The notes below the pieces were generated by a model that saw only the letters and a list, made by a program, of their open reading frames with translations, did no database searches and was not told the origin of the DNA. From Basidiobolus meristosporus CBS 931.73 (taxonomy: Eukaryota; Fungi; Basidiobolomycota), in NCBI GenBank assembly GCA_002104905.1, contig MCFE01000009.1, positions 124,001 to 188,000 of the forward strand: a DNA stretch of 64,000 bases. Reading direction: 5' to 3'. Shown one piece after another: positions 1-64,000 of this stretch; the first letter of the stretch is position 1; the number at the start of each line of letters is the position of its first letter. Position numbers and translations under genes: made by a program.

Positions 1-14
1 TGAATTTACATATT

Positions 15-376
15 ATATTTGCTCCATTGGATAGTGCCACATTGAGTCATGAGTGCCAAACAATGCCATAGTGTGTCAGGGAGGCCAAGTGTGCCTATAG
101 TTGGCCACAGAGTGTGGCACATAGCTCTTCAGCTTCATGCAAAGCAGCCCCTGTGTTTCACTCATTGCAATGTAGAAAATCCACTTTTTGAACTTTTTTT
201 TGCATCAATTTTGTGCAGAATGTGTAAGAGCACAGAAGAACTGAAGACATGTGTCTGGTACTCAATACCCATGGCACTCTGAATCTAGCTCCTGTGGCTT
301 GTATCATGTCCACAAAAATGCATGGTACTATTTGGCACTCATGGCTCAATGTGGCACTATCCAACAGAACAAGTCT
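15..376. mobile_element. MITE-like non-autonomous element of the same PHIS-like family as 5632-9063
   Basis: About 46-bp imperfect TIRs: left ATATTTGCTCCATTGGATAGTGCCACATTGAGTCATGAGTGCCAAA, right (reverse complement) AGACTTGTTCTGTTGGATAGTGCCACATTGAGCCATGAGTGCCAAA. ATT flanks both sides. No coding capacity. Confidence 0.7.
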
Positions 377-444
377 ATTAGCTCTAAAGTAAAACTTAAA
401 AAAGCAGTTATAGTACCAGATAGTACCAGTGGACAAAGATAATG

Positions 445-750
445 CATGCATTTTTGTGACATGTCACAAGCTGCAGGAGCTAGATTCAGAGTACCATTGG
501 TATTGAGTATCAGATACATACCCTCAGTTCTTTTTTGCCCTTACACATCATGCAAAACATTGATCTCAAAAAGGTCAAAAATGGATTTTCCCCAGAACAA
601 TAGGATAAACACAGAGGCTGCTTTACATGAGGAGCAAGAACCATGCTTTACTCTCTGTGGCCAAGTTTAGGTTGGCTTTGTCTCTCTGGCACACAATGGC
701 ACTATTTTGCACTTGTGGCTTAATGTGACACTATCCAACACAACAAGTCT
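445..750. mobile_element. Truncated inverted copy of the 15-376 MITE
   Basis: 446-590 is a diverged reverse complement of about 170-310. It ends in CACTATCCAACACAACAAGTCT followed by AAT, the family terminus. Confidence 0.6.
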
Positions 751-2294
751 AATATATAAGTGGCTTTTAACTGGTTCTCTGCCAATTCTCTCACTTTCTG
801 ATCCTAGACACTCAATCAGCTCCAATATTTGTGTATTTTGATTGGCTGTTACTTCTTCTTCACATTCTTTACTTCCCAACACAACCAATGATCTTACCTC
901 TCATGCAGGCAAATACTCTATTTTTGTTGAAACTTCAGTTGTACCTCAATTGTCAACTGAACTAGCATATTCAACTCTATAAACCCAACATTAACAATAG
1001 GTCTAGCCCCACACTCAAAAAGTCACTTCATTAGAATCCACCATACAATATATGATACATATTCTGCTGTAAGGCACTTTTCCAAGACTTTGGTGGAAAC
1101 CCTGCAACTTATGCTATTGTTCATTCACTGGTTTCTATTTTTCCTGGTCTTCAGCTGGCACTGTAAGGTCTAGCACCTTATCTGCCAGCCTTGCAATAAG
1201 TCCTTCCAGTATATAAGTGCACTTTATTGAGCACTGCTCCTGAAGAAGTGTTGCAGCCACTTGGTGTGCCAATTAATTCACCAAAATTTCACTGTAGGAG
1301 TTATTATAGTCTTTTGAATTCTTGACATTGTTGCTTTGTCTGCCAGTGGGATCTCCCCTCTGTCTACAAAGAAGGATGTGGGGGCAGTGGTAGACCAATT
1401 GTCTTTCTCTGCAAGCTCATCTACCTCACCAAAGTGTAGCCCTATGAGAAATAACCTGGTCCTGCAGGTGAATTCAATCTGGATCAACTGTCAAGATCCA
1501 GCAATGAGGCCACCATAATGCCAGCAGCTTAGAATACTTGACCCTCTAAACAATCTTATGATGGTTTTGCAACTGCATTTTGCTGAATTTACTGCCAAAT
1601 AGAGTTAAAAACTTGATGGTGCTGAAGCAGTCTTGAGCCAAGAATTGCATGGCATTCTGATGGTGTTAATGTGCTTTACATTCATTTGTTCTGACAGCCT
1701 CATTTCAGACCTCTGCTTGTGTTGTAACATAAGTACAGCAGCCTACTGCTAGTTATGTATAATACCATCATACTAATTTACCAAATAGTATATTCATTGT
1801 CTACTGCTCCTTGTTCCAATCATATATTCCACTGTAGAGTCTCTCCTCTTGATTTGCTTACCCATTACTACCATGGGTAGTTCATTTCATGCTTGAATCC
1901 AAAAAATTTTGGGCTCCTGCTTACCAGCATCCATATAAGCACAAACCCACTGCAATTGACACAATTCTATCACCTCAACTTTACAGATTTTCAGTGTAAT
2001 ACTTACAAATTTGCCATATACCATGTATTGCTGGTGTTGTATACATCTTGCAAGCATATGCTTGGTTACCACCACTTTTGACATCAATAGCTCCTGAATA
2101 TCCACTAAGAACTTTTCTGGATTTAGCTAATATAATACTTTTCCCTGCTGGATTCTAGTCCCCCTTGTAGGTGTAATCTGACTCTTATTTGTGTGAATTC
2201 CTGACTGAATGATGTAGAAATTGGCTTGTGACCAAGAGGAACTTGGCATACTTTGCTAAATTTGTCCTATTTTTGTATTTGAAAAAATATGTAG

Positions 2295-2645
2295 TGTTTG
2301 CTTGTTGTGTCCAACCCAACTATGGGCCAAGTGAGTGCAGTGCATCTTTATGATGTATTACAGGCCCTGGCAGCCAAGTTTTGGGTGAAATGAGCATTGA
2401 ATACCAAATGTATGTTCTAAGTCTCTGTGTGCTCTTGCGCACTCTTGACAGCATTGCATCCAAAAAAAGTTAGGAAATGGATTTTCTTCAGCATTATAGG
2501 AGATGCATAGGGGCTACTTTTGATGGAGATGTAGAGCTACATTTCACTGTCTGTAGCTAAGTATAAGTCTGGTTTGCTACTTGGGCATACTATGACACTT
2601 TTTTGCTCTTGTGGCTCAATGTGCACTATCCACCACAACAAGTCT
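2295..2645. mobile_element. Degenerate MITE copy; left boundary approximate
   Basis: Ends in GTGGCTCAATGTGCACTATCCACCACAACAAGTCT followed by AAT. The internal segment (CAAAAAAAGT...AATGGATTTTC) resembles 565-590. Confidence 0.5.
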
Positions 2646-3240
2646 AATGAGAAATGTGAATCTGAGCATAGTGCAGCAGTTAAGCAGATTTTTAGATACC
2701 CAAAATGAACTGCTGAAACTTGATTATGGTTGACCTGTAAGGATTTTGAGCATGATGTTGTGGGATACTCTGATGCTAATTGGGCACAATATCTGGAAGC
2801 CAGAGAATCTACCACAGAATTCACCTTTCTCTTCTGTAAAGGACCAATTTCATGGTATTCAAGAAAGCAACCAACTGTAGCACTTTCCACCAAAGAGGCA
2901 GAATACATGGTAGCATGAGAAGCTACTAAAGAAGCAATGTGGCATAGAAAGCTTTTAAAAGACTTGGGCTTATGCCAACTAGCCCCTACAACATAATTTT
3001 AAGATAATCATGGATGTATGAAATTAGGTTGATCCCCAACTTTTCATGCAAGAACTAAGCACATATATTTTAGACATCATCTCATATGTGAAGCTATCGA
3101 GAGTGACCTGGCCAAATTTCTCTATTGTGGTACCAATTATACAGCTCCAGACATATTTACCAAACCATTAGCAAGAAACAAGCTTGAATATATCATGTTA
3201 TAACTAGGATTAGTTTATTTGAATGTTTAGTTGAGTGGGT
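2646..3240 (+). mobile_element. Ty1/Copia retrotransposon relic (end of RT and RNase H), pseudogenised
   Basis: Translation gives VVGYSDANWA, GPISWYSRKQPTVALSTKEAEY, DNHG, HARTKHI and DIFTKPL with several stops. A PPT-like TTGAGTGGG followed by TATGTTG lies at about 3231-3247. Confidence 0.8.
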
Positions 3241-3342
3241 ATGTTGTCAAAATACTCAATAGATTACAGAATACTGACCAAATTTCTTATTAGGATTTAC
3301 TTTGCAGGCTTTCATGTTCTGGGTACCTGATGCGTAATTAAT

Positions 3343-3700
3343 TTATTCTAAGTGTCCAAGCAATCCCAAACTTTGCACACATGTACTGCAGTTCTTCCCA
3401 AACATACTCCCTGTGCTTTCTTTACCAACACTATATAAAAGTCTAAATACCACTTTTACATTCAATAAGTCATTAAGTGAAAACCCAACAGTATACTTGT
3501 TTGCCCAATTACTTCCAATATCTTTAAGACTCTCCCAACAGAATTTCACAAAGACAAAGTATCATTGCCTTTGGAGGACAAGACTAGGGAACAATTCAGG
3601 CTCTGCTTAGAGTTAGTATTCCTTTACAAGTTCTTCTCAAGAGCTTTGGGTAGATGACACAAACTCACAGGTAGGTCCAAAGCAATCTGATAAGGCTGCT
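3343..3700 (-). mobile_element. Possible 3' relic of an RTE-like LINE
   Basis: WESLKDIGSNWANK and C-terminal CSTC...GLLGHL resemble the WESLA.DR..W segment and terminal CxxC...H motif of RTE-clade ORFs. Heavily decayed. Confidence 0.35.
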
Positions 3701-3813
3701 ATTAATAGGCACATGGCAGGAGAGTAAAGGTAGGCAAGGCAGGACCAGCAAAGGGCTTGGGTGTGGATCAGCAAGGCAAGGCTGTTTAATCAGGATTTAT
3801 GCTCATAGATATT

Positions 3814-5089
3814 ATGCTTGTTCCATTGGATAGTGCCAGATAGTTCTGTAGAGTGCCAGATTGATCTGGCACTATAAACAGGCTGGCACTATAATTTCTG
3901 CCATTATGCCTGAGGAAGGATACATTTACTAGCAGTCTTACTCAATCTGACTTATATAGCTTAAAGTATTGCTTTTCTTGCCTTATTGACTCTTCATAAT
4001 ACTCCAGGCTATTTGTACCTGCATGTGCTGTTATACATGGCCATCAGCAAGTTACTTCTTGTGAATAACTGATAATGACCTGCTGGAAGTGCCCCAATCA
4101 CAGGAGCCTTTGGCAAGTAAAAGAGCACATCAGCATGTTGCACTTGAGACCAGTTTTGTAACGTCAATTAGAGCAATTCAATGTGGCCAAGCTCTATTGC
4201 CGCAATCATCAACCAGGAGGCATAATACTGACTACAAGTACACAAGTAGTGATAGAAATAATCAACAAGGAAGAATTTCAGGTGTCCCAAGTGAGCCACC
4301 ACCAAATGCTTCTGTAATAATCCCTGTGAGAGAAAAACCTAGGGAACAATGATATATTTGTATTGAATTGCTGTCATTTGTCATGATCCAAACAAGGCAT
4401 TTTTTTGCAATTGGAATTGAGCCATTGCAAACCAGTGAACACCAAATTTTTGATATAAGCAATGTCAAGGTTGTCTTGGATTTGAGACAGAATCCTCATA
4501 AATATACACTCTGCATACTTATACATCATCTGTAACACCAGTGTAGCTATTTGATCTGTTTTGCACCTACCTAATCAGTTGCTTACTAGCATTGACACCT
4601 TGTCTAGTTGCTAAATTCAGGGATTTACTTGTTCAATGGGCAAAATGGGATATTTGATGGCAAATTATGTAACTTGTGTATTAGCAAATAGCCTAGTAGG
4701 GGCTCACAGCTTCAGAGTACTTTTAGACCAATTGACCACTGCCATACTGTCCAATTGGAGTGACGGTACCCAAAAATGTAAGTATTGGTGTAGTTTATAG
4801 TGTGATGCACATTTATTTCTATCTACAGTAAAGAAACAAATATAAATACTGGATTTTACCTACCATAATAGTGGTATCCAATTGCACACATGATGCAAAT
4901 ATTACAAGGTGCAATCATTCATGCCAACCTAATTGTGTGAGATTGTGCCATAGTATGCAGATTGTCAAATGTAGTGCAAAATTGGCCAAAAGCAATCCTG
5001 CTTACTGGTGGCAACAGCATTGCACCTGATTGTTCTTAAATGCTGTGGATTGTACTGCGCACCCTGGTACAGCACAATGCAACAAGTCT
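3814..5089. mobile_element. Internally deleted derivative of the 5632-9063 transposon
   Basis: The left end (ATGCTTGTTCCATTGGATAGTGCC) and about 200 bp match 5632-5850. The sequence then jumps at about 4030 to match about 8010-9063 and ends in ACAAGTCT. Flanks are ATT and ATC. Confidence 0.8.
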
Positions 5090-5814
5090 ATCAGTATATA
5101 TATAAGAGGCATGGCAAAATATATGCTTTCAAATGCATTGATGCCAAGAGATATTGGCTAAAACTGATGGGGTTCTGGGGCAAAACATTGATAGTGTGCC
5201 TAGATTACAATATATTATGGAACAAACTAGAATACCACATGGGGATATGGAAGTGATAAGGTGAGCATACTGCATGGGGAGAATAGGTTATGCCTTCAAG
5301 CTGACCTCACCCTTCTAAATTTGGCCCATATAATAACAGTACTGCAGAAGAAGACTCCTTAATGGATTGCAAGCCATAATTCCATCAAAAAAGTGCCCTG
5401 CTTGAGTCTAGTAAAGTCTCACTGCTAGACAAGACAGCATCTAAGGATAAAGTCAATGCCTAGAGTTTGCTGAATAACTGAGCCCAGTGTTTAATTCACT
5501 ATTCAGTTATGCACAGCATTGGGTAGAAAAGGCTTACATTTAACAGCAGGTATACCAAGCTGCATGCAACCCTTTGAAAAACTGGAGATATTTGAAATAA
5601 TTGGCAAGATATTGCAGAGCTTGGGGACATTAGACTTGTTCCGTTGGATAGTGCCACATAGTGCCAGCCTGTTTATAGTGCCAGATTGATCTCGCACCCT
5701 ACGGCGCTATCTGGCACTATAATTTCTACCATGATGCCAGTGGTATGATACAGTTACTGGTAATTTTACTCAATCTTACTTATGTTGCTCAGAATAGTGC
5801 TTTCCTTGCTTTAT

Positions 5815-6740
5815 TTACTCTTCATAATGCTCCAGACACATTTCTCTCAGTGGATGTCTTCTTGTATGAACATACTGTGCATGAATAAGTATCTTAACTA
5901 TTTTACCTATTCTGCTGTTTTCTCCTATATATGACTTTCCTCCGTATTTACCTGCCAATATGCTGAATCTCTTCAGATATCCAAATGTGTGCTCTACCCT
6001 TACTCTGAAATGATTAAATATCTCATTGTAGAGCTTCTGCTTCCTGCTAAGCACACCATTCCTTGGCTTCCTATAAGCTGTAATACATCCTAATCTCTGA
6101 CAATCCTCTCCTATATAGGCTAAGTCTGCCATACATTTCTCCCCTCTACTTAATTCAGGATGATTCTCTACCCAGAGTGCTTTGTCATGCCTACTTCCAG
6201 CAAATGGCCCACTAAACCAGATGATGTTACCCTCAATGTCAGACAGTGCTTGTACTTCACACAGTGTGCCTTGTACTTGCCAGAATAAAAGTGCCTCTGC
6301 CCTCTAGAAGGTCTGTTAATCCTCACTGGGAAGGTATCCAAAATACTCCTTATATGGAACCTGTTGCTGAACACTCTGGGATATGGAAGTCTATTGGAGC
6401 TTCTGAACCAAGTATTCCAAGCTTGCTCTAAGTCATTCATACCCTCTGCAAGGTGGTTCTCCATTGCTGTCAGCTGGGAATGAAAGCTTCTAGGACTTTT
6501 GTTGCCATGGATGGTGGGATCAAACCTTGTGGGGCAATAGTTCTTGTAATAGCAGAGAAGCTTAACAAGGGATCTCCTTGAGTAGATTGGGGTTGATGGT
6601 CCACAGTACTTGGTATAGATCTCCTCCAGTGTGTCAAAAGGAAATCCAGTAGTAGTGATGGGATTGATGAGAAAAGACCATTCAGATGAGTAAGTCATAT
6701 TAAAATTGATGGATGATTGTATGGAGGCGGTTTGAATCAA
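5815..6740 (-). pseudogene. DDE_Tnp_4 (IS5/Harbinger-like) transposase with a single frameshift at about 6250
   Basis: Motifs ILDTFP, FYSGKYKAHCVKY(Q)ALSDIEGNIIWFSGPFAGSRHD, MADLAYIG and RVRVEHTFGYLKRF. Restoring one base (TACAA to TACCAA) joins ORFs 6168-6740 and 5815-6132. Confidence 0.85.
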
Positions 6741-7150
6741 TTTGGCGCAATCTGCGTTATTTATCTGATTTTTAACACATTTTGGTTAAATCTCCATCAA
6801 TTGCCATGTATCCCATCATTATGTCGCAAAAATCATCTGCAAACAATGCCTTGGTACTTTTATTGATGGTTTAATCATAGGTCTATAATCAAATAGGAAA
6901 TCTGCGATTGATGTGATCTGATCCATGTCAACGCAATCCAAGATGCATCATGCATAAAATATGGAAAATTCAACAATCACTTTAGTTTTCATATATATTT
7001 CATATAAGACCAGGTTGATGCCAATATACTGCTGTATAAGTATCCAAATCCGTTGCTATGGTCCCCATACCAAGCCTCAACTCATCTTTAGTACAACCCA
7101 GACAAAACCCATCCCCCAGCTCACAAGTGCGGTCCGGACCGGAAAAGTCG

Positions 7151-8320
7151 ATGTTGGATCCGTTTGAGTTCTTGCCAAATGATTTTAGTATGGCCCAAGT
7201 GTCTATGATGAGCCTTCATACAGATATTTTGGCACTACTGATTAATCTAGCAGAACTAGATACCTCAGAGAGTCAACAAAGATGGAAGAATTTGAGTAGA
7301 AAGCTGTGGCATGAGTTCTACATCAAGATGCCAGCCAATGTATGTAAAAAGATATATAACAAGACAAGTATTGAAATCAAGAATGAGCTGAGAGTGAGGG
7401 GATTTGACAAAGAAGCCGCGCAGGAACAATTTTGCGCGCAATTTGCACAGTACGGGCCGGACGCGTCCGTTTGTGCCTCAACTCTAGGAACCAAAGAGAT
7501 TTTGAATGAGTTTTTGCCTCAAATGACTAATGTACTACGTGATATATTAGTAGAGCTAAGTGGCTTCCAAGAGCAATATACACAGGACTCATCCAGGCAA
7601 CAGCTCCAAAGTATCAGACAGAGGGTAAGTGAATACCTTGAGGAATCAGATGGTGAGCTTCAGGAGGAAGAATACAGACCGCGAGCAACATTGTCCAGAT
7701 TGCGCCAGCACGCCTTGCTGGATTCCCTACCATCTCTTGCAACCACAGCGCGCCGGCACACGTCAGTCCAGAGTACGCCAACACCCTTTACCAGAACGCC
7801 CCGCGTCAAGTCAACGCGCATTGAGTCAACCCATGTTGGGTCAACACGTGCGCTTCAGAGCAAAACTACAAGAACTCGCCAAACTGCTCATTTAGACACA
7901 AGTCCATTGGAGCGGACCAAGTCGCGTCAACATGCGGCATCACATCGAACTCAGCCAAGGGCCATCTCAACGCGTCAAGGTGCGCCTGCGCGTGCCGTCT
8001 CACCTGACCATCAGCAAGCTACTTCTGGTGAACTGACTGATGATGACCAACATGAAGTGCCTCAACCACCAGAGCCCTTGGCAAGTAAAAGAACGTGTCA
8101 GCGCGTGGCACTACAGGCCGGTTCAGTTGGTTCAGTCGGAGCAATTCAGCACGGCCAAGCTGCAGCATTGCACTCATCAACTAGGAGGCAAAATACTGAC
8201 TACAAATACACAAGTAGCCAAGATGATAGTCAGCCAGGAAGTAGTATAGGTGTGCAAAGTGAGTCACTACTAAATGCTTCAGTAGTAATCCCTGTGAGAA
8301 AAAAACCCAGAAGAAGATGA
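7151..8320 (+). CDS. Transposon accessory protein, putative Myb/SANT-like DNA-binding N-terminus and long disordered tail
   Basis: Intact ORF of about 389 aa inside the TIRs. RWKNLSRKLWHEFYIKMPANVCKKIYNK resembles a Myb/SANT-like helix pattern. PIF/Harbinger elements typically carry such a second protein. Ends in a basic KKPRRR (NLS-like). Confidence 0.6.
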   Translation: MLDPFEFLPNDFSMAQVSMMSLHTDILALLINLAELDTSESQQRWKNLSRKLWHEFYIKMPANVCKKIYNKTSIEIKNELRVRGFDKEAAQEQFCAQFAQYGPDASVCASTLGTKEILNEFLPQMTNVLRDILVELSGFQEQYTQDSSRQQLQSIRQRVSEYLEESDGELQEEEYRPRATLSRLRQHALLDSLPSLATTARRHTSVQSTPTPFTRTPRVKSTRIESTHVGSTRALQSKTTRTRQTAHLDTSPLERTKSRQHAASHRTQPRAISTRQGAPARAVSPDHQQATSGELTDDDQHEVPQPPEPLASKRTCQRVALQAGSVGSVGAIQHGQAAALHSSTRRQNTDYKYTSSQDDSQPGSSIGVQSESLLNASVVIPVRKKPRRR

Positions 8321-9747
8321 TGCGATCGCTTTGAATCGCTCACATTTGTAATGATCCCAACAACCCTTTTTTTTTGCGATCCGAATCGAGCCATTGCAAA
8401 TCAGTGATCATCAAATTTTTGATATAAGTAATATCAAGGTTGTCTCACATTTGAGACAGAACCCCTATAAATAAACACCCTGCATATATATACGTCATCT
8501 GTACTACCAGTGCAGCTATTGGATCTGTTTTGCACCTACACGATTGCTTGCGTGCTAGCTATGACACCTTGTCCAATCACTAGGATCAGGGATTTACTTT
8601 CTCAATGGGCAAAATGGGATATTTAATGGCAAATCAGGTAGCTTTTTCAGTAGTCAATGAGCCAATTGGGGGCTGCCAGTTTCAGGATACTTTTGGACCA
8701 ATTAACCACTGAGATACCGTCCAATTGGAGTGAGGGTAACCAAAATGGTAAGTATCAGTGTAGTTTATAGTGTGATACACATTTATTTCCATTTACATTA
8801 AAGAAACATATCCAAATACCGGATTTTACCTGCCATTATAGCGGTATCCAATCGCGCATGTGATGCAAACATTACAAGTTGGCGCGATCATCCACGCCAA
8901 CCTCATCGTGTCAGATTGTGCCATAGTGTGCAAGATTGTCCCACATAGTGCAAAATCGTCCAAGAACAATCCTGCCTTCTGGTAGCTATAATATTGCGCC
9001 TGATTGTTCTTTGTGACCGCGGATTGCGCCGTGCGCCCTGGCACGGTACAATGGAACAAGTCTATTATACTGCAGTAATTTTACCAGTCTTTACAGTTAT
9101 ATTTGGGCAATATTTTGACACACTACTTGGAAAATATCCCTACTATGCAAATGCCACTCTGGCATGGAGTCTTGAGCATGTGCTGGCCTTCTGACAGGAT
9201 AACCTGAAATATTATTAAATTGCAGAATGACCATGAGTACAATCAGTGACTTTAGTTAGCACATGTGGTGTTTGTGGTATGCAAATCTTACAAAGCAATA
9301 CATCAAGACACAACTAATTAATGTCCATTTGACAAGACATTGCATTCTTTCCCTAAAGCCAAATTCTGATTTGGGTACATGGTTTGTAAAAATGTATCAG
9401 TCAGTACTTGATATCTATTGACTATAAATAGCATATCACAACCTTCAGTATAGTGTCAGCCAGAAGAAGGAAGAAAGTGAGCTCAGATATGAAGCAAGAA
9501 TTCAAAGAGTGATATTTATTGGTTATATTACACATATTGATTGCCAAGGTTATTTTTTGGTCTTTTGTATGGATGACATCTCACCAAGCTATTTAATCCA
9601 AGTAATTCACATATTTATTCTGGTTGCATGGCATTTTATCCTAATCTGAAAGGGTCAAGTAGACATTCACGTTTTCTGTACCTAGTCTGTCAGAAAGGTT
9701 CCTATCTTTGATGAAGTTAATATCACTTCCATGATGGCTTTAATGGA

Positions 9748-10038
9748 TCAGCAGTAGACATCGTTAGGGTTTCTCTTCAACCTGTCCAACAGTCTTCGTA
9801 GTCTTCTCCAGTCTTTGTCCACAATGTAGGCGGGAGCATCCGCTGGGCATTGCAGTTGTGTCTCGCATATAAAGATCACTTGTCCACGATTACAGAATGC
9901 AAGAATCCCATGCTGTCTGAAGATGATTCCTGGATAGTTTCTCGATGTAAACGGATGACGGCGTGAGGAATTCTCCTGCGCACCCACGACAAAGAGCATG
10001 GCGATACAAGCAAGTAGCAATGTCAAGATATACTTCAT
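9748..10038 (-). CDS. Small secreted Cys-containing protein, family member 1 (type A), 96 aa
   Basis: Signal-peptide-like MKYILTLLLACIAMLFVVGA, then HPFTSRNYPGIIF...FC...IC...CPADA...NPNDVYC. Intronless. The upstream in-frame extension in the ORF track is probably not translated. Confidence 0.85.
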   Translation of the reverse strand: MKYILTLLLACIAMLFVVGAQENSSRRHPFTSRNYPGIIFRQHGILAFCNRGQVIFICETQLQCPADAPAYIVDKDWRRLRRLLDRLKRNPNDVYC

Positions 10039-11481
10039 TTCAGAATAGAAATTGATGATTTTTGGGGCTCTTCTCAACGCGAGAGTATTTAAGGTTTTAT
10101 GGTTAATCAGCTCCAGCGAATTGAGTATCCCAGCCACCGAGGAAATGAAACATGGCGTTCGTCTAACTCATTCACAAAAGGACGCCATGGGTCTTCTATC
10201 AAATCAGAAATGGTAGGGTGTGGTGTTCAAAAACCTTTGCAAGTTTAGACAGGTGGCGCACAGTAGAAGCATTAGCAGTCCACCACTGGCCCAAAATAAT
10301 CGCTTATTTTCGTTGTAAAGAAGACAACCGGGATCTCCTCATCCTTCAATATTATATTTGATAATCAGACAGTCGATTTTTGTCGAATAAGCGACTTACC
10401 GTACTCTGATTGGACCCTTAAGAAAGAAGGCTTGCAAAATGCTAGGTCACCCATGCACCAGCACTGAGCATGAACGAATGTGTAGATTGTGGCATCTTCT
10501 TGACTGTAGACAAGAGGTTTAAAACAGGCCTGTAGACGAAGTCCTACCTATTTTGAACCTAAAATCCATTCCTAACTAGGTTACAATGGGAAGTTGCTGT
10601 GAGGTGGAATGAACCATGAGAGATATAAGCTTAAGTCGCGTTTCACTGAATCATCCATGTATGATTCGCGCTGGAAATTACCACCATCAATATACTTTAC
10701 AAATGTATCAGATTCTAGTTATCGAGCCTCTTCAGGGGCGACAATTTGTAACCATTTTGATAGAATATTTCCGGTCAAGTCATAGTATCCACAAATTTCG
10801 TTGTCTTACCTGGCTGCGCCGATATGAGCACATCGTCGATCACCGTTAGCAATGTCATCAATATGATTAGTTCAAGGCGTATTCGATTGCACTGAGCTTG
10901 GTAGGGTGAACTCCGTTCAAGTATGTGATTCTATGTTGCGCCATGTATATGTATGCTATTGGGGTTGATTTGGAATCATGATCTGTCAACAGCTGGTGTG
11001 GCCATGAGCGATGGCCACTAATTAGAGGTGCACACTTTGTTACTATAGAGCGCATCATTTTTTACATCAGGATCAAACCGTGACTTACCCGTAGCAGAGA
11101 ACTTTTGGCTTGTTGTGAAAGCACTGAAATAACCCGTCCTACCAAGCAGGAAATATTTGTATGTACTGACAGGATTTTTGGTTATTTAGAAGTTTGACTG
11201 ATAAACCGCGTAAGCGAATGCACGGTCACGGAAAACAGCCACGTATTTGGAGCGAAAAAACCATTGAGGCCTGATACTGAATCCATTGATGGTATGACCT
11301 TAATGAATCTCCATTGGATTCAATAGGTTAATGGCGGTGAACTCCTACTTTATTTCTGGTGTGTTAATCATCATCCTTCAAAGATATTTCTTACATATTG
11401 GTATAACATAATAGTATTGCTAAGCACTCCGGTTAACCCTTCGTTTCCGCCATTCTCGCCTAACTTCCTATATCGGTCCAC

Positions 11482-11793
11482 TCAGCGTCTACATTTCCCC
11501 AGCTGCGGATTCTTCTTTATTTCGGCAAGTAGCTCCTCTATCTTGCCCCTGTCATTCTCAAGGGTATAGCACCCTGCATCAGCTAGGCATTGGGCCGATG
11601 TCTCAACCAGGAAGATGATGTATCCGTTGTAACAGACGGCATTTTTCCCGGCCTCGTTGAAGATGATTCCCGGGTAGTTTTGTGGAGTAAACGGATTGCT
11701 GGAAGAGTCAGGGCACTTTGTAGAGTATGACTTAGCCTCTCCTACTGTAACTGTAGCAGCACAAGCAGCGATAAACGTCAGGATATACTTCAT
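11482..11793 (-). CDS. Small secreted protein, member 2 (type B), 103 aa
   Basis: Signal peptide, then STKC...NPFTPQNYPGIIF...VCYNG...CLADAGCY...NPQLGKC. Confidence 0.85.
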   Translation of the reverse strand: MKYILTFIAACAATVTVGEAKSYSTKCPDSSSNPFTPQNYPGIIFNEAGKNAVCYNGYIIFLVETSAQCLADAGCYTLENDRGKIEELLAEIKKNPQLGKCRR

Positions 11794-11822
11794 TTTCTAA
11801 AGTAATGGGACAGCGCTCTGCT

Positions 11823-11830
11823 CCTTTTAT
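11823..11830 (-). promoter_or_regulatory. ATAAAAGG TATA-like box shared by secreted-family promoters (example site)
   Basis: The same octamer lies 30-46 bp upstream of the ATG at 11823, 15006, 21222, 26231 and 60076. ATAAAAGA lies at 49059. Confidence 0.55.
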
Positions 11831-12254
11831 CGAACTTTTATGGTTTCCCCTTATTATAGAGATTATTTACTACGACATAGCATCAAGTGGCTTCTCATTG
11901 AAAGTTGTAATGCACACCTCCCTGATACGAACCCCCGACTATTCGAGCGGTGAATAAATTTCCCATGGCACTTTTCTCTCACCATTTATGCGGTATGTGC
12001 CCTTTTCCTGTCACTACGGGGATACCCCACTATGTACAATCTGTTTTGGCACTATATACAACAGGTTTATTTAAGCCAACTCCTTCGACCTTATGGCTAG
12101 ATTAATTAATAGATTCATATTATCCAGTCTATTCAATGTGCATGTCACATTTCCGTAGTTTCTCTTGCTTCAACAACCATATATAGATCAGCGGTGCCGC
12201 ATTATTATTATAAACCGGACACAACGGAAAAATATTTGAATCGTTCAATTACAA

Positions 12255-12560
12255 CTACTCTTTGTTTATTTGGCCATTGTTTATTGAGATGATCTTTGTA
12301 CAATTACCATATTTAGTCGAATTGCACCGAAACTTTATTTCTTGCGCCAATAAGGTTCTGCCTTTAAAGATCACCCTTGGGTTTTCTCTCTGCACCACAC
12401 CTGTTTGGAGTTTCACTTTAAACACATACCCACCAAGTCTTGCGTATTTGGATGAACTCTCACAATTGCAGAACACATTGAACCCATTCATCCAAAAGAT
12501 AATTACCGGGTAGTTCTCTAGAGTGAGCGGATTACCTTCTGGATGATTAGCTCCCACGCT
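12255..12560 (-). pseudogene. Degenerate type C small secreted protein with an internal deletion
   Basis: NPLTLENYPVIIFWMNGFNVFCN matches the core start. The sequence then jumps to DNA homologous to the 3' end and flank of member 3. Confidence 0.55.
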
Positions 12561-13387
12561 TTGACCAATGGACATCCCGGAAACCAACCTAGGGGCTAAA
12601 TCGACGCCACCTAAAGCGATATGCTCTTACCTATCCTTGTACATTGAATATCAGAATGTATGCGAGTTGGTTGACAAAATTGGGGATCTTACAATGTCAC
12701 GCTTGATTTTCCATGGAATCTGAAGTACACCATTACTACCCACGCTGTACCCCTAGCATACGCAAAACTTCTATTGCGGTCGTAAAGATGGAGCTGGCTT
12801 CTTCACGATAAAAAATCCCCGGTCTAAGAATCCTTCACATCCACTGAATGAACTATTTCGAAACACCTAGTCTATATATTCAGATGTATATTGACTATTA
12901 TATGGAAGATTCCATGCTTTCGAAAGCACTAACCTCTGACAACGTGAGCATTCCTTTGCTGGGGTGAAGGAATGGATTTGATGGTTGATCACTGATCTCC
13001 AATGCTGTATATACCAGATTCTTAGAACCCCAAGGAATTAAAACGGTGTTAGCCTTATAGATAATGAACTTTCACATTATAAGGAGAATTGGTAATTGAT
13101 GGTCCCCTAGGTGGAAACCCAAAATAAGGCAGGAACCTACACCGCATAACTCGGTACTATTAGGTAATAGCACATTATCAGTAATCACAACGTTGGTTTC
13201 CCCCTTCCAGATTATCATAATTAGCTGGCAAACATATCTTCGAGGACCAACTTCAATACACCGTTACATACTTCAGTGAGGTAAATACATGATCATTACT
13301 CAGTTTCCATCTTTGGTTGAACTTCGTCAGAACTTTATTTCAGGAGGCAATAATATTTCTCCTACATAGGTCACTCGCGCATTTCCT

Positions 13388-13687
13388 CTACTTTCTGCAC
13401 CACACCTGCTTGGGGTGTCGCTTCAACCTGGCCAACGCCCGTTCAAGATCCTTCCTGTTGAAGTCCAGAGTGTAGCTTGGGGCATCCGCGAGACACCTCA
13501 ATGAAGTCTCGCATATGTAGGTGAGCACACCTCGATCGCAGAATACGTTGAAGCCATCCTTCCTGAAAATAATCCCTGGGTAGTTCTTTGGGGTGAATGG
13601 ATTTCTGCGTGGAGAATCCGCTTTCGCCCCTTGGCCAAGGCACAGTACGGATATAAAGATAAGCACTAAAGCGGAGATGTTCCTCAT
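13388..13687 (-). CDS. Small secreted protein, member 3 (type C), 99 aa
   Basis: Signal peptide, then ADSPRRNPFTPKNYPGIIF...FC...IC...CLADA...HPKQVWCRK. Confidence 0.85.
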   Translation of the reverse strand: MRNISALVLIFISVLCLGQGAKADSPRRNPFTPKNYPGIIFRKDGFNVFCDRGVLTYICETSLRCLADAPSYTLDFNRKDLERALARLKRHPKQVWCRK

Positions 13688-14654
13688 ACTGGAAGGTGGA
13701 ATGTTTGTCGAATGCTCGAAAGGCTGACCTTCTTTCTATATTTATGTGATTCTCAATAGCCTCATGGTGATGTGTTGGCTGATCTATTTGCTGGTCAAGC
13801 ATACATCGCCAAGGCAAATGAGAAGGGATTCGAGAGCTGAACTGGAAGGGTATAGCCTACAATTTAACGCCATCGTGAAGCGCTTAGTAATACCCGCTGA
13901 AAGACCTAGTCGTTAGTCATGCGCAGTTTAAGTTTTGGTGGATCCAATCAAAGAGCCTTTTAAGTGTGCCATCATCAGTGGGTGTAACTCAAACCCGATA
14001 ATCATTTAAAACGGCGCACTAAGTCACATATTCTGACCAATATAGTACACCTACTCCTACAGACCAACAGTTTCAAACCATTTCGCTTGCCATGTACTCA
14101 TGTGGCGCCTGGGTTCCAATTAGGTAGCAAAGGTGTACGCCTCCTTGGAAATTCAAGACCCATCATATGATGGGAAATCGAGGATCAGTAGAAATAGTGT
14201 ATAGTTGTTGGCAATATCTCCACAAGTATTGCTACTCTTCGGGTCCAATGGAATAGATCCTACGAGTGGGAAATCGAAATTCTCGCTGCTTTGTCATTAT
14301 TTTGCTTTATCTACCTCGGTTAGCCAATAGGTACTCAACTGGGAGAACTTTCTGGCATCTGAACAAGCAGATGGGTTGTAAGGTCAGTCATGGACCCCTA
14401 CCACTGTACGTATCATACTCCGGTGCGCACTATTCTAGAAAGCAGAAATGCCATTGGTCTATTCAGCATCTGTAGGTACGATCTATAGCCGATTTTATGA
14501 AATGTTGGAAATCCATCGAATGTGTTCTGTGGCTTTATTTTTGACATTGTGAACAGCATTCGCAGGTATTGATTGCACATTGGTATTGTATAATAGTATT
14601 GCTACATGATCCTGTCAATCATTCATCTTCACCATTCTCATCTGCCTTGCTATA

Positions 14655-14975
14655 TCAGTCCACTGAGTGTCTACATTTTCCCAGCTGCGGATTCTTCTTT
14701 ATTTCGGCAAGTAGCTCCTCGATCTTGCTCCTGTCATTCTCAAGGGTATAGCACCCTGCATCAGCTAGGCATTGGGCCGATGTCTCAACCAGGAAGATGA
14801 TGTATCCGTTGTAACAGACGGCACTTTTCCCGGCCTCGTTGAAGATGATTCCCGGGTAGTTTTGCGGAGTAAACGGATTGCTGGAAAAGTCGGAGCACTT
14901 TGTAGAGTACGAATTGGCCTCTCCGATTCTAACGATAGCAGCGCAAGCAGAGGCGAATGTCAAGAGATATTTCAT
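14655..14975 (-). CDS. Small secreted protein, member 4 (type B), 106 aa
   Basis: Close paralog of member 2 with an intact ORF and signal peptide. Confidence 0.85.
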   Translation of the reverse strand: MKYLLTFASACAAIVRIGEANSYSTKCSDFSSNPFTPQNYPGIIFNEAGKSAVCYNGYIIFLVETSAQCLADAGCYTLENDRSKIEELLAEIKKNPQLGKCRHSVD

Positions 14976-16558
14976 TTTTTGATGCTGTCATGGCAACGAT
15001 CTATTCCTTTTATCATGTTCATCAAGCTGTCATAGAGGATAGAGGTAGATGTACACCAGATGTTGTGATACGGAACTCCCTAATTCTGATATCCGGTTAT
15101 TTGAGCGGAAAATTTTTTCTTCCGGCTGCTTTAATATACGGACCCATGAGGTGATATGCGGTTTTCATTTCCCACTATTCTGTTCACATCACTGGCTTTG
15201 AGCGATGTACTTGGGCTTAGCTTAGTAGAAGACTCAAATTTTACCCACACTTGTACCACCAGCTTAATAGGGGCCCGGCAGAAATGAAGACTAGTCGTTG
15301 CTCTAACCAGTTTAAAGTGATTGTTCCTATTTCATCAATGATGTATGCATCTAAATCTTTATCCTGGTGTAACATAATCGAGTTTAATGGTATAAAGCTA
15401 CATCTCCTCAGGCTGGTGAGTATATTTGGGCTACACAAAACTGAGCCCTGGTTCTTCATCCCCATTGAGATACCAATCAAGGCTATAGTATCCACTGTCT
15501 TGGGAATAGGATATGGTTTACCATAAAGAGGTCAGATTTACTCGTCAACTCTTTATCGATTATGGTTGCCTGTTTCAGTCAGAATCATCATGATTAGTAG
15601 GTTGGTATATCCTGTTCTCTATGTACTCTAGTACTATTAAATCTTGACCAAATTTCTAATTTAGGTTATTCAGAACACCGATGATTTCTAGATTAGCATT
15701 CTCAGTTGAAATTTGCCAGCTGGTAAGAGGTGAATTTAGAACCTAATGGAAACAGAATGCCAACCTTATGACAGAGTAATTTATAATCATTCTCACAGCT
15801 TGGTACGATTCAGGGCAAAATAAAGTTTGAGACACTGCACCAATGAATCAACTGAGATATTGCAGGCTATTTTAAGATTATTAATACATGTATAGGATCT
15901 CGAAAACCGTTGACTATACATGTATATACATTGGTGAGTTATTTCTGATCCAATAGATTTCTCGTCCATCCCACTACGCTCTTTGTCACTAACCATATTT
16001 GGTACGTAGGCGCACGCTCAGTTACCAGTAGCAGTGTCAATATTTATTGAAATCTTGGGATCTATGTGGGCTGTGTTTCTAAAGTGAAACCTCTGATCAC
16101 CAGTTCCAGGAATCTATCTGAGTGGCAAGGATTGGAGTACTAAACAATCGCTTTATTGCAGACATTACTTATCGATATTTGTTACATAAGCTTATTGTAT
16201 AGGTTCACTCAGTGTTCACATTTCCCCAACTAACCCTAACCCAACAGATATATTACCATATATCGTCGTTTCCACCTCCCTTCCCCCCCAAAAAAAAATA
16301 CCTACAACTGGACACCACTCCTGCTTTAACGTTGAAAGTCAGGCAAAATTTATTCACCTTCCAGCGTATTATTGATCAGGGAGCTTTTCATATTCCACTA
16401 CCCTGGAACTTCATAAATTTTCATCGGTTTCAGCCATCCGATGAATACCTTACAGGCAAAGCTCTTCCATAGATAAACAGATTTATTCTGGTTAAATAAT
16501 TTTAGAGCTCTCTTCAATATGGCTGAACAGAAATTTTCAATAACTTTGGACTAGTTCG

Positions 16559-16927
16559 TCAAGGCGATACCTCACTTTGCGAATCTGACGTTGCGTCGCC
16601 TGGTCTGGATGGAGGCCATATTACCTGATTCGAGGACCTGCAGTAAACATCGTTAGGGTTTCTCTTCAACCTGTCCAACAGTCTTCGTAGTCTTCTCCAG
16701 TCTTTGTCCACAATGTAGGCGGGAGCATCCGCTGGGCATTGCAGTTGTGTCTCGCATATAAAGATCACTTGTCCACGATTACAGAATGCAAGAATCCCAT
16801 GCTGTCTGAAGATGATTCCTGGATAGTTTCTCGGTGTAAACGGATGACGGCGTGAGGAATTCTCCTGCGCCCCCACGACAAAGAGCATGGCGATACAAGC
16901 AAGTAGCAATGTCAAGATATACTTCAT
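16559..16927 (-). CDS. Small secreted protein, member 5 (type A) with a 26-aa read-through C-terminal extension
   Basis: Nearly identical to member 1, but TGC-TGA is TGC-AGG here, so translation runs into the former 3' flank. Confidence 0.8.
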   Translation of the reverse strand: MKYILTLLLACIAMLFVVGAQENSSRRHPFTPRNYPGIIFRQHGILAFCNRGQVIFICETQLQCPADAPAYIVDKDWRRLRRLLDRLKRNPNDVYCRSSNQVIWPPSRPGDATSDSQSEVSP

Positions 16928-19597
16928 TTTAGAAGTTTAGGTGATGGTCAGTGAGAACGCTTCTGAAAGCGGCTCTTTTAAGGCTTTTGCGGTAAGCTAG
17001 CTCTGGAAAAAGCAGTGTTCGAGCCCTAAAGGTCATGAAACATGGCGCTGTGAGTTCGTGACTTGTTATTCAACCCATTCGCACAACGACGCCAGGAATT
17101 TTTCACCAAATCAGAAAGGATACTGGATGTGGTGCTCAGAAACTCTTGTGATTTTAGACTGCTGACACACGATAGAAACATCAGTAGTCCATTACTGGCT
17201 CAGCTCAGGCGCTCATTTTCCTTGTAAGGACAATTTCTAGAGTCTCTTCATCTAACGATAATATATTTAGTAGCCAGTGTTAACTTTCATGGAGTGAGTA
17301 AGCTGTAATACTCCAATTGGGTCCTTGACAATGAGGCTTGCGACATGCTAGGTCATCAACAAGCAAGCACCCTGATCACAAACGAGGATACTGAATTGGA
17401 CATGCACTGGACTAGGGAAGAGGGACTCCGAGCAGATCTGTAGACCGAAGCGTATCTTAAACTCTAATCGACCCAAATATGGTGCACCTCACAAAATTAC
17501 CAAGGGACTAGATGCCTAGGAGAAGCTGAATGCCCCATGGTAATTGTGCTCAAGAACCTAAAGAAATATAAGCTTAAATTGGGTTTTACCGCCTTGCGCC
17601 CACATCTGATTCATACTTGATGGTGCTACCACCGACACAGAATGTCTCAGTTTCAGATACTCGCTACCGAATCTCTTCAGGGGCGACAATTTGTAACCAT
17701 TTTGATAGAATATTTCCGGTCAAGTCATAACATTCACGTATTTCATTGTCTTACATGGCTGCGCCAATATGAGCACATCGTCGATCACCGTTAGCAATGT
17801 CATCAATGTGATTAGTTAGCAGCCATGCTCAAGGCGTATCCGATTGCACTGCACTTGGTAGGGTGAACTCCGTTCAAGTATGTGATTCTATGTTGCGCCA
17901 TATATATGTATGCTATTGGGGTTGATTTGGAATCATGATCTGTCAACAGCTAGCGTGGCGATGAAAGAATTCGATTCATTAGAGGTGCACATTTTGGCTC
18001 TAATGCTATGAAAACTGATTTACGATCATCTTCAGTTAATGGATGGTGTAGTACACATCAATACATTAAAGACGCGTTGCTCAGACACTATAGTACATAT
18101 CAACATTTCCACTAGCAGCAGGTCTCGACTCTCATATAGCATTATGATCCTCATATTTCATGAAAACACCTTGTCAAACAGTCTTACCAGATCAGTAAGA
18201 TACCACTTAGCTTGGATTGCGGTAATGAATCCTAGTAGTACTAAGCAGAACTATTAAATCTCATAGTATCATCTGTTGTATTAGAAAAACATTGGCTAAT
18301 TTATTTGAGACTTTTCAGGAATGGGTATCCTGCTGACGTACAGTAGATGTACTGTTCGTTTGCTGCCCAGTGGACGTAAGTGAGCCTGAAGAACTTCTGT
18401 TTTCAAGTGTCATCCATGGTCTCTCGTCGAATAGGTAGACTGCAGCGGAATAATTGGTTGTTTGCAGAAAGGAGGCTTATGATATCGCTCCACTTCGTCC
18501 AAGGATGACCATATCTCCTTTGGAAACGTTAAGAATAGTTCGAACCTTGCAACCCAAGTGCATGGTATGCTGAGTAGGCCACTAGGTATGTTGAGCTTGC
18601 TACTAGTGACTCATGCATTCTGGCTCCTAGTTTTGCCAACCAACTCTCATCCATTCAAATGCTCAATGGATTGATACCATATAGTACAGTGACTAAACCG
18701 CCTCAATCATATCAACCGGCACAGCCATTGGTCACTCCATTGATATACCTTCTGAAGCAACCTTCCCCCCTACCTTGAGTTTGACTTACTAACGGATAAT
18801 TTGTATTTTATAAGGGAATTCTCGGTCCAGAAATTATCAGTTAGCTGAGGTTGGAAACAGCGTTGCTAAGATGTTGAATAAACTATTTTGCACCACATAG
18901 GACATGTATCTAGGAGTATACTCACTGTGAGATGGGAGATTCTACGCTCAAAGAAGCATTATCCTCTTCCCCCCCCCAACAACAACAACAACCAATGGAG
19001 CCCGGGTTTTTGGTAAGCACTCCTAAGCGAGAATGAACGAATGAATTACCAATGCTGTATGTTTCATACATTGGTCTACTAGAATTCCGTAGAATGGAAA
19101 TAGCGTAAGCCCAACAGATATCTGACTTACATGACACCAGAAGCCTATTTCCCCGCTTACCAAGAAAGTTCTTGAGCAACCAGAGGGTGGTGTGTATACA
19201 GCCATTAATATAAATATAGCAGGATTGTTTTCCCAGTCTTCAATTACATTTGGTATAGTCAGATTGATATTTTCGGGCTAGGTAAAGCGGTACTACACAC
19301 CTTGCTTCATCATGAATAGTTCCTGACCAACCACGTGGTTGGTTGTGGATAGAAAAACAGCATTACACTGATTTCTCTGCCGCATAATTAATAATGTAAC
19401 ATCAGCTATAATAACAATGGCATCGACTGATTAGATGACGAGTGCGTCTGTGGCGAACACTTTTAGTCCACCATTACATATCTCAGTGAGGCAAATACAT
19501 GATCATTACTCAGTTTCCATCTTTGGTTGAACTTCGTCAGAACTTTATTTCAGGAGGCAATAGCCTTTCTCCTACAAAGATCACTCGCGCATCTCCT

Positions 19598-19897
19598 CTA
19601 CTTTCTGCACCACACCTGCTTGGGGTGTCGCTTCAACCTGGCCAACGCCCGCTCAAGATCCTTCCTGTTGAAGTCCAGAGTATAGCTTGGGGCATCCGCG
19701 AGACACCTCAATGAAGTCTCGCATATGTAGGTGAGCACACCTCGATCGCAGAATACGTTGAAGCCATCCTTCCTGAAGATAATCCCTGGGTAGTTCTTTG
19801 GGGTGAATGGATTTCTGCGTGGAGAATCCGCTTTCGCCCCTTGGCCAAGGCACAGTACAGATATAAAGATAAGCGCTAGAGCGAAGATGTTCCTCAT
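19598..19897 (-). CDS. Small secreted protein, member 6 (type C), 99 aa
   Basis: The mature part is identical to member 3; only two signal-peptide residues differ. Confidence 0.85.
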   Translation of the reverse strand: MRNIFALALIFISVLCLGQGAKADSPRRNPFTPKNYPGIIFRKDGFNVFCDRGVLTYICETSLRCLADAPSYTLDFNRKDLERALARLKRHPKQVWCRK

Positions 19898-20870
19898 ACT
19901 GGAAGGTAGAATGGTTTTCGAATACTCGAAAGGCTGACCTTCTTTCTATATTTATGTGGTTCTCAATAGCCTCATGGTGATGTGTTGGCTGATCTATTTG
20001 CTGCTCAAGCATACATCGCCAAGGCAAATGAGAAGGGATTCGAGAGCTGAACTGGAAGGGTATAGCCTACGATTTAACGTCAAAGTATAGTGGAGCACCT
20101 AGGAACACTCTCTATAAGACTTGGCCATTAATCACACATACTTCAAGCACTGGTATATCCAATAGAAAGGCCTCACATTGGTGTCATCGTAAGTGGGGCG
20201 TAATACAAAAATAACCTCCATACTAAGGATCACATAAGGTTTTCTATTGTGACCGATTGGAGACCTCTAATTCTACGACCCAACAGTTTCAAACCATTTC
20301 GCTTGCCATGTACTAATGTGGCGCCTGGGTTCCAATTAGATAGCAAGGGTGTACGCCTCCTTAGAAATTCAAGACCCATCATATGATGGGAAATCGAGGA
20401 TCAGTAGAAATAGTGTATAGTTGTTGGTAATATCTCCACAAGTATTGCTACTCTTCGGGTCCAATGGAATAGATCCTACGAGTGGGAAATCGAAATTCTT
20501 GCTGCTTTGTCACTATTTTGCTTTATCTGCCTCGGTTAGCCAATGGTTACTCAACTGGGAGAACTTGCTGGCATCTGAACAAGCAGATGGGTTGTAAGGT
20601 CAGTCATGGACCCCTACCACTGTACGTATCATACTCCGGTGCGCACTATTCTAGAAAGCAGAAATGCCAGTGGTCTATTCAGCATCTGTAGATACGGTCT
20701 ATAGCCGATTTTATGAAATGTTAGAAATCCATCGAATGTGTTCTGTGGCATTATTTCTGACATTGTGAACAGCACTCGCAGGTATTGATTGCGCATTGGT
20801 ATTGTATAATAGTATTGCTACACGACCCTGTCAACCATTCATCTCCACCATTCTCATCTGCCTTGCTATA

Positions 20871-21191
20871 TCAGTCCACTGAGTGTCTACATTTTCCCAG
20901 CTGCGGATTCTTCTTTATTTCGGCAAGTAGCTCCTCGATCTTGCCCCTGTCATTCTCAAGGGTATAGCACCCTGCATCAGCTAGGCATTGAGCTGATGCC
21001 TCAACCAGGAAGATAATGTATCCGTTGTAACAGACGGCACTTTTCCCGGCCTTGTTGAAGATGATTCCCGGGTAGTTTTGCGGAGTAAACAGACTGCTAG
21101 AAGAGTCAGGGCACTTGGTAGATTACAGCTTGACTTCTCCAACTGTAGTAAGGATAGTACAAGCAGCGATGAATGTCAAGGAAAATTTCAT
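20871..21191 (-). pseudogene. Type B small secreted protein with a premature TAA at codon 23
   Basis: Manual translation MKFSLTFIAACTILTTVGEVKL*STKCPDSSSSLFTPQNYPGIIF...GKCRHSVD*. Same 321-nt length as member 4. The stop lies at 21123-21125. Confidence 0.85.
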
Positions 21192-23305
21192 TTTCTGATG
21201 CTAACATGATGTCGATTTGTTCCTTTTATTGGGTCTTCCTGGTGGTCCCAGAGATACATGCACACTAAATGCTTCAACACAGAACCCCCTGATTCGAATT
21301 CCCAGTGGTAGATGATTTTCTTCAGTTGTACTAATATGCGGATACTTCTATAAGAGGGGTGGGTTTGGAGTGTGACGTTTGTTTACCCGATATTCTGTTC
21401 TCACCAATAGCTTCTAAGTAAATTTACTGGCAGCTGTACTACCGACGCAATAGGAGCTTGGCAGAAATGAACATTATTCAGTATACCAACCGGTTTAGTA
21501 TCATTACACTTCCTTTACCATATGCCCCTAGACTCTATGGAGGGTTCAATGATCAGGCCCATGCCCCCGTCATTCAATAGAGCTAGAAGACCTCGTCACT
21601 TGACGTTGTGTGTGGTTAGACCATATGAATCATCAGCAGTATGCTTAGTAGGGGTAAAATATTCGCTGTCTTGGGAACATGGATATGATTCAGCTTCTAT
21701 TTGATGCGATCAGATATACTCATTCACCATTCATGATGAGAATTTCCAACCTGGAATCTTTGCTGGGATAAAATCATGTGCTGCCAATTTTGTTAGAAAG
21801 ACAGTGTTTTGACATCATAACTGGTGAATGAAATTTTGCATGGGGACCTAAATGAAGGGACATAATTGAATACAGTTCCTAACCTTGTAGATTTTATTCA
21901 GGTTGGATTTTTGCTGATATTAATACGGTACTCTGATGTAGTATAGTGACTACCTTATATTGATAGTACAACTTTTGTTACACAGGTACCAATCCAAGAA
22001 GTGAGCGGAACTTGGAATCTGGTTGAAATTAGATTCTGGTGACAGAAGGCAATTGGTAATTAGCTATTACATCTCCAGTCTGGTACACATTCAGAATGGA
22101 ATAAGTTTTGAGGCTGGATAGCACTGGGCCTGCTAGGGCAATACAGACCACAAATGATATTTAGAGCTTTCTGTAGGCATGTGTTGCTGGGTATCTAATT
22201 TTCTAACAGCAATTTTTCATGAAAATTGGTAGGGCATATATCTTTTGACATGGGTGATCATACTTGGGACATGGATATTTTTAGGTACATGAATGTGTCG
22301 ACTATCCGTATTTCAAGTTGCTCCAAGCGCACTCTTCCCAGTATAAGTGAACTGTTGAAACCTACCTATTTCAGAATACCCACTTTAACTCTATTCATAC
22401 CTGGTATAAAGATGCACACAGTTACCACAATAGTGTTGAGACCATGATCCTTGGATAGTTTGGCTGATTGAACGAATGGCTGCAAGGTTCAGTGATGAAT
22501 GTCAGGAGAGGCTTCCTTTTCGGACGTCGACTATCCAAAGCAGAATTTGTGAAACATCTCCCTCAATGTATAAGTGTTCCGTGCTGATTTTACAGCGGCA
22601 TTAATATGAGGGCACTTCCAACTATTACCGGGTTCTTTTCTAGACATATCAATAGACCTTTATTCATGCGCTATTTGATTCGGGCCCTCTTCTATAAGCA
22701 CGCTGATCGCCAAGAACTTTCCAGTTGAATGTTCGTGTAGGGCTTGAAGTGTAATGGGCAATAGACTGGCACATCAAGCTATATGATATATCACTTTCAT
22801 TGGCTTTACCTTTACCTTTCTTCCAGCGTGATCGATACTTGGCCACATGGTTTGCAACCGATTCTTATCCAATGACTACAATGAATAAGAAACCATACCC
22901 CCCACTCGCCTCCTCCAAGATAGCCATAACAGGATTGATTTGACATTCAAACATTAATAATCAGTCAGGATATTGTCCTTACGGCGCATTAAAGCTCAAT
23001 GACGTCCTTGTATACTATATTTTTATCATTCATTGGAAAGGCCTGCTACACTGGAACGTTGGGAACTTCAATCGACTTTGTATGTCCCGTTTCCGCCGGA
23101 AACAACCTCAGAGTAACCCAATGAAAGATATTTTCAAGCAATAGATGTATTTATTCTGGTTACATTATTTACTATCTCATCACAGAATAGCCGAATAGAG
23201 ATAGCATACATACTTTGACTGGTTTGACAGGATGAGAATCTGACACAAACGCAATCTCACCTACCTAGATGGAGGCTAGGTTACCTCCTTGGTGGACTCG
23301 ACTCC

Positions 23306-23596
23306 TTAACAGTAGGCATCGTTAGGGTTTCTCTTCAACCAGCCCAACAGTCTTTGAAGTGATCTCCGGTCTGTACCCACGATGTAGGTGAGAGCATCAG
23401 CTGGGCATCGCAACGACGTCTCACATATAAAGATGACCTGTCCACGATAACAGAAGGCAATAATCCCATTCTGTTTGAAGATAATTCTTGGGTAGTTTCT
23501 CGGTGTGAACGGATGGCGACGTGAGGAATTTTCCTGCGCCCCTACGACAAAAAGCATGGTGGTACATCCAAGAAGCAGTGTTGGGATATACTTCAT
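23306..23596 (-). CDS. Small secreted protein, member 8 (type A), 96 aa
   Basis: Paralog of members 1 and 5 with an intact ORF and signal peptide. Confidence 0.8.
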   Translation of the reverse strand: MKYIPTLLLGCTTMLFVVGAQENSSRRHPFTPRNYPRIIFKQNGIIAFCYRGQVIFICETSLRCPADALTYIVGTDRRSLQRLLGWLKRNPNDAYC

Positions 23597-24465
23597 TTCA
23601 GGATTTTAACTGATAGTCGGTGGGAACTGGGGCATAGTGCTCTAAGCATTTGGGTCGTGAAACATGGCGTTGTGAGTCCGTGAGTTGTCATCCAACCTAT
23701 TTGGTCAGCAAAGCAATCTGTTCCCGAATTAGAAACGGTACTATACATGGTGTTCAGAAACTTTTGCGAGTTTAAACCGCTGACGTACCGCAGAAACATC
23801 CCCTGTTCATCACTAGCTCAGTGTGGGCGCACATTCTCCTTGAAAAGATAGTCTCCAGGGCCTTTTCATCTAGTGGGATTTTATTTAATGGCCCGCATGT
23901 GGATTTCCATTGGATGATTAAAATACGGTATTCTATTTGGGTCCTTGACAAAGGAGGCTTAGGACACGTTGGGTCATCGAATGACAAATACTCAGCAAAT
24001 ATGTTGTATTGTACATATGTATGGTTAAGGGGGGTTAGAGCAGTCCTGAAGGTCATAATGTAAAGTAGCCGAAAGACTACATTCGCTACGGCAATTGAGT
24101 TCTTGGTCTTAAAGAGATATAAGCTCAAGTGAGGTTTCACCGCAGCACTGTCTCACAGGGTAGGACCAGTATGATCATCATTGGCACGTAGCCATGCTCA
24201 ATGTGTATTCGATTACACTGAGCTTAGTAGTGTGAACTCCGCTCAAAGATGTGATTTTATATTGCAATATGGATATAATCATGCTATGTGGATTGATTTG
24301 CAATCTCGATTGATTAGAAACGCGGTTTCAGTTAGATGTGGGCGGATAGATTGGGAAAGACAACAATAGATTTGCAAATTTTGAGTGGATATCGGAAAAT
24401 TTTACTGACTTTGATGCAACTATATCCCAACGTTGCAAACAACGCGGGGATATAGCGCTATCTCC

Positions 24466-24756
24466 TCAGCAGTACACATCATCAGGGTTTCTCTTCAACC
24501 TGTTCAAAAGCCTTTCGAGTCTTTCATGGTCATTCTCTAAGGGGTAGCCTGGAGCATCGGCTGGACATTGCAACGCAGTCTCACATATGAAGGTGACTTG
24601 TCCGCGATAACAAAAGGCGAGAATTCCGTGCTGCCTGAAGATAATTCTTGGATAGTTTTCAGGAGTGAATGGATTCCGGGGTGGTGAATCGGCTTGTGCA
24701 CCACTTAAACTAAGTACAGCGATACAAGCAAGTATAAATGGGATGATGTATCTTAT
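24466..24756 (-). pseudogene. Small secreted protein, member 9: intact 96-codon frame but start codon is ATA (absent from the ORF track)
   Basis: Manual translation IRYIIPFILACIAVLSLSGAQADSPPRNPFTPENYPRIIFRQHGILAFCYRGQVTFICETALQCPADAPGYPLENDHERLERLLNRLKRNPDDVYC*. Confidence 0.75.
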
Positions 24757-25901
24757 GTTTAGAAATTGGGGTGAATGTCTATGGAAGGCTTCTGAGCGAG
24801 TCTATTTTGGAGTTTACGGTATATCAGCTTAGGTGGATGACCGGGTGGTCATGAAACATGGCGTTGTAGTATCGAGTAGAACCATCTATCGTGTTAAAAA
24901 AAGCATTGGCTCCTGCGTACGAAATTGGGTGAGAATAACTACCTTGCAAACATTTAGTAAGTGTACCGCCAATATGCTTCCCAATGGGCGCAAGTGAGTC
25001 GGAAGTACTTCTGTTTTGAAGGGCCACCCGTGAGCTTTCATCGAATAGGCAGATTGGAACAGGGTAATTGGGTGTTGGAGATAGCAAGCTTGTGACATAA
25101 CGGATGCCAAGTCACCAATATTTAAGCACTTAAAGGAACGGGGATTTTACCCAAAGCTTTGCCCGATTAAGGAAGAATTTAGAAACAATGTATACAATAT
25201 ATAATCTGAATATATCTGTCAACCAAGTCTCATAGACATCTGGTGAAGGACATACGGTATAGTATGCACGATATGGCAGCTTAATATAGGATCATGTATA
25301 TATGAATGATGAGAGATGCTTCCAGCGCGTGCTGATTGAGTGTGAAAGGGCCATGTCTTGACTTTTTCCAAGAATGACAATCTCTCTCATGGGAACGCTC
25401 GGCACGGCTTGGATCCTACGACCAAAGAGATATACACCCTGAATAGGTTACTGCCTATTATGTTGAACCTACAACTAGTGGCCCTAACATTTTGGGCCGA
25501 TCTTGCTCACTGCGGAATCTCGAAATATTATCAACCAACTTCTAAAATCATTCTTTCCAAAGCTCAACGTATGGATACCGCGTATAGTAGAAAAACACTG
25601 TACCAATAACATCAACCGCGGTGATCATTGGTTGTTCCTTCCATTGCATACCGAGTGGAATACTGGTTTCCCCTACCTCCACGTGTATATGTTATATATT
25701 TATCTTTTAAAGGAGAGCAAATGGCTGCCTGGCTTTTCACTCAATAAACATGAACGATGGTTAGTCACTTCATGGGTGCAAGGATCAAGCGTTTATTCAA
25801 AGGGAGACTAGGTTTGGCCAGTACGGCACATCACGTATAATGGTCTTCAATATTGTTGGTATGTCGTGGATTTGACGGAGAGCCAGACCACCTAGATAAA
25901 T

Positions 25902-26192
25902 TCAGCAGTAGACGTCATTGGGATTTTCCTTCAGCCTGGCAAGGAAGCTCTCGAGTGTTCTTCGATTTTCCTCCACGTTGTACCCTGGGGCGTCAGCAGG
26001 GCAATCGAGCTCAGTTGCACAGATGTACATGACTTCTCCACGGTAGCAAAACGCTGGAATTCCATGCTGATTGAATATGATACCAGGATAATTCTCAGGA
26101 GTGAATGGATTTCTCGGCGGGGAAGCGGCCTGGACACTTCCTAGTGTGAAAACAGAGGCAAGGGCAAACACGAATGTGAGGAAGGAGCTCAT
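25902..26192 (-). CDS. Small secreted protein, member 10 (type A-like), 96 aa
   Basis: Signal peptide, then NPFTPENYPGIIF...FC...IC...CPADA...NPNDVYC. Confidence 0.85.
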   Translation of the reverse strand: MSSFLTFVFALASVFTLGSVQAASPPRNPFTPENYPGIIFNQHGIPAFCYRGEVMYICATELDCPADAPGYNVEENRRTLESFLARLKENPNDVYC

Positions 26193-27446
26193 TTCTTGGG
26201 AAAGTCCGGTTTTTACTCCTGAGGCTTCGTCCTTTTATTTCATCTTCATAGGAATCGCCTGGAGAGTATGGAATTATGCAAAGCCCGGTAAATCATCAAT
26301 TCCATCATCAGCCAATTCGCACAGTTATGTTAAGGAATCCATAGTCAAATCAGCAGTTGATTTGCGCTCGATTTCAGCAGGAATGCTTTGCCTGTTGGAG
26401 TTTCATAGGAATACCACCAATATGCTGCCAGGTAGACGTACACATCAATATCCCTCAGTATCTCCCAGCACCTGCAGAGATTCTCATCGAATGAGATGAT
26501 AGTGATGGAATAATTGGATCATTCGATAAAGCTGGCTTGGGATATGAGAAACGTTATGTCAGCATAAAAATCCCCCATGGCTCGCAACCTTATTGGCTAC
26601 ATCATTAACATTCTATGAAATGGGAAATACATTCTCAGCTACAATACATTTGTATCTGTACTTCCGTTTGATCCTTCATCAAGCTGTGGTGTGTCACAAG
26701 CGGTGTCGGAGCCATCACGAATTTGAAGTATTAGAGGTTGTGAAGGTATATACCCAATGACAACTGGCAAGCCCCATACCTCGATGTAATACTAAAGTGG
26801 CCAGTATATAACCACGAGAGCACCTACAAATATTGGCTTGGTTTTATTGGCTGAATAAGTATGCATATGGATCCCGTTGAACAGATCGGGGACCGTTGAG
26901 TGTTGCCAGCTGCTTCATGAAGGAACTTCGCAGCATGGTATTGTTAGAGAAGTGGCATGGCCATATTTGACAGTGAGGGTTAAGGAGATTAGTTTGTTTA
27001 TTGGGCTCACTCCACCGGGTGTGATCATGGTGCAGCTGTCATTCTAATGTTTCAGTATATGAAACTCCGAAATATTGAGGTTCCTGGATGTCCCACATCA
27101 CAAGTCGACTCTTGAGAAGAAACCAATTCCATTTGTTATTTTAGGTTTTTATGATCTCCCGAAATTGAATAGGCTATCTGATAAGACTCCTGCAACCCAA
27201 CACTCAACTCTGGTGTAAACCCACCATGGATGTATACGATGCTACACTGAACCTCATTGGTGGAAAGGGCAAGAGATGGAAATTGGCCCCGTACCCTGAT
27301 TCGAGGTCCTTACTCAATCAGATGAGTGAATTAATGGTAAATAATGAATCGAATGGACAAAACAATCTTTGAATCGTCATTCACAGAAGTACGGGCTGGG
27401 ATATTAAACTCTCTTTCACAAACCACACCTATCTTCGTTATACATT

Positions 27447-28180
27447 ATGGTAAGTAGACCCATCGGATGTGACCTTCATCTGAACCACGTATCTCTAACC
27501 GGTCCATTCATTTGCTTAGGCTGACATTTCTGAGGAACAACTGAGTGGTGAGTAGCGAGCGTTTGCCGGGATAACCTATCGCCCACCCCACTAATGCTCC
27601 CCCTTTCCTACCCCGTAAAACACACTTTAGAATACAGAGAAGCTTTCTCGTTATTCGATAAACGCGGGGATGGCGTCTGCCCACCCGAATCCCTTGGGGA
27701 ATTACTCCGTGCTCTTGGTCAGAACCCAACCCAAGCCGATCTTCAAACCATCCTCGATTCTTTAAGTGAGTCCCCTTGAAGTAGCAGCCTCCCTCCCGGT
27801 CTACCCAATAACCTTTCCCCCACCTTTCTAGACAACAAACCCATCGACTTCAACACCTTCCTTGAGATTCTCAACCGTCCTGGTGGCTTCGAACTCTCCG
27901 GCTCGGTGGAAGAGTTCATCCAGGCCTTCCAGGTGTTCGACAAAGATGGAAGTGGCTACATCTCCGCCGGTGAACTACGTTACGGTAAGCAGCACTCTCC
28001 CCCTTTTTTCCTATACATCAATACTGACTGGTCTCGGTGACAACCGCTTACTTAGTCTTGACCAGCCTCGGTGAGAAGTTGACTGAAAACGAGGTGGACG
28101 AGCTGCTCAAGGGGGTGGAGACTGACAAAGAGGGAGCCATCAATTATGAATCCTTCGTAAATATGCTCATGACTGCTTGA
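27447..28180 (+). CDS. cdc4: EF-hand myosin essential light chain (Cdc4/Mlc1-like), 5 exons
   Basis: Spliced translation MADISEEQLSEYREAFSLFDKRGDG...LRALGQNPT...[28 protein letters not shown]...INYESFVNMLMTA*, with four GT-AG introns. Confidence 0.85.
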
Positions 28181-28411
28181 GCGCACTTCGCCACTCTACT
28201 TTGTATCTTAATAAACTGGAATTGCTTTCTCATCTCACTCACTGACCCAGGTACAGGCGCAGGTGTACATGTCAAAGGCGGGTTTAATTCGAATAGAATA
28301 GGAAGATATATATATCAAAAGAAAAGCACTCAAAGCAATAATTTAACAGATCGGTAAATAGATGAAATGGAACCGATAGGCGAGGAACGCTCGACCCGTG
28401 GTATTTCGCCT

Positions 28412-29375
28412 TCAAGGAGAGACGGTTTCATTCGTGACCATTCCTACAGGGTTCAACCGGCTGGTGGAGGCTACGGGCACAGATTTACGTTCATTCCAAT
28501 GTTTCTCGAAAACATCGTGACATTTGTCTGCCCCACAATTAGCGAAGTGGATAAGGAAGTCTCCTGGATGATAGAGGTGAAGACTCTGCCAGTCACCCCG
28601 GTCCAAGCCGCATTCATGCTGGTAGGCTGCGGTGAAGGTGCGAAGAAGTGGAAAACTGAAATGATCAACGATAGTTTGATCCTTGCGGTAAAGTCTCTGC
28701 ATGACCCTTTGTTCACCGTAATAGCCACGATCTTGTTGTGCGTATTGAATCATGGTGTTCAAGAAGTCATGGGTCCAGCGACGATTACGTAAAAAGAAAC
28801 TGCCAGTGTTAAGCCCGTTGCAATCCCACGCAATGAGGATATCCTTATTGTTGTAATTGACTATCTTCTCGGAGTCCAGTACATGTTTCTCCAGGGAGAT
28901 AGTAGGGTCCATAATGATGCTGTCAAGATCTATCCACCAGAACCATGATATGCGTGGGTTTTCTTCCATCACTTGTTTCATGTAGGTGATCTTGCTCCAA
29001 GACTGGTAGGAATGGAACACGTGGTTAGCCAACTGCAACAATGCAAAGTGGACAGCAGAGATCTGAATCGGGGAAAGTGCTACCTACCGAATGCAGCTCA
29101 GATTTGGAAATATTGTGCGCGAAAAAGCTGTACCCATGGTATTTGGCATATTCTTGCTTGTTCTCTACAGATCTAGGGAGGTAAAATGGCATGTTCTCAT
29201 CGTATGCCATGACAATGGCGATGTCTTTTGGCTCTATTTTTTCATAGGAGGCACGGAAGGGCACGTTGTTAGGTACGTTCTCAAGGTGCACCGAGGGGGT
29301 TATAGTGATGAAAGTGAAATACAGGATAACACAAGCAATTGCTGTAAGAATCACGCCAACGTATCGTTTTTGCAT
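28412..29375 (-). CDS. GT34-family glycosyltransferase (Mnn10/Mnn11/Gma12-like), 2 exons
   Basis: N-terminal TM helix, ENKQEYAKYHGY, WSKI, WFWWIDLD (DxD), DCNGLNTGSFFLRN and GDFLIHFA. Intron at about 29033-29087. Confidence 0.85.
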
Positions 29376-30158
29376 TTTTTGCGTTGTTGTGCAAGAAGTT
29401 CCTGTTGAACTGGGAGGGGGAGGGAGTCGTAAGGTAAGAGACACCTAGGAGTCGACTACGAATGATTCAAACAAAAGAAAAAGGGAGAGGTTGACGAAAG
29501 TATGATCGTATCTATGACTTGGCGCAGATCCCCGACCCCCGACCCCCGATCGTCATTTTCAATGACCATGAGCCTCTAGATGATTGCGATAATATAAATA
29601 GAATCAATGTACCAATCTGAAGGCACTAGGATGAAAAATAAGTAGTTGAAACAGCGATCGCCAATTATGGAGAGTATATTTCGTCAGTGCATTCCAGTCA
29701 GGCCTCCCAATTCTGCTGATACTTAGAGCCGAGGCGGAATGGTTAAAACCGTTAACATAATGAATACTGCCAAATATGCCAACTATGCTATATTTCATCT
29801 CCGACCTCCATCGTGTAACGTTTTACCAGCCACTTCCCTTGCCATGAAGCAGAGCTATCTGTAGTGCTAGTGTGAATCATCAGCTAGTACTAAATATAGG
29901 GGTAGCGGCTCCATCTATGAGAGCCAATGGAGGATAGATTACTATCCTTACACCACGGAGATTTCGTTCAGCTAATTTTGGGATTTACGCCGTCGAGAGT
30001 TAATCACATCGCCTATGTTCTGGTTTACGAATACAGATGCCGATGGGATCGCTCAAGATGGATTTTAATGGTTATCAGGTCAAGCATACAGGAAGTGGGA
30101 TGTTTAGCGTCGTTCTATACTCTACATGAAATTAACTTAAATGGGTGACTTTGGTTTA

Positions 30159-30686
30159 TCAGTAGCTATCTAATACTCGGCTTCCATAATTCAGGCTCAC
30201 GAACACCAAACTACCCAAGATGACGATGTGCGTCATGTCCCGCCCTGCTGCATTGTTTGCCTCCTTTGATAGGGGGCCGTGTGTGGGGAGTGTCCTATTG
30301 CTGGCAGAGATACCTGGAACACCACCACCCTGCGTCGAGGATGCGCTAGGGAGAGGATCAGGGATAGGGTAGCCGTTGCTTGCACATGCAAGAATGGCAT
30401 CATTTCTATCTTTCTCGGTCGGCAATTGATCAGAGTTCATGGATTTTGCGGAGCAAGTGGCGCAATTCATGAAGTTGTTGATATATTGCCTCGTACACAA
30501 GCAGTCACGATATGCCGTTTGTGCCGCAAGGGGTTGTGTCCTGGAATTGGCGATCTTCTCCACGCACCCCTTGGGTAGGTTGTTAAAACAACTGGTGCAT
30601 TGAGGGATGTTGGGAATTCCGCCGGCGCTAACGCCAAGCATCGAGGTGATAGTGCAAAGCATCAGTATTGACTTGGTAGGCATCAT
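30159..30686 (-). CDS. Secreted CFEM-like 8-Cys protein with Ser/Thr/Pro stalk and hydrophobic (GPI-like) tail
   Basis: Signal peptide, then PQCTSC...C...DCLC...CATC...C spacing, a low-complexity linker and a C-terminal hydrophobic stretch. Confidence 0.6.
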   Translation of the reverse strand: MMPTKSILMLCTITSMLGVSAGGIPNIPQCTSCFNNLPKGCVEKIANSRTQPLAAQTAYRDCLCTRQYINNFMNCATCSAKSMNSDQLPTEKDRNDAILACASNGYPIPDPLPSASSTQGGGVPGISASNRTLPTHGPLSKEANNAAGRDMTHIVILGSLVFVSLNYGSRVLDSY

Positions 30687-31314
30687 GATTAAGGATTACA
30701 GGTTACGTTGAAAAGGGTTAGGTTGAAGCCTAGGTTAGAGCAAAGGGTGTTAGTGATAAACCAAGGTGAAGATGAATGTCGGGAAAACCAGGCTTTATAG
30801 CAGCGCAGCATTCATGGGCATCGGGGAAATTTGAGAATTGCAGAAGATACTCAACTTCATCTTGCCCTGGCAGTGTTTTAAGGAATTGTATCATTGAATC
30901 CTTTCAAGATATTGAAGGAATGCATAAAAACATCAATGACCTCAGGTTGTTTCGGTACGTTTCAGCGGTTACGCTTGGCCACTGAGGTAAACTAACGACT
31001 GGCATGCATCAAAACATACTTATTCCTCGAGATGGATGATGAAACAGATGCGGGAGTCCATTCCTTCTAACAAGGCCGGGTGGTGGCTTGGATAATGCTG
31101 GTGGATACGAATATAATGTACAGCGTTTATTTCGAATCGCATTCACGTCTGCGTGACCCACTTTCCTGATGCGTCCTTTTTTTTCAAAATTAAGAAAATC
31201 ATTTCCCATAGTAATTTTGTAACTCCCCTACAATCCTTTGGTAGGACTTGTTTTCCCCTTCTTTTTTTTCTGTTCTACCTCCCCTTTCTTGCCCCCCTCA
31301 GAGGTACCTTTGTC

Positions 31315-33380
31315 ATGGCTGCTTCATCCACTTCTGACAACAAAGCTATGCTTACCCGCATTCTGGATCAGCAGGATCCAGAAGAAGATGTAGGGCTGCG
31401 GGTTTCCGATCAAGAAGAGCCTAGTCGTGATGCTGGTGAGGGCAGCGGTGTGACAGGCCTGTGCATCGAGTGCGGGGATACTCCATCGATTCAGCGTTGT
31501 TTGCAGTGCCAAGACGAGTTTTGCGAGCTATGCTTCAGCTCCCTTCATCGCACAGGCACTCGTCGTAGTCACCAGGTCCAACCATTTCAAGCATCACCTA
31601 AAGCCCCCAGGGAGGATGTAGTGATGAAAGGAGAAGAGGCAGAAAGTAAAGATGTAGAGGTCAAGCGAAAGCGAAGCCTCACCGGCACCTCGGTTTTCAA
31701 TAAAAGTTTAAACAAAGAGACCAACTCTTCTGGTGCAGTGATGGACTCTGCCTGGTTTGAAGAGCGGTCAAAGTATATCCCATTGAGGTTAGAGCTGAAG
31801 GAACGGAAGCTACTTCGTTTGTTGGAAGCTAGTCTGAACGTATCGGAATACACCGATAAGGTGGATGTTTATTCTTATGAAAGCAAAACCAAACGAATGG
31901 TGGCTCAGATTCGAGATATTTGCGCCATTCTCTCGGGTCTAGTCGTCGCTAGTGATTATAAAGAAGGGCAGCGCCTTGTCCAGGACCGCGACTTTCCAGA
32001 AAACGCCGAGTTCTTCCAAACAATCTTCGAAATAGGAAGAAGGTAAGTTCATCCACTAGGAATCGAGGAACATGTATTGATGCTTGCCGCTCTATTGCAG
32101 ATACAAAATCATGAACCCCGCCAGAATGAGATCCGCATTTGGAAAGCTCATGTACTTGCTCCAGGTTCGTACTCGCCGCGCCCTGTTTCATTTAGCTGAG
32201 CCCTAACCAGCCTGCGATGCTAGGATTCGGCCATCCCACAGGTGAAAGACATGTTGCACTTCTCATGTGTCAAGGAGATCACAACAGTCCACGCCTTCCT
32301 TGAATCCACCAAGGCACTTGATATGCTAGAGGATGACCAGATTAACATGGCAACCAAGGAAATCATTGCCGACGGAAAGTCCAGGTATTCCATCGGAAGT
32401 GGGCCCGCAGCCTCACCGTAGTTCTGAATCTGATCCGATTTCCTAGGTCGCAAATCCAGTCGGAGATCAAGCAAAAGGAGCGAGCCATCGAGTACCTCAG
32501 TAGACGTTACTCGAATGATCAAGTTGGTAGTGAAGAGCTAAAAGTGTGTCTGTATTCCATCGGTGATAACCACTCGTTCTTGCGCACCAACCGGGATCCA
32601 TGCGACAAGATGATCCATTACCTCACGACCCATTTCCGCCCGGACTACGCCGAGCCACTCTATGACCTCTCCATCATGGCGGGACGTGGCGGAGCTCGGT
32701 TAACCCATTCCCACCAGCACCAATATCAATTTGTTCTCCAATCCTTGATTTTGTGGCGGGAAATCCAGTATGACATGTTCAAGGTAGCTATTCTCTAGAC
32801 AGTTTATGCGTATTGCCAACTAATCATTGCTGTATGGTGTTAGCTATGGTATCTTTCGGAGCAAGATATGTTGGACGAGAAGAATCCTTACCGCTTACGA
32901 AATACCGGCCAGGGACTCAATCGTGTCCAGCCCGCACCACGAGTCTCCAAGGCTATGCGTCAAATAGTCAGCAAGGTTCAACGAGAAATTGGTCATTGGG
33001 TGGGCTCATCGGTCGTACACTTGGGGGATGACTTGGTCCCATCGTCGTTCCATTTCATTGATAAATACACCCAAGTTCCACGCATCTTAAATCCTATTGT
33101 AGCATGCCTCGACCGAATTGACGAGCTCGTGCGCAATCCCGAGTTGAATTCGTATTTGGAGGAGACTTGGGGAGGGGCAGACGCCCTCAGAAAAGAGATT
33201 CTGGCCGACTTCTTCCGCTACGCATTCGACGGTAGTGGTGGCGCAAACTTCTTTGAAGCTGGCTCATGTATCGATGGTAGACTCACCTCTTGCTGGAATT
33301 GGTGTTCACAAATCGAGAAGAAGCCATTCTTCCCCGTATTCCTACTCACTGGGTTTATGGGTTTCGATGGGGAATTCTAA
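31315..33380 (+). CDS. B-box zinc finger plus DUF2009 (UPF0652) protein, multi-exon
   Basis: CIEC...CLQCQDEFCELCFSSLHRTGTRRSH (B-box-like), YIPLRL...ERKLLRLLEA.LNVSEYTDKVD, RLTHSH..QY, and AGSCIDGRLTSCWNWCS...GFMGFDGEF*. Confidence 0.8.
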
Positions 33381-33607
33381 ATACCAGATGTTCTTTCGCT
33401 TTGGTGTATATTGTATTGAAACTAATTCACAGATCCTCAATAAATAGGAATGGTTGTTCAGTTTATTCTTCAGCAACAGCATTTCCTCGACCTTCGGTTG
33501 ATGGTATAAGTGAATGAATAGATGGGGTTGAGGTTGATATCTGGCACAGAACATTCATGGGGCGGGGTAGAAGAACGATATAAATTCCTTTGTCTAGCCG
33601 CAGTGAA

Positions 33608-35163
33608 TCAATGCACCTTTCCCAGCTCCATCTTTTTCTTCAACGATCTCTCGGCGCGATAGATAAACGCATCTATCAACCCAGCTACGGTGTAAATCCC
33701 CCCGATGATTATGCATCCATTGGCTAAAAAGTGGGTAAACGAGTGTCTGGATTCGGTGTAGACAATGAGCATCGGTGAGATCTCGTAGTTGAAGAAAACC
33801 CCTAAACGCAACATGGTTGTTAGTATTGCACAGCAGAGCCAAACCGGTACACATGCTACTTACCAGGCAACCCTGCGGATTGCTCCGGTCGACCAGTCGT
33901 ACGCTCATGCTCGGTGACCGAATATTGATTGGAATAAACGGTAACTCCATTGATGTATCGGAATTGAGTTCCGACCACTTTGAGGAAATATTGAAATTGA
34001 TAGTTTCCTGGTTGTTCGGGGTCCGAGAGTAAGGATCAACTGTTGGAGTGCATGTTCGTCGATGAGGTAGCCTACTCACCTTCTGGGGCACTCTGACGAA
34101 CATCGTCAAGAGGATTGACAATGGTTGATACTTGCTCTCCAAACGACATATGGTGGATATGGTGCGTGAAATCGATCAGTTTGACATAGGGAGCATTGAA
34201 GACGTTATGGACGTGCATCCCCCCTGAAGTGAAGCTCTCTCCTGATGTAATATGGAAGTTGCCAGCGACCCTATTGACTTGGATAAATCCGTGGACATTG
34301 CAACCTTCACGAGCCTGCTCTTTCATCTTCTCCGTCCACCCTTCTCTGACACACTGAATATCGTCAGGAATGCCATAAAAATTGAACCGGACCCACGGTG
34401 GCTTTCACTTACTTGTTCAATGTCGTCTGGATTACCCAAGTTCCAGGATTTCTTTGTATATGCGTCACGCACCTCTTCACAAGTATTGCAGCATTGATCT
34501 GGAGTATCCTCGGCCCCGTAGCAACTTCCACAGTATGGGGCATCTGAGTCTACTTTGGAATTTTCGAAGGCAGCTTTTGCCTTTTTGGCCGCATCTCCTA
34601 ATTCTGATACGATAGTAGACAAGTTTAACTTGATAACAGCCAAGTTCAACGGCTGTCTTTAAAGCACTGTACCATATTCTTTATCCTTGGATATCTCCTT
34701 GCCTTCGGGATCTAACCTAGTTTTATATATGTCGTGGCCAATGTTCTCCTGGTGATCGCCCGAAATATCCATGACATCAAGGCCAAGAACTGTGGAAAAC
34801 TTTAGAACTCGTCTTCTATTCGAAACACTGACTTCCAACCTACCATAGCAAGGTAACTTTGGGAAAGTTACGTTGAAGTTGATGCCCAACTTCTCTTTGC
34901 GACTCTTGTCCACCAGTAAAGAAGGTTTCAATTGAACCGAGCGGTACTCAGCATACTCAGAGCCAAGTAGTAGCAAAATAAAGAACGCGCTGACTAGTGT
35001 AACTAAAAGGCCACTTTAGGTTAGTTGCTTCAACAGAACAAACACACACGATTATTGAGCAGATACCGGTGGCTCCTGTTAACGTCTTGATTCGAAAGTC
35101 ATCCAGCGTTTTGGCGTAGCCATCTAAACTACGAAAACGATCGAAAACGGAATTGGTACCCAT
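33608..35163 (-). CDS. ERV46: ER-Golgi COPII vesicle protein Erv46/ERGIC3, multi-exon
   Basis: DGYAKTLDDFRIKTLTG, LDVMDISG, YCGSCYGA...CCNTCEEVRDAY, EGCNVHG.IQVNRVAGNFHI, GVFFNYEISPM and IIGGIYTVAGLID. Confidence 0.9.
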
Positions 35164-35468
35164 CTTCAGTACTATCAAACCTCAAGCCTGACTAGTGTGT
35201 TGGTATGCTGAACGAGTGGCTTTGTATTAATTTGGTTTATTTTATTCGTCAATATAACTCGTATAACATGGTTCTTTGTTCCATTCATGATCCCAGCAAA
35301 GCCCCCCCCCCCATTAGGCATAATTCGTGAACTAGGACATTTTTTCCACTAAATTTTTTCGACGATATTGACTAGGATACAATACTATCCATGACCCAAG
35401 ATGTGGTACTACGTAAGTGGATTATCAAAAGTGCTTGAAGTGGAATCGCTTTTAACTAGAGAAAAATA

Positions 35469-36267
35469 ATGTTCAAAAAGTAAGCCAGCGTTCCTGCTTT
35501 TCCTACACTGGTTCAGAAATGATAACCTTGCGGGCTATCTTAGGTTCAATATCAAGGAGGACGTGGCTACGCAGAGTCAAGTAAAATCGTCAGTTCAAAG
35601 AGGAATTCGCTCCAAGATTCTGGAGCAATATCCTAAGCTTGAAAGTATCATCGATACCCTGATGCCCAAGAAAAGCCCGCTTATTTTAGTAAAATGGTAC
35701 CTTCCTATATACACTCCCATCACCCAGCTCAACCAGTATTAACACCTTTTTAATGACTACCAAAGCCACGAGCACATTAACTTGGTCACCATGAACAACG
35801 AGATTCTCTTCTTTAATCGTTATGATGGGCCTTACTATCCTACTCTCAAGTTAGTTCACCAATGTAAGTTTCCAGTGTGTACTCCCGATATGGAAACCTC
35901 GATTAACTGCTTGTATTACAGTCCCTGATATGCTTCCATGCCTTCAAGTCGACCGTGGAGCCATCAAATTTGTGCTTTCTGGTGCCAATATCATGTGCCC
36001 GGGCCTTACTTCTCCTGGCGCCCGTATGGATGTTTCGTTACCTGATGATACCGTAGTAGCAATTTCTGCCGAAGGTAAGGAGAATATCCTGGCTATCGGC
36101 CACACCAAGATGTCCACCGAAGATATGTAAGTTGATTCTGCATAGATCTGCACATCTGGACTCCCACTAACCTAACCTCCCATTCCAGCAAAACGATAAA
36201 CAAGGGGATTGGTATAGACAATATCCATTACCTTGGCGATTGTTTGTGGAAAACCCGTTGGGAATAA
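35469..36267 (+). CDS. TMA20: Translation machinery-associated protein Tma20/MCTS1 (PUA domain), multi-exon
   Basis: MFKK...[44 protein letters not shown] and [17 protein letters not shown]. Confidence 0.9.
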
Positions 36268-36835
36268 GCAGCACCTCATTCTCCACCAAATTATGTTGAT
36301 GCTTAACCCCAAGCACTGTATGACAACTTTAGTGTAATAAATCCCGTTAACGTAAAGAAACTGCGTTCAATTATCTATATGCATGAGGCATCAAACAACA
36401 ACCGTTCATTCGTTTGGTAAAAATATGATCGGACGAATGCAAAGCTTTAACTGGGCTAAGCATACGTATCCTTTAAGCACAGTCTGGTAGAATGTTCCCA
36501 CTGAACCGCATATTCCAAACACAACTGTCTTATGACCTTCATAGGGCCAGCAAAGATGAGTACCAACGCTTCATTGTAATCAACGAATGGATAGGAATGC
36601 AATTGTAATGGTGGCAACCAGATTGATAATGGAAACCTAGGGTATAGACATATAAGCTAACCAACACCTGGATTAAGCTAGAATCACGGCAATTGTTTAT
36701 CAGCTCCAGGCTCAAGGCGCTTCCATGCTTCCCATAAGCCTGAAGTAGTGGTCGATTTGAAATGGAAAAGGCGATGAATTTTCAAACAATCCATTTCATT
36801 GTACGCACGCTTTGTTACATGTAATCTGATATTTC

Positions 36836-37656
36836 CTATATTACAACCTCGTAGAGCTTACAGCGATTACAAGTGGCGACCAACATATTGCCCATCCCAC
36901 ACATCCCATCTACTCGGAATTCGAGACTACCATCGCACGTAACCCTGCATTGATAAATAGTTTCGGTTAGTATACTACCAGTATCGCATATGAAAGAAAA
37001 CATACCGGTGGGATGTTTCAGTTTGCTCCAACCCATTCTTCAGGTAAAGAATGCCTGTACTGTCGGACTGGGTATTCACTTGAAATCCACAACAGCAGTG
37101 AACGATATTGCCCTTTTGTCTTAGAGCGCACTCCTTGCATAATGGGCATGCTAACTCTGGATGGTGGTGAACATGATCTATACAGCCAACTTGATTAGTC
37201 AGTGGCTTGCTACACGTCTACAGGATACTCAAAATACCTGTTGTCTCTTTTAACTCTGCTAGAATTTCTTGCTCGATATGCTCGCAAAACTCTAACCATT
37301 CAGCTGAACCTTGTGTTATATATCGGGTTTGCGCTCCGGTCACAAGTTCGAAGTCGTTCAGTTCAGTGTTCTGTTCAAAGAAAGTCTCCAACTCATTGGA
37401 TATCCTTTCCTTCAAAGACTTTTCCTCTTTGTATGGATAGAAAATTCCCATTTAATAACCCATGTATGCTGCTGTGTTTACTTTCGTTCCTCCACCTACC
37501 CAAGGTCGTCAAGCCTCGACGCTGATCCATAAACGACCTACGATTTTCTTGGAATTTTGCCAGACATTCTTTCACAAATCGTGCTCTCCAGGAAATATTT
37601 TTATTAGCAGTGACACGGGAGTTCCGAGAGGCCTCTAGCGTCGAAGTATTCCTCAT
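36836..37656 (-). CDS. RPA-interacting protein (RPAIN/RIP)-like, multi-exon
   Basis: N-terminal W...F...C...FQENR..FMDQRR, an acidic middle, and C-terminal Cys motifs (CPLC...; C...C; CNRCKLYEVVI*). Confidence 0.6.
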
Positions 37657-37837
37657 TTAAGAGTGAAAGTTCACCAAGACAGACCGTAAGGCACTCCGAA
37701 ATATGGAAAATCGGTGATCACGTGGCCGCGAGAAGAAAATGGCTTACTACACTTTGCACATATGCCGGCTAAAAAGAGCAGTCTACAGTACTCGGTTTTT
37801 CGTTTTGTGTGTACCAACGGATTTCTCAAGCTCTCAA

Positions 37838-38429
37838 ATGGCCATCTACTCAGATGTTCCAAGGTTTGTGGTAGAAAATATGAAAGCTGAAGATCTACCG
37901 AAGGTACATGAGATCCAGCTATCAGTGTATGGAAAAGAATTCCACGAGGAGGTATGTGGGCTACTAATAGTAGAAAAGAATCCTCTCGAGCGGTCTGGAA
38001 TAAACGACCTTTCAGTTTTCTTGCTTTCTAGACAAGTTCAACGCTTATCCTATGGGTTGTTTTGTGGCACGAAGAACGGACGATTCGACTACAGTTGTTG
38101 GCTATTGCTTCTCTCACCCGATAGCCTTTCCGAACATTCCTAGCTTAAATGGAACGCCTTCTATGGCGGAGCAGCCCAATTCGTATTTTATTCACGATTT
38201 AGCTCTGAGCAACGAAGCTAGAGGACACAAGGTGGGCAAAGCATTGTATAACAAAGTGCTTTCCTATGCCGAAAAGATAAACCTCAAGCATACATATTTA
38301 ATATCTGTTCAGAAATCTCGCAAATTTTGGAACCAGGCAGGTTTTACCGAAGTGGAGGACGACGGCACTCTAACTGCTGGTCTACAGCAAGTTTATGGGC
38401 CTGACGCATGTTTAATGCAACGAGTTTAG
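37838..38429 (+). CDS. GNAT-family N-acetyltransferase, 2 exons
   Basis: HEIQLSVY...E, then YPMGCFVA...VGYCFSHP...YFIHDLALSNEARGHKVG (motif A)...LISVQKSRKFWNQAGF (motif B). Confidence 0.8.
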
Positions 38430-38435
38430 CCCGCT

Positions 38436-38519
38436 GATTAAGATTTGGTGTGAATAAAATAAGTTGGATATTTTTTTGATTAAGATTTGACGTGAATAAA
38501 ATAAGTTGGATATTTTTTT
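38436..38519. repeat. 42-bp tandem duplication (2 copies) in the GNAT 3' flank
   Basis: GATTAAGATTTGGTGTGAATAAAATAAGTTGGATATTTTTTT occurs twice with 2 mismatches. Confidence 0.8.
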
Positions 38520-38710
38520 GAAATCCATGAAGTTGAATATTGTTGATTAGGTTTGGCATCACTTATTTTACCTTGTCAAGCAGCTCAATCACGAAAAACG
38601 TTATTGATCCTACGGTAATTATCGACGCGTATTATAATCCACTCAACAGTTCATGACTAAACTAACAATCGTAAACTTCTGTACGTCTGTATACATCTCG
38701 TCCTTTTAGA

Positions 38711-40333
38711 ATGGAGGACAGAACAAAAAGAGAGCTTGAAAAAATCGTATTCGTCCTACAAGAGTAAATATCCCTACATATAGATTACCCCCACAAGCCC
38801 AACCAAACCAATCTATTTCTAGACTCGACGAAGGTCACCTCTTGAAGAACGATCATGGTTTAAACCTCACGACGATCAACAACAACATCAGCGAAAATAA
38901 GTACACAAGCGTGGAGCAATTCCAGGTCCGTCTATACTTACGACATCACCGTTGCTTCACAAAACTAAACTGTATAGTTCAGGCTGATTTTGATCAGCTT
39001 TGTCGGCAATTGCTCAACTTCACTACCGACAAAGAAAGAAACGCCAATATATCTGCACTGTGGAAGTTGGGAAATAGTTACATATCCGAAATTCGCGGTC
39101 ATCAGCAACCTCAGGCAAGTCCAGTCTTGTGGCCTTGTGAGCATTTCAAGCTAACTTTCATGACTTCATTAGTTGAATGGGGCCTCCTCGGGTACATATC
39201 AGCCAAGTATGTTTATAAAAGATACACCACTCCAAAACTTATTACTCAACATCTTCTTTCGTGCGTGGTGTCTGTTCCGCAGATGAAGTGCAAAATGATT
39301 TTCATCGAAATATCGCGTTATTTCAGCGTGGTGGAGAAGGTTTCCTATTTACTAGTTCAAAAAGAGAGTTTAAGCCACAAGAACGGCTAGATATTGGTTC
39401 GTATTTCATGCTACGCTGATTTAATGCGTTATCAACAAATCTAAGCCCTAAATTATCAGTTGGGGAGGTAAGACCTATGACCATATTTCCAACCCACATA
39501 TCTGAGAAGGCTCCACCTCTGGGCGCTGTTTGCTCTGGATCCAATCCTACCAAAACGACCCAGTACATGAAACGGGAAATAGTCAACCCTCGTAAGCCCC
39601 GCGATTGATCATTTTCAATTTGAATTATCATTCACCACGATGCATTAGTACTTTACGCCAAACGCGATGCATATTCTAGCTTTGCCCCATGCATAGATTC
39701 TTCCTCGGCCTCTCTCTCTTCCCAAGATACGGCTGCTCTCTATTACTTCAAAAAGAGGAAAGTCGATGCCGCGAAATGCCAGAATATGGGGGGAGGTGGT
39801 GTTGCGCTTGGTGAACACGCTCAAATCATCAAGCATACGGTTGTTGATGGCTCTGGTGTTGCCAAGAATGTTGACATAGCCACCAATGGTGAGGAATCCA
39901 GTCAAGAGGCAGCTGAGCCGAATCCTGGCTCACTATTCCTTGAGGAGAATGCGAAGTTACTGCTCAAACTAGCTGATTACCAAGATGCTCGAACCAAAGG
40001 CGACTACTCTGCGGTCGCTCCCATAGAGCATGCTACAGGTGATTTTCTCTGCAGGATAAAGGACTCAATGCATATTTTAATCGCGTATCCTCGTTTGTAG
40101 CCAAAGCCTTTGTCAGTAGAATGATGTATATTCTCCCTACTGTTAAGCCATCTGCTCTTGTATCATCTGAAGGCTTAGAAGATGCAATCAATCGTATCCC
40201 TATACCTGAGCCCACCTATCGAGGGACCCTACCACCAAACAAGCCCTTCGCTTATGCGACAAACTCAGCACTGGGCAAAAGTTTCTCAACCAATGCAACC
40301 ACCGTTCCCACCAGTCATCTCCCCAGATCGTAG
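38711..40333 (+). CDS. BRD7/BRD9-like protein (divergent bromodomain and DUF3512-like region), multi-exon; start uncertain
   Basis: LNLTTINNNISENKYTSVEQFQADFDQL (bromodomain helices), YSSFAPCIDSSSASLSSQDT, and C-terminal ENAKLLLKLADYQDAR...EHATA...VKP. Confidence 0.6.
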
Positions 40334-40563
40334 GCGATTCACAGTATTTCATTCTCCGCTGCTCTTAATCTATCCTGTAAATTTCTTTGTTACTCAAATC
40401 ACACCATACAGAGAAACAGCATTCCTTTCTACCTTGGTCGAGTAGACTTTTAATATGTAATAATTAATGATATTAAAGAGCGTCAAAATTCATCTGATTA
40501 CTTCAACGCCCGCCTTTATTCGTATATGGCTGCTCGCCCGTTAAGCAAATTTCTTGCCGAAAG

Positions 40564-41225
40564 TTATTGAGATCCATTGTTGCTCTGTTGAGAAATATTA
40601 CTTGTGTCCATTGCGGGAAAGGTCTCTCCAACTGCTTCTTGATAGAGGGGTAGGGGCTCTACATACTCTTGACGTTGGCTGCTATAATTCCTTGCCGCCT
40701 CGGCCCAATGTTTCCAAAAGTCATATGCCCCCCCTTCAATGAACGAGAATTTTACCTTGAGAGCACCGCCACCCTTACCCATCTCAGATTAGACGCAGTT
40801 CAAGTTATCAGGGTCCAAAAAAGATAGCTAACCTGTATCAAAACATTACATTCAAAAGCGTTTGACCCCCAAAAAGGCTGTTTAAAGCTGGGATTTCTAA
40901 CGCGTGGAATGTCCATAGAGAAAGTAGTCAAGTTTCCTGTGATCTCACGTTTGTTGATGAAGACAACTCGTGTGTTTGTAAGGAATAAGGAGCCCTTGCC
41001 TTTCAAGCTCTGGGCTCTATTCTCAACTCTAGAGTAGAGTGCAAAAAGTGGGTGAAAATTTAGAGCTAGGCACTAGTCTATTCTAGCAAGTAGAACTTAC
41101 AAGCCTGCGGTACCATCAAGGTCAAGGTCAACAGTAGCAACGATGAATATAATGGTTTCCCCAGGATGAAGTGGAAAAGAAGGTGTTGAATCGTACCAAG
41201 CTACCCCAATGGTATTAATACTCAT
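40564..41225 (-). CDS. WBP2-like/UPF0664 PH-GRAM protein, 3 exons
   Basis: MSINT...PLHPGETI, KGSLFLTNTRVVF, FKQPFWGSNAFEC, FSFIEGGAYDF and EPLPLY. Confidence 0.75.
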
Positions 41226-41714
41226 TATATGTTGTGCTTTAAATTAGCAAGCGAAGGCAAGTTGCTGAACTTGGTCATCGTACAAGTACCGTAGATCTAA
41301 TCTGAATTATCGAGTTGATATGCCTTCAAATATCGAATTTACGTTAAATCAAATGCCATGTTTTGAATCCGTGGTAAAAAGTGACATGTCAGCTTAGATT
41401 ATGAACTAAACCCGCAAATTGAATTCCGATGTGAAGGTAATGTTCTTGCACAGTTGCGGATAAGGCAAGGCTTTCAGTATTACAAAAGTTAAAGTGAATG
41501 ATGCAAACCATTCAACTTTCGATGCTGAATAAAGTGAATGTACGCAACAATCAAACAAATACGGAAAGGATGATGGTTAGCACAGTCAGTGCGTTATGTC
41601 ATACTGTCGATAGTTGTATCCATGAATTAATAAAGTTGAAAATCGTAAATTATAAAAGGGTTGCTAAGGGTTGGATATTGAGCAAAAATTATCAACTCAC
41701 CTAACAACGATAAA

Positions 41715-42581
41715 ATGTCTAAGATTTCTGCTGCCGCCAAGAACGCCGCCGGTAACATCCAGGAAGGAGTTGGAAAAGTGTTCAACAGTGAGAGCATGGT
41801 TGCCAAAGGTGAACAAAAGCAACTAGAGGCTGAACAGCAAAAGATTGCTGCCGACCAAAAGAACTCTGGCAATGCTCACTCTGCCAAGGGAGCAGCCAAA
41901 CAGAATGTTGGCGAGGCCACTCACAACCCACACATGGCTGCTCAAGGTCAAGCTGAGCGTCACCACGGGAATGTTCAGCACAATGCTGGAAGCGTGAATG
42001 ATCCCACTAACACCACTGGAGCTGGCTTGACTGGCACCCACCACCATGGAGCGACAACAACCAGCGGAGCCCATTCTCATGCAGTGAATAGCCACATTGC
42101 CGGAACTACCGATCCAGCGGGCCCTGGCTACACTGCTGGAGCTGGCCATCATGCCGCTCACCACAACCCTGCCACCACTGCAGCTGGCGTCCCAGCAACC
42201 GGAGTTGGGTCCACCCATGATCACGCCTACAACAATGGCACACATGGAAATGGGAATGCATCCACCATGTCTGGAAAGAAGGATCAAGCAATGGGAGCCA
42301 TGAAGGAGAATGTAGGAAGTGCCTTCAACAACCCATCCCTCGAGGCCAGAGGAGCAGGACAGCGCAATGAGGGTCACTTCCAGGAACATGCAGCCAAACA
42401 ACAACCGGGACGAGTTGCAGGATCAGCGAATGCAGCATCTGGAGCGGTCAAGGAGAATGTTGGGTACGCCGCTGGCAACCCATCCATGGAGCTGAATGGA
42501 GCATCCCAGCGAGTACATGGGGATGCGCAATATGACGCTACTCACAACCACAACAATCCTAACCCCAGCCGAGTTTTGTAG
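41715..42581 (+). CDS. CsbD/Hmp1-like (LEA-type) hydrophilin, copy 1, 288 aa
   Basis: Four units of G..KE.VG...N..(L/M).A.G..Q...G..Q, two either side of a His/Thr/Gly-rich linker. No Cys. Intronless. TATAAAA at about 41651. Confidence 0.8.
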   Translation: MSKISAAAKNAAGNIQEGVGKVFNSESMVAKGEQKQLEAEQQKIAADQKNSGNAHSAKGAAKQNVGEATHNPHMAAQGQAERHHGNVQHNAGSVNDPTNTTGAGLTGTHHHGATTTSGAHSHAVNSHIAGTTDPAGPGYTAGAGHHAAHHNPATTAAGVPATGVGSTHDHAYNNGTHGNGNASTMSGKKDQAMGAMKENVGSAFNNPSLEARGAGQRNEGHFQEHAAKQQPGRVAGSANAASGAVKENVGYAAGNPSMELNGASQRVHGDAQYDATHNHNNPNPSRVL

Positions 42582-42959
42582 TTGAATAATGTAAATGCAT
42601 ATATAGCTTGTTAAATAGTGAAATAAATATTACAATTTGATTTTGATACGTGTATTGCATTTTTGCGGCTATATATTATGGTATTGCTTGCCTGCTGAGA
42701 ACATGCACGTGTTTGGTGATTTGTTTATTTGCTGCAGTTATATATCTATATAGTAACTCACTACACTATTGAGAAGTAATATCGGTAGAGTTTGTAGTTG
42801 GTACACATCGATACAAAACAGTATAATAAATCAAAAGGATTGACGAAATAATGATAATAATGACAGCATCTAGCTTAATGCGGTAGGATTTAAGCAATGG
42901 ATGATGCTTAGCCAAATCCAAGCTTCTGTGTCAAGGAATGATCTTCAGCAAAAGATTTC

Positions 42960-43260
42960 TGCGGGCCAAATGGATTCTGAGCACAATAACGAGAGGGTAA
43001 ATGATCCCACCGGAACCACTACATTTGGCTTGACCTGCACCTACCACCATGAAACCATCATAGTCACCGTATCCAGCGAATAGTCACACTTTAATCACTG
43101 GCACTGACTGTCATACAGCTCATCACAACTCTATCGATGTAGTAGTTGGGGTTCCAGCAACCACGGTGAATCCTACAATATCGGTATATGTGGAAATACA
43201 CCTACTATGTTCGGAAAGAATGATCATGGAGAATGTGACAAGCCCCTGATGACAATCGGG
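42960..43260 (+). pseudogene. Decayed hydrophilin relic
   Basis: HNNERVNDPTGTTTFGLTCTYHH and later fragments (GVPAT; ACTATGTTCGGAAAGAATGATC) match the linker and the STMSGKKDQ segment of neighbouring copies. Confidence 0.6.
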
Positions 43261-43871
43261 GAATAAAATGGTATTGGTGCACGGTTGTTGCTGGCAATAA
43301 TGTCTTTTATACCCTGTTCAATTACCCTTCTTGCATGTTTAGTTGTGATAGGGGCAGAAGTTTAATGTTACCCGGATATCACACGGTAGATATAGACGAT
43401 TTATCACTGACTTTTGGAATTTCTTCAAGCACAAAAATAGTGTGGATAAAGTTGATACTATAAAAGTAAATAAAGTCAGTGTAAGTTGAAACCTTGTAAA
43501 ATGTTTGGATTAATGGCTAATTAATGCTGAATATTGCTATGTACGAAGAAAATCACGTACCCGATGATTGTCTGCAGGTGACGTGCCAACTACCAAGTCT
43601 TGGTAAATGATATATTTGGTGCTTGGCAATGTTGCTTCATAAAAAATTCCCCACATATATCATAGTGATGTAATGAAATTTCAGTTTGGTTTACAGCGAA
43701 ATTCTATTCATTCAAAGGAGTGACGCTAACGATAAATTAGATATACGACATGACCATATCTAAGACCCACGCTGATGGAATGGCACATAGCAATGCACAA
43801 TACGTATAAAAGAAACACAGAAGCCACCTAATTCTCAATTATAATCTATCCTACAAACAATCTAACCTGAT

Positions 43872-44936
43872 ATGTCGAAGATCTCTGCTGCCGCTAAGAA
43901 TGCCGCTGGTAACATCCAGGAAGGAATCGGAAAAGTGTTCAACAGTGAGAGCATGGTTGCCAAAGGTGAACAGAAGCAACTAGAGGCTGAACAGCAAAAG
44001 ATTGCTGCCGACCAAAAGAACTCTGGCAATGCTCACTCTGCCAAGGGAGCAGCCAAACAGAATGTTGGCGAGGCCACTCACAACCCACACATGGCTGCTC
44101 AAGGTCAAGCTGAGCGTCACCACGGGAATGTTCAGCACAATACTGGAAGTGTGAATGATCCCACTAACACCACTGGAGCTGGTTTGGCCGGCACCCACCA
44201 CCATGGAGCGACAACAACCAGCGGAGCCCATTCTCATCCAGTGAATAGCCACATTACTGGAACTACTGATCCAGCAGGTCCTGGTTACGGAACCAACACC
44301 ACCCATACACACAATTATAGTGGAAGTACTGGTGCTGACCATTATACAGTTCAACACAATCCCAATGCCACTACAGGTGGTGTTCCAGCAACTGGACTTG
44401 CTCCTACTGGTATCGCATCTACACAAAGCCATACGTACAACAACAACACAACAACCAATCCCGCAGGCTTGGGACATAGTGCTGGAACTACTGGTATTGA
44501 AAACTATACAGTTCAACATAATCCCAATGCCACCACAGCTGGGGTTCCAGCAGCTGGACTTGCTCCCACTGGTATTGCATCCACCCAAGGTAGAGCTTAT
44601 AGCAATGAAAAGCCATCCACTATTTCCGGCAAAAAGGATCAAGCGATGGGTGCTATGAAGGAGAATGTAGGAAGTGCCTTCAACAATCCATCTCTCGAGG
44701 CTAGAGGAGCAGGACAGCGCAATGAGGGCCACTTCCAGGAACACGCAGCCAAACAACAACCAGGACGAGTTGCAGGATCAGCGAATGCAGCGTCTGGAGC
44801 GGTCAAGGAGAATGTCGGGTACGCCGCTGGCAACCCATCCATGGAGCTGAATGGAGCATCCCAGCGAGTACATGGGGATGCCCAGTATGACGCTGCTCAC
44901 AACTACAGCAATCCCAATCCTAACCGAGTTCTGTAA
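43872..44936 (+). CDS. CsbD/Hmp1-like hydrophilin, copy 2, 354 aa (linker with internal duplication)
   Basis: Same terminal domains. YTVQHNPNATT.GVPA.GLAPTGIAST occurs twice in the linker. Confidence 0.8.
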   Translation: MSKISAAAKNAAGNIQEGIGKVFNSESMVAKGEQKQLEAEQQKIAADQKNSGNAHSAKGAAKQNVGEATHNPHMAAQGQAERHHGNVQHNTGSVNDPTNTTGAGLAGTHHHGATTTSGAHSHPVNSHITGTTDPAGPGYGTNTTHTHNYSGSTGADHYTVQHNPNATTGGVPATGLAPTGIASTQSHTYNNNTTTNPAGLGHSAGTTGIENYTVQHNPNATTAGVPAAGLAPTGIASTQGRAYSNEKPSTISGKKDQAMGAMKENVGSAFNNPSLEARGAGQRNEGHFQEHAAKQQPGRVAGSANAASGAVKENVGYAAGNPSMELNGASQRVHGDAQYDAAHNYSNPNPNRVL

Positions 44937-45823
44937 TTGAAATACATCAATCATGTAAATGCGAATATATCATGTTATATAGTGAAATAAATATTGCAAT
45001 TTGATTTTAGTGCATATGTTACAACCAAGTAAAATAAATCTCGAGTTCTATTGCTGACCACAATAACCACTATCCTGATCAAAAATCCTAGATCAGTTTT
45101 CGGTCTGAATAGTAAGTTTTCGCTGCCTGAAAGGTAGACGCAAAGAAAAGCTATACCTAATTTAGCTGAAGCTAAGTATGCGTTCTTACCACAACCATTT
45201 CTAACTTCATGTTGAACAGAGCTCCCCAATTTGACAGGTATACTTACTGCCCCGCTTAGTGCGGCTCAATATATTATGTAGTCTCGATTCATTGTTTTAA
45301 AGCCTTTCATATCATGTGCTAGATGGCTCTAGTATGCTGACGGAAGCTGATAGCAGTTATTAGCAACTTGACAGTAAGCACCAAGTTCTTGATCATGTGG
45401 GAGATTGTCATTTACTTGGATTATCATGTGGAAGATTGTCATTTATTTGGTATTTGGAAAGACTAGGGAACCCTTTGGCGTAAATGGTATTGCAGTAGAA
45501 ATTTAGTCCTAGAATCATACAACGCAAATGTCAGAAATTATCATTAAAATTTAGCTTAGAGTCCTTGTGCTCCATGTACCATACATTATTAATACCCAGG
45601 GTACTGGAACATCATGTAATGATGTATCTGATACCAAAAAAGGGAAATAAATCACGACCGACCATTCTAATCATTGTGATGAAATATATAGTCAAATGTG
45701 GATCGTTTGCATCATATTAAAAATTGAATTTTTGATTTGGCCACATGGTCGCGTTTATAAATATAAGCCCAAATCATACTACTTGACAAAACCAACTAAT
45801 ATCATCCACAAAACGTACTAAAT

Positions 45824-46909
45824 ATGTCGAAGATCTCTGCTGCCGCTAAGAATGCCGCTGGTAACATCCAGGAAGGAATCGGAAAAGTGTTCAACAGTGA
45901 GAGCATGGTTGCCAAAGGTGAACAGAAGCAACTAGAGGCTGAACAGCAAAAGATTGCTGCCGACCAAAAGAACTCTGGCAATGCTCACTCTGCCAAGGGA
46001 GCAGCCAAACAGAATGTTGGCGAGGCCACTCACAACCCACACATGGCTGCTCAAGGTCAAGCTGAGCGTCACCACGGGAATGTTCAGCACAATGCTGGAA
46101 GCGTGAATGATCCCACTAACACCACTGGAGCTGGCTTGACTGCCACTTACGAAAACGGTACCGCTACTTCCGTTGGCACTCATCACCCTAAAAATACTGC
46201 TGCAGTCGGTCCACACTCTCACTCAGTGAGTGGTGATATTACTACTGGAGCCACTGATCTTACTGGACCACATTATAATGCCAGTATTGCTCAACCACTT
46301 GGTAGTAATGTAGCTACCGGTGCTGGTCTTATCACATCTACCCACAACACTGGTGTAACTGCAACAGGAAACAACCATCATCATGGGGAGTACACAGCCA
46401 CCAGGCCCGCCCATTCACATTCAGTGAATAATGATATTTCGGGAGTTACTGATCCAACCGGCCCTAATCATCACTCTGCTCACCACAATACATCTACCGC
46501 TACAGTTGGGAGACCAGCAGCCGAGTTCGGCTCCACCCATGATCATACTTACAATAATGGTACAAATGGAAATGGGAATGCATCCACCATGTCTGGAAAG
46601 AAGGACCAAGCAATGGGAGCCATGAAGGAGAATGTAGGAAGCGCTCTCAACAACTCATCCCTCGAGGCCAGAGGAGCAGGACAGCGCAATGAGGGCCACT
46701 TCCAGGAACACGCAGCCAAACAACAACCAGGACGAGTTGCAGGATCAGCGAATGCAGCATCTGGAGCGGTCAAGGAGAATGTTGGGTACGCCGCTGGCAA
46801 CCCATCCATGGAGTTGAATGGTGCATCTCAGAGAGCATATGGTGATGAACAGTACAACGGCGCGACTCGTACCATCAACTATAACACTAATACCAACCAA
46901 GTATTGTAA
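45824..46909 (+). CDS. CsbD/Hmp1-like hydrophilin, copy 3, 361 aa
   Basis: Same terminal domains, long linker, and a distinctive tail YNGATRTINYNTNTNQVL. Confidence 0.8.
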   Translation: MSKISAAAKNAAGNIQEGIGKVFNSESMVAKGEQKQLEAEQQKIAADQKNSGNAHSAKGAAKQNVGEATHNPHMAAQGQAERHHGNVQHNAGSVNDPTNTTGAGLTATYENGTATSVGTHHPKNTAAVGPHSHSVSGDITTGATDLTGPHYNASIAQPLGSNVATGAGLITSTHNTGVTATGNNHHHGEYTATRPAHSHSVNNDISGVTDPTGPNHHSAHHNTSTATVGRPAAEFGSTHDHTYNNGTNGNGNASTMSGKKDQAMGAMKENVGSALNNSSLEARGAGQRNEGHFQEHAAKQQPGRVAGSANAASGAVKENVGYAAGNPSMELNGASQRAYGDEQYNGATRTINYNTNTNQVL

Positions 46910-47484
46910 ATCAAATAACCAGCCAATTACTTGCAGTGTAAAATAGTAAATAAATCAGATAAATTCGTAGTGCGTAAACATCACATTTATATTTTTTCAA
47001 CAGCCACAACTGAAAGATAGTTTTCTTTCAGCTTCTAACATTTTAGCGGGAAGTCCCAGATACTGATATTCAAGAGATATTACAAATTGGCTTTTTTAGT
47101 CGAGAATGTATATGTAGTGAGGTGCGAATTACCAAGAAGTATAGACTCATTGCTAACATTCGATAGTATAGTTTTGTCATGCAAAGTGTATGTGTTTGTA
47201 TATTCAATAATGTAATTTGCTGAAGTTCATAAATTTGTCAAATAGATTCGTATTATGCAGCAGGATGACGTAATACATTTGCTGACTTGTGGACCGGATA
47301 AATAAATAAGTGACGTTGTAGATTACTCCACTGTTTCTATAATAAATTACTTCATTTGTCTGGTGTAACCTCTCGAGGCCGTAATGATGGGAATACAATA
47401 TAGTATAAAAGTAAGAGCCAGTTCTGACTATTTGATAAATTAATCCAGGAAACCATCAGTTCCACTCATCTACTAATTTAAAAC

Positions 47485-48352
47485 ATGTCTAAGATTTCTG
47501 CTGCCGCCAAGAACGCCGCTGGTAACATCCAGGAAGGAGTTGGAAAAGTGTTCAACAGTGAGAGCATGGTTGCCAAAGGTGAACAGAAGCAACTAGAGGC
47601 TGAACAGCAAAAGATTGCTGCCGACCAAAAGAACTCTGGCAATGCTCACTCTGCCAAGGGAAGCAGCCAAACAGAATGTTGGCGAGGCCACTCACAACCC
47701 ACACATGGCTGCTCAAGGTCAAGCTGAGCGCCACCACGGGAATGTTCAGCACAATGCTGGAAGCGTGAATGATCCCACTGACACCACTGGAGCTGGTTTG
47801 GCCGGCACCCACCACCATGGAGCGACAACAACCAGCGGAGCCCATTCTCATCCAGTGAATAGCCACATTGCCGGAACTACCGATCCAACGGGCCCTGGCT
47901 ACAATACTGGAGCTGGCCATCATGCCGCTCACCACAACCCTGCCACCACTGCAGCTGGCGTCCCAGCAACCGGAGTTGGGTCCACCCATGATCACGCCTA
48001 CAACAATGGCACACATGGAAATGGGAATGCATCCACCATGTCTGGAAAGAAGGATCAAGCAATGGGAGCCATGAAGGAGAATGTAGGAAGTGCCTTCAAC
48101 AACCCATCCCTCGAGGCCAGAGGAGCAGGACAGCGCAATGAGGGCCACTTCCAGGAACACGCAGCCAAACAACAACCAGGACGAGTTGCAGGATCAGCGA
48201 ATGCGGCATCTGGAGCGGTCAAGGGGAATGTCGGGTACGCCGCTGGCAACCCATCCATGGAGCTGAATGGAGCATCCCAGCGAGTACATGGGGATGCCCA
48301 GTATGACGTTGCTCACAACTACAGCAACCCTAACCCCAACCGAGTTTTGTAA
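47485..48352 (+). pseudogene. CsbD/Hmp1-like hydrophilin, copy 4, with a +1 frameshift at about 47661 (or a sequencing error)
   Basis: GCCAAGGGAAGCAGCC here against GCCAAGGGAGCAGCC in copies 1-3 and 6. Otherwise intact and nearly identical to copy 1. Confidence 0.75.
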
Positions 48353-49104
48353 TGAAGCTGATAGGCGTGAATTACCTGTAATTTTGTATAATAAATATCT
48401 TATTTCCTTCGCATACATGATAAATATATATTCTCATCTGACAATATATATTCTATGTTGATGTGAAAGCTAGATGTATCAATGGTTAAAGTAGACACAG
48501 ATCATTATACTTTTGTAGTAGTGCACATGTTAGCATCCACCTGACTTCAATCCGTGACCTGGATTAAGGTTTTTGAATAGTAAATACTCTAATGCAGAGG
48601 TATAACTCAAGGCTCATGAAAATTTCAGGAGAGTAGCAATTATGTTTACTAGACTAGCTATCAAGTTTGGGCGCCAATGTTGTTGTTGAAGACAAAGGCC
48701 CGATAATCCAAGACAATCTGATGTACTGTTTCAATCGCTTGATACCTTGTAGAAGTGAAAAATCAAGAAATACATATCATCTTTGCCTGCCCTTAACTCC
48801 ATAATAACACAACCAAAACTTTGAGGCTCTCAGTCTCGAAATGTTCAGTTTCAACAGTGTGTGAACCAGTTCAAACGCAAACATGAAATTCTGATCGCCC
48901 TCTTGACACTTTTCATGGCCCAATCACACAGCGCTAGATAAAAATAGTAACGTTTGACATGAAATAGATCCAGCGATCCACTAACAATGCTCTGCGCCAC
49001 ACCTCGTGCTTTCTCACCACACGCTCCGCTACATGTTGGCCTTCCCTCCTCAACCACAATAAAAGAAGCCGAGCTCAACGACTACAGGCCATCCATTCTT
49101 CAAC

Positions 49105-49512
49105 ATGAACTACTTCCTGATCCTTGCGCTTGCCTGTACCGCTGTGCTTCACCTCGACGGTGTCCAGTCCCACTCATCAAAGCACACCTCAAAGCACCAT
49201 TCCAAGCACTGGTCTAAGCATCACACCAAGCACTGGCCCAAGCACCACTCCAAGCACAAGCATCACTCCAAGCATCACTCCAAGCACAAGCCCCACTACA
49301 ACCCATTCACCCCAAAGAACTACCCTGGCATCATCTTCAAGCAGGGAAGCAAGAATGCCTTTTGCTACAATGGCAAGACCAACTTCATTGTCAAGAGATC
49401 GTCCGACTGCCCAGCCGATGCTGGATGCTACAATGTGTACAATGACAAGAGAACGCTCAAGGACCTGTTGGCCAAGCTACAGAAAGACCCCAGCCTAGCC
49501 AAATGCACATAG
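49105..49512 (+). CDS. Small secreted protein, type D with His/Lys-rich N-terminal repeats, 135 aa
   Basis: Signal peptide, (S/T/P)KH(H/T/W) repeats, then YNPFTPKNYPGIIF...FCYNG...CPADAGCY...DPSLAKC. Confidence 0.85.
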   Translation: MNYFLILALACTAVLHLDGVQSHSSKHTSKHHSKHWSKHHTKHWPKHHSKHKHHSKHHSKHKPHYNPFTPKNYPGIIFKQGSKNAFCYNGKTNFIVKRSSDCPADAGCYNVYNDKRTLKDLLAKLQKDPSLAKCT

Positions 49513-50682
49513 ATCTCAGTGTGAGACTGATACTTGGATAAGGCTTTGTAGTGGCTGAGAAGGATCCAATAGAACAGTAGAATACGTAATGCTAGAGGTT
49601 ATGAAAGAGTACGAGTTGCACACCTGTGGGCATTCTCGGATCAATAAATGTCACAATTTTGGCATATTTGCATGCAAATCCTACAATTCAAATTAAAAAA
49701 AAATAGTTAGCACATATTTAAGTGGCATCTATTTACAAGATGTTTTCATCTTGGCAGAGTTCAGGACATTTGATGGCGGTACCCATATAGATTGGTAGCA
49801 GAGGCTTACGAACTTGGGCAATAGTTGCTGGCATACACTATTGGTACGATAAGTATACCCTAAGAAAAAAAATTAAGAAAAGGCCAGTAAAATACCATCA
49901 TAAAATCAGCTGAATTCCAAGTTTCTCAAATCTGACAACTATCATTATCTCATGTACTAGCAGTTGGGCAGACAAGCAGACATATTTTCCAAGAGGAGAC
50001 TAGGCCAACCAGGATTCCTACCAAATTTGGTGATTAGCTGCCCACTACTTCCATCAAAAATTGCAACTGGATATTTGAACAAAAAACACCGGCTGAATAC
50101 CAGCTAAATACCGTTAGAATACCAGCAGAGTACCGGTTGAAAATCAGATGAATTCCAAGTTTGAGATTTTTCATAGGGATATATGTTGTATGCCAGATGG
50201 AGTTGGTGCGCTCTTGCATCACTACAATTTAACCACTGCAGACTTGCGACGTGTGATAATACCTTTGAAAATATTCGCTAGATACTGTTATAGTGTTAAA
50301 AAATATGGAGGTAAAGGTACTAATAATCTAGCCTTCTCTGGAATGATTAGCATATTTGCCAGATTTTTGGGACGTGATAAAATTGGATAAAAGGGTTAGT
50401 CGACCTAATTAGTGGTTGAATTTAGTGAATACAAGCAATGTCTACGTCACAAAAGTAAGGGTGCTGATGACGTTGAAATTGAGCCAGATTAATAAAATTC
50501 CCCCAAATGGAAGGTGTGACGTTGGAAGCTTGTTGTGATATTGTCTGACCGTTGACCAAATCTAGTTTGGTGATTTCCGATGCAAACAGTAGTAATGTGG
50601 AAAAGTATATAAGCATCATGGCGTTGTTTACAACAATCAGAAAACCGAAATACAACCACTACCATCAGCCAAACAAATCACC

Positions 50683-51543
50683 ATGTCAAAGATCTCTGCT
50701 GCCGCTAAGAATGCCGCTGGTAACATCCAGGAAGGAATCGGAAAAGTGTTCAACAGTGAGAGTATGGTTGCCAAAGGTGAGCAGAAGCAGCTGGAGGCCG
50801 AACAGCAAAAGGTCGCAGCTGATCAAAAGAACTACGGTAATGCTCACTCAGCCAAAGGAGCGGCCAAACAGAATGTTGGCGAGGCCACTCACAACCCACA
50901 CATGGCTGCTCAAGGCCAAGCTGAGCGTCACCACGGGAATGTCGAACACAACGCTGGAAGAGTGAACGATCCCACTGACACCACTGGAACTGGATTGGCT
51001 GGTACTCACCACCATAGTGCTGCCACCTCCACCGGAGTCCATTCACATCCAGTGAACAGTGATATTTCTGGAACCACGTATACTTCTGGTCCTGGCCACA
51101 CCGCTGCCACTGGCCATCATACTGCTCACCACAATCGAGCTACTACGGCAGTTGGGGGACCAGCAACCGGAGTTGGATCCACCCATGGTCATGCTTACAA
51201 CAATGGTACAAATGGGAATGGGAATGCATCCACCATGTCTGGAAAGAAAGATCAAGCAATGGGAGCCATGAAGGAGAATGTAGGAAGCGCTCTCAACAAC
51301 CCATCCCTCGAGGCCAGAGGAGCAGGACAGCGCAATGAGGGCCACTTCCAGGAACATGCAGCCAAACAACAACCGGGACGAGTTGCAGGATCAGCGAATG
51401 CAGCATATGGAGCGATCAAGGAGAATGTTGGGTACGCCACTGGCAACCCATCCATGGAGCTGAATGGTGCATCTCAACGAGTACATGGGGATGCCCAGTA
51501 CAATGCTTCTCACCACTACAACAACCCTAATCGAGTACTCTAA
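50683..51543 (+). CDS. CsbD/Hmp1-like hydrophilin, copy 5, 286 aa
   Basis: Intact ORF and near-identical inverted partner of 57615-58475. Confidence 0.8.
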   Translation: MSKISAAAKNAAGNIQEGIGKVFNSESMVAKGEQKQLEAEQQKVAADQKNYGNAHSAKGAAKQNVGEATHNPHMAAQGQAERHHGNVEHNAGRVNDPTDTTGTGLAGTHHHSAATSTGVHSHPVNSDISGTTYTSGPGHTAATGHHTAHHNRATTAVGGPATGVGSTHGHAYNNGTNGNGNASTMSGKKDQAMGAMKENVGSALNNPSLEARGAGQRNEGHFQEHAAKQQPGRVAGSANAAYGAIKENVGYATGNPSMELNGASQRVHGDAQYNASHHYNNPNRVL

Positions 51544-51924
51544 TTGAAAGATAGCAATAATGTAAATGCAAATATACCATGTCAAATAGTAAAATAAATA
51601 TCGTAGTTTTATTTGTTTTAAAGAGTACCTCTTGCCGTTATGAAGAAGTACAAAGAATGAGGATGAGAAGACGAAGAAAGTGAAGTATATAACACATATC
51701 TTTCAGGATAATCGATCATGCAGACATACGTGTATACTACTTCCGGTATTAGGAATATGCAGTTTAATGGATTCGAATGATTTTCAACTTAGAGTCAAAC
51801 TGGTGATCTTGGATACCTACAGACTACCCATGTCAAGAAATATTGTTTCTATTACCCAGCGCCTCGTTCAACAAGAAACACGGAAGTTAGATCGGCCTCC
51901 TAACTCTTCTCTTAGTCCAATAAA

Positions 51925-52109
51925 CATCATCTTTAAGCAGGGAAGCAAGAATGCCTTTTGCTACAATGGCAAGACCAACTTCATTGTCAAAGAGATCATC
52001 CGACTGCCCAACTGATGCTGGATGCTACAATGTGCACAATGACAAGAGAACGCTCAAGGACATGTTGGCCAAGCTACAGAAAGACCCCAGCCTAGCCAAA
52101 TGCACATAG
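51925..52109 (+). pseudogene. 5'-truncated, frameshifted type D secreted-protein relic
   Basis: Matches the 3' half of 49105-49512 from IIFKQGSK to AKCT*, with an extra A (GTCAAAGAGA). The signal peptide and His repeats are absent. Confidence 0.8.
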
Positions 52110-53158
52110 ATCTCAGCGTGAGACTGCTATTCGCAGAAGGCCCTGTAGATGCTGTAGTCGGATCTAATAGAGTAACAGAATTTGTAAAATTTGACAAATT
52201 GGAACAGTAAGAGTTGCATACTTGTGGATGTTCTCAAATCAATAAATAGCACAATTTTGGCATACTTGTGTCATTTTTATGAATGAGAAAGAATTGCTAG
52301 TACACACATACCAAGCAATTAATACAGTCACTCAAGCGCTAGTCAACTTTTAATGGGTTTACCTTGCTTGCTTCATGAGTACTCGATAAGGTATGTTTGA
52401 ATTATAGATCTCGAAATGAATTCAACAATATGCCAAGAACCTAGATTTCTCTATGATAAACAATGCTTTTGTGATTAATTAACTCAATGCTCTTCTCCAT
52501 TTCACCTGTGGTTCATGTTCTCATCGAGTTGATATCATTCTTTATATGTATATACTTTTGAAAGTTTAGAAGTTCACTCCGCATTTTTCTTATGCAATCA
52601 TAGCTCCTGTTGGCTGCCACTGGATATTTTAATTTTATATATCAGCACTCACTATGAGGAGTAGGAGTATATATGTTGGTATGTTAAATTCCATATGTTC
52701 TTGATTGAAAGGTAATTCCTAGCCTCGATTTACCAAACATGTTAAAAATGATAGAACCAATACTAGGTTTTGGCCAAGAAGTAGCGTAAGAACATCTATT
52801 ATTTACTGATAGATAATTAAATGATAGATTAACATCATTGATTTTTACCCACACACCCTCTATATGTGCAGTACTCGAAGAAGTATACTCTGATATATTC
52901 ATGGAGCTATGGTAAGTCGACGTCACAAGTAAGGGTGCTGATGAAATGGAATTGATCACGTTTGAAAATCTTCACAAATGGAGAGGATGACGTAAATAGT
53001 TTAACTAAATATTTAATATATTTAGTATTCCTTTCAGATCTACTAACCAGGAACAATGCACCCAATGCTATATCTTTGAAATGTATTTAAATAGAGGGAA
53101 CTTTCATGCCAACCGATAAAAAATACTAAACATCTATAACTTTCACAAACAAATCATA

Positions 53159-53842
53159 ATGTCAAAGATCACTGCTGCCGCCAAAAACGCCGCCGGTAAC
53201 ATCCAGGAAGGAGTTGGAAAAGTGTTCAACAGTGAGAGCATGGTTGCCAAAGGTGAACAGAAGCAACTAGAGGCTGAACAGCAAAAGATTGCTGCCGACC
53301 AAAAGAACTCTGGCAATGCTCACTCTGCCAAGGGAGCAGCCAAACAGAATGTTGGCGAGGCCACTCACAACCCACACATGGCTGCTCAAGGTCAAGCTGA
53401 GCGCCACCACGGGAATGTTCAGCACAATACTGGAAGTGTGAATGATCCCACTAACACCGCTGGAGCTGGTTTGACTGGCACTCACCACCATGGAGTGACA
53501 ACAACTCGCGGAGCCCATTCCCATCCCGTGAACAGCCACATTGCCGGAACTACCGATCCAACGGGCCCTGGCTACACTGCCGGAACTGGTCATCATGCGG
53601 CTCACCACAACCCTGCCACCACTACAGCTGGCGTCCCAGCAACCGGAGTTGGGTCCACCCATGATCACGCCTACAACAATGGCACAAATGGAAATGGGAA
53701 TGCATCCACCATGTCTGAAAAGAAGGATCAAGTAATGGGAGCCATGAAAAAGAATATAGGAAGTGCTTTGGATAATCCATCTCTTCAAGCTAAGGGAGAG
53801 GCGCAACGGGCTGCAGGCCATCTTCAGGAGCATACCGCTTAA
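53159..53842 (+). CDS. CsbD/Hmp1-like hydrophilin, copy 6, truncated (227 aa; last unit lost)
   Basis: Early TAA after QEHTA. Downstream DNA (GAACAACCAGGGAAAGTAACAGAATCAGCGAA) is a decayed version of the missing C-terminal unit. Confidence 0.7.
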   Translation: MSKITAAAKNAAGNIQEGVGKVFNSESMVAKGEQKQLEAEQQKIAADQKNSGNAHSAKGAAKQNVGEATHNPHMAAQGQAERHHGNVQHNTGSVNDPTNTAGAGLTGTHHHGVTTTRGAHSHPVNSHIAGTTDPTGPGYTAGTGHHAAHHNPATTTAGVPATGVGSTHDHAYNNGTNGNGNASTMSEKKDQVMGAMKKNIGSALDNPSLQAKGEAQRAAGHLQEHTA

Positions 53843-54628
53843 GAACAACCAGGGAAAGTAACAGAATCAGCGAACGGACGCGAAAAATATCGGACATCTT
53901 ACAGATCCTTAGAGTTGATGTTACGCATGGCAACTATCATCCCAACCGCGATTTGTAATAATGTTGTTGACTACTTGTAAAATTACACATAAACTTTCTA
54001 GAAAGGAAATTAAATTTCAATCATGTATATGCCAACTTCTGGTTGCCTTTGGCGATTTCGTACGATGAAAATATACCCACATTACTTGTTGATTCTTGTC
54101 TTGGCCGCATATTACGAAATATTAGTAACAATATAATATAACAAATAAGATACATTGATATAATCTTTCAATTTCTAAATTACACTTCCAGAGTTGACTG
54201 TTGTGGCGAATTCACATCAAGAAATAATCGTAGTAATGGCTGTGATAATAGATGATTACCTGCGATTGCTTCCCGTAGAACTTGTGATGCTTGATAAAAA
54301 CCTAAAACATCAATGGTCAAGTACCGAGTCTTTCGATTAAGATTTCAGGACCCCCAGTCTCGAAATGTTCTGTTTCAACAGTGTGTGAACCAGTTCAAAC
54401 GCAAACATGAAATTCTGATCGCCCTCTTGACACTTTTCATGGCCCAATCACACAGCGCTAGATAAAAATAGTAACGTTTGACATGAAATAGATCCAGCGA
54501 TCCACTAACAATGCTCTGCGCCACACCTCGTGCTTTCTCACCACACGCTCCGCTACATGTTGGCCTTCCCTCCTCAACCACAATAAAAGAAGCCGAGCTC
54601 AACGACTACAGGCCATCCATTCTTCAAC

Positions 54629-55036
54629 ATGAACTACTTCCTGATCCTTGCGCTTGCCTGTACCGCTGTGCTTCACCTCGACGGTGTCCAGTCCCACTCA
54701 TCAAAGCACACCTCAAAGCACCATTCCAAGCACTGGTCTAAGCATCACACCAAGCACTGGCCCAAGCACCACTCCAAGCACAAGCATCACTCCAAGCATC
54801 ACTCCAAGCACAAGCCCCACTACAACCCATTCACCCCAAAGAACTACCCTGGCATCATCTTCAAGCAGGGAAGCAAGAATGCCTTTTGCTACAATGGCAA
54901 GACCAACTTCATTGTCAAGAGATCGTCCGACTGCCCAGCCGATGCTGGATGCTACAATGTGTACAATGACAAGAGAACGCTCAAGGACCTGTTGGCCAAG
55001 CTACAGAAAGACCCCAGCCTAGCCAAATGCACATAG
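54629..55036 (+). CDS. Type D His-rich small secreted protein, same protein as 49105-49512
   Basis: Identical translation, and about 270 bp of upstream DNA is also near-identical. Confidence 0.85.
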   Translation: MNYFLILALACTAVLHLDGVQSHSSKHTSKHHSKHWSKHHTKHWPKHHSKHKHHSKHHSKHKPHYNPFTPKNYPGIIFKQGSKNAFCYNGKTNFIVKRSSDCPADAGCYNVYNDKRTLKDLLAKLQKDPSLAKCT

Positions 55037-56398
55037 ATCCCAATGTAAAATTGACATTTGGACAAGCACTTGTAGTTGCTGCAACTGGCCACAATAGAGT
55101 TACAGAATTCAATCCAGGCTTAGGAAAAATACAAGTTACATAAATACTTCCAGTAATAAATTGTTTGATTTTGGCATACTTACATAGGAGTTGAGCATTG
55201 CTCTCATTTACCATATTTCTCCTTCTATTCAGCACGAGTGCTTTATCTTCAAATATCTGCAACCATCCTTCTTTAAAAAGGGAATCTCAATATGAAATTA
55301 ATGCTAGAGACTCAGTGAAATATCTTAATAACATGAAATGTTGTGGTATAATAATTAAAATTCATGTAATAGTTCACCTGTTTCACTAACAGGTCAACCA
55401 GAAAAAGCAATAATAGTTTCTCGATCAGTGGCGAGCGGTATGGTGGCCAGTGGTAAAGTATCTTCAACTATTTCATCCGAAACCCTGTTTGCGACGTAGG
55501 CATTACGTGGTATTGTCCGATATGATAAATTGTGTTTGACCAAGTATGAATATTACAAAGCGGTTTGGTTCATGTAACTAAAATTCTGGATTAACGACAA
55601 TAATCAATGTATGTTCAGGAGATTATGAATAAATTCGTATCTTCATGGCAACTGAATGTTAGTTGTCCGGAAAAACCTCTTGATCTCAATTGTTTGTAAT
55701 ACCCAACAAGTATGTCAGAGACAATTGCATTGGTAAGTTTGGACATTTTATCGTCGATCAAACTAGGCTTCAGTTACCAAACTAAGTACCTACTGTCACT
55801 GAATTTTCTCAACACAGCCTCACAATATGCAAAATAATGTAGCTCACCGATCCTTCAACTTAAAATTCTGGCTCTGGTATACATGTGTTGGCAAGATATT
55901 TATTCTTGTCGATATGTCAGCTTGGCTATCTTTGTTTTCTTAAATTTCAAGTCAGACTCATTTTACATTGTTATAAAGAACAGTTGGCATATCACCGTGG
56001 GGACTGGCACACAAACAATACTGGATACGGTTATCCATATGATCTCTATGCGTTGTATCTTGAGATTGCCCCAAAATGTAGAAAATGATATCATAATCCC
56101 ATGCTGTGAGCTGACGCTCGCACAAGTACAGTGTGCGTCAGATTGACTGGTTGTTATGAGATATTAACTATTCTATAGCTTGTTTAGCTTGTTTAAGCGC
56201 TCTTCGATGTTCTTTGAATTTGAATTGTAGGATTTGCATGCAAATATGCCAAAATTGTGACATTTATTGATCCGAGAATGCCCACAGGTGTGCAACTCGT
56301 ACTCTTTCATAACCTCTAGCATTACGTATTCTACTGTTCTATTGGATCCTTCTCAGCCACTACAAAGCCTTATCCAAGTATCAGTCTCACACTGAGAT

Positions 56399-56806
56399 CT
56401 ATGTGCATTTGGCTAGGCTGGGGTCTTTCTGTAGCTTGGCCAACAGGTCCTTGAGCGTTCTCTTGTCATTGTACACATTGTAGCATCCAGCATCGGCTGG
56501 GCAGTCGGACGATCTCTTGACAATGAAGTTGGTCTTGCCATTGTAGCAAAAGGCATTCTTGCTTCCCTGCTTGAAGATGATGCCAGGGTAGTTCTTTGGG
56601 GTGAATGGATTGTAGTGGGGCTTGTGCTTGGAGTGATGCTTGGAGTGATGCTTGTGCTTGGAGTGGTGCTTGGGCCAGTGCTTGGTGTGATGCTTAGACC
56701 AGTGCTTGGAATGGTGCTTTGAGGTGTGCTTTGATGAGTGGGACTGGACACCGTCGAGGTGAAGCACAGCGGTACAGGCAAGCGCAAGGATCAGGAAGTA
56801 GTTCAT
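56399..56806 (-). CDS. Type D His-rich small secreted protein (inverted), same protein as 49105-49512
   Basis: Identical translation, with one visible synonymous difference (AAC/AAT in YNPF). Confidence 0.85.
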   Translation of the reverse strand: MNYFLILALACTAVLHLDGVQSHSSKHTSKHHSKHWSKHHTKHWPKHHSKHKHHSKHHSKHKPHYNPFTPKNYPGIIFKQGSKNAFCYNGKTNFIVKRSSDCPADAGCYNVYNDKRTLKDLLAKLQKDPSLAKCT

Positions 56807-57614
56807 GTTGAAGAATGGATGGCCTGTAGTTGTTGAGCTCGGCTTCTTTTATTGTGGTTGAGGAGGGAAGGCCAACATGTAGCGGAGCGTGTGGTGAGAA
56901 AGCACGAGGCGTGGCGCAAGGCTTTGTTACTGGACCCCTCATCAATTCCTCCTCAAACGTTTCTATTTACCTTTCATCATATGATTGGGTCATAAGTAGG
57001 GCCAAGGGGATGATAGTGTTTGAAAGTTGCCATGTTAGTGAAACAGAACATCTTGAGACAACGGGACATGATATATTGGCCCTCAACTGGCAGGCTTTTT
57101 AACCAACTTGAAAGTTAAACTCATACTGAATTATTATTCACCAATTTTTCTGTAAACACCGGCCTCAACAGGCAATATTCATAAATTTTTTACTTCTACG
57201 TTCACAATTTCAAAAAGCTTGGAAGTAAATATATCGACAACTGCAAAAGTAAGAGTGTACTCGCATAAGAGAGTTAGCAGTAAAGTGCAGTCAAACACAT
57301 CTACCCCAAGTTATTGACAGAGCTTCGACAGTATGCTAATTATTACTATACTATTTTAGCAAGACGTAGTCGTCCTCTTCTGGATAACAATGCCGATGTA
57401 ATACAATTGTCTATACGCGCAACACACTACCCGGTAATAATGGAGTTAAATTACTCCATTTTCTTTATACCAGTAGTAAAATCCAGGATTTATTTGAAAT
57501 GTTTACTCCTCAATTATTCTTGGTCATAACTACATGTGCACTAAATTCAGGTTCAAATATTTATATCACTATTTAACATGGTATATTGGCATTTACATTA
57601 TTGCTATCTTTCAA

Positions 57615-58475
57615 TTAGAGTACTCGATTAGGGTTGTTGTAGTGGTGAGAAGCATTGTACTGGGCATCCCCATGTACTCGTTGAGATGCACCATTCAGCT
57701 CCATGGATGGGTTGCCAGTGGCGTACCCAACATTCTCCTTGATCGCTCCAGATGCTGCATCCGCTGATCCTGCAACTCGTCCCGGTTGTTGTTTGGCTGC
57801 ATGTTCCTGGAAGTGGCCCTCATTGCGCTGTCCTGCTCCTCTGGCCTCGAGGGATGGGTTGTTGAAGGCACTTCCTACATTCTCCTTCATGGCTCCCATT
57901 GCTTGATCCTTCTTTCCAGACATGGTGGATGCATTTCCATTCCCATTTGTACCATTGTTGTAAGCATGACCATGGGTGGATCCAACTCCGGTTGCTGGTC
58001 CCCCAACTGCCGTAGTAGCTGGATTGTGGTGAGCAGTATGATGGCCAGCGGCAGCAGTGTGGCCAGGACCAGAAGTATACGTGGTTCCAGAGATATCACT
58101 GTTCACTGGATGTGAATGGACTCCGGTGGAGGTGGCAGCACTATGGTGGTGAGTACCAGTCAAGCCAGCTCCAGTGGTGTCAGTGGGATCGTTCACTCTT
58201 CCAGCGTTGTGTTCGACATTCCCGTGGTGACGCTCAGCTTGGCCTTGAGCAGCCATGTGTGGGTTGTGAGTGGCCTCGCCAACATTCTGTTTGGCCGCTC
58301 CTTTGGCTGAGTGAGCATTACCGTAGTTCTTTTGATCAGCTGCGACCTTTTGCTGTTCGGCCTCCAGCTGCTTCTGCTCACCTTTGGCAACCATACTCTC
58401 ACTGTTGAACACTTTTCCGATTCCTTCCTGGATGTTACCAGCGGCATTCTTAGCGGCAGCAGAGATCTTTGACAT
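57615..58475 (-). CDS. CsbD/Hmp1-like hydrophilin, copy 7, 286 aa
   Basis: Intact ORF with few substitutions relative to 50683-51543. Confidence 0.8.
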   Translation of the reverse strand: MSKISAAAKNAAGNIQEGIGKVFNSESMVAKGEQKQLEAEQQKVAADQKNYGNAHSAKGAAKQNVGEATHNPHMAAQGQAERHHGNVEHNAGRVNDPTDTTGAGLTGTHHHSAATSTGVHSHPVNSDISGTTYTSGPGHTAAAGHHTAHHNPATTAVGGPATGVGSTHGHAYNNGTNGNGNASTMSGKKDQAMGAMKENVGSAFNNPSLEARGAGQRNEGHFQEHAAKQQPGRVAGSADAASGAIKENVGYATGNPSMELNGASQRVHGDAQYNASHHYNNPNRVL

Positions 58476-59386
58476 GGTGATTTGTTTGGCTGATGGTAGT
58501 GGTTGTATTTCGGTTTTCTGATTGTTGTAAACAACGCCATGATGCTTATATACTTTTCCACATTACTACTGTTTGCATCGGAAATCACCAAACTAGATTT
58601 GGTCAACGGTCAGACAATATCACAACAAGCTTCCAACGTCACACCTTCCATTTGAGGGAATTTTATTAATCTGGCTCAATTTCAACGTCATCAGCACCCT
58701 TACTTTTGTGACGTAGATATTACTTGTATTCACTAAATTCAATGAACAATTTGGATGGTTAACTTTACTTCTCAATTTAATGACGTCGGCAGAACAAGGT
58801 CAAATAATGGCATTCAGCTTGTCAGTCTATATTCAGCATAGCGGCTTGGGTCAGTGCTCCACCAACCCTGCCACTTTAAAATCGATTCTACGGCAGCTTT
58901 GACAAATATGCAGATGTTCAAAGTGACCAAATTGCAATTACCGGTCTAAAGTTCGCACGCTATTTGGAATTATAGTCATCAGATGAGTATTCAATTTCAC
59001 TATCTAGTTTGCGGTATTTCATTGACAAACCAAGTTGCAGCTGCCAAGCTTAATAACGTGCTATCGCTGAATGCCTTCAACATCTCCCTACACCAACGCA
59101 GCCAAACTATATTCCACTCAAAAATAATTAAGATATTTGTTTTCCCTCGGCCGAAACAACTAATACCTTCATAGCTTCCCTACGAAAAAAATTAGTATTT
59201 TCATCCCCATATCGAACTGATACTTCTATAACCACCTATGCGATAGTACCATTTATTACTAAAAAATTTCTTACTATAAGCGCCTTGTGCTTATCAAAAA
59301 CCTCAAGCACACTGAATTCTGGAACTCTATCAGATCTAGTAGCAATCTCTACGAGAACTTCTAATATCAGCTCGCGCAGGAATCTA

Positions 59387-60037
59387 TTAGCATTTGGCTA
59401 GGCTGGGGTTCCTCTGTAACTTAGCTAGCAGATGCTTGAGATCTTTCCTGTCCCTGCTCACGACGTAACATCCAACATCTGCTACACATTCGGATGATCT
59501 CTCGACAATGAAGTTGATCATGCGATTGTAGCAAAAAGCATATTTTCCATCTCGTTCGAAGATGATGCCAGGGTAGTTCTTGGGGGTGAACGGGTCGTAG
59601 TACCTTTCATGCTTGGGCCAGTGCTTTGTGTGGTGTTTTGGCCAGTGCTTTGTGTGGTGTTTGGGCCAGTGCTTACTGTTATTGTTATTGTTGTTCCAGT
59701 TCTTGTTGTTGTTATTGTTGTTGTTCCAGTTCTTGTTGCTGTTGTTGTTCCAGCTCTTGTTGTTGTTATTGTTGCTCCAGTTCTTGTTGTTGTTATTGTT
59801 GCTCCAGTTCTTGTTGTTGTTATTGTTGTTCCAGTTCTTGTTGTTGTTATTGTTGTTCCAGTTCTTGTTGTTGTTGTTGTTGTTGTTGTTGTTCCAGTTC
59901 TTGTTCTCATACTTGTAGTGATATTCCGAATAGTGATTTGAGTTTTGCCTTGATGTTTGCTTTGATGAATGAGATTGTACACCATCTAGGTGGATTACAG
60001 CAGTACAGGCAAGTACAAGAGCCAGGAGATAGTTCAT
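59387..60037 (-). CDS. Small secreted protein with Asn-rich (KNWNNNNN)n and KHWPKHHT repeats, 216 aa
   Basis: Signal peptide like type D, the repeat block, then YDPFTPKNYPGIIF...FCYN...CVADVGCY...NPSLAKC. Confidence 0.85.
   Translation of the reverse strand: MNYLLALVLACTAVIHLDGVQSHSSKQTSRQNSNHYSEYHYKYENKNWNNNNNNNNNKNWNNNNNNKNWNNNNNNKNWSNNNNNKNWSNNNNNKSWNNNSNKNWNNNNNNNKNWNNNNNNSKHWPKHHTKHWPKHHTKHWPKHERYYDPFTPKNYPGIIFERDGKYAFCYNRMINFIVERSSECVADVGCYVVSRDRKDLKHLLAKLQRNPSLAKC
59605..59905. repeat. Coding mini/microsatellite: (TTG)n-based units encoding (K[N/S]W[N/S]NNNNN)-type repeats plus 24-bp units encoding KHWPKHHT
   Basis: Directly visible tandem units such as GTTCCAGTTCTTGTTGTTGTTATTGTT and TTGGGCCAGTGCTTTGTGTGGTGT. 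Confidence 0.9.
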
Positions 60038-60763
60038 ATTGAAGAATGCGTGGACTATAGTTGTTGAATTCGGCTCCTTTTATGCGGTAGAGGATGGGAG
60101 ACTAGGGCGAAATAAGGCATTCTGGTGCAAGAAATTATGAGACGTGGCGCAGAGCTTTTTCAGTGAGTCACTTGGCCTATTTCTTCTCAAACACTACTAT
60201 TTTTGCAAAGCTTCATTTAATTGGGTCATGGATAGCATCAAGAGTACGGATGACCTTTTATAGCTGTGCTTGAAACAGAACAATCTGAGACAGAGGGCCT
60301 CCGAGCATTAGAGACCAGCTGCCTGACTTGTAGCTCAACTTTATTGTATAATTGGCGCATTCTTTACTATATTTTTGAATATATTCCAGGATATTTTGTT
60401 GACATTATGCACATCTACATACATGCGATTAAGCTCTTTGTATAGGTGTACTGAATGAAGCATAGTTCGATAGTCAAGTTATTGAGATACCAACATGTAT
60501 GTATAATCAATGTTGAAATCCACTTTATCTCATTGATGTTGATGAGTAGCTATGAACCAAGCCAACAGGTCATAAGTCAAAGCTAAACAATAGTGAGCTA
60601 AATTTGACTATACTATCACAACAGCCCATTGATAGCTATTGATAGCAAGCAAAAGCACATAACTGCCCCTTGTAATCGTACATCAAGCAGAAATTGAGGT
60701 ATTTATTGTACAAGATAACATGATTTCAATACTCTTGAATTTTACATTACAATTATAACTCAA

Positions 60764-61627
60764 TTACAGTACTCGGTTCGGGTTGTTGTAGTTATTATGA
60801 GCGATATCATACTGGTCATCACCATGTGCGCGCTGCAATGCTCCATTCAGTTCCATGGATGGGTTGCCAGTGGCGTACCCAACATTCTCCTTGACCGCTC
60901 CAGATGCTGCATTCGCTGATCCTGCAACTCGTCCCGGTTGTTGTTTGGCTGCGTGTTCCTGGAAGTGGCCCTCATTGCGCTGTCCTGCTCCTCTGGCCTC
61001 GAGGGATGGGTTGTTGAGAACGCTTCCTACATTCTCCTTCATGGCTCCCATTGCTTGGTCCTTCTTTCCAGACATGGTGGATGCATTTCCATTCCCATTT
61101 GTACCATTGTTGTAAGCAAGACCATGGGTGGATCCAACTCCGGTTGCTGGTCCCCCAACTGCCGTAGTAGCTGGATTGTGGTGAGCAGTATGATGGCCAG
61201 CGGCAGCGGTGTGGCCAGGACCAGAAGTATACGTGGTTCCAGAAATATCACTGTTCACTGGATGTGAATGGACTCCGGTGGAGGTGGCAGCACTATGGTG
61301 GTGAGTACCAGTCAAGCCAGTTCCAGTGGTGTCAGTGGGATCGTTCACTCTTCCAGCGTTGTGTTCGACATTCCCGTGGTGACGCTCAGCTTGGCCTTGA
61401 GCAGCCATGTGTGGGTTGTGAGTGGCCTCGCCAACATTCTGTTTGGCCGCTCCTTTGGCTGAGTGAGCATTACCGTAGTTCTTTTGATCAGCTGCGACCT
61501 TTTGCTGTTCGGCCTCCAGCTGCTTCTGCTCACCTTTGGCAACCATACTCTCACTGTTGAACACTTTTCCGATTCCTTCCTGGATGTTACCGGCAACGTT
61601 TTTAGCAGTAGCAGAAATCTTCGACAT
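60764..61627 (-). CDS. CsbD/Hmp1-like hydrophilin, copy 8, 287 aa
   Basis: Intact ORF with the same architecture. Confidence 0.8.
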   Translation of the reverse strand: MSKISATAKNVAGNIQEGIGKVFNSESMVAKGEQKQLEAEQQKVAADQKNYGNAHSAKGAAKQNVGEATHNPHMAAQGQAERHHGNVEHNAGRVNDPTDTTGTGLTGTHHHSAATSTGVHSHPVNSDISGTTYTSGPGHTAAAGHHTAHHNPATTAVGGPATGVGSTHGLAYNNGTNGNGNASTMSGKKDQAMGAMKENVGSVLNNPSLEARGAGQRNEGHFQEHAAKQQPGRVAGSANAASGAVKENVGYATGNPSMELNGALQRAHGDDQYDIAHNNYNNPNRVL

Positions 61628-62440
61628 TATTAAGTTATTTGGGGATGGTAAGGGTAGATTGTTTTCTTGTCAGGTCGTGTATTGCCCCGGTTTCTTTTAT
61701 AGTTCTTTTCTTCTACCTTCCCCATCAATAGTATAGTTGTATATCAATAATGAAGTTAATTTGGTGTATGCATTCATTGATTGCGATAACAGAAATAAAT
61801 TTCGAGTCATGGTTGAACCACTTTTATTACATCACTGTTATGCAGGTGAGATTAATTTTGGTAAAATCGACATCAGTGGTGGTATTACCATTTACAAATT
61901 CAACTTGGAATCCCTTATCAAACCTTAATTTTATAAAATGCAGAATGCCTGGTACTGCTATTTGGAGTTCGGTATTCCATCATTGTTTTTGAAATTAGCC
62001 TTAATTGTCAATTATTGTGTAAAAACTAGGTTGTGACGTGAGCCTAAAAGGAGTGATGGGATGTGCTTATTTAGAACGGATATCAAGACTGGTGTTACAA
62101 TAGACTTGCAAAGATGGAAACAGTCGCTGACTATACTTCACCAGTATAGTGGAAATATCTTCGGTGCCATATTAGAGCCTCGTTTAAATCCTTTTTTCAA
62201 TCAAGTACAACATCGTTGATAACTATATTGAATTCTTTTAAAATTTCAAATACTGATAATTTTGTGTCATTTTTAGCAATAAATTGATTTATGACTAATG
62301 CTAATACAATGTACCATATATCAAACAACAATACGAAGCAATTTTCTTATTGGATTGTTCTGATTGCCATGCGACGAGAATAGTCTTTTTAATGCTAAAG
62401 CTTTTTTGCTTACAAATTAATTAAAGAGATACAGGATATA

Positions 62441-63523
62441 TTACAATACTTTGTTGGTATTAGTGTTATAGTTGATGGTACGAGTCGCGCCGTTGTACTG
62501 TTCATCACCATATGCTCTCTGAGATGCACCATTCAACTCCATGGATGGGTTGCCAGCGGCGTACCCAACATTCTCCTTGACCGCTCCAGATGCCGCATTC
62601 GCTGATCCTGCAACTCGTCCTGGTTGTTGTTTGGCTGCGTGTTCCTGGAAGTGGCCCTCATTGCGCTGTCCTGCTCCTCTGGCCTCGAGGGATGGGTTGT
62701 TGAGAGCGCTTCCTACATTCTCCTTCATGGCTCCCATTGCTTGATCCTTCTTTCCAGACATGGTGGATGCATTCCCATTCCCATTTGTACCATTGTTGTA
62801 AGCATGATCATGAATGGAATTGAGCCCGTCTGCTGGTCCTCCGGTTGTAGCGGTAGGTGTATTATGGTGAGTAGTGTAATGAACAGGACCACTAGTATAC
62901 CCAGAGCCAGTTGCAGAAGTATCTCCAGCAATGTGACTATTCACAGGGTGTGAATGTGTGGGCCCGGTGGCTGTGTAAATGCCATGATGATGGTAGCCAG
63001 CTGCTGGAGCTCCTACTCCAGTTGCATCAGATCTACCGGTAGACGTGTCAAGGCTAGCTCCGGTAGCTACATTACTACCAACTGGTTGAACAATACCGGC
63101 ATTGTAATGTGGCCCAGTAAGATCAGTGGCTCCAGTAGTAAGATCACCACTCACTGAGTGAGGGTGTGTACCGACTGCTGTAGTATTTCCCGGGCGATGA
63201 GTGCCAGCCAACCCAGCTCCAGTGGTGTCAGTGGGATCATTTACTCTTCCAGCGTTGTGTTCGACATTCCCGTGGTGACGCTCAGCTTGGCCTTGAGCAG
63301 CCATGTGTGGGTTGTGAGTGGCCTCGCCAACATTCTGTTTGGCCGCTCCTTTGGCTGAGTGAGCATTACCGTAGTTCTTTTGATCAGCTGCGACCTTTTG
63401 CTGTTCGGCCTCCAGCTGCTTCTGCTCACCTTTGGCAACCATACTCTCACTGTTGAACACTTTTCCGATTCCTTCCTGGATGTTACCGGCAACGTTTTTA
63501 GCAGTAGCAGAAATCTTTGACAT
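62441..63523 (-). CDS. CsbD/Hmp1-like hydrophilin, copy 9, 360 aa
   Basis: The long linker and tail YNGATRTINYNTNTNKVL are shared specifically with copy 3 (45824-46909). Confidence 0.8.
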   Translation of the reverse strand: MSKISATAKNVAGNIQEGIGKVFNSESMVAKGEQKQLEAEQQKVAADQKNYGNAHSAKGAAKQNVGEATHNPHMAAQGQAERHHGNVEHNAGRVNDPTDTTGAGLAGTHRPGNTTAVGTHPHSVSGDLTTGATDLTGPHYNAGIVQPVGSNVATGASLDTSTGRSDATGVGAPAAGYHHHGIYTATGPTHSHPVNSHIAGDTSATGSGYTSGPVHYTTHHNTPTATTGGPADGLNSIHDHAYNNGTNGNGNASTMSGKKDQAMGAMKENVGSALNNPSLEARGAGQRNEGHFQEHAAKQQPGRVAGSANAASGAVKENVGYAAGNPSMELNGASQRAYGDEQYNGATRTINYNTNTNKVL

Positions 63524-64000
63524 TATTAGGTTGTTCGAGGGTGGTATTGGTAGATTAGTTTTTTGTCAGGTCGGATGACGCTCTGTCTATTTTATATCAA
63601 TTTTTTGCGCAGTATTAAATCAATATAGCTAATCAAGCAACTTCCCAAACATTGACTCGCGCTAATTCTTGATATTCCTATATTATTCCTGTGCAACTCG
63701 AATATCATTAAATCATCCAGTTATGACATAAGTCTTGCTCTTAATAACACTGAAAGGTAGGGTGATAGTATTTCTATATTCGGCCTCGAGTTAGCAAATC
63801 TAATTTTTAATCATCCAATCTACTCAATATCATGTGTGATGTTCTTAACAAAAGAGACCATCGTGATATGGTCATTCAAACGTCACTGTTAGCATACAAT
63901 TGATTACAGAATGCCCAGCAATAGGAAGATTTAGTCAAATTCTGTGACTTGATGTATGCTATCCAATCCAATTTCGGACAACACGTGAAACCTCAACCAG

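Follow-up and report, generated by a model that had tools for sequence, protein, structure and literature searches.

A genus-restricted, tandemly amplified family of small proteins with predicted secretion in Basidiobolus meristosporus

The 64-kb stretch of DNA analysed here (the window), from B. meristosporus CBS 931.73, contains a large array of genes whose products, as judged by their sequences, constitute a new, genus-restricted family of small, predicted secreted proteins, of a kind that is familiar in general. The explanation that best accounts for the observations, and to which we give a probability of roughly 55%, is that this family, confined to Basidiobolus, consists of exported proteins with two disulfides that would serve in extracellular interactions. 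Basidiobolus lives as a symbiont in the gut of amphibians and reptiles and occasionally causes disease in humans, and to our knowledge its dealings with gut microbes and hosts are almost unknown.

Using tblastn with the eight intact members against the window, we located a proximal group of 11 loci, all on the minus strand, at 9685-26195 and a distal group of five loci at 49.1-60.0 kb; an additional match at 59.9 kb represents nothing but the signal peptide of copy N, the last copy. Eight of the 11 proximal copies are complete ATG-to-stop ORFs encoding 96-122 aa, the other three are defective (12453-12599, 20874-21200 and 24469-24780), and none of the copies needs an intron to be read. This inventory agrees with the original prediction, which described 11 co-oriented intronless members with eight intact, five further members at 49-60 kb, and a tandem expansion with diversified types and pseudogenes. 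Over both groups, 4 of the 16 copies are defective. Public NCBI annotation includes only three of the eight intact proximal genes. The array has been assembled a second time, giving two haplotypes that are 98.3% identical. The copies are, in order:

9748..10038, minus strand: copy A1, type A, basic, 96 aa, intact; the otherwise invariant core Pro5 is changed to Ser
11482..11793, minus strand: copy B1, type B, acidic, 103 aa, intact; Cys43 type with an additional N-terminal Cys; hypothetical protein at NCBI
12453..12599, minus strand: degenerate fragment comprising just the N-terminal half of a copy; the second haplotype is degenerate here as well
13388..13687, minus strand: copy C1, type C, basic, 99 aa, intact; RR precedes the core
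14655..14975, minus strand: copy B2, type B, acidic, 106 aa, intact
16559..16927, minus strand: copy A2 (P0001), type A, basic, 122 aa, intact; 26-aa tail beyond the terminal Cys
19598..19897, minus strand: copy C2, type C, 99 aa, intact; within the duplicated 1.77-kb C+B segment
20874..21200, minus strand: type B pseudogene; an in-frame stop, common to both haplotypes, separates signal peptide from core
23306..23596, minus strand: copy A3, 96 aa, open frame; G to R in NYPGIIF, a Pro in the signal peptide, no TATA-like box or AATAAA
24469..24780, minus strand: probable pseudogene; start codon absent, core frame intact
25902..26192, minus strand: copy D, acidic, 96 aa, intact; protein used for the AlphaFold2 model
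49105..49512, plus strand: copy H1, basic; signal peptide, 42-aa His/Lys-rich linker and core
51896..52103, plus strand: degenerate H-type copy with a frameshifted C-terminal half
54629..55036, plus strand: copy H2; core identical to that of H1
56399..56806, minus strand: copy H3, an inverted duplicate of H1/H2
59387..60037, minus strand: copy N, 216 aa; signal peptide, Asn-rich/His-rich low-complexity linker of ~125 aa and core

The A1 allele on the second haplotype (L002) has retained Pro5. Copy A3 may be decaying, given these two residues and its missing gene signals. Tandem and segmental duplication enlarged the family, with decay of a few copies; the 1.77-kb segment carrying C2 is 90% identical to 13259-15013. 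The adjoining transposon-rich zone that had been predicted was confirmed in part, by one broken copy of a PIF/Harbinger DDE_Tnp_4 transposase at 5815-6740, and the 3.4-kb segment around this copy is missing from the second haplotype.

A regular-expression scan delimited a core of 69 aa that is free of indels in 13 copies and has P2, F3, T4, P5, N7, Y8, P9, I11, I12, F13, C22, C37, A39, D40, Y44, L57, P64 and C69 as invariant residues, in line with the conserved core of about 70 aa and all the motifs originally quoted for it. The N-terminal arm (NPFTPxNYPG) is the most conserved segment, with an entropy of 0.64 versus 1.4-1.7 elsewhere, yet its residue x varies freely between E, R, Q, K and A, Glu being commonest. 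Four cysteines are found in the core, three of them invariant and none inside the helix; the remaining one occupies position 31 in types A, C and D and position 43 outside that subclade, and type B has an odd fifth cysteine. The helix carries an invariant hydrophobic stripe at positions 46, 53, 57 and 60, and its exposed positions flip charge. Net charge varies among paralogues from -5 to +7, types A, C, H and N being basic and types B and D acidic. The Arg-rich helix and the RR dipeptide noted earlier are indeed present in types A and C but do not hold as a family trait. RR ahead of the core is missing in types B, D, H and N as well as in all long forms (see below), and a Kex2-processed precursor was rejected as the family class since the dibasic site is conserved only in types A and C.

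At each N-terminus a basic amino acid occupies position 2-3, the hydrophobic core reaches Kyte-Doolittle values of 2.0-3.3 across 10 residues, and small residues precede the likely cleavage site. They are thus signal-peptide-like, as first proposed for these small proteins (96-216 aa across the intact copies), and secretion is predicted.

The genes are under purifying selection and look functional. Paralogue dN/dS was 0.06-0.35, and allelic dN/dS between the two haplotypes was 0.18 over 1875 nt. The paralogues are old, synonymous sites being saturated between types (dS >1.4). The diversification initially claimed for the family is seen in its distinct types, but these ratios indicate purifying and not evident positive selection. 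For effectors in an arms race, diversifying selection would be the more typical mode. Moreover, 11 of the 12 intact copies have a TATA-like box between -36 and -57 (background 2.6%), and nine of ten have AATAAA within 150 nt downstream (background 10%), so that the genes have the appearance of complete transcription-unit-like modules consisting of TATA-like box, ORF and AATAAA. The short TATA-like box was all that the upstream regions shared, with no 8-10 nt k-mer common to four or more types.

The family was found only within the genus. An exhaustive profile HMM search of 1.84 billion representative proteins gave seven real matches, all from Basidiobolus, and a word-indexed search gave 14, all Basidiobolus hypothetical proteins; the profile searches superseded an earlier word-indexed one, in which a single member used as query found no match. 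Relatives were obtained from Basidiobolus alone, the species being B. meristosporus and B. ranarum. Neither the 185,579 prokaryotic species genomes scanned nor JGI metagenome contigs yielded a relative, and a bacterial origin via horizontal transfer was dropped because the prokaryotic scan found none. Pfam searches gave no family match for the core, just as none had been recognised at the outset, and no strong match to a characterised family appeared. Both Basidiobolus species also possess a long form, which likewise occurs in tandem arrays (four copies on L001, and four copies on 6 kb on L004). In the tree, the short forms grouped together (95/90), and the Cys31 types formed a single clade (98/95). 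The short form, the one present in the window, is a single derived clade of the longer, ancestral-looking form. The transition involved loss of a C-terminal extension of ~35 aa and a shift of the last cysteine to just behind the helix; within the short clade, the subclade of types A, C and D had another cysteine relocated from core position 43 to 31.

The AlphaFold2 model of copy D (pLDDT 90.7, pTM 0.78) confidently predicts a core fold in which the N-terminal arm is followed by a three-strand meander, a short fourth strand and, at the C-terminus, an amphipathic helix. The long form was modelled poorly (pLDDT 56) and was left out of the fold search. Fold searches with the copy D model returned nothing matching among known folds: the Atlas shape search gave only unrelated families with TM up to 0.51, and feature and structure look-ups in the ESM Atlas gave no useful lead. 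The original prediction had suggested defensin, KP4, killer-toxin and hydrophobin folds for comparison; all were sought, and the model matched none of them. Since the fold search was blank, no functional analogy is supported by structure. Hydrophobins have eight cysteines in a C-CC-C-C-CC-C pattern, and this class was rejected because the core holds only four. Cysteine-stabilised alpha-beta defensins have six to eight cysteines, with CxxxC and CxC staples linking helix and sheet; here there are four, none in the helix, and no defensin appeared in the fold searches. Searching PDB sequences yielded only weak, short matches of TATA-binding proteins to the N-terminal arm (E 0.0074-0.7), which we take as chance. 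A complex prediction for the mature proteins of the adjacent basic A2 and acidic B2, run without our alignments, scored 0.01 and speaks neither for nor against binding.

How might such proteins act? We propose that they pass into the ER, acquire two disulfides and leave the cell as products of ~75 residues; the expected disulfide pairs are C22-C69 with C37-C31/43, or else C22-C37 with C69-C31/43. For types A and C, cleavage at a Kex2-like site behind RR would uncover the conserved arm. This arm and the CxADA loop could make up a common functional or structural face. The place or partner to which each paralogue binds may be adjusted by the outward-facing side of its helix and by the His/Lys- or Asn-rich linkers that some copies carry. 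Small antimicrobial or effector proteins that other fungi stabilise with disulfides would be the parallel for this mode of action. That the role lies in extracellular interaction with other organisms in the gut or soil niche, by competition or defence, is a guess, by analogy, for which we see somewhat less than an even chance. The effector, antimicrobial or adhesin functions suggested at the outset are likewise conjecture. It should be underlined that a single membrane-active cationic mechanism is impossible family-wide because net charge ranges so widely between paralogues; a uniform cationic antimicrobial peptide reading was rejected, types B and D being acidic.

Among the alternatives, the proteins could be structural, surface or adhesive components of the fungus's own wall or spores (hyphal coat, sticky capilliconidia), which we regard as unlikely. 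Purifying selection on an old and stable paralogue set would suit this task, as would the Asn-rich and His/Lys-rich spacers of the distal copies, a spacer type common in wall and adhesive proteins, and the fifth cysteine of type B could cross-link. However, the proteins have neither a GPI-anchor-like C-terminus nor a Ser/Thr-rich stalk, the proximal copies lack repeat structure, and no wall-protein family was matched. A bolder proposal, which also seems unlikely to us, takes the fold to be previously unseen, evolved de novo or beyond recognition, and the family to be a secreted battery for competing with, or defending against, gut microbes, with the N-terminal arm as active site and with charge-switched helix faces and His-/Asn-rich linkers as targeting modules. 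If it were true, Basidiobolus would be a rich unexplored source of antimicrobial protein scaffolds.

Decidedly less probable are small canonical-type protease inhibitors guarding the fungus in gut passage, with T-P-x-N-Y-P of the arm as a substrate-like loop and x as the specificity residue. Similar size, disulfide stabilisation and a sheet-plus-helix build are common in inhibitor families and fit the present proteins, and the arm motif presumably resembles Kazal or potato-inhibitor loops. The pairing of strongest conservation with one freely variable position is in favour of this, as is the passage of the organism through vertebrate guts (PMC9391592). Against it, no inhibitor family was matched in sequence or fold, and a predominance of Glu at x would be an unusual specificity.

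We likewise think it very improbable that the family is a strongly diverged member of the Ecp2/HCE2 (KP4-fold) superfamily acting like KP4-type antifungal proteins. According to one account (PMC12382754), an aromatic motif and three conserved cysteines underlie HCE2, and the three invariant Cys and the invariant Tyr/Phe seen here might correspond to them; the long form equals a KP4/Ecp2 domain in size, and paralogue P0006 bears the automatic UniProt name 'Ecp2 effector protein domain-containing protein'. Such names are unreliable, however, as P0005, a 52%-identical paralogue, is named DPBB instead. Neither PF14856 nor PF09044 matched any of 16 members at E<=10, the HCE2 profile (PF14856) being negative for the window members, P0004-P0009 and P0018-P0025 at that threshold, and a profile against all PDB sequences retrieved no KP4-type chain. 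The KP4-type alpha/beta sandwich ascribed to Ecp2/HCE2 (PMC12382754) was not seen, and KP4 (PF09044) and KP6 killer toxins were rejected for lack of both profile match and shared fold.

It is highly improbable that the genes are unexpressed relics, ORFs surviving by chance or recent duplication. Most copies are absent from public annotation, a quarter are defective and A3 may be following them, but dN/dS stays well under 1, both across saturated synonymous divergence and from allele to allele, the core is indel-free in 13 copies, the family is kept in two species, and the promoter-like and poly(A)-like signals are conserved. An RlpA-like double-psi beta-barrel (DPBB, PF03330), suggested by the automatic name of P0005 only, can practically be dismissed, as DPBB_1 gave no match at E<=10, the predicted model has four strands and a helix instead of a six-stranded barrel, and no barwin, expansin, RlpA or cerato-platanin chain came up in any fold search.

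Fungal genomes hold thousands of orphan small secreted protein families, and on present evidence this is one more of them. A genus-only, amplified family maintained by selection could nevertheless hold new antimicrobial or host-interaction activities, and the confident model without detectable neighbour, together with the clear relocation of a disulfide cysteine, makes this family a tractable target for study.

Like Ecp2/HCE2 and KP4/KP6 effectors, which are often multigene (PMC12382754), these are small alpha/beta fungal proteins predicted to be disulfide-stabilised and secreted. Some of those effectors inhibit other fungi. Unlike them, the Basidiobolus family has four cysteines only and is predicted to consist of an arm, four strands and one C-terminal helix; none of their HMMs matched it, and its structural neighbours included neither KP4 nor KP6 chains. 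The zygomycete catalogue of small secreted proteins (SSPs) lists 47,494 SSPs, with more than two-thirds of the shared orthogroups lacking a Pfam match (PMC9391592). The present proteins resemble them in being below 300 aa, with a signal-peptide-like N-terminus, few cysteines and no Pfam domain, and in their narrow taxonomic range and tandem expansion. The Basidiobolus family has not been described individually before, and beyond what that catalogue offers it now has a confident fold model, an evolutionary history and evidence of purifying selection.

ORF listing and a tblastn search of the window with all eight intact proteins recovered eleven proximal loci, all on the minus strand at 9.7–26.2 kb, and a distal group of five loci at 49.1–60.0 kb, exactly the numbers given in the original prediction. 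Uninterrupted ATG-to-stop frames of 96–122 aa are present in eight of the eleven proximal copies, and public databases list three array proteins for Basidiobolus meristosporus CBS 931.73, each under the label hypothetical protein. The other three proximal copies are as follows:

12453-12599, minus strand, incomplete fragment copy
20874-21200, minus strand, type-B copy in which an in-frame stop codon separates the signal peptide from the core
24469-24780, minus strand, copy without a start codon, core frame open

A pattern scan showed that the 69-aa core, which starts at the NPFTPxNYPG arm, is free of insertions and deletions across 13 copies; 18 of its positions are invariant, three of them being cysteines. 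In the distal copies (types H and N), signal peptide and core are separated by a low-complexity linker that is either His/Lys-rich (42 aa) or Asn-rich (~125 aa). A 1.77-kb segment with a type-C and a type-B copy is present twice at 90% identity, and the copies outside this duplication are older.

Positions 1-12730 of contig MCFE01000452.1 are collinear with 21791-9064 of the window (98.3% identity over 12.7 kb, same genes), and the existence of this second copy indicates that assembly error did not create the array. The public assembly contains uncollapsed haplotypes or very recent segmental duplicates, of which this contig, covering half of the array, is one. The type-B pseudogene carries the identical stop in both copies. 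A broken PIF/Harbinger-type transposase was also observed at 5815-6740 (minus strand, two ORFs; DDE_Tnp_4, E 1.8e-8 for the C-terminal piece), its region being flanked by a direct repeat of ~1.07 kb (4035-5091 and 8002-9065, 79% identity). Since the 3.4-kb segment holding it (5637-9063) is missing from MCFE01000452.1, an insertion polymorphism adjoins the array.

With regard to gene status, pairwise dN/dS among paralogues was 0.06–0.35, with synonymous sites saturated between types (dS >1.4, often not computable), and 0.18 between the two haplotypes for the six genes in common. A TAAAAG/TAAATA box lies 36–57 nt upstream of the ATG in 11 of 12 intact copies (background 2.6%), and AATAAA occurs within 150 nt past the stop in 9 of 10 (background 10%). 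Copy A3 has neither signal and carries damaging substitutions in the motif and signal peptide, so that it may be decaying.

The window also contains a second tandem array of at least ten CsbD-like genes (PF05532, E 1e-35) on both strands at 41715-63523. These genes lack signal peptides and each has a variable His/Thr/Gly-rich middle. Interleaved with the H-type copies, they were duplicated jointly with them as one unit, both directly and in inverted orientation:

48831-49557, 54355-55081 and 56968-56207, direct and inverted copies of a co-duplicated unit
50416-51601 and 58742-57557, inverted copies of a co-duplicated unit

No literature linking CsbD with Basidiobolus was found. A 175-aa ORF at 30159-30686 (minus strand) begins with a signal-peptide-like stretch, contains many cysteines and ends in a hydrophobic, GPI-anchor-like C-terminal tail; it gave no Pfam match. 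Two genes are ordinary neighbours:

28412-29041, minus strand, GMA12/MNN10-type glycosyltransferase fragment (PF05637)
31153-33380, plus strand, intron-split B-box and DUF2009 gene

The HMMER search with the core profile that the original prediction had suggested was run against 1.84 billion representative proteins. It gave seven convincing relatives, all of them from B. meristosporus or B. ranarum; lower-ranking matches, which were to long, multi-stretch proteins, were taken as spurious. When a wider profile was used in a word-indexed search, 14 matches were obtained, every one a Basidiobolus hypothetical protein. Neither 185,579 prokaryotic species genomes nor JGI metagenome contigs yielded a relative in motif-seeded scans, and there is thus no sign of a bacterial origin. 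The 16 members have no Pfam match even at E≤10, in agreement with what had been stated from the sequence, and a profile search of all PDB sequences gave nothing credible.

The relatives represent a long form, in which a conserved extension of ~35 aa follows the core and ends with the last cysteine. The long form also occurs in arrays:

L001 (B. meristosporus or B. ranarum locus), four copies, adjoining housekeeping genes
L004 (6-kb B. ranarum contig), four copies
six adjacent locus tags in a row

UniProt's automatic names conflict for two 52%-identical paralogues at L001, P0005 ('RlpA-like DPBB domain') and P0006 ('Ecp2 effector protein domain'), and hmmscan reproduced neither name. In a maximum-likelihood tree all short forms fall into one group (support 95/90), inside which the Cys31-bearing types A, C and D make up a single clade (98/95). 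This grouping indicates that loss of the extension and the cysteine shift from core position 43 to 31 occurred once each. Short forms were met in B. meristosporus only, although they may have been missed in B. ranarum, whose assembly is fragmented.

AlphaFold2, using a 15-sequence alignment, provided a confident model for copy D (pLDDT 90.7, pTM 0.78) in which the N-terminal arm is ordered, four strands span residues 17-20, 23-28, 31-36 and 48-50, and a helix spans 51-67 (model numbering, i.e. core position plus five, core position 1 being residue 6). Core position 31 (residue 36) ends strand 3 and core position 43 (residue 48) starts strand 4; should strands 3 and 4 form a hairpin, they would make the positions cross-strand neighbours, between which a disulfide partner could hop. 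The arm is by far the most conserved part (column entropy 0.64 versus 1.4–1.7), and an invariant hydrophobic stripe runs along the helix, whose exposed positions show charge flips. Foldseek found no PDB neighbour for the model (best E 4.8, TM 0.34), and the ESM Atlas gave only unrelated families (TM ≤0.51 over 57 residues), a blank that for a 74-residue domain would not amount to proof of a new fold. The defensin, KP4 and hydrophobin folds that had been named as targets for a fold search gained no support from these searches, nor did KP6, DPBB or inhibitor folds.

The core carries a charge of +4 to +7 (pI 9.0–9.6) in types A, C, H and N, and of -2 to -5 (pI 4.5–4.9) in types B and D; type B has a fifth cysteine. 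Because paralogue charge differs so sharply, the Arg-rich helix and RR site noted in the original prediction hold for types A and C only and do not characterise the family, types B and D being acidic. The reading with most support is that these are exported alpha/beta mini-proteins with two predicted disulfides, forming a genus-specific family in which the conserved arm and CxADA loop would form a common face, and diversification would proceed through the helix surface and optional linkers. Their most likely role (about 35–40%) would be to interact, outside the cell, with hosts or competitors encountered in the gut/soil niche. A role at the wall or spore surface comes next and is appreciably less probable, and protease inhibition is a minor candidate. 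That the proteins are diverged Ecp2/KP4 members is improbable, as the family matches neither the Ecp2/HCE2 profile nor the KP4 fold; a distant KP4 relationship is retained as a low-probability rival for the long form, whose model is poor (pLDDT 56).

What makes these mini-proteins interesting is a confident model without a neighbour, an evolutionary history that can be clearly traced, and the organism's niche. The defining features of Ecp2/HCE2 proteins, which have a KP4 fold, are an aromatic motif and three conserved cysteines (PMC12382754), and the Basidiobolus proteins share these features superficially. A zygomycete secretome survey that included Basidiobolus counted 47,494 small secreted proteins, the majority in orthogroups without any Pfam domain (PMC9391592), so orphan families of this kind are to be expected; the Basidiobolus family is a new family in a familiar category.

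Follow-up and report, generated by a model that had tools for sequence, protein, structure and literature searches.

Interleaved CsbD-domain and secreted-protein genes in a convergent cluster of Basidiobolus meristosporus: candidate gene conversion within and between inverted arms

Introduction

Basidiobolus meristosporus is a fungus of the frog and lizard gut. One contig of its genome (MCFE01000009.1, assembly GCA_002104905.1) carries, within approximately 22 kb, 14 genes of two families: nine encode CsbD-domain proteins (H1–H9) and five belong to a family of putatively secreted proteins (S1–S5, of which S2 is a pseudogene). They lie at 41.7–63.5 kb of the 64,000-nucleotide stretch that was analyzed (contig positions 124,001 to 188,000; hereafter the window, to which all coordinates refer). 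Compared over 21 kb, the window and this contig agree with 0 mismatches. The genes form two arms that face each other, which raises the question of how two unrelated families came to be interleaved in this order. A first-pass annotation proposed that an old inverted duplication had amplified a linked, co-regulated module of both families, for example for a spore or desiccation programme.

Results

Arrangement of the Cluster

The strand split described in the first-pass annotation is present: the H and S genes at 41715–55036 are all on the plus strand, and those at 56399–63523 are all on the minus strand. The spacer of about 1.2 kb where the arms converge was likewise confirmed, with 1,272 bp between the homologous S3 and S4 blocks and 1,362 bp between S3 and S4 when measured from stop to stop.

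55082..56353, no strand: spacer at the point of convergence, flanked by the inverted S3 and S4 blocks (self-comparison)

From H3 inward and from H9 inward, the genes follow one type order, H-H-S-H-S, and they are similarly spaced, at approximately 1.6 kb, on the two arms. H1, H2, H6, and the S2 pseudogene fragment are extra on the plus arm, without a mirror counterpart. The count of runs in the H/S gene order is within random expectation (P = 0.27). A scan of 40–64 kb for Rfam families and tRNAs found none.

The H Genes Encode CsbD-Domain Proteins

The H genes are as follows:

41715..42581, plus strand: H1, 288 aa, four CsbD stretches with a linker rich in His, Thr, and Gly (ORF; Pfam CsbD 121.6 bits)
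43872..44936, plus strand: H2, 354 aa, with an extra linker insertion unique to H2 (ORF, alignment)
45824..46909, plus strand: H3, 361 aa, long-linker type, mosaic (segment trees)
47485..48352, plus strand: H4, otherwise intact, frame broken by a 1-bp insertion near nt 177 (two ORFs; extra A in alignment)
50683..51543, plus strand: H5, 286 aa, of a clade otherwise confined to the minus arm (self-comparison)
53159..53842, plus strand: H6, 227 aa, three CsbD stretches, departing from the other copies past approximately nt 610 (ORF, Pfam, alignment)
57615..58475, minus strand: H7, 286 aa, partner of H5 (self-comparison, Pfam)
60764..61627, minus strand: H8, 287 aa (segment comparison)
62441..63523, minus strand: H9, 360 aa, long-linker type, outermost gene of the cluster, partner of H3 in linker and 3′ end (alignment, segment trees)

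The H proteins match the Pfam CsbD family (PF05532) at 96–122 bits, well above the cut-off of 40, with three or four stretches each. A linker of 89–170 residues, rich in His, Thr, and Gly, divides four CsbD stretches two plus two. This four-repeat plus linker architecture is unique to the H genes and unites them, and a word search found it in Basidiobolus only. Four stretches around such a linker, and nine linked copies, set the H proteins apart from other CsbD-like proteins, including MaCsbD of Metarhizium acridum. Loss of the latter reduces tolerance to heat and UV-B and slows conidial germination (PMC12733939), a phenotype that fits a putative stress-protectant role of the H proteins.

As had been proposed for an intracellular, Cys-free family, the H proteins lack Cys and an N-terminal signal-like segment. 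The name hydrophilin that they had been given holds in part. Hydrophilins are defined by Gly above 6% and a hydrophilicity index above 1.0 (PMC3306391). The H proteins contain 12.5–14.2% Gly, but GRAVY is -0.78 to -0.89 in all eight intact proteins, so that their index (0.78–0.89) falls short of the strict definition. They resemble hydrophilins and LEA-type proteins in high Gly, absence of Cys and Trp, strong hydrophilicity, and a low-complexity linker, and differ from them also in that the CsbD parts form a defined domain and not a wholly disordered chain. With dN/dS of 0.04–0.2 in the CsbD parts and 0.16–0.19 in the linker, the H coding sequence, linker included, is under purifying selection.

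Of the H proteins, only H3 has an exact counterpart in the public protein collection; exact searches for H7 and H9 gave no match in public protein records. For H4, the public annotation places an intron over the frame break, resulting in a 259-aa product. H6 matches the single relative from B. ranarum (228 aa) in length and architecture.

The S Genes Encode Small, Putatively Secreted Cysteine Proteins

The S genes, and a further array of the same family elsewhere in the window, are as follows:

49105..49512, plus strand: S1, 135 aa, signal-like N-terminus, His/Lys-rich tandem-repeat module, and 70-aa four-Cys core (ORF, alignment)
51893..52268, plus strand: S2 pseudogene fragment, frameshifted core without signal peptide or repeat module (tblastn, three-frame translation)
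54629..55036, plus strand: S3, encodes the same protein as S1 and S4 (alignment)
56399..56806, minus strand: S4, encodes the same protein as S1 and S3 (alignment)
59387..60037, minus strand: S5, 216 aa, signal segment and core as in S1, tandem-repeat module with an Asn/Trp-rich 27-nt unit, together with 2.6 copies of a 24-nt His/Lys unit (ORF, repeat analysis)
9748..26192, minus strand: array apart from the cluster, with ≥10 genes of the S1–S5 family; it lacks low-complexity modules and contains no H genes (tblastn with S1 and S5 cores, 43–57% identity, E 1e-12 to 1e-26; ORFs)

The S proteins open with a hydrophobic signal-like segment and their core carries four Cys, in agreement with the secreted type assigned to them from sequence. 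The 70-residue core and signal-like N-terminus define the family, whose members in the window are linked by tblastn at E 1e-12 to 1e-50. Among 17 invariant columns of the core alignment, three are Cys, and these are common to the cluster genes and the array at 9.7–26.2 kb. The cluster copies differ from the array by the tandem-repeat low-complexity module between signal segment and core, and they form a clade of their own (support 94), which points to expansion in place. Within it, the core tree places S5 as sister to S1/S3/S4 (support 94). The S1 coding sequence is identical to that of S3 and has one synonymous change relative to S4 (0–1 differences in 408 coding nt); the S2 fragment matches the 3′ half of S1 at 85.8% identity.

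A profile of the S core, compared with 1.84 billion representatives, matched Basidiobolus proteins only. The S proteins had no match in Pfam, and a word search found no relatives of S1. UniRef carries automatic names for two S relatives (Ecp2 effector domain; RlpA-like barrel), which we rejected, as Pfam gives neither at E up to 10. The fold of the core is predicted with confidence (pLDDT 92). The predicted fold had no convincing match in the PDB (Foldseek), among 48,000 chains (VIA-align, best Z 3.2), or in the ESM Atlas (TM ≤0.51). For longer S-type relatives the AlphaFold model is unusable (pLDDT 49), and a feature-based query of the Atlas, made with a long-form relative, was uninformative (best score 0.76).

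Pairing of Genes Between the Arms

The first-pass annotation had paired H3 with H9, H4 with H8, S1 with S5, and H5 with H7. H5 and H7 are indeed a pair, 98.2% identical in inverted orientation over 1,186 bp, including 267 bp upstream. A long linker insertion and a distinctive C-terminal tail are common to H3 and H9 alone, as had been noted, and trees of the linker and of the 3′ end (98.9% identical) place the two genes together with support 100; in the 5′ third the pairing breaks down. There, the tree of the first 330 nt separates {H1, H2, H3, H4, H6} from {H5, H7, H8, H9} with support 100, and sisterhood of H3 and H9 is rejected (AU p = 7e-10). Gene trees thus agree with the arms for H5/H7 and for two thirds of H3/H9, but not for the other two pairs: H4 is closest to H1 (98%) and H8 to H5/H7/H9, and the S1 and S5 cores are only approximately 68% identical, whereas the S1, S3, and S4 proteins are the same. 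Divergence between the arms is also uneven, from 98% identity for H5/H7 to 82% for the linker of H3/H9.

A self-BLAST recovered no multi-gene inverted segment; likeness is limited to the genes and at most 350 bp of flank, so that the arms are gene-sized islands of similarity and not a palindrome continuous through intergenic DNA. The mirrored spacers are no more similar than shuffled sequences, the best of 32 comparisons (z 3.7) adjoining an S promoter.

Mosaic Genes and Sharp Edges of Homology

Segments of the H genes have significantly different trees (AU test), a mosaic pattern expected under concerted evolution. Along the gene, dS between H3 and H9 falls from 0.60 through 0.27 to 0.03. In H8, the linker is 98% identical to H5/H7 and the 5′ end 98% identical to H9, and the 3′ end forms a separate branch. 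Over 317 nt at the 5′ end, beginning 2 bp upstream of the ATG, H2 is 99% identical to H3.

The edges of homology are sharp and lie at or close to the coding sequences. Similarity of 96–98% between H1 and H4, and between H1 and H6, starts at the ATG, and the homology of H1 to H4, its closest copy (98%), runs from the ATG to the stop. S1 and S3 are identical from about -270 to about +440 relative to the ATG, and S1 and S4 from about -120 to about +600, from which we conclude that the tracts end at different points. Beside these near-identical coding sequences, the S1/S3/S4 flanks become unalignable. Retroposition was considered and rejected, as poly(A) tails are absent and the homology edges lie at the ATG instead of at transcript ends.

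Promoters and Linkage of the Two Families

The H and S promoters have no k-mer in common besides the TATA box, and a search for STRE, heat-shock elements, and common promoter words found none above shuffled controls except this box. At the other loci compared (three other S-type arrays and the B. ranarum H-like gene), H and S genes were not found as neighbors. The genes flanking the B. ranarum gene, the one distant relative, on an 11-kb contig, have no counterpart within or beside the window. No sign of a functional link between the H and S families was found.

Discussion

The two families are unrelated and interleaved, as first described: the H proteins are CsbD proteins, the S proteins have no Pfam match, and both have expanded in place. 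We consider it probable, from the sequence patterns described here, that the locus is an old lineage-specific cluster in which two families expanded and interleaved, and in which gene conversion homogenized coding sequences within and between the arms. Conflicting segment trees, similarity that ends sharply at coding sequences, and dissimilar spacers lead us to this reading, and it is from such patterns in one genome that we infer conversion as the process. H-S units may have duplicated in tandem, with one inversion or inverted duplication in addition, although the order of these events is conjectural. Every gene would be a separate transcription unit with its own TATA-type promoter, and the flanking DNA would have diverged past recognition. 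Coding likeness would be upheld by strong purifying selection and by recurrent conversion, both inside an arm and across the inverted arms, such conversion giving rise to apparent pairs. The H proteins would act as abundant cytoplasmic stress protectants at high dosage and the S proteins would be exported.

That a single old inverted duplication of an H-H-S-H-S segment produced the mirror arms, with the two families linked and co-regulated as a module for spores or desiccation, appears unlikely to us. The equal inward order from H3 and H9 in convergent arms and the like spacing are what such an event would leave, and the linker and tail unique to H3/H9, the inverted, 98% identical H5/H7, and the in-place expansion of both families would suit it as well. 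Since H and S types alternate, a register shift by two genes (S3|S4, H6|H7, S2|S5, H5|H8) fits equally, and the run count is ordinary against random. The mirrored spacers show no homology, H4/H8 and S1/S5 are not closest relatives, and the remaining pairs are of very unequal divergence, with H3/H9 mosaic. As an explanation of the gene order, the duplication put forward by the first-pass annotation is thus not supported, although gene conversion could have wiped out an original mirror pairing. The module itself is weakened by the absence from H and S promoters of a common k-mer beyond the TATA box and of STRE, and by the three other S-type arrays and the B. ranarum H-like gene, which lack the other family nearby.

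Conversion might be dispensed with altogether if single-gene blocks, each a gene with a short promoter, had been duplicated serially and recently and inserted side by side in either orientation. The blocks are gene-sized (0.6–1.2 kb, flank ≤350 bp), and H5/H7 and S1/S3/S4 could be explained by very recent events of this type. We nevertheless regard this as quite improbable for the locus as a whole: many copies are 96–99% identical from the ATG yet have no upstream DNA in common, individual genes are mosaics of several relatives, S1 has a 5′ flank in common with S3 and a 3′ flank in common with S4, and we saw neither target-site duplications nor poly(A) tails nor transposon ends. A false inverted arrangement assembled from chimeric or collapsed repeats is hardly credible. 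The region is repeat-rich, and the single-base insertion in H4 is of a type that long-read assemblies can introduce; however, the assembly was built with PacBio reads (PMC7466969), the inverted blocks measure just 0.6–1.2 kb, and all copies sit in unique flanks and differ by many substitutions and in linker length, so that reads of a few kb would anchor every gene.

In-place expansion with conversion, our preferred reading, would make this locus of an early-diverging fungus a small, clean case of concerted evolution, with conversion apparently confined to coding sequence and acting across inverted orientation in two unrelated, adjoining families. Primate Y-chromosome palindromes are an example of arm-to-arm conversion in inverted repeats. 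The cluster resembles these, and other concertedly evolving families, in its near-identical inverted coding copies, diverged flanks, mosaic genes, and variable tract ends; it differs from the palindromes in that its arms are not continuous and consist of gene-sized islands only, and in that two unrelated families are interleaved. The locus alone reveals neither a new mechanism nor a proven functional module. It adds a new CsbD architecture, with two plus two repeats about a selected His-rich linker, and indicates that a genus-specific secreted family can acquire interchangeable low-complexity modules.

A more speculative proposal, to which we give very little weight, is that selection keeps the families interleaved because they cooperate. 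His-rich cytoplasmic CsbD proteins and His/Lys-rich exported proteins would then serve one co-regulated programme, for example to buffer metals within the cell and outside it, or to protect dispersal spores and coat their surface, and the inverted arms would keep the copies identical by arm-to-arm conversion.

Outward of H9, the cluster is bordered by AMMECR1 and tyrosinase genes; the exons of AMMECR1 encode at most 58 residues each.

Organization of the cluster

Between 40 and 64 kb of the window, the ORF list holds nine paralogous intronless genes (H1–H9), which code for stress-protein-type products with the CsbD domain (Pfam PF05532), and four intact genes (S1 and S3–S5) of a family of small secreted cysteine-containing proteins.

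Genes of the cluster (window positions, strand, feature, basis)
41715–42581, plus, H1, ORF
43872–44936, plus, H2, ORF
45824–46909, plus, H3, ORF
47485–48352, plus, H4, ORF list
49105–49512, plus, S1, ORF
50683–51543, plus, H5, ORF
~51.9–52.3 kb, plus, S2, frameshifted fragment of the S family
53159–53842, plus, H6, ORF
54629–55036, plus, S3, ORF
56399–56806, minus, S4, ORF
57615–58475, minus, H7, ORF
59387–60037, minus, S5, ORF
60764–61627, minus, H8, ORF
62441–63523, minus, H9, ORF

The gene order is H1-H2-H3-H4-S1-H5-S2-H6-S3 and, beyond the central spacer, S4-H7-S5-H8-H9. As claimed in the first-pass annotation, all cluster genes up to 55036 are on the plus strand and all from 56399 onward on the minus strand; the arms converge on a gap between S3 and S4, whose stop codons are 1,362 bp apart and whose similar blocks are 1,272 bp apart. 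Ordinary genes border the cluster: to its left a DUF3512-like gene and one of 176 residues, and to its right, just past the window end, AMMECR1 and tyrosinase genes (L003:169–2660). H9 and the AMMECR1 gene are oriented divergently, with approximately 600 bp between them. A public locus of 21 kb, retrieved with H3, agrees with the window at every base (0 mismatches) and so locates the window at MCFE01000009.1:124001–188000 of assembly GCA_002104905.1. As the genome of B. meristosporus CBS 931.73 is PacBio-sequenced (PMC7466969), every copy is surrounded by unique flanking DNA, and many substitutions separate the copies, a misassembly of the cluster is unlikely.

Relationships between the two arms

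The two arms had been proposed to be mirror images derived from a single old inverted duplication, with H3/H9, H4/H8, S1/S5 and H5/H7 as pairs. Self-BLAST revealed no long inverted multi-gene segment, as similarity occurs only in gene-sized islands with at most ~350 bp of flank. Local alignments of the mirrored spacers scored like shuffled sequence; the highest z among 32 comparisons was 3.7, adjoining the shared S promoter.

Pairing was tested with segment-wise identity matrices and trees of the 5′ 330 nt, the linker and the 3′ 290 nt of the H genes. The 5′ segment separates H1, H2, H3, H4 and H6 from H5, H7, H8 and H9 (support 100, ~89% identity between clades). The linkers fall into the groups H1/H4/H6, H5/H7/H8 and H3/H9 (82% identical), and that of H2 stands apart. 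Over the 3′ segment, H3 and H9 reach 98.9% identity (support 100). The relationship between H3 and H9 is therefore real for the linker and the 3′ end, but these genes are mosaic: constraining H3 with H9 was rejected for the 5′ segment (AU p = 7e-10), and their synonymous divergence runs 0.60, 0.27 and 0.03 along the gene. H5/H7 is a genuine and young pair, 98.2% identical over 1,186 bp, of which 267 bp lie upstream of the genes. The other two pairs dissolve, as H4 is 98% identical to H1 while H8 groups with H5/H7 and H9, and the proteins of S1, S3 and S4 are identical, with 0–1 coding differences, leaving S1/S5 without specificity. H and S genes alternate in the central part, so that moving the register by two genes (S3/S4, H6/H7, S2/S5, H5/H8) matches the gene types just as well. 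Runs in the gene order are unremarkable compared to random order (P = 0.27), and their count is very unlike that of two separate blocks. The original observation of an interleaved, convergent cluster is thus largely right; strict mirror pairing and a single old inverted duplication are unsupported as stated, though such a duplication may have occurred.

Probable gene conversion and a proposed history

Similarity has sharp boundaries, which centre on the coding sequence. H1/H4 and H1/H6 pass from unalignable to 96–98% identical at the ATG, H2/H3 show 99% identity from 2 bp before the ATG, and similarity between H5 and H8 starts ~44 bp upstream. S1 and S3 are identical from approximately -270 to +440, and S1 and S4 from approximately -120 to +600; with these different tract ends, S1 has its 5′ flank in common with S3 and its 3′ flank in common with S4 of the other arm. 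Within the H clades synonymous divergence is low (0.02–0.14), beside flanks without similarity. This combination does not match ordinary duplication; it agrees with conversion among old paralogues that by then had divergent flanks.

The most likely history would start from a founder H and a founder S gene side by side. Tandem duplication of such H+S units would have produced the alternation, and the convergent arms would stem from a single inversion or inverted duplication; H-only duplications would have extended both outer ends. Intergenic DNA would afterwards have diverged to saturation, with selection and conversion keeping the coding sequences alike. Exchange of tracts between the arms by conversion is probably ongoing, most recently among S1/S3/S4 and between H5 and H7, and the inverted orientation would permit it without deletion of intervening genes. 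As a lineage-specific multigene cluster that probably evolves in concert, the locus illustrates a known type well; it has a new CsbD architecture and a genus-restricted secreted family.

The CsbD-domain proteins

All tested H proteins matched Pfam CsbD far above the cut-off. Most contain four CsbD stretches, two on each side of a Thr/Gly/Ala/His-rich linker (13.5% His in H7); H6 ends early and has only three. The proteins lack Cys and Trp, with 12.5–14.2% Gly and a GRAVY of -0.78 to -0.89. The earlier label "hydrophilin" agrees with the glycine criterion of the definition, but the hydrophilicity index of > 1.0 that it also includes (PMC3306391) is not reached; "CsbD-domain hydrophilic protein" is more accurate.

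The H genes are under strong selection, with dN/dS of 0.04–0.2 in the CsbD parts. The linker is constrained too, as dN/dS between the two main linker types is 0.16–0.19; only the long H3/H9 linker is relaxed (0.77). In a word-based search of 5.8 billion proteins, a similar layout was found only in H3 itself and in one Basidiobolus ranarum protein of 228 residues (L002:1537–2223). The length and architecture of this single relative are like those of H6, so the version with three stretches may have come first.

In H2 the longer linker (44200–44700) has an apparent internal duplication of ~45 residues, absent from all other copies and not reported by Tandem Repeats Finder at default score. In H4 one extra A near nt 177 disrupts the frame, which an intron masks in the public annotation; H4 is either a very young pseudogene or carries a long-read indel error. 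A CsbD knockout of Metarhizium acridum tolerates heat and UV-B less well, and its conidia are slower to germinate (PMC12733939); our literature search found no paper naming Basidiobolus together with CsbD.

The secreted family and its link to the H genes

The S proteins consist of a hydrophobic, signal-like N-terminal segment, a module built of tandem repeats, and a C-terminal core of 70 residues with four Cys. In S1/S3/S4 the module is made of 12- and 24-nt DNA units, and the stretch they encode is 40% His and 26% Lys. The module of S5 has a 27-nt unit (59677–59893, 7.7 copies, 89% match) whose encoded stretch is 46% Asn with Trp at regular intervals; 2.6 copies of the 24-nt His/Lys unit come next. 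Given these adjoining remnants, one type of repeat seems to have taken over from the other, by replacing it or by outgrowing it.

No Pfam match was found for the S proteins. At least 10 genes of a minus-strand array at 9.7–26.2 kb encode clear homologues of the core (43–57% identity, E down to 1e-26). When 1.84 billion representatives were searched with a profile built from nine cores, all true relatives came from B. meristosporus and B. ranarum. The fold of the core is predicted with high confidence (pLDDT 92), and structural comparison gave no convincing neighbour. In a tree of the cores, S5 and S1/S3/S4 are united in a single clade (support 94), separate from the neighbouring array and from longer relatives, indicating that the cluster S genes descend from a single founder that multiplied in place.

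The co-regulated functional module proposed earlier gained no support from the H and S promoters or the other loci compared. Each gene has its own TATA-type box ~45–75 bp before the ATG; beyond this, the H and S upstream regions have no word in common when compared with shuffles, and contain no STRE elements. No CsbD gene lies close to the S-type arrays at three further loci, one of them in B. meristosporus and two in B. ranarum, and S genes are absent from the 11-kb contig that carries the H-like gene of B. ranarum; the two families thus each amplify alone in Basidiobolus, and their mixing is specific to the 41.7–63.5 kb locus. The neighbours of the B. ranarum gene lack counterparts both within the window and next to it. 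Functional coupling would be a conjecture, its sole and weak hint being the His-richness common to H linker and S module.

Across the secreted family (9748–26192, 49300–49509, 59390–59596) three Cys are invariant. The fourth divides the family into two subfamilies, being found at core position 31 in the first and 43 in the second; S1, S5 and the genes at 11.5 and 14.7 kb belong to the second. This pattern points to the relocation of a disulfide partner. A longer form, in which the core carries a conserved C-terminal extension ending in Cys, occurs in further small arrays of four copies apiece (L007:1–12000 and L006:1–5997) in B. meristosporus and B. ranarum; public gene calls miss some of these copies.
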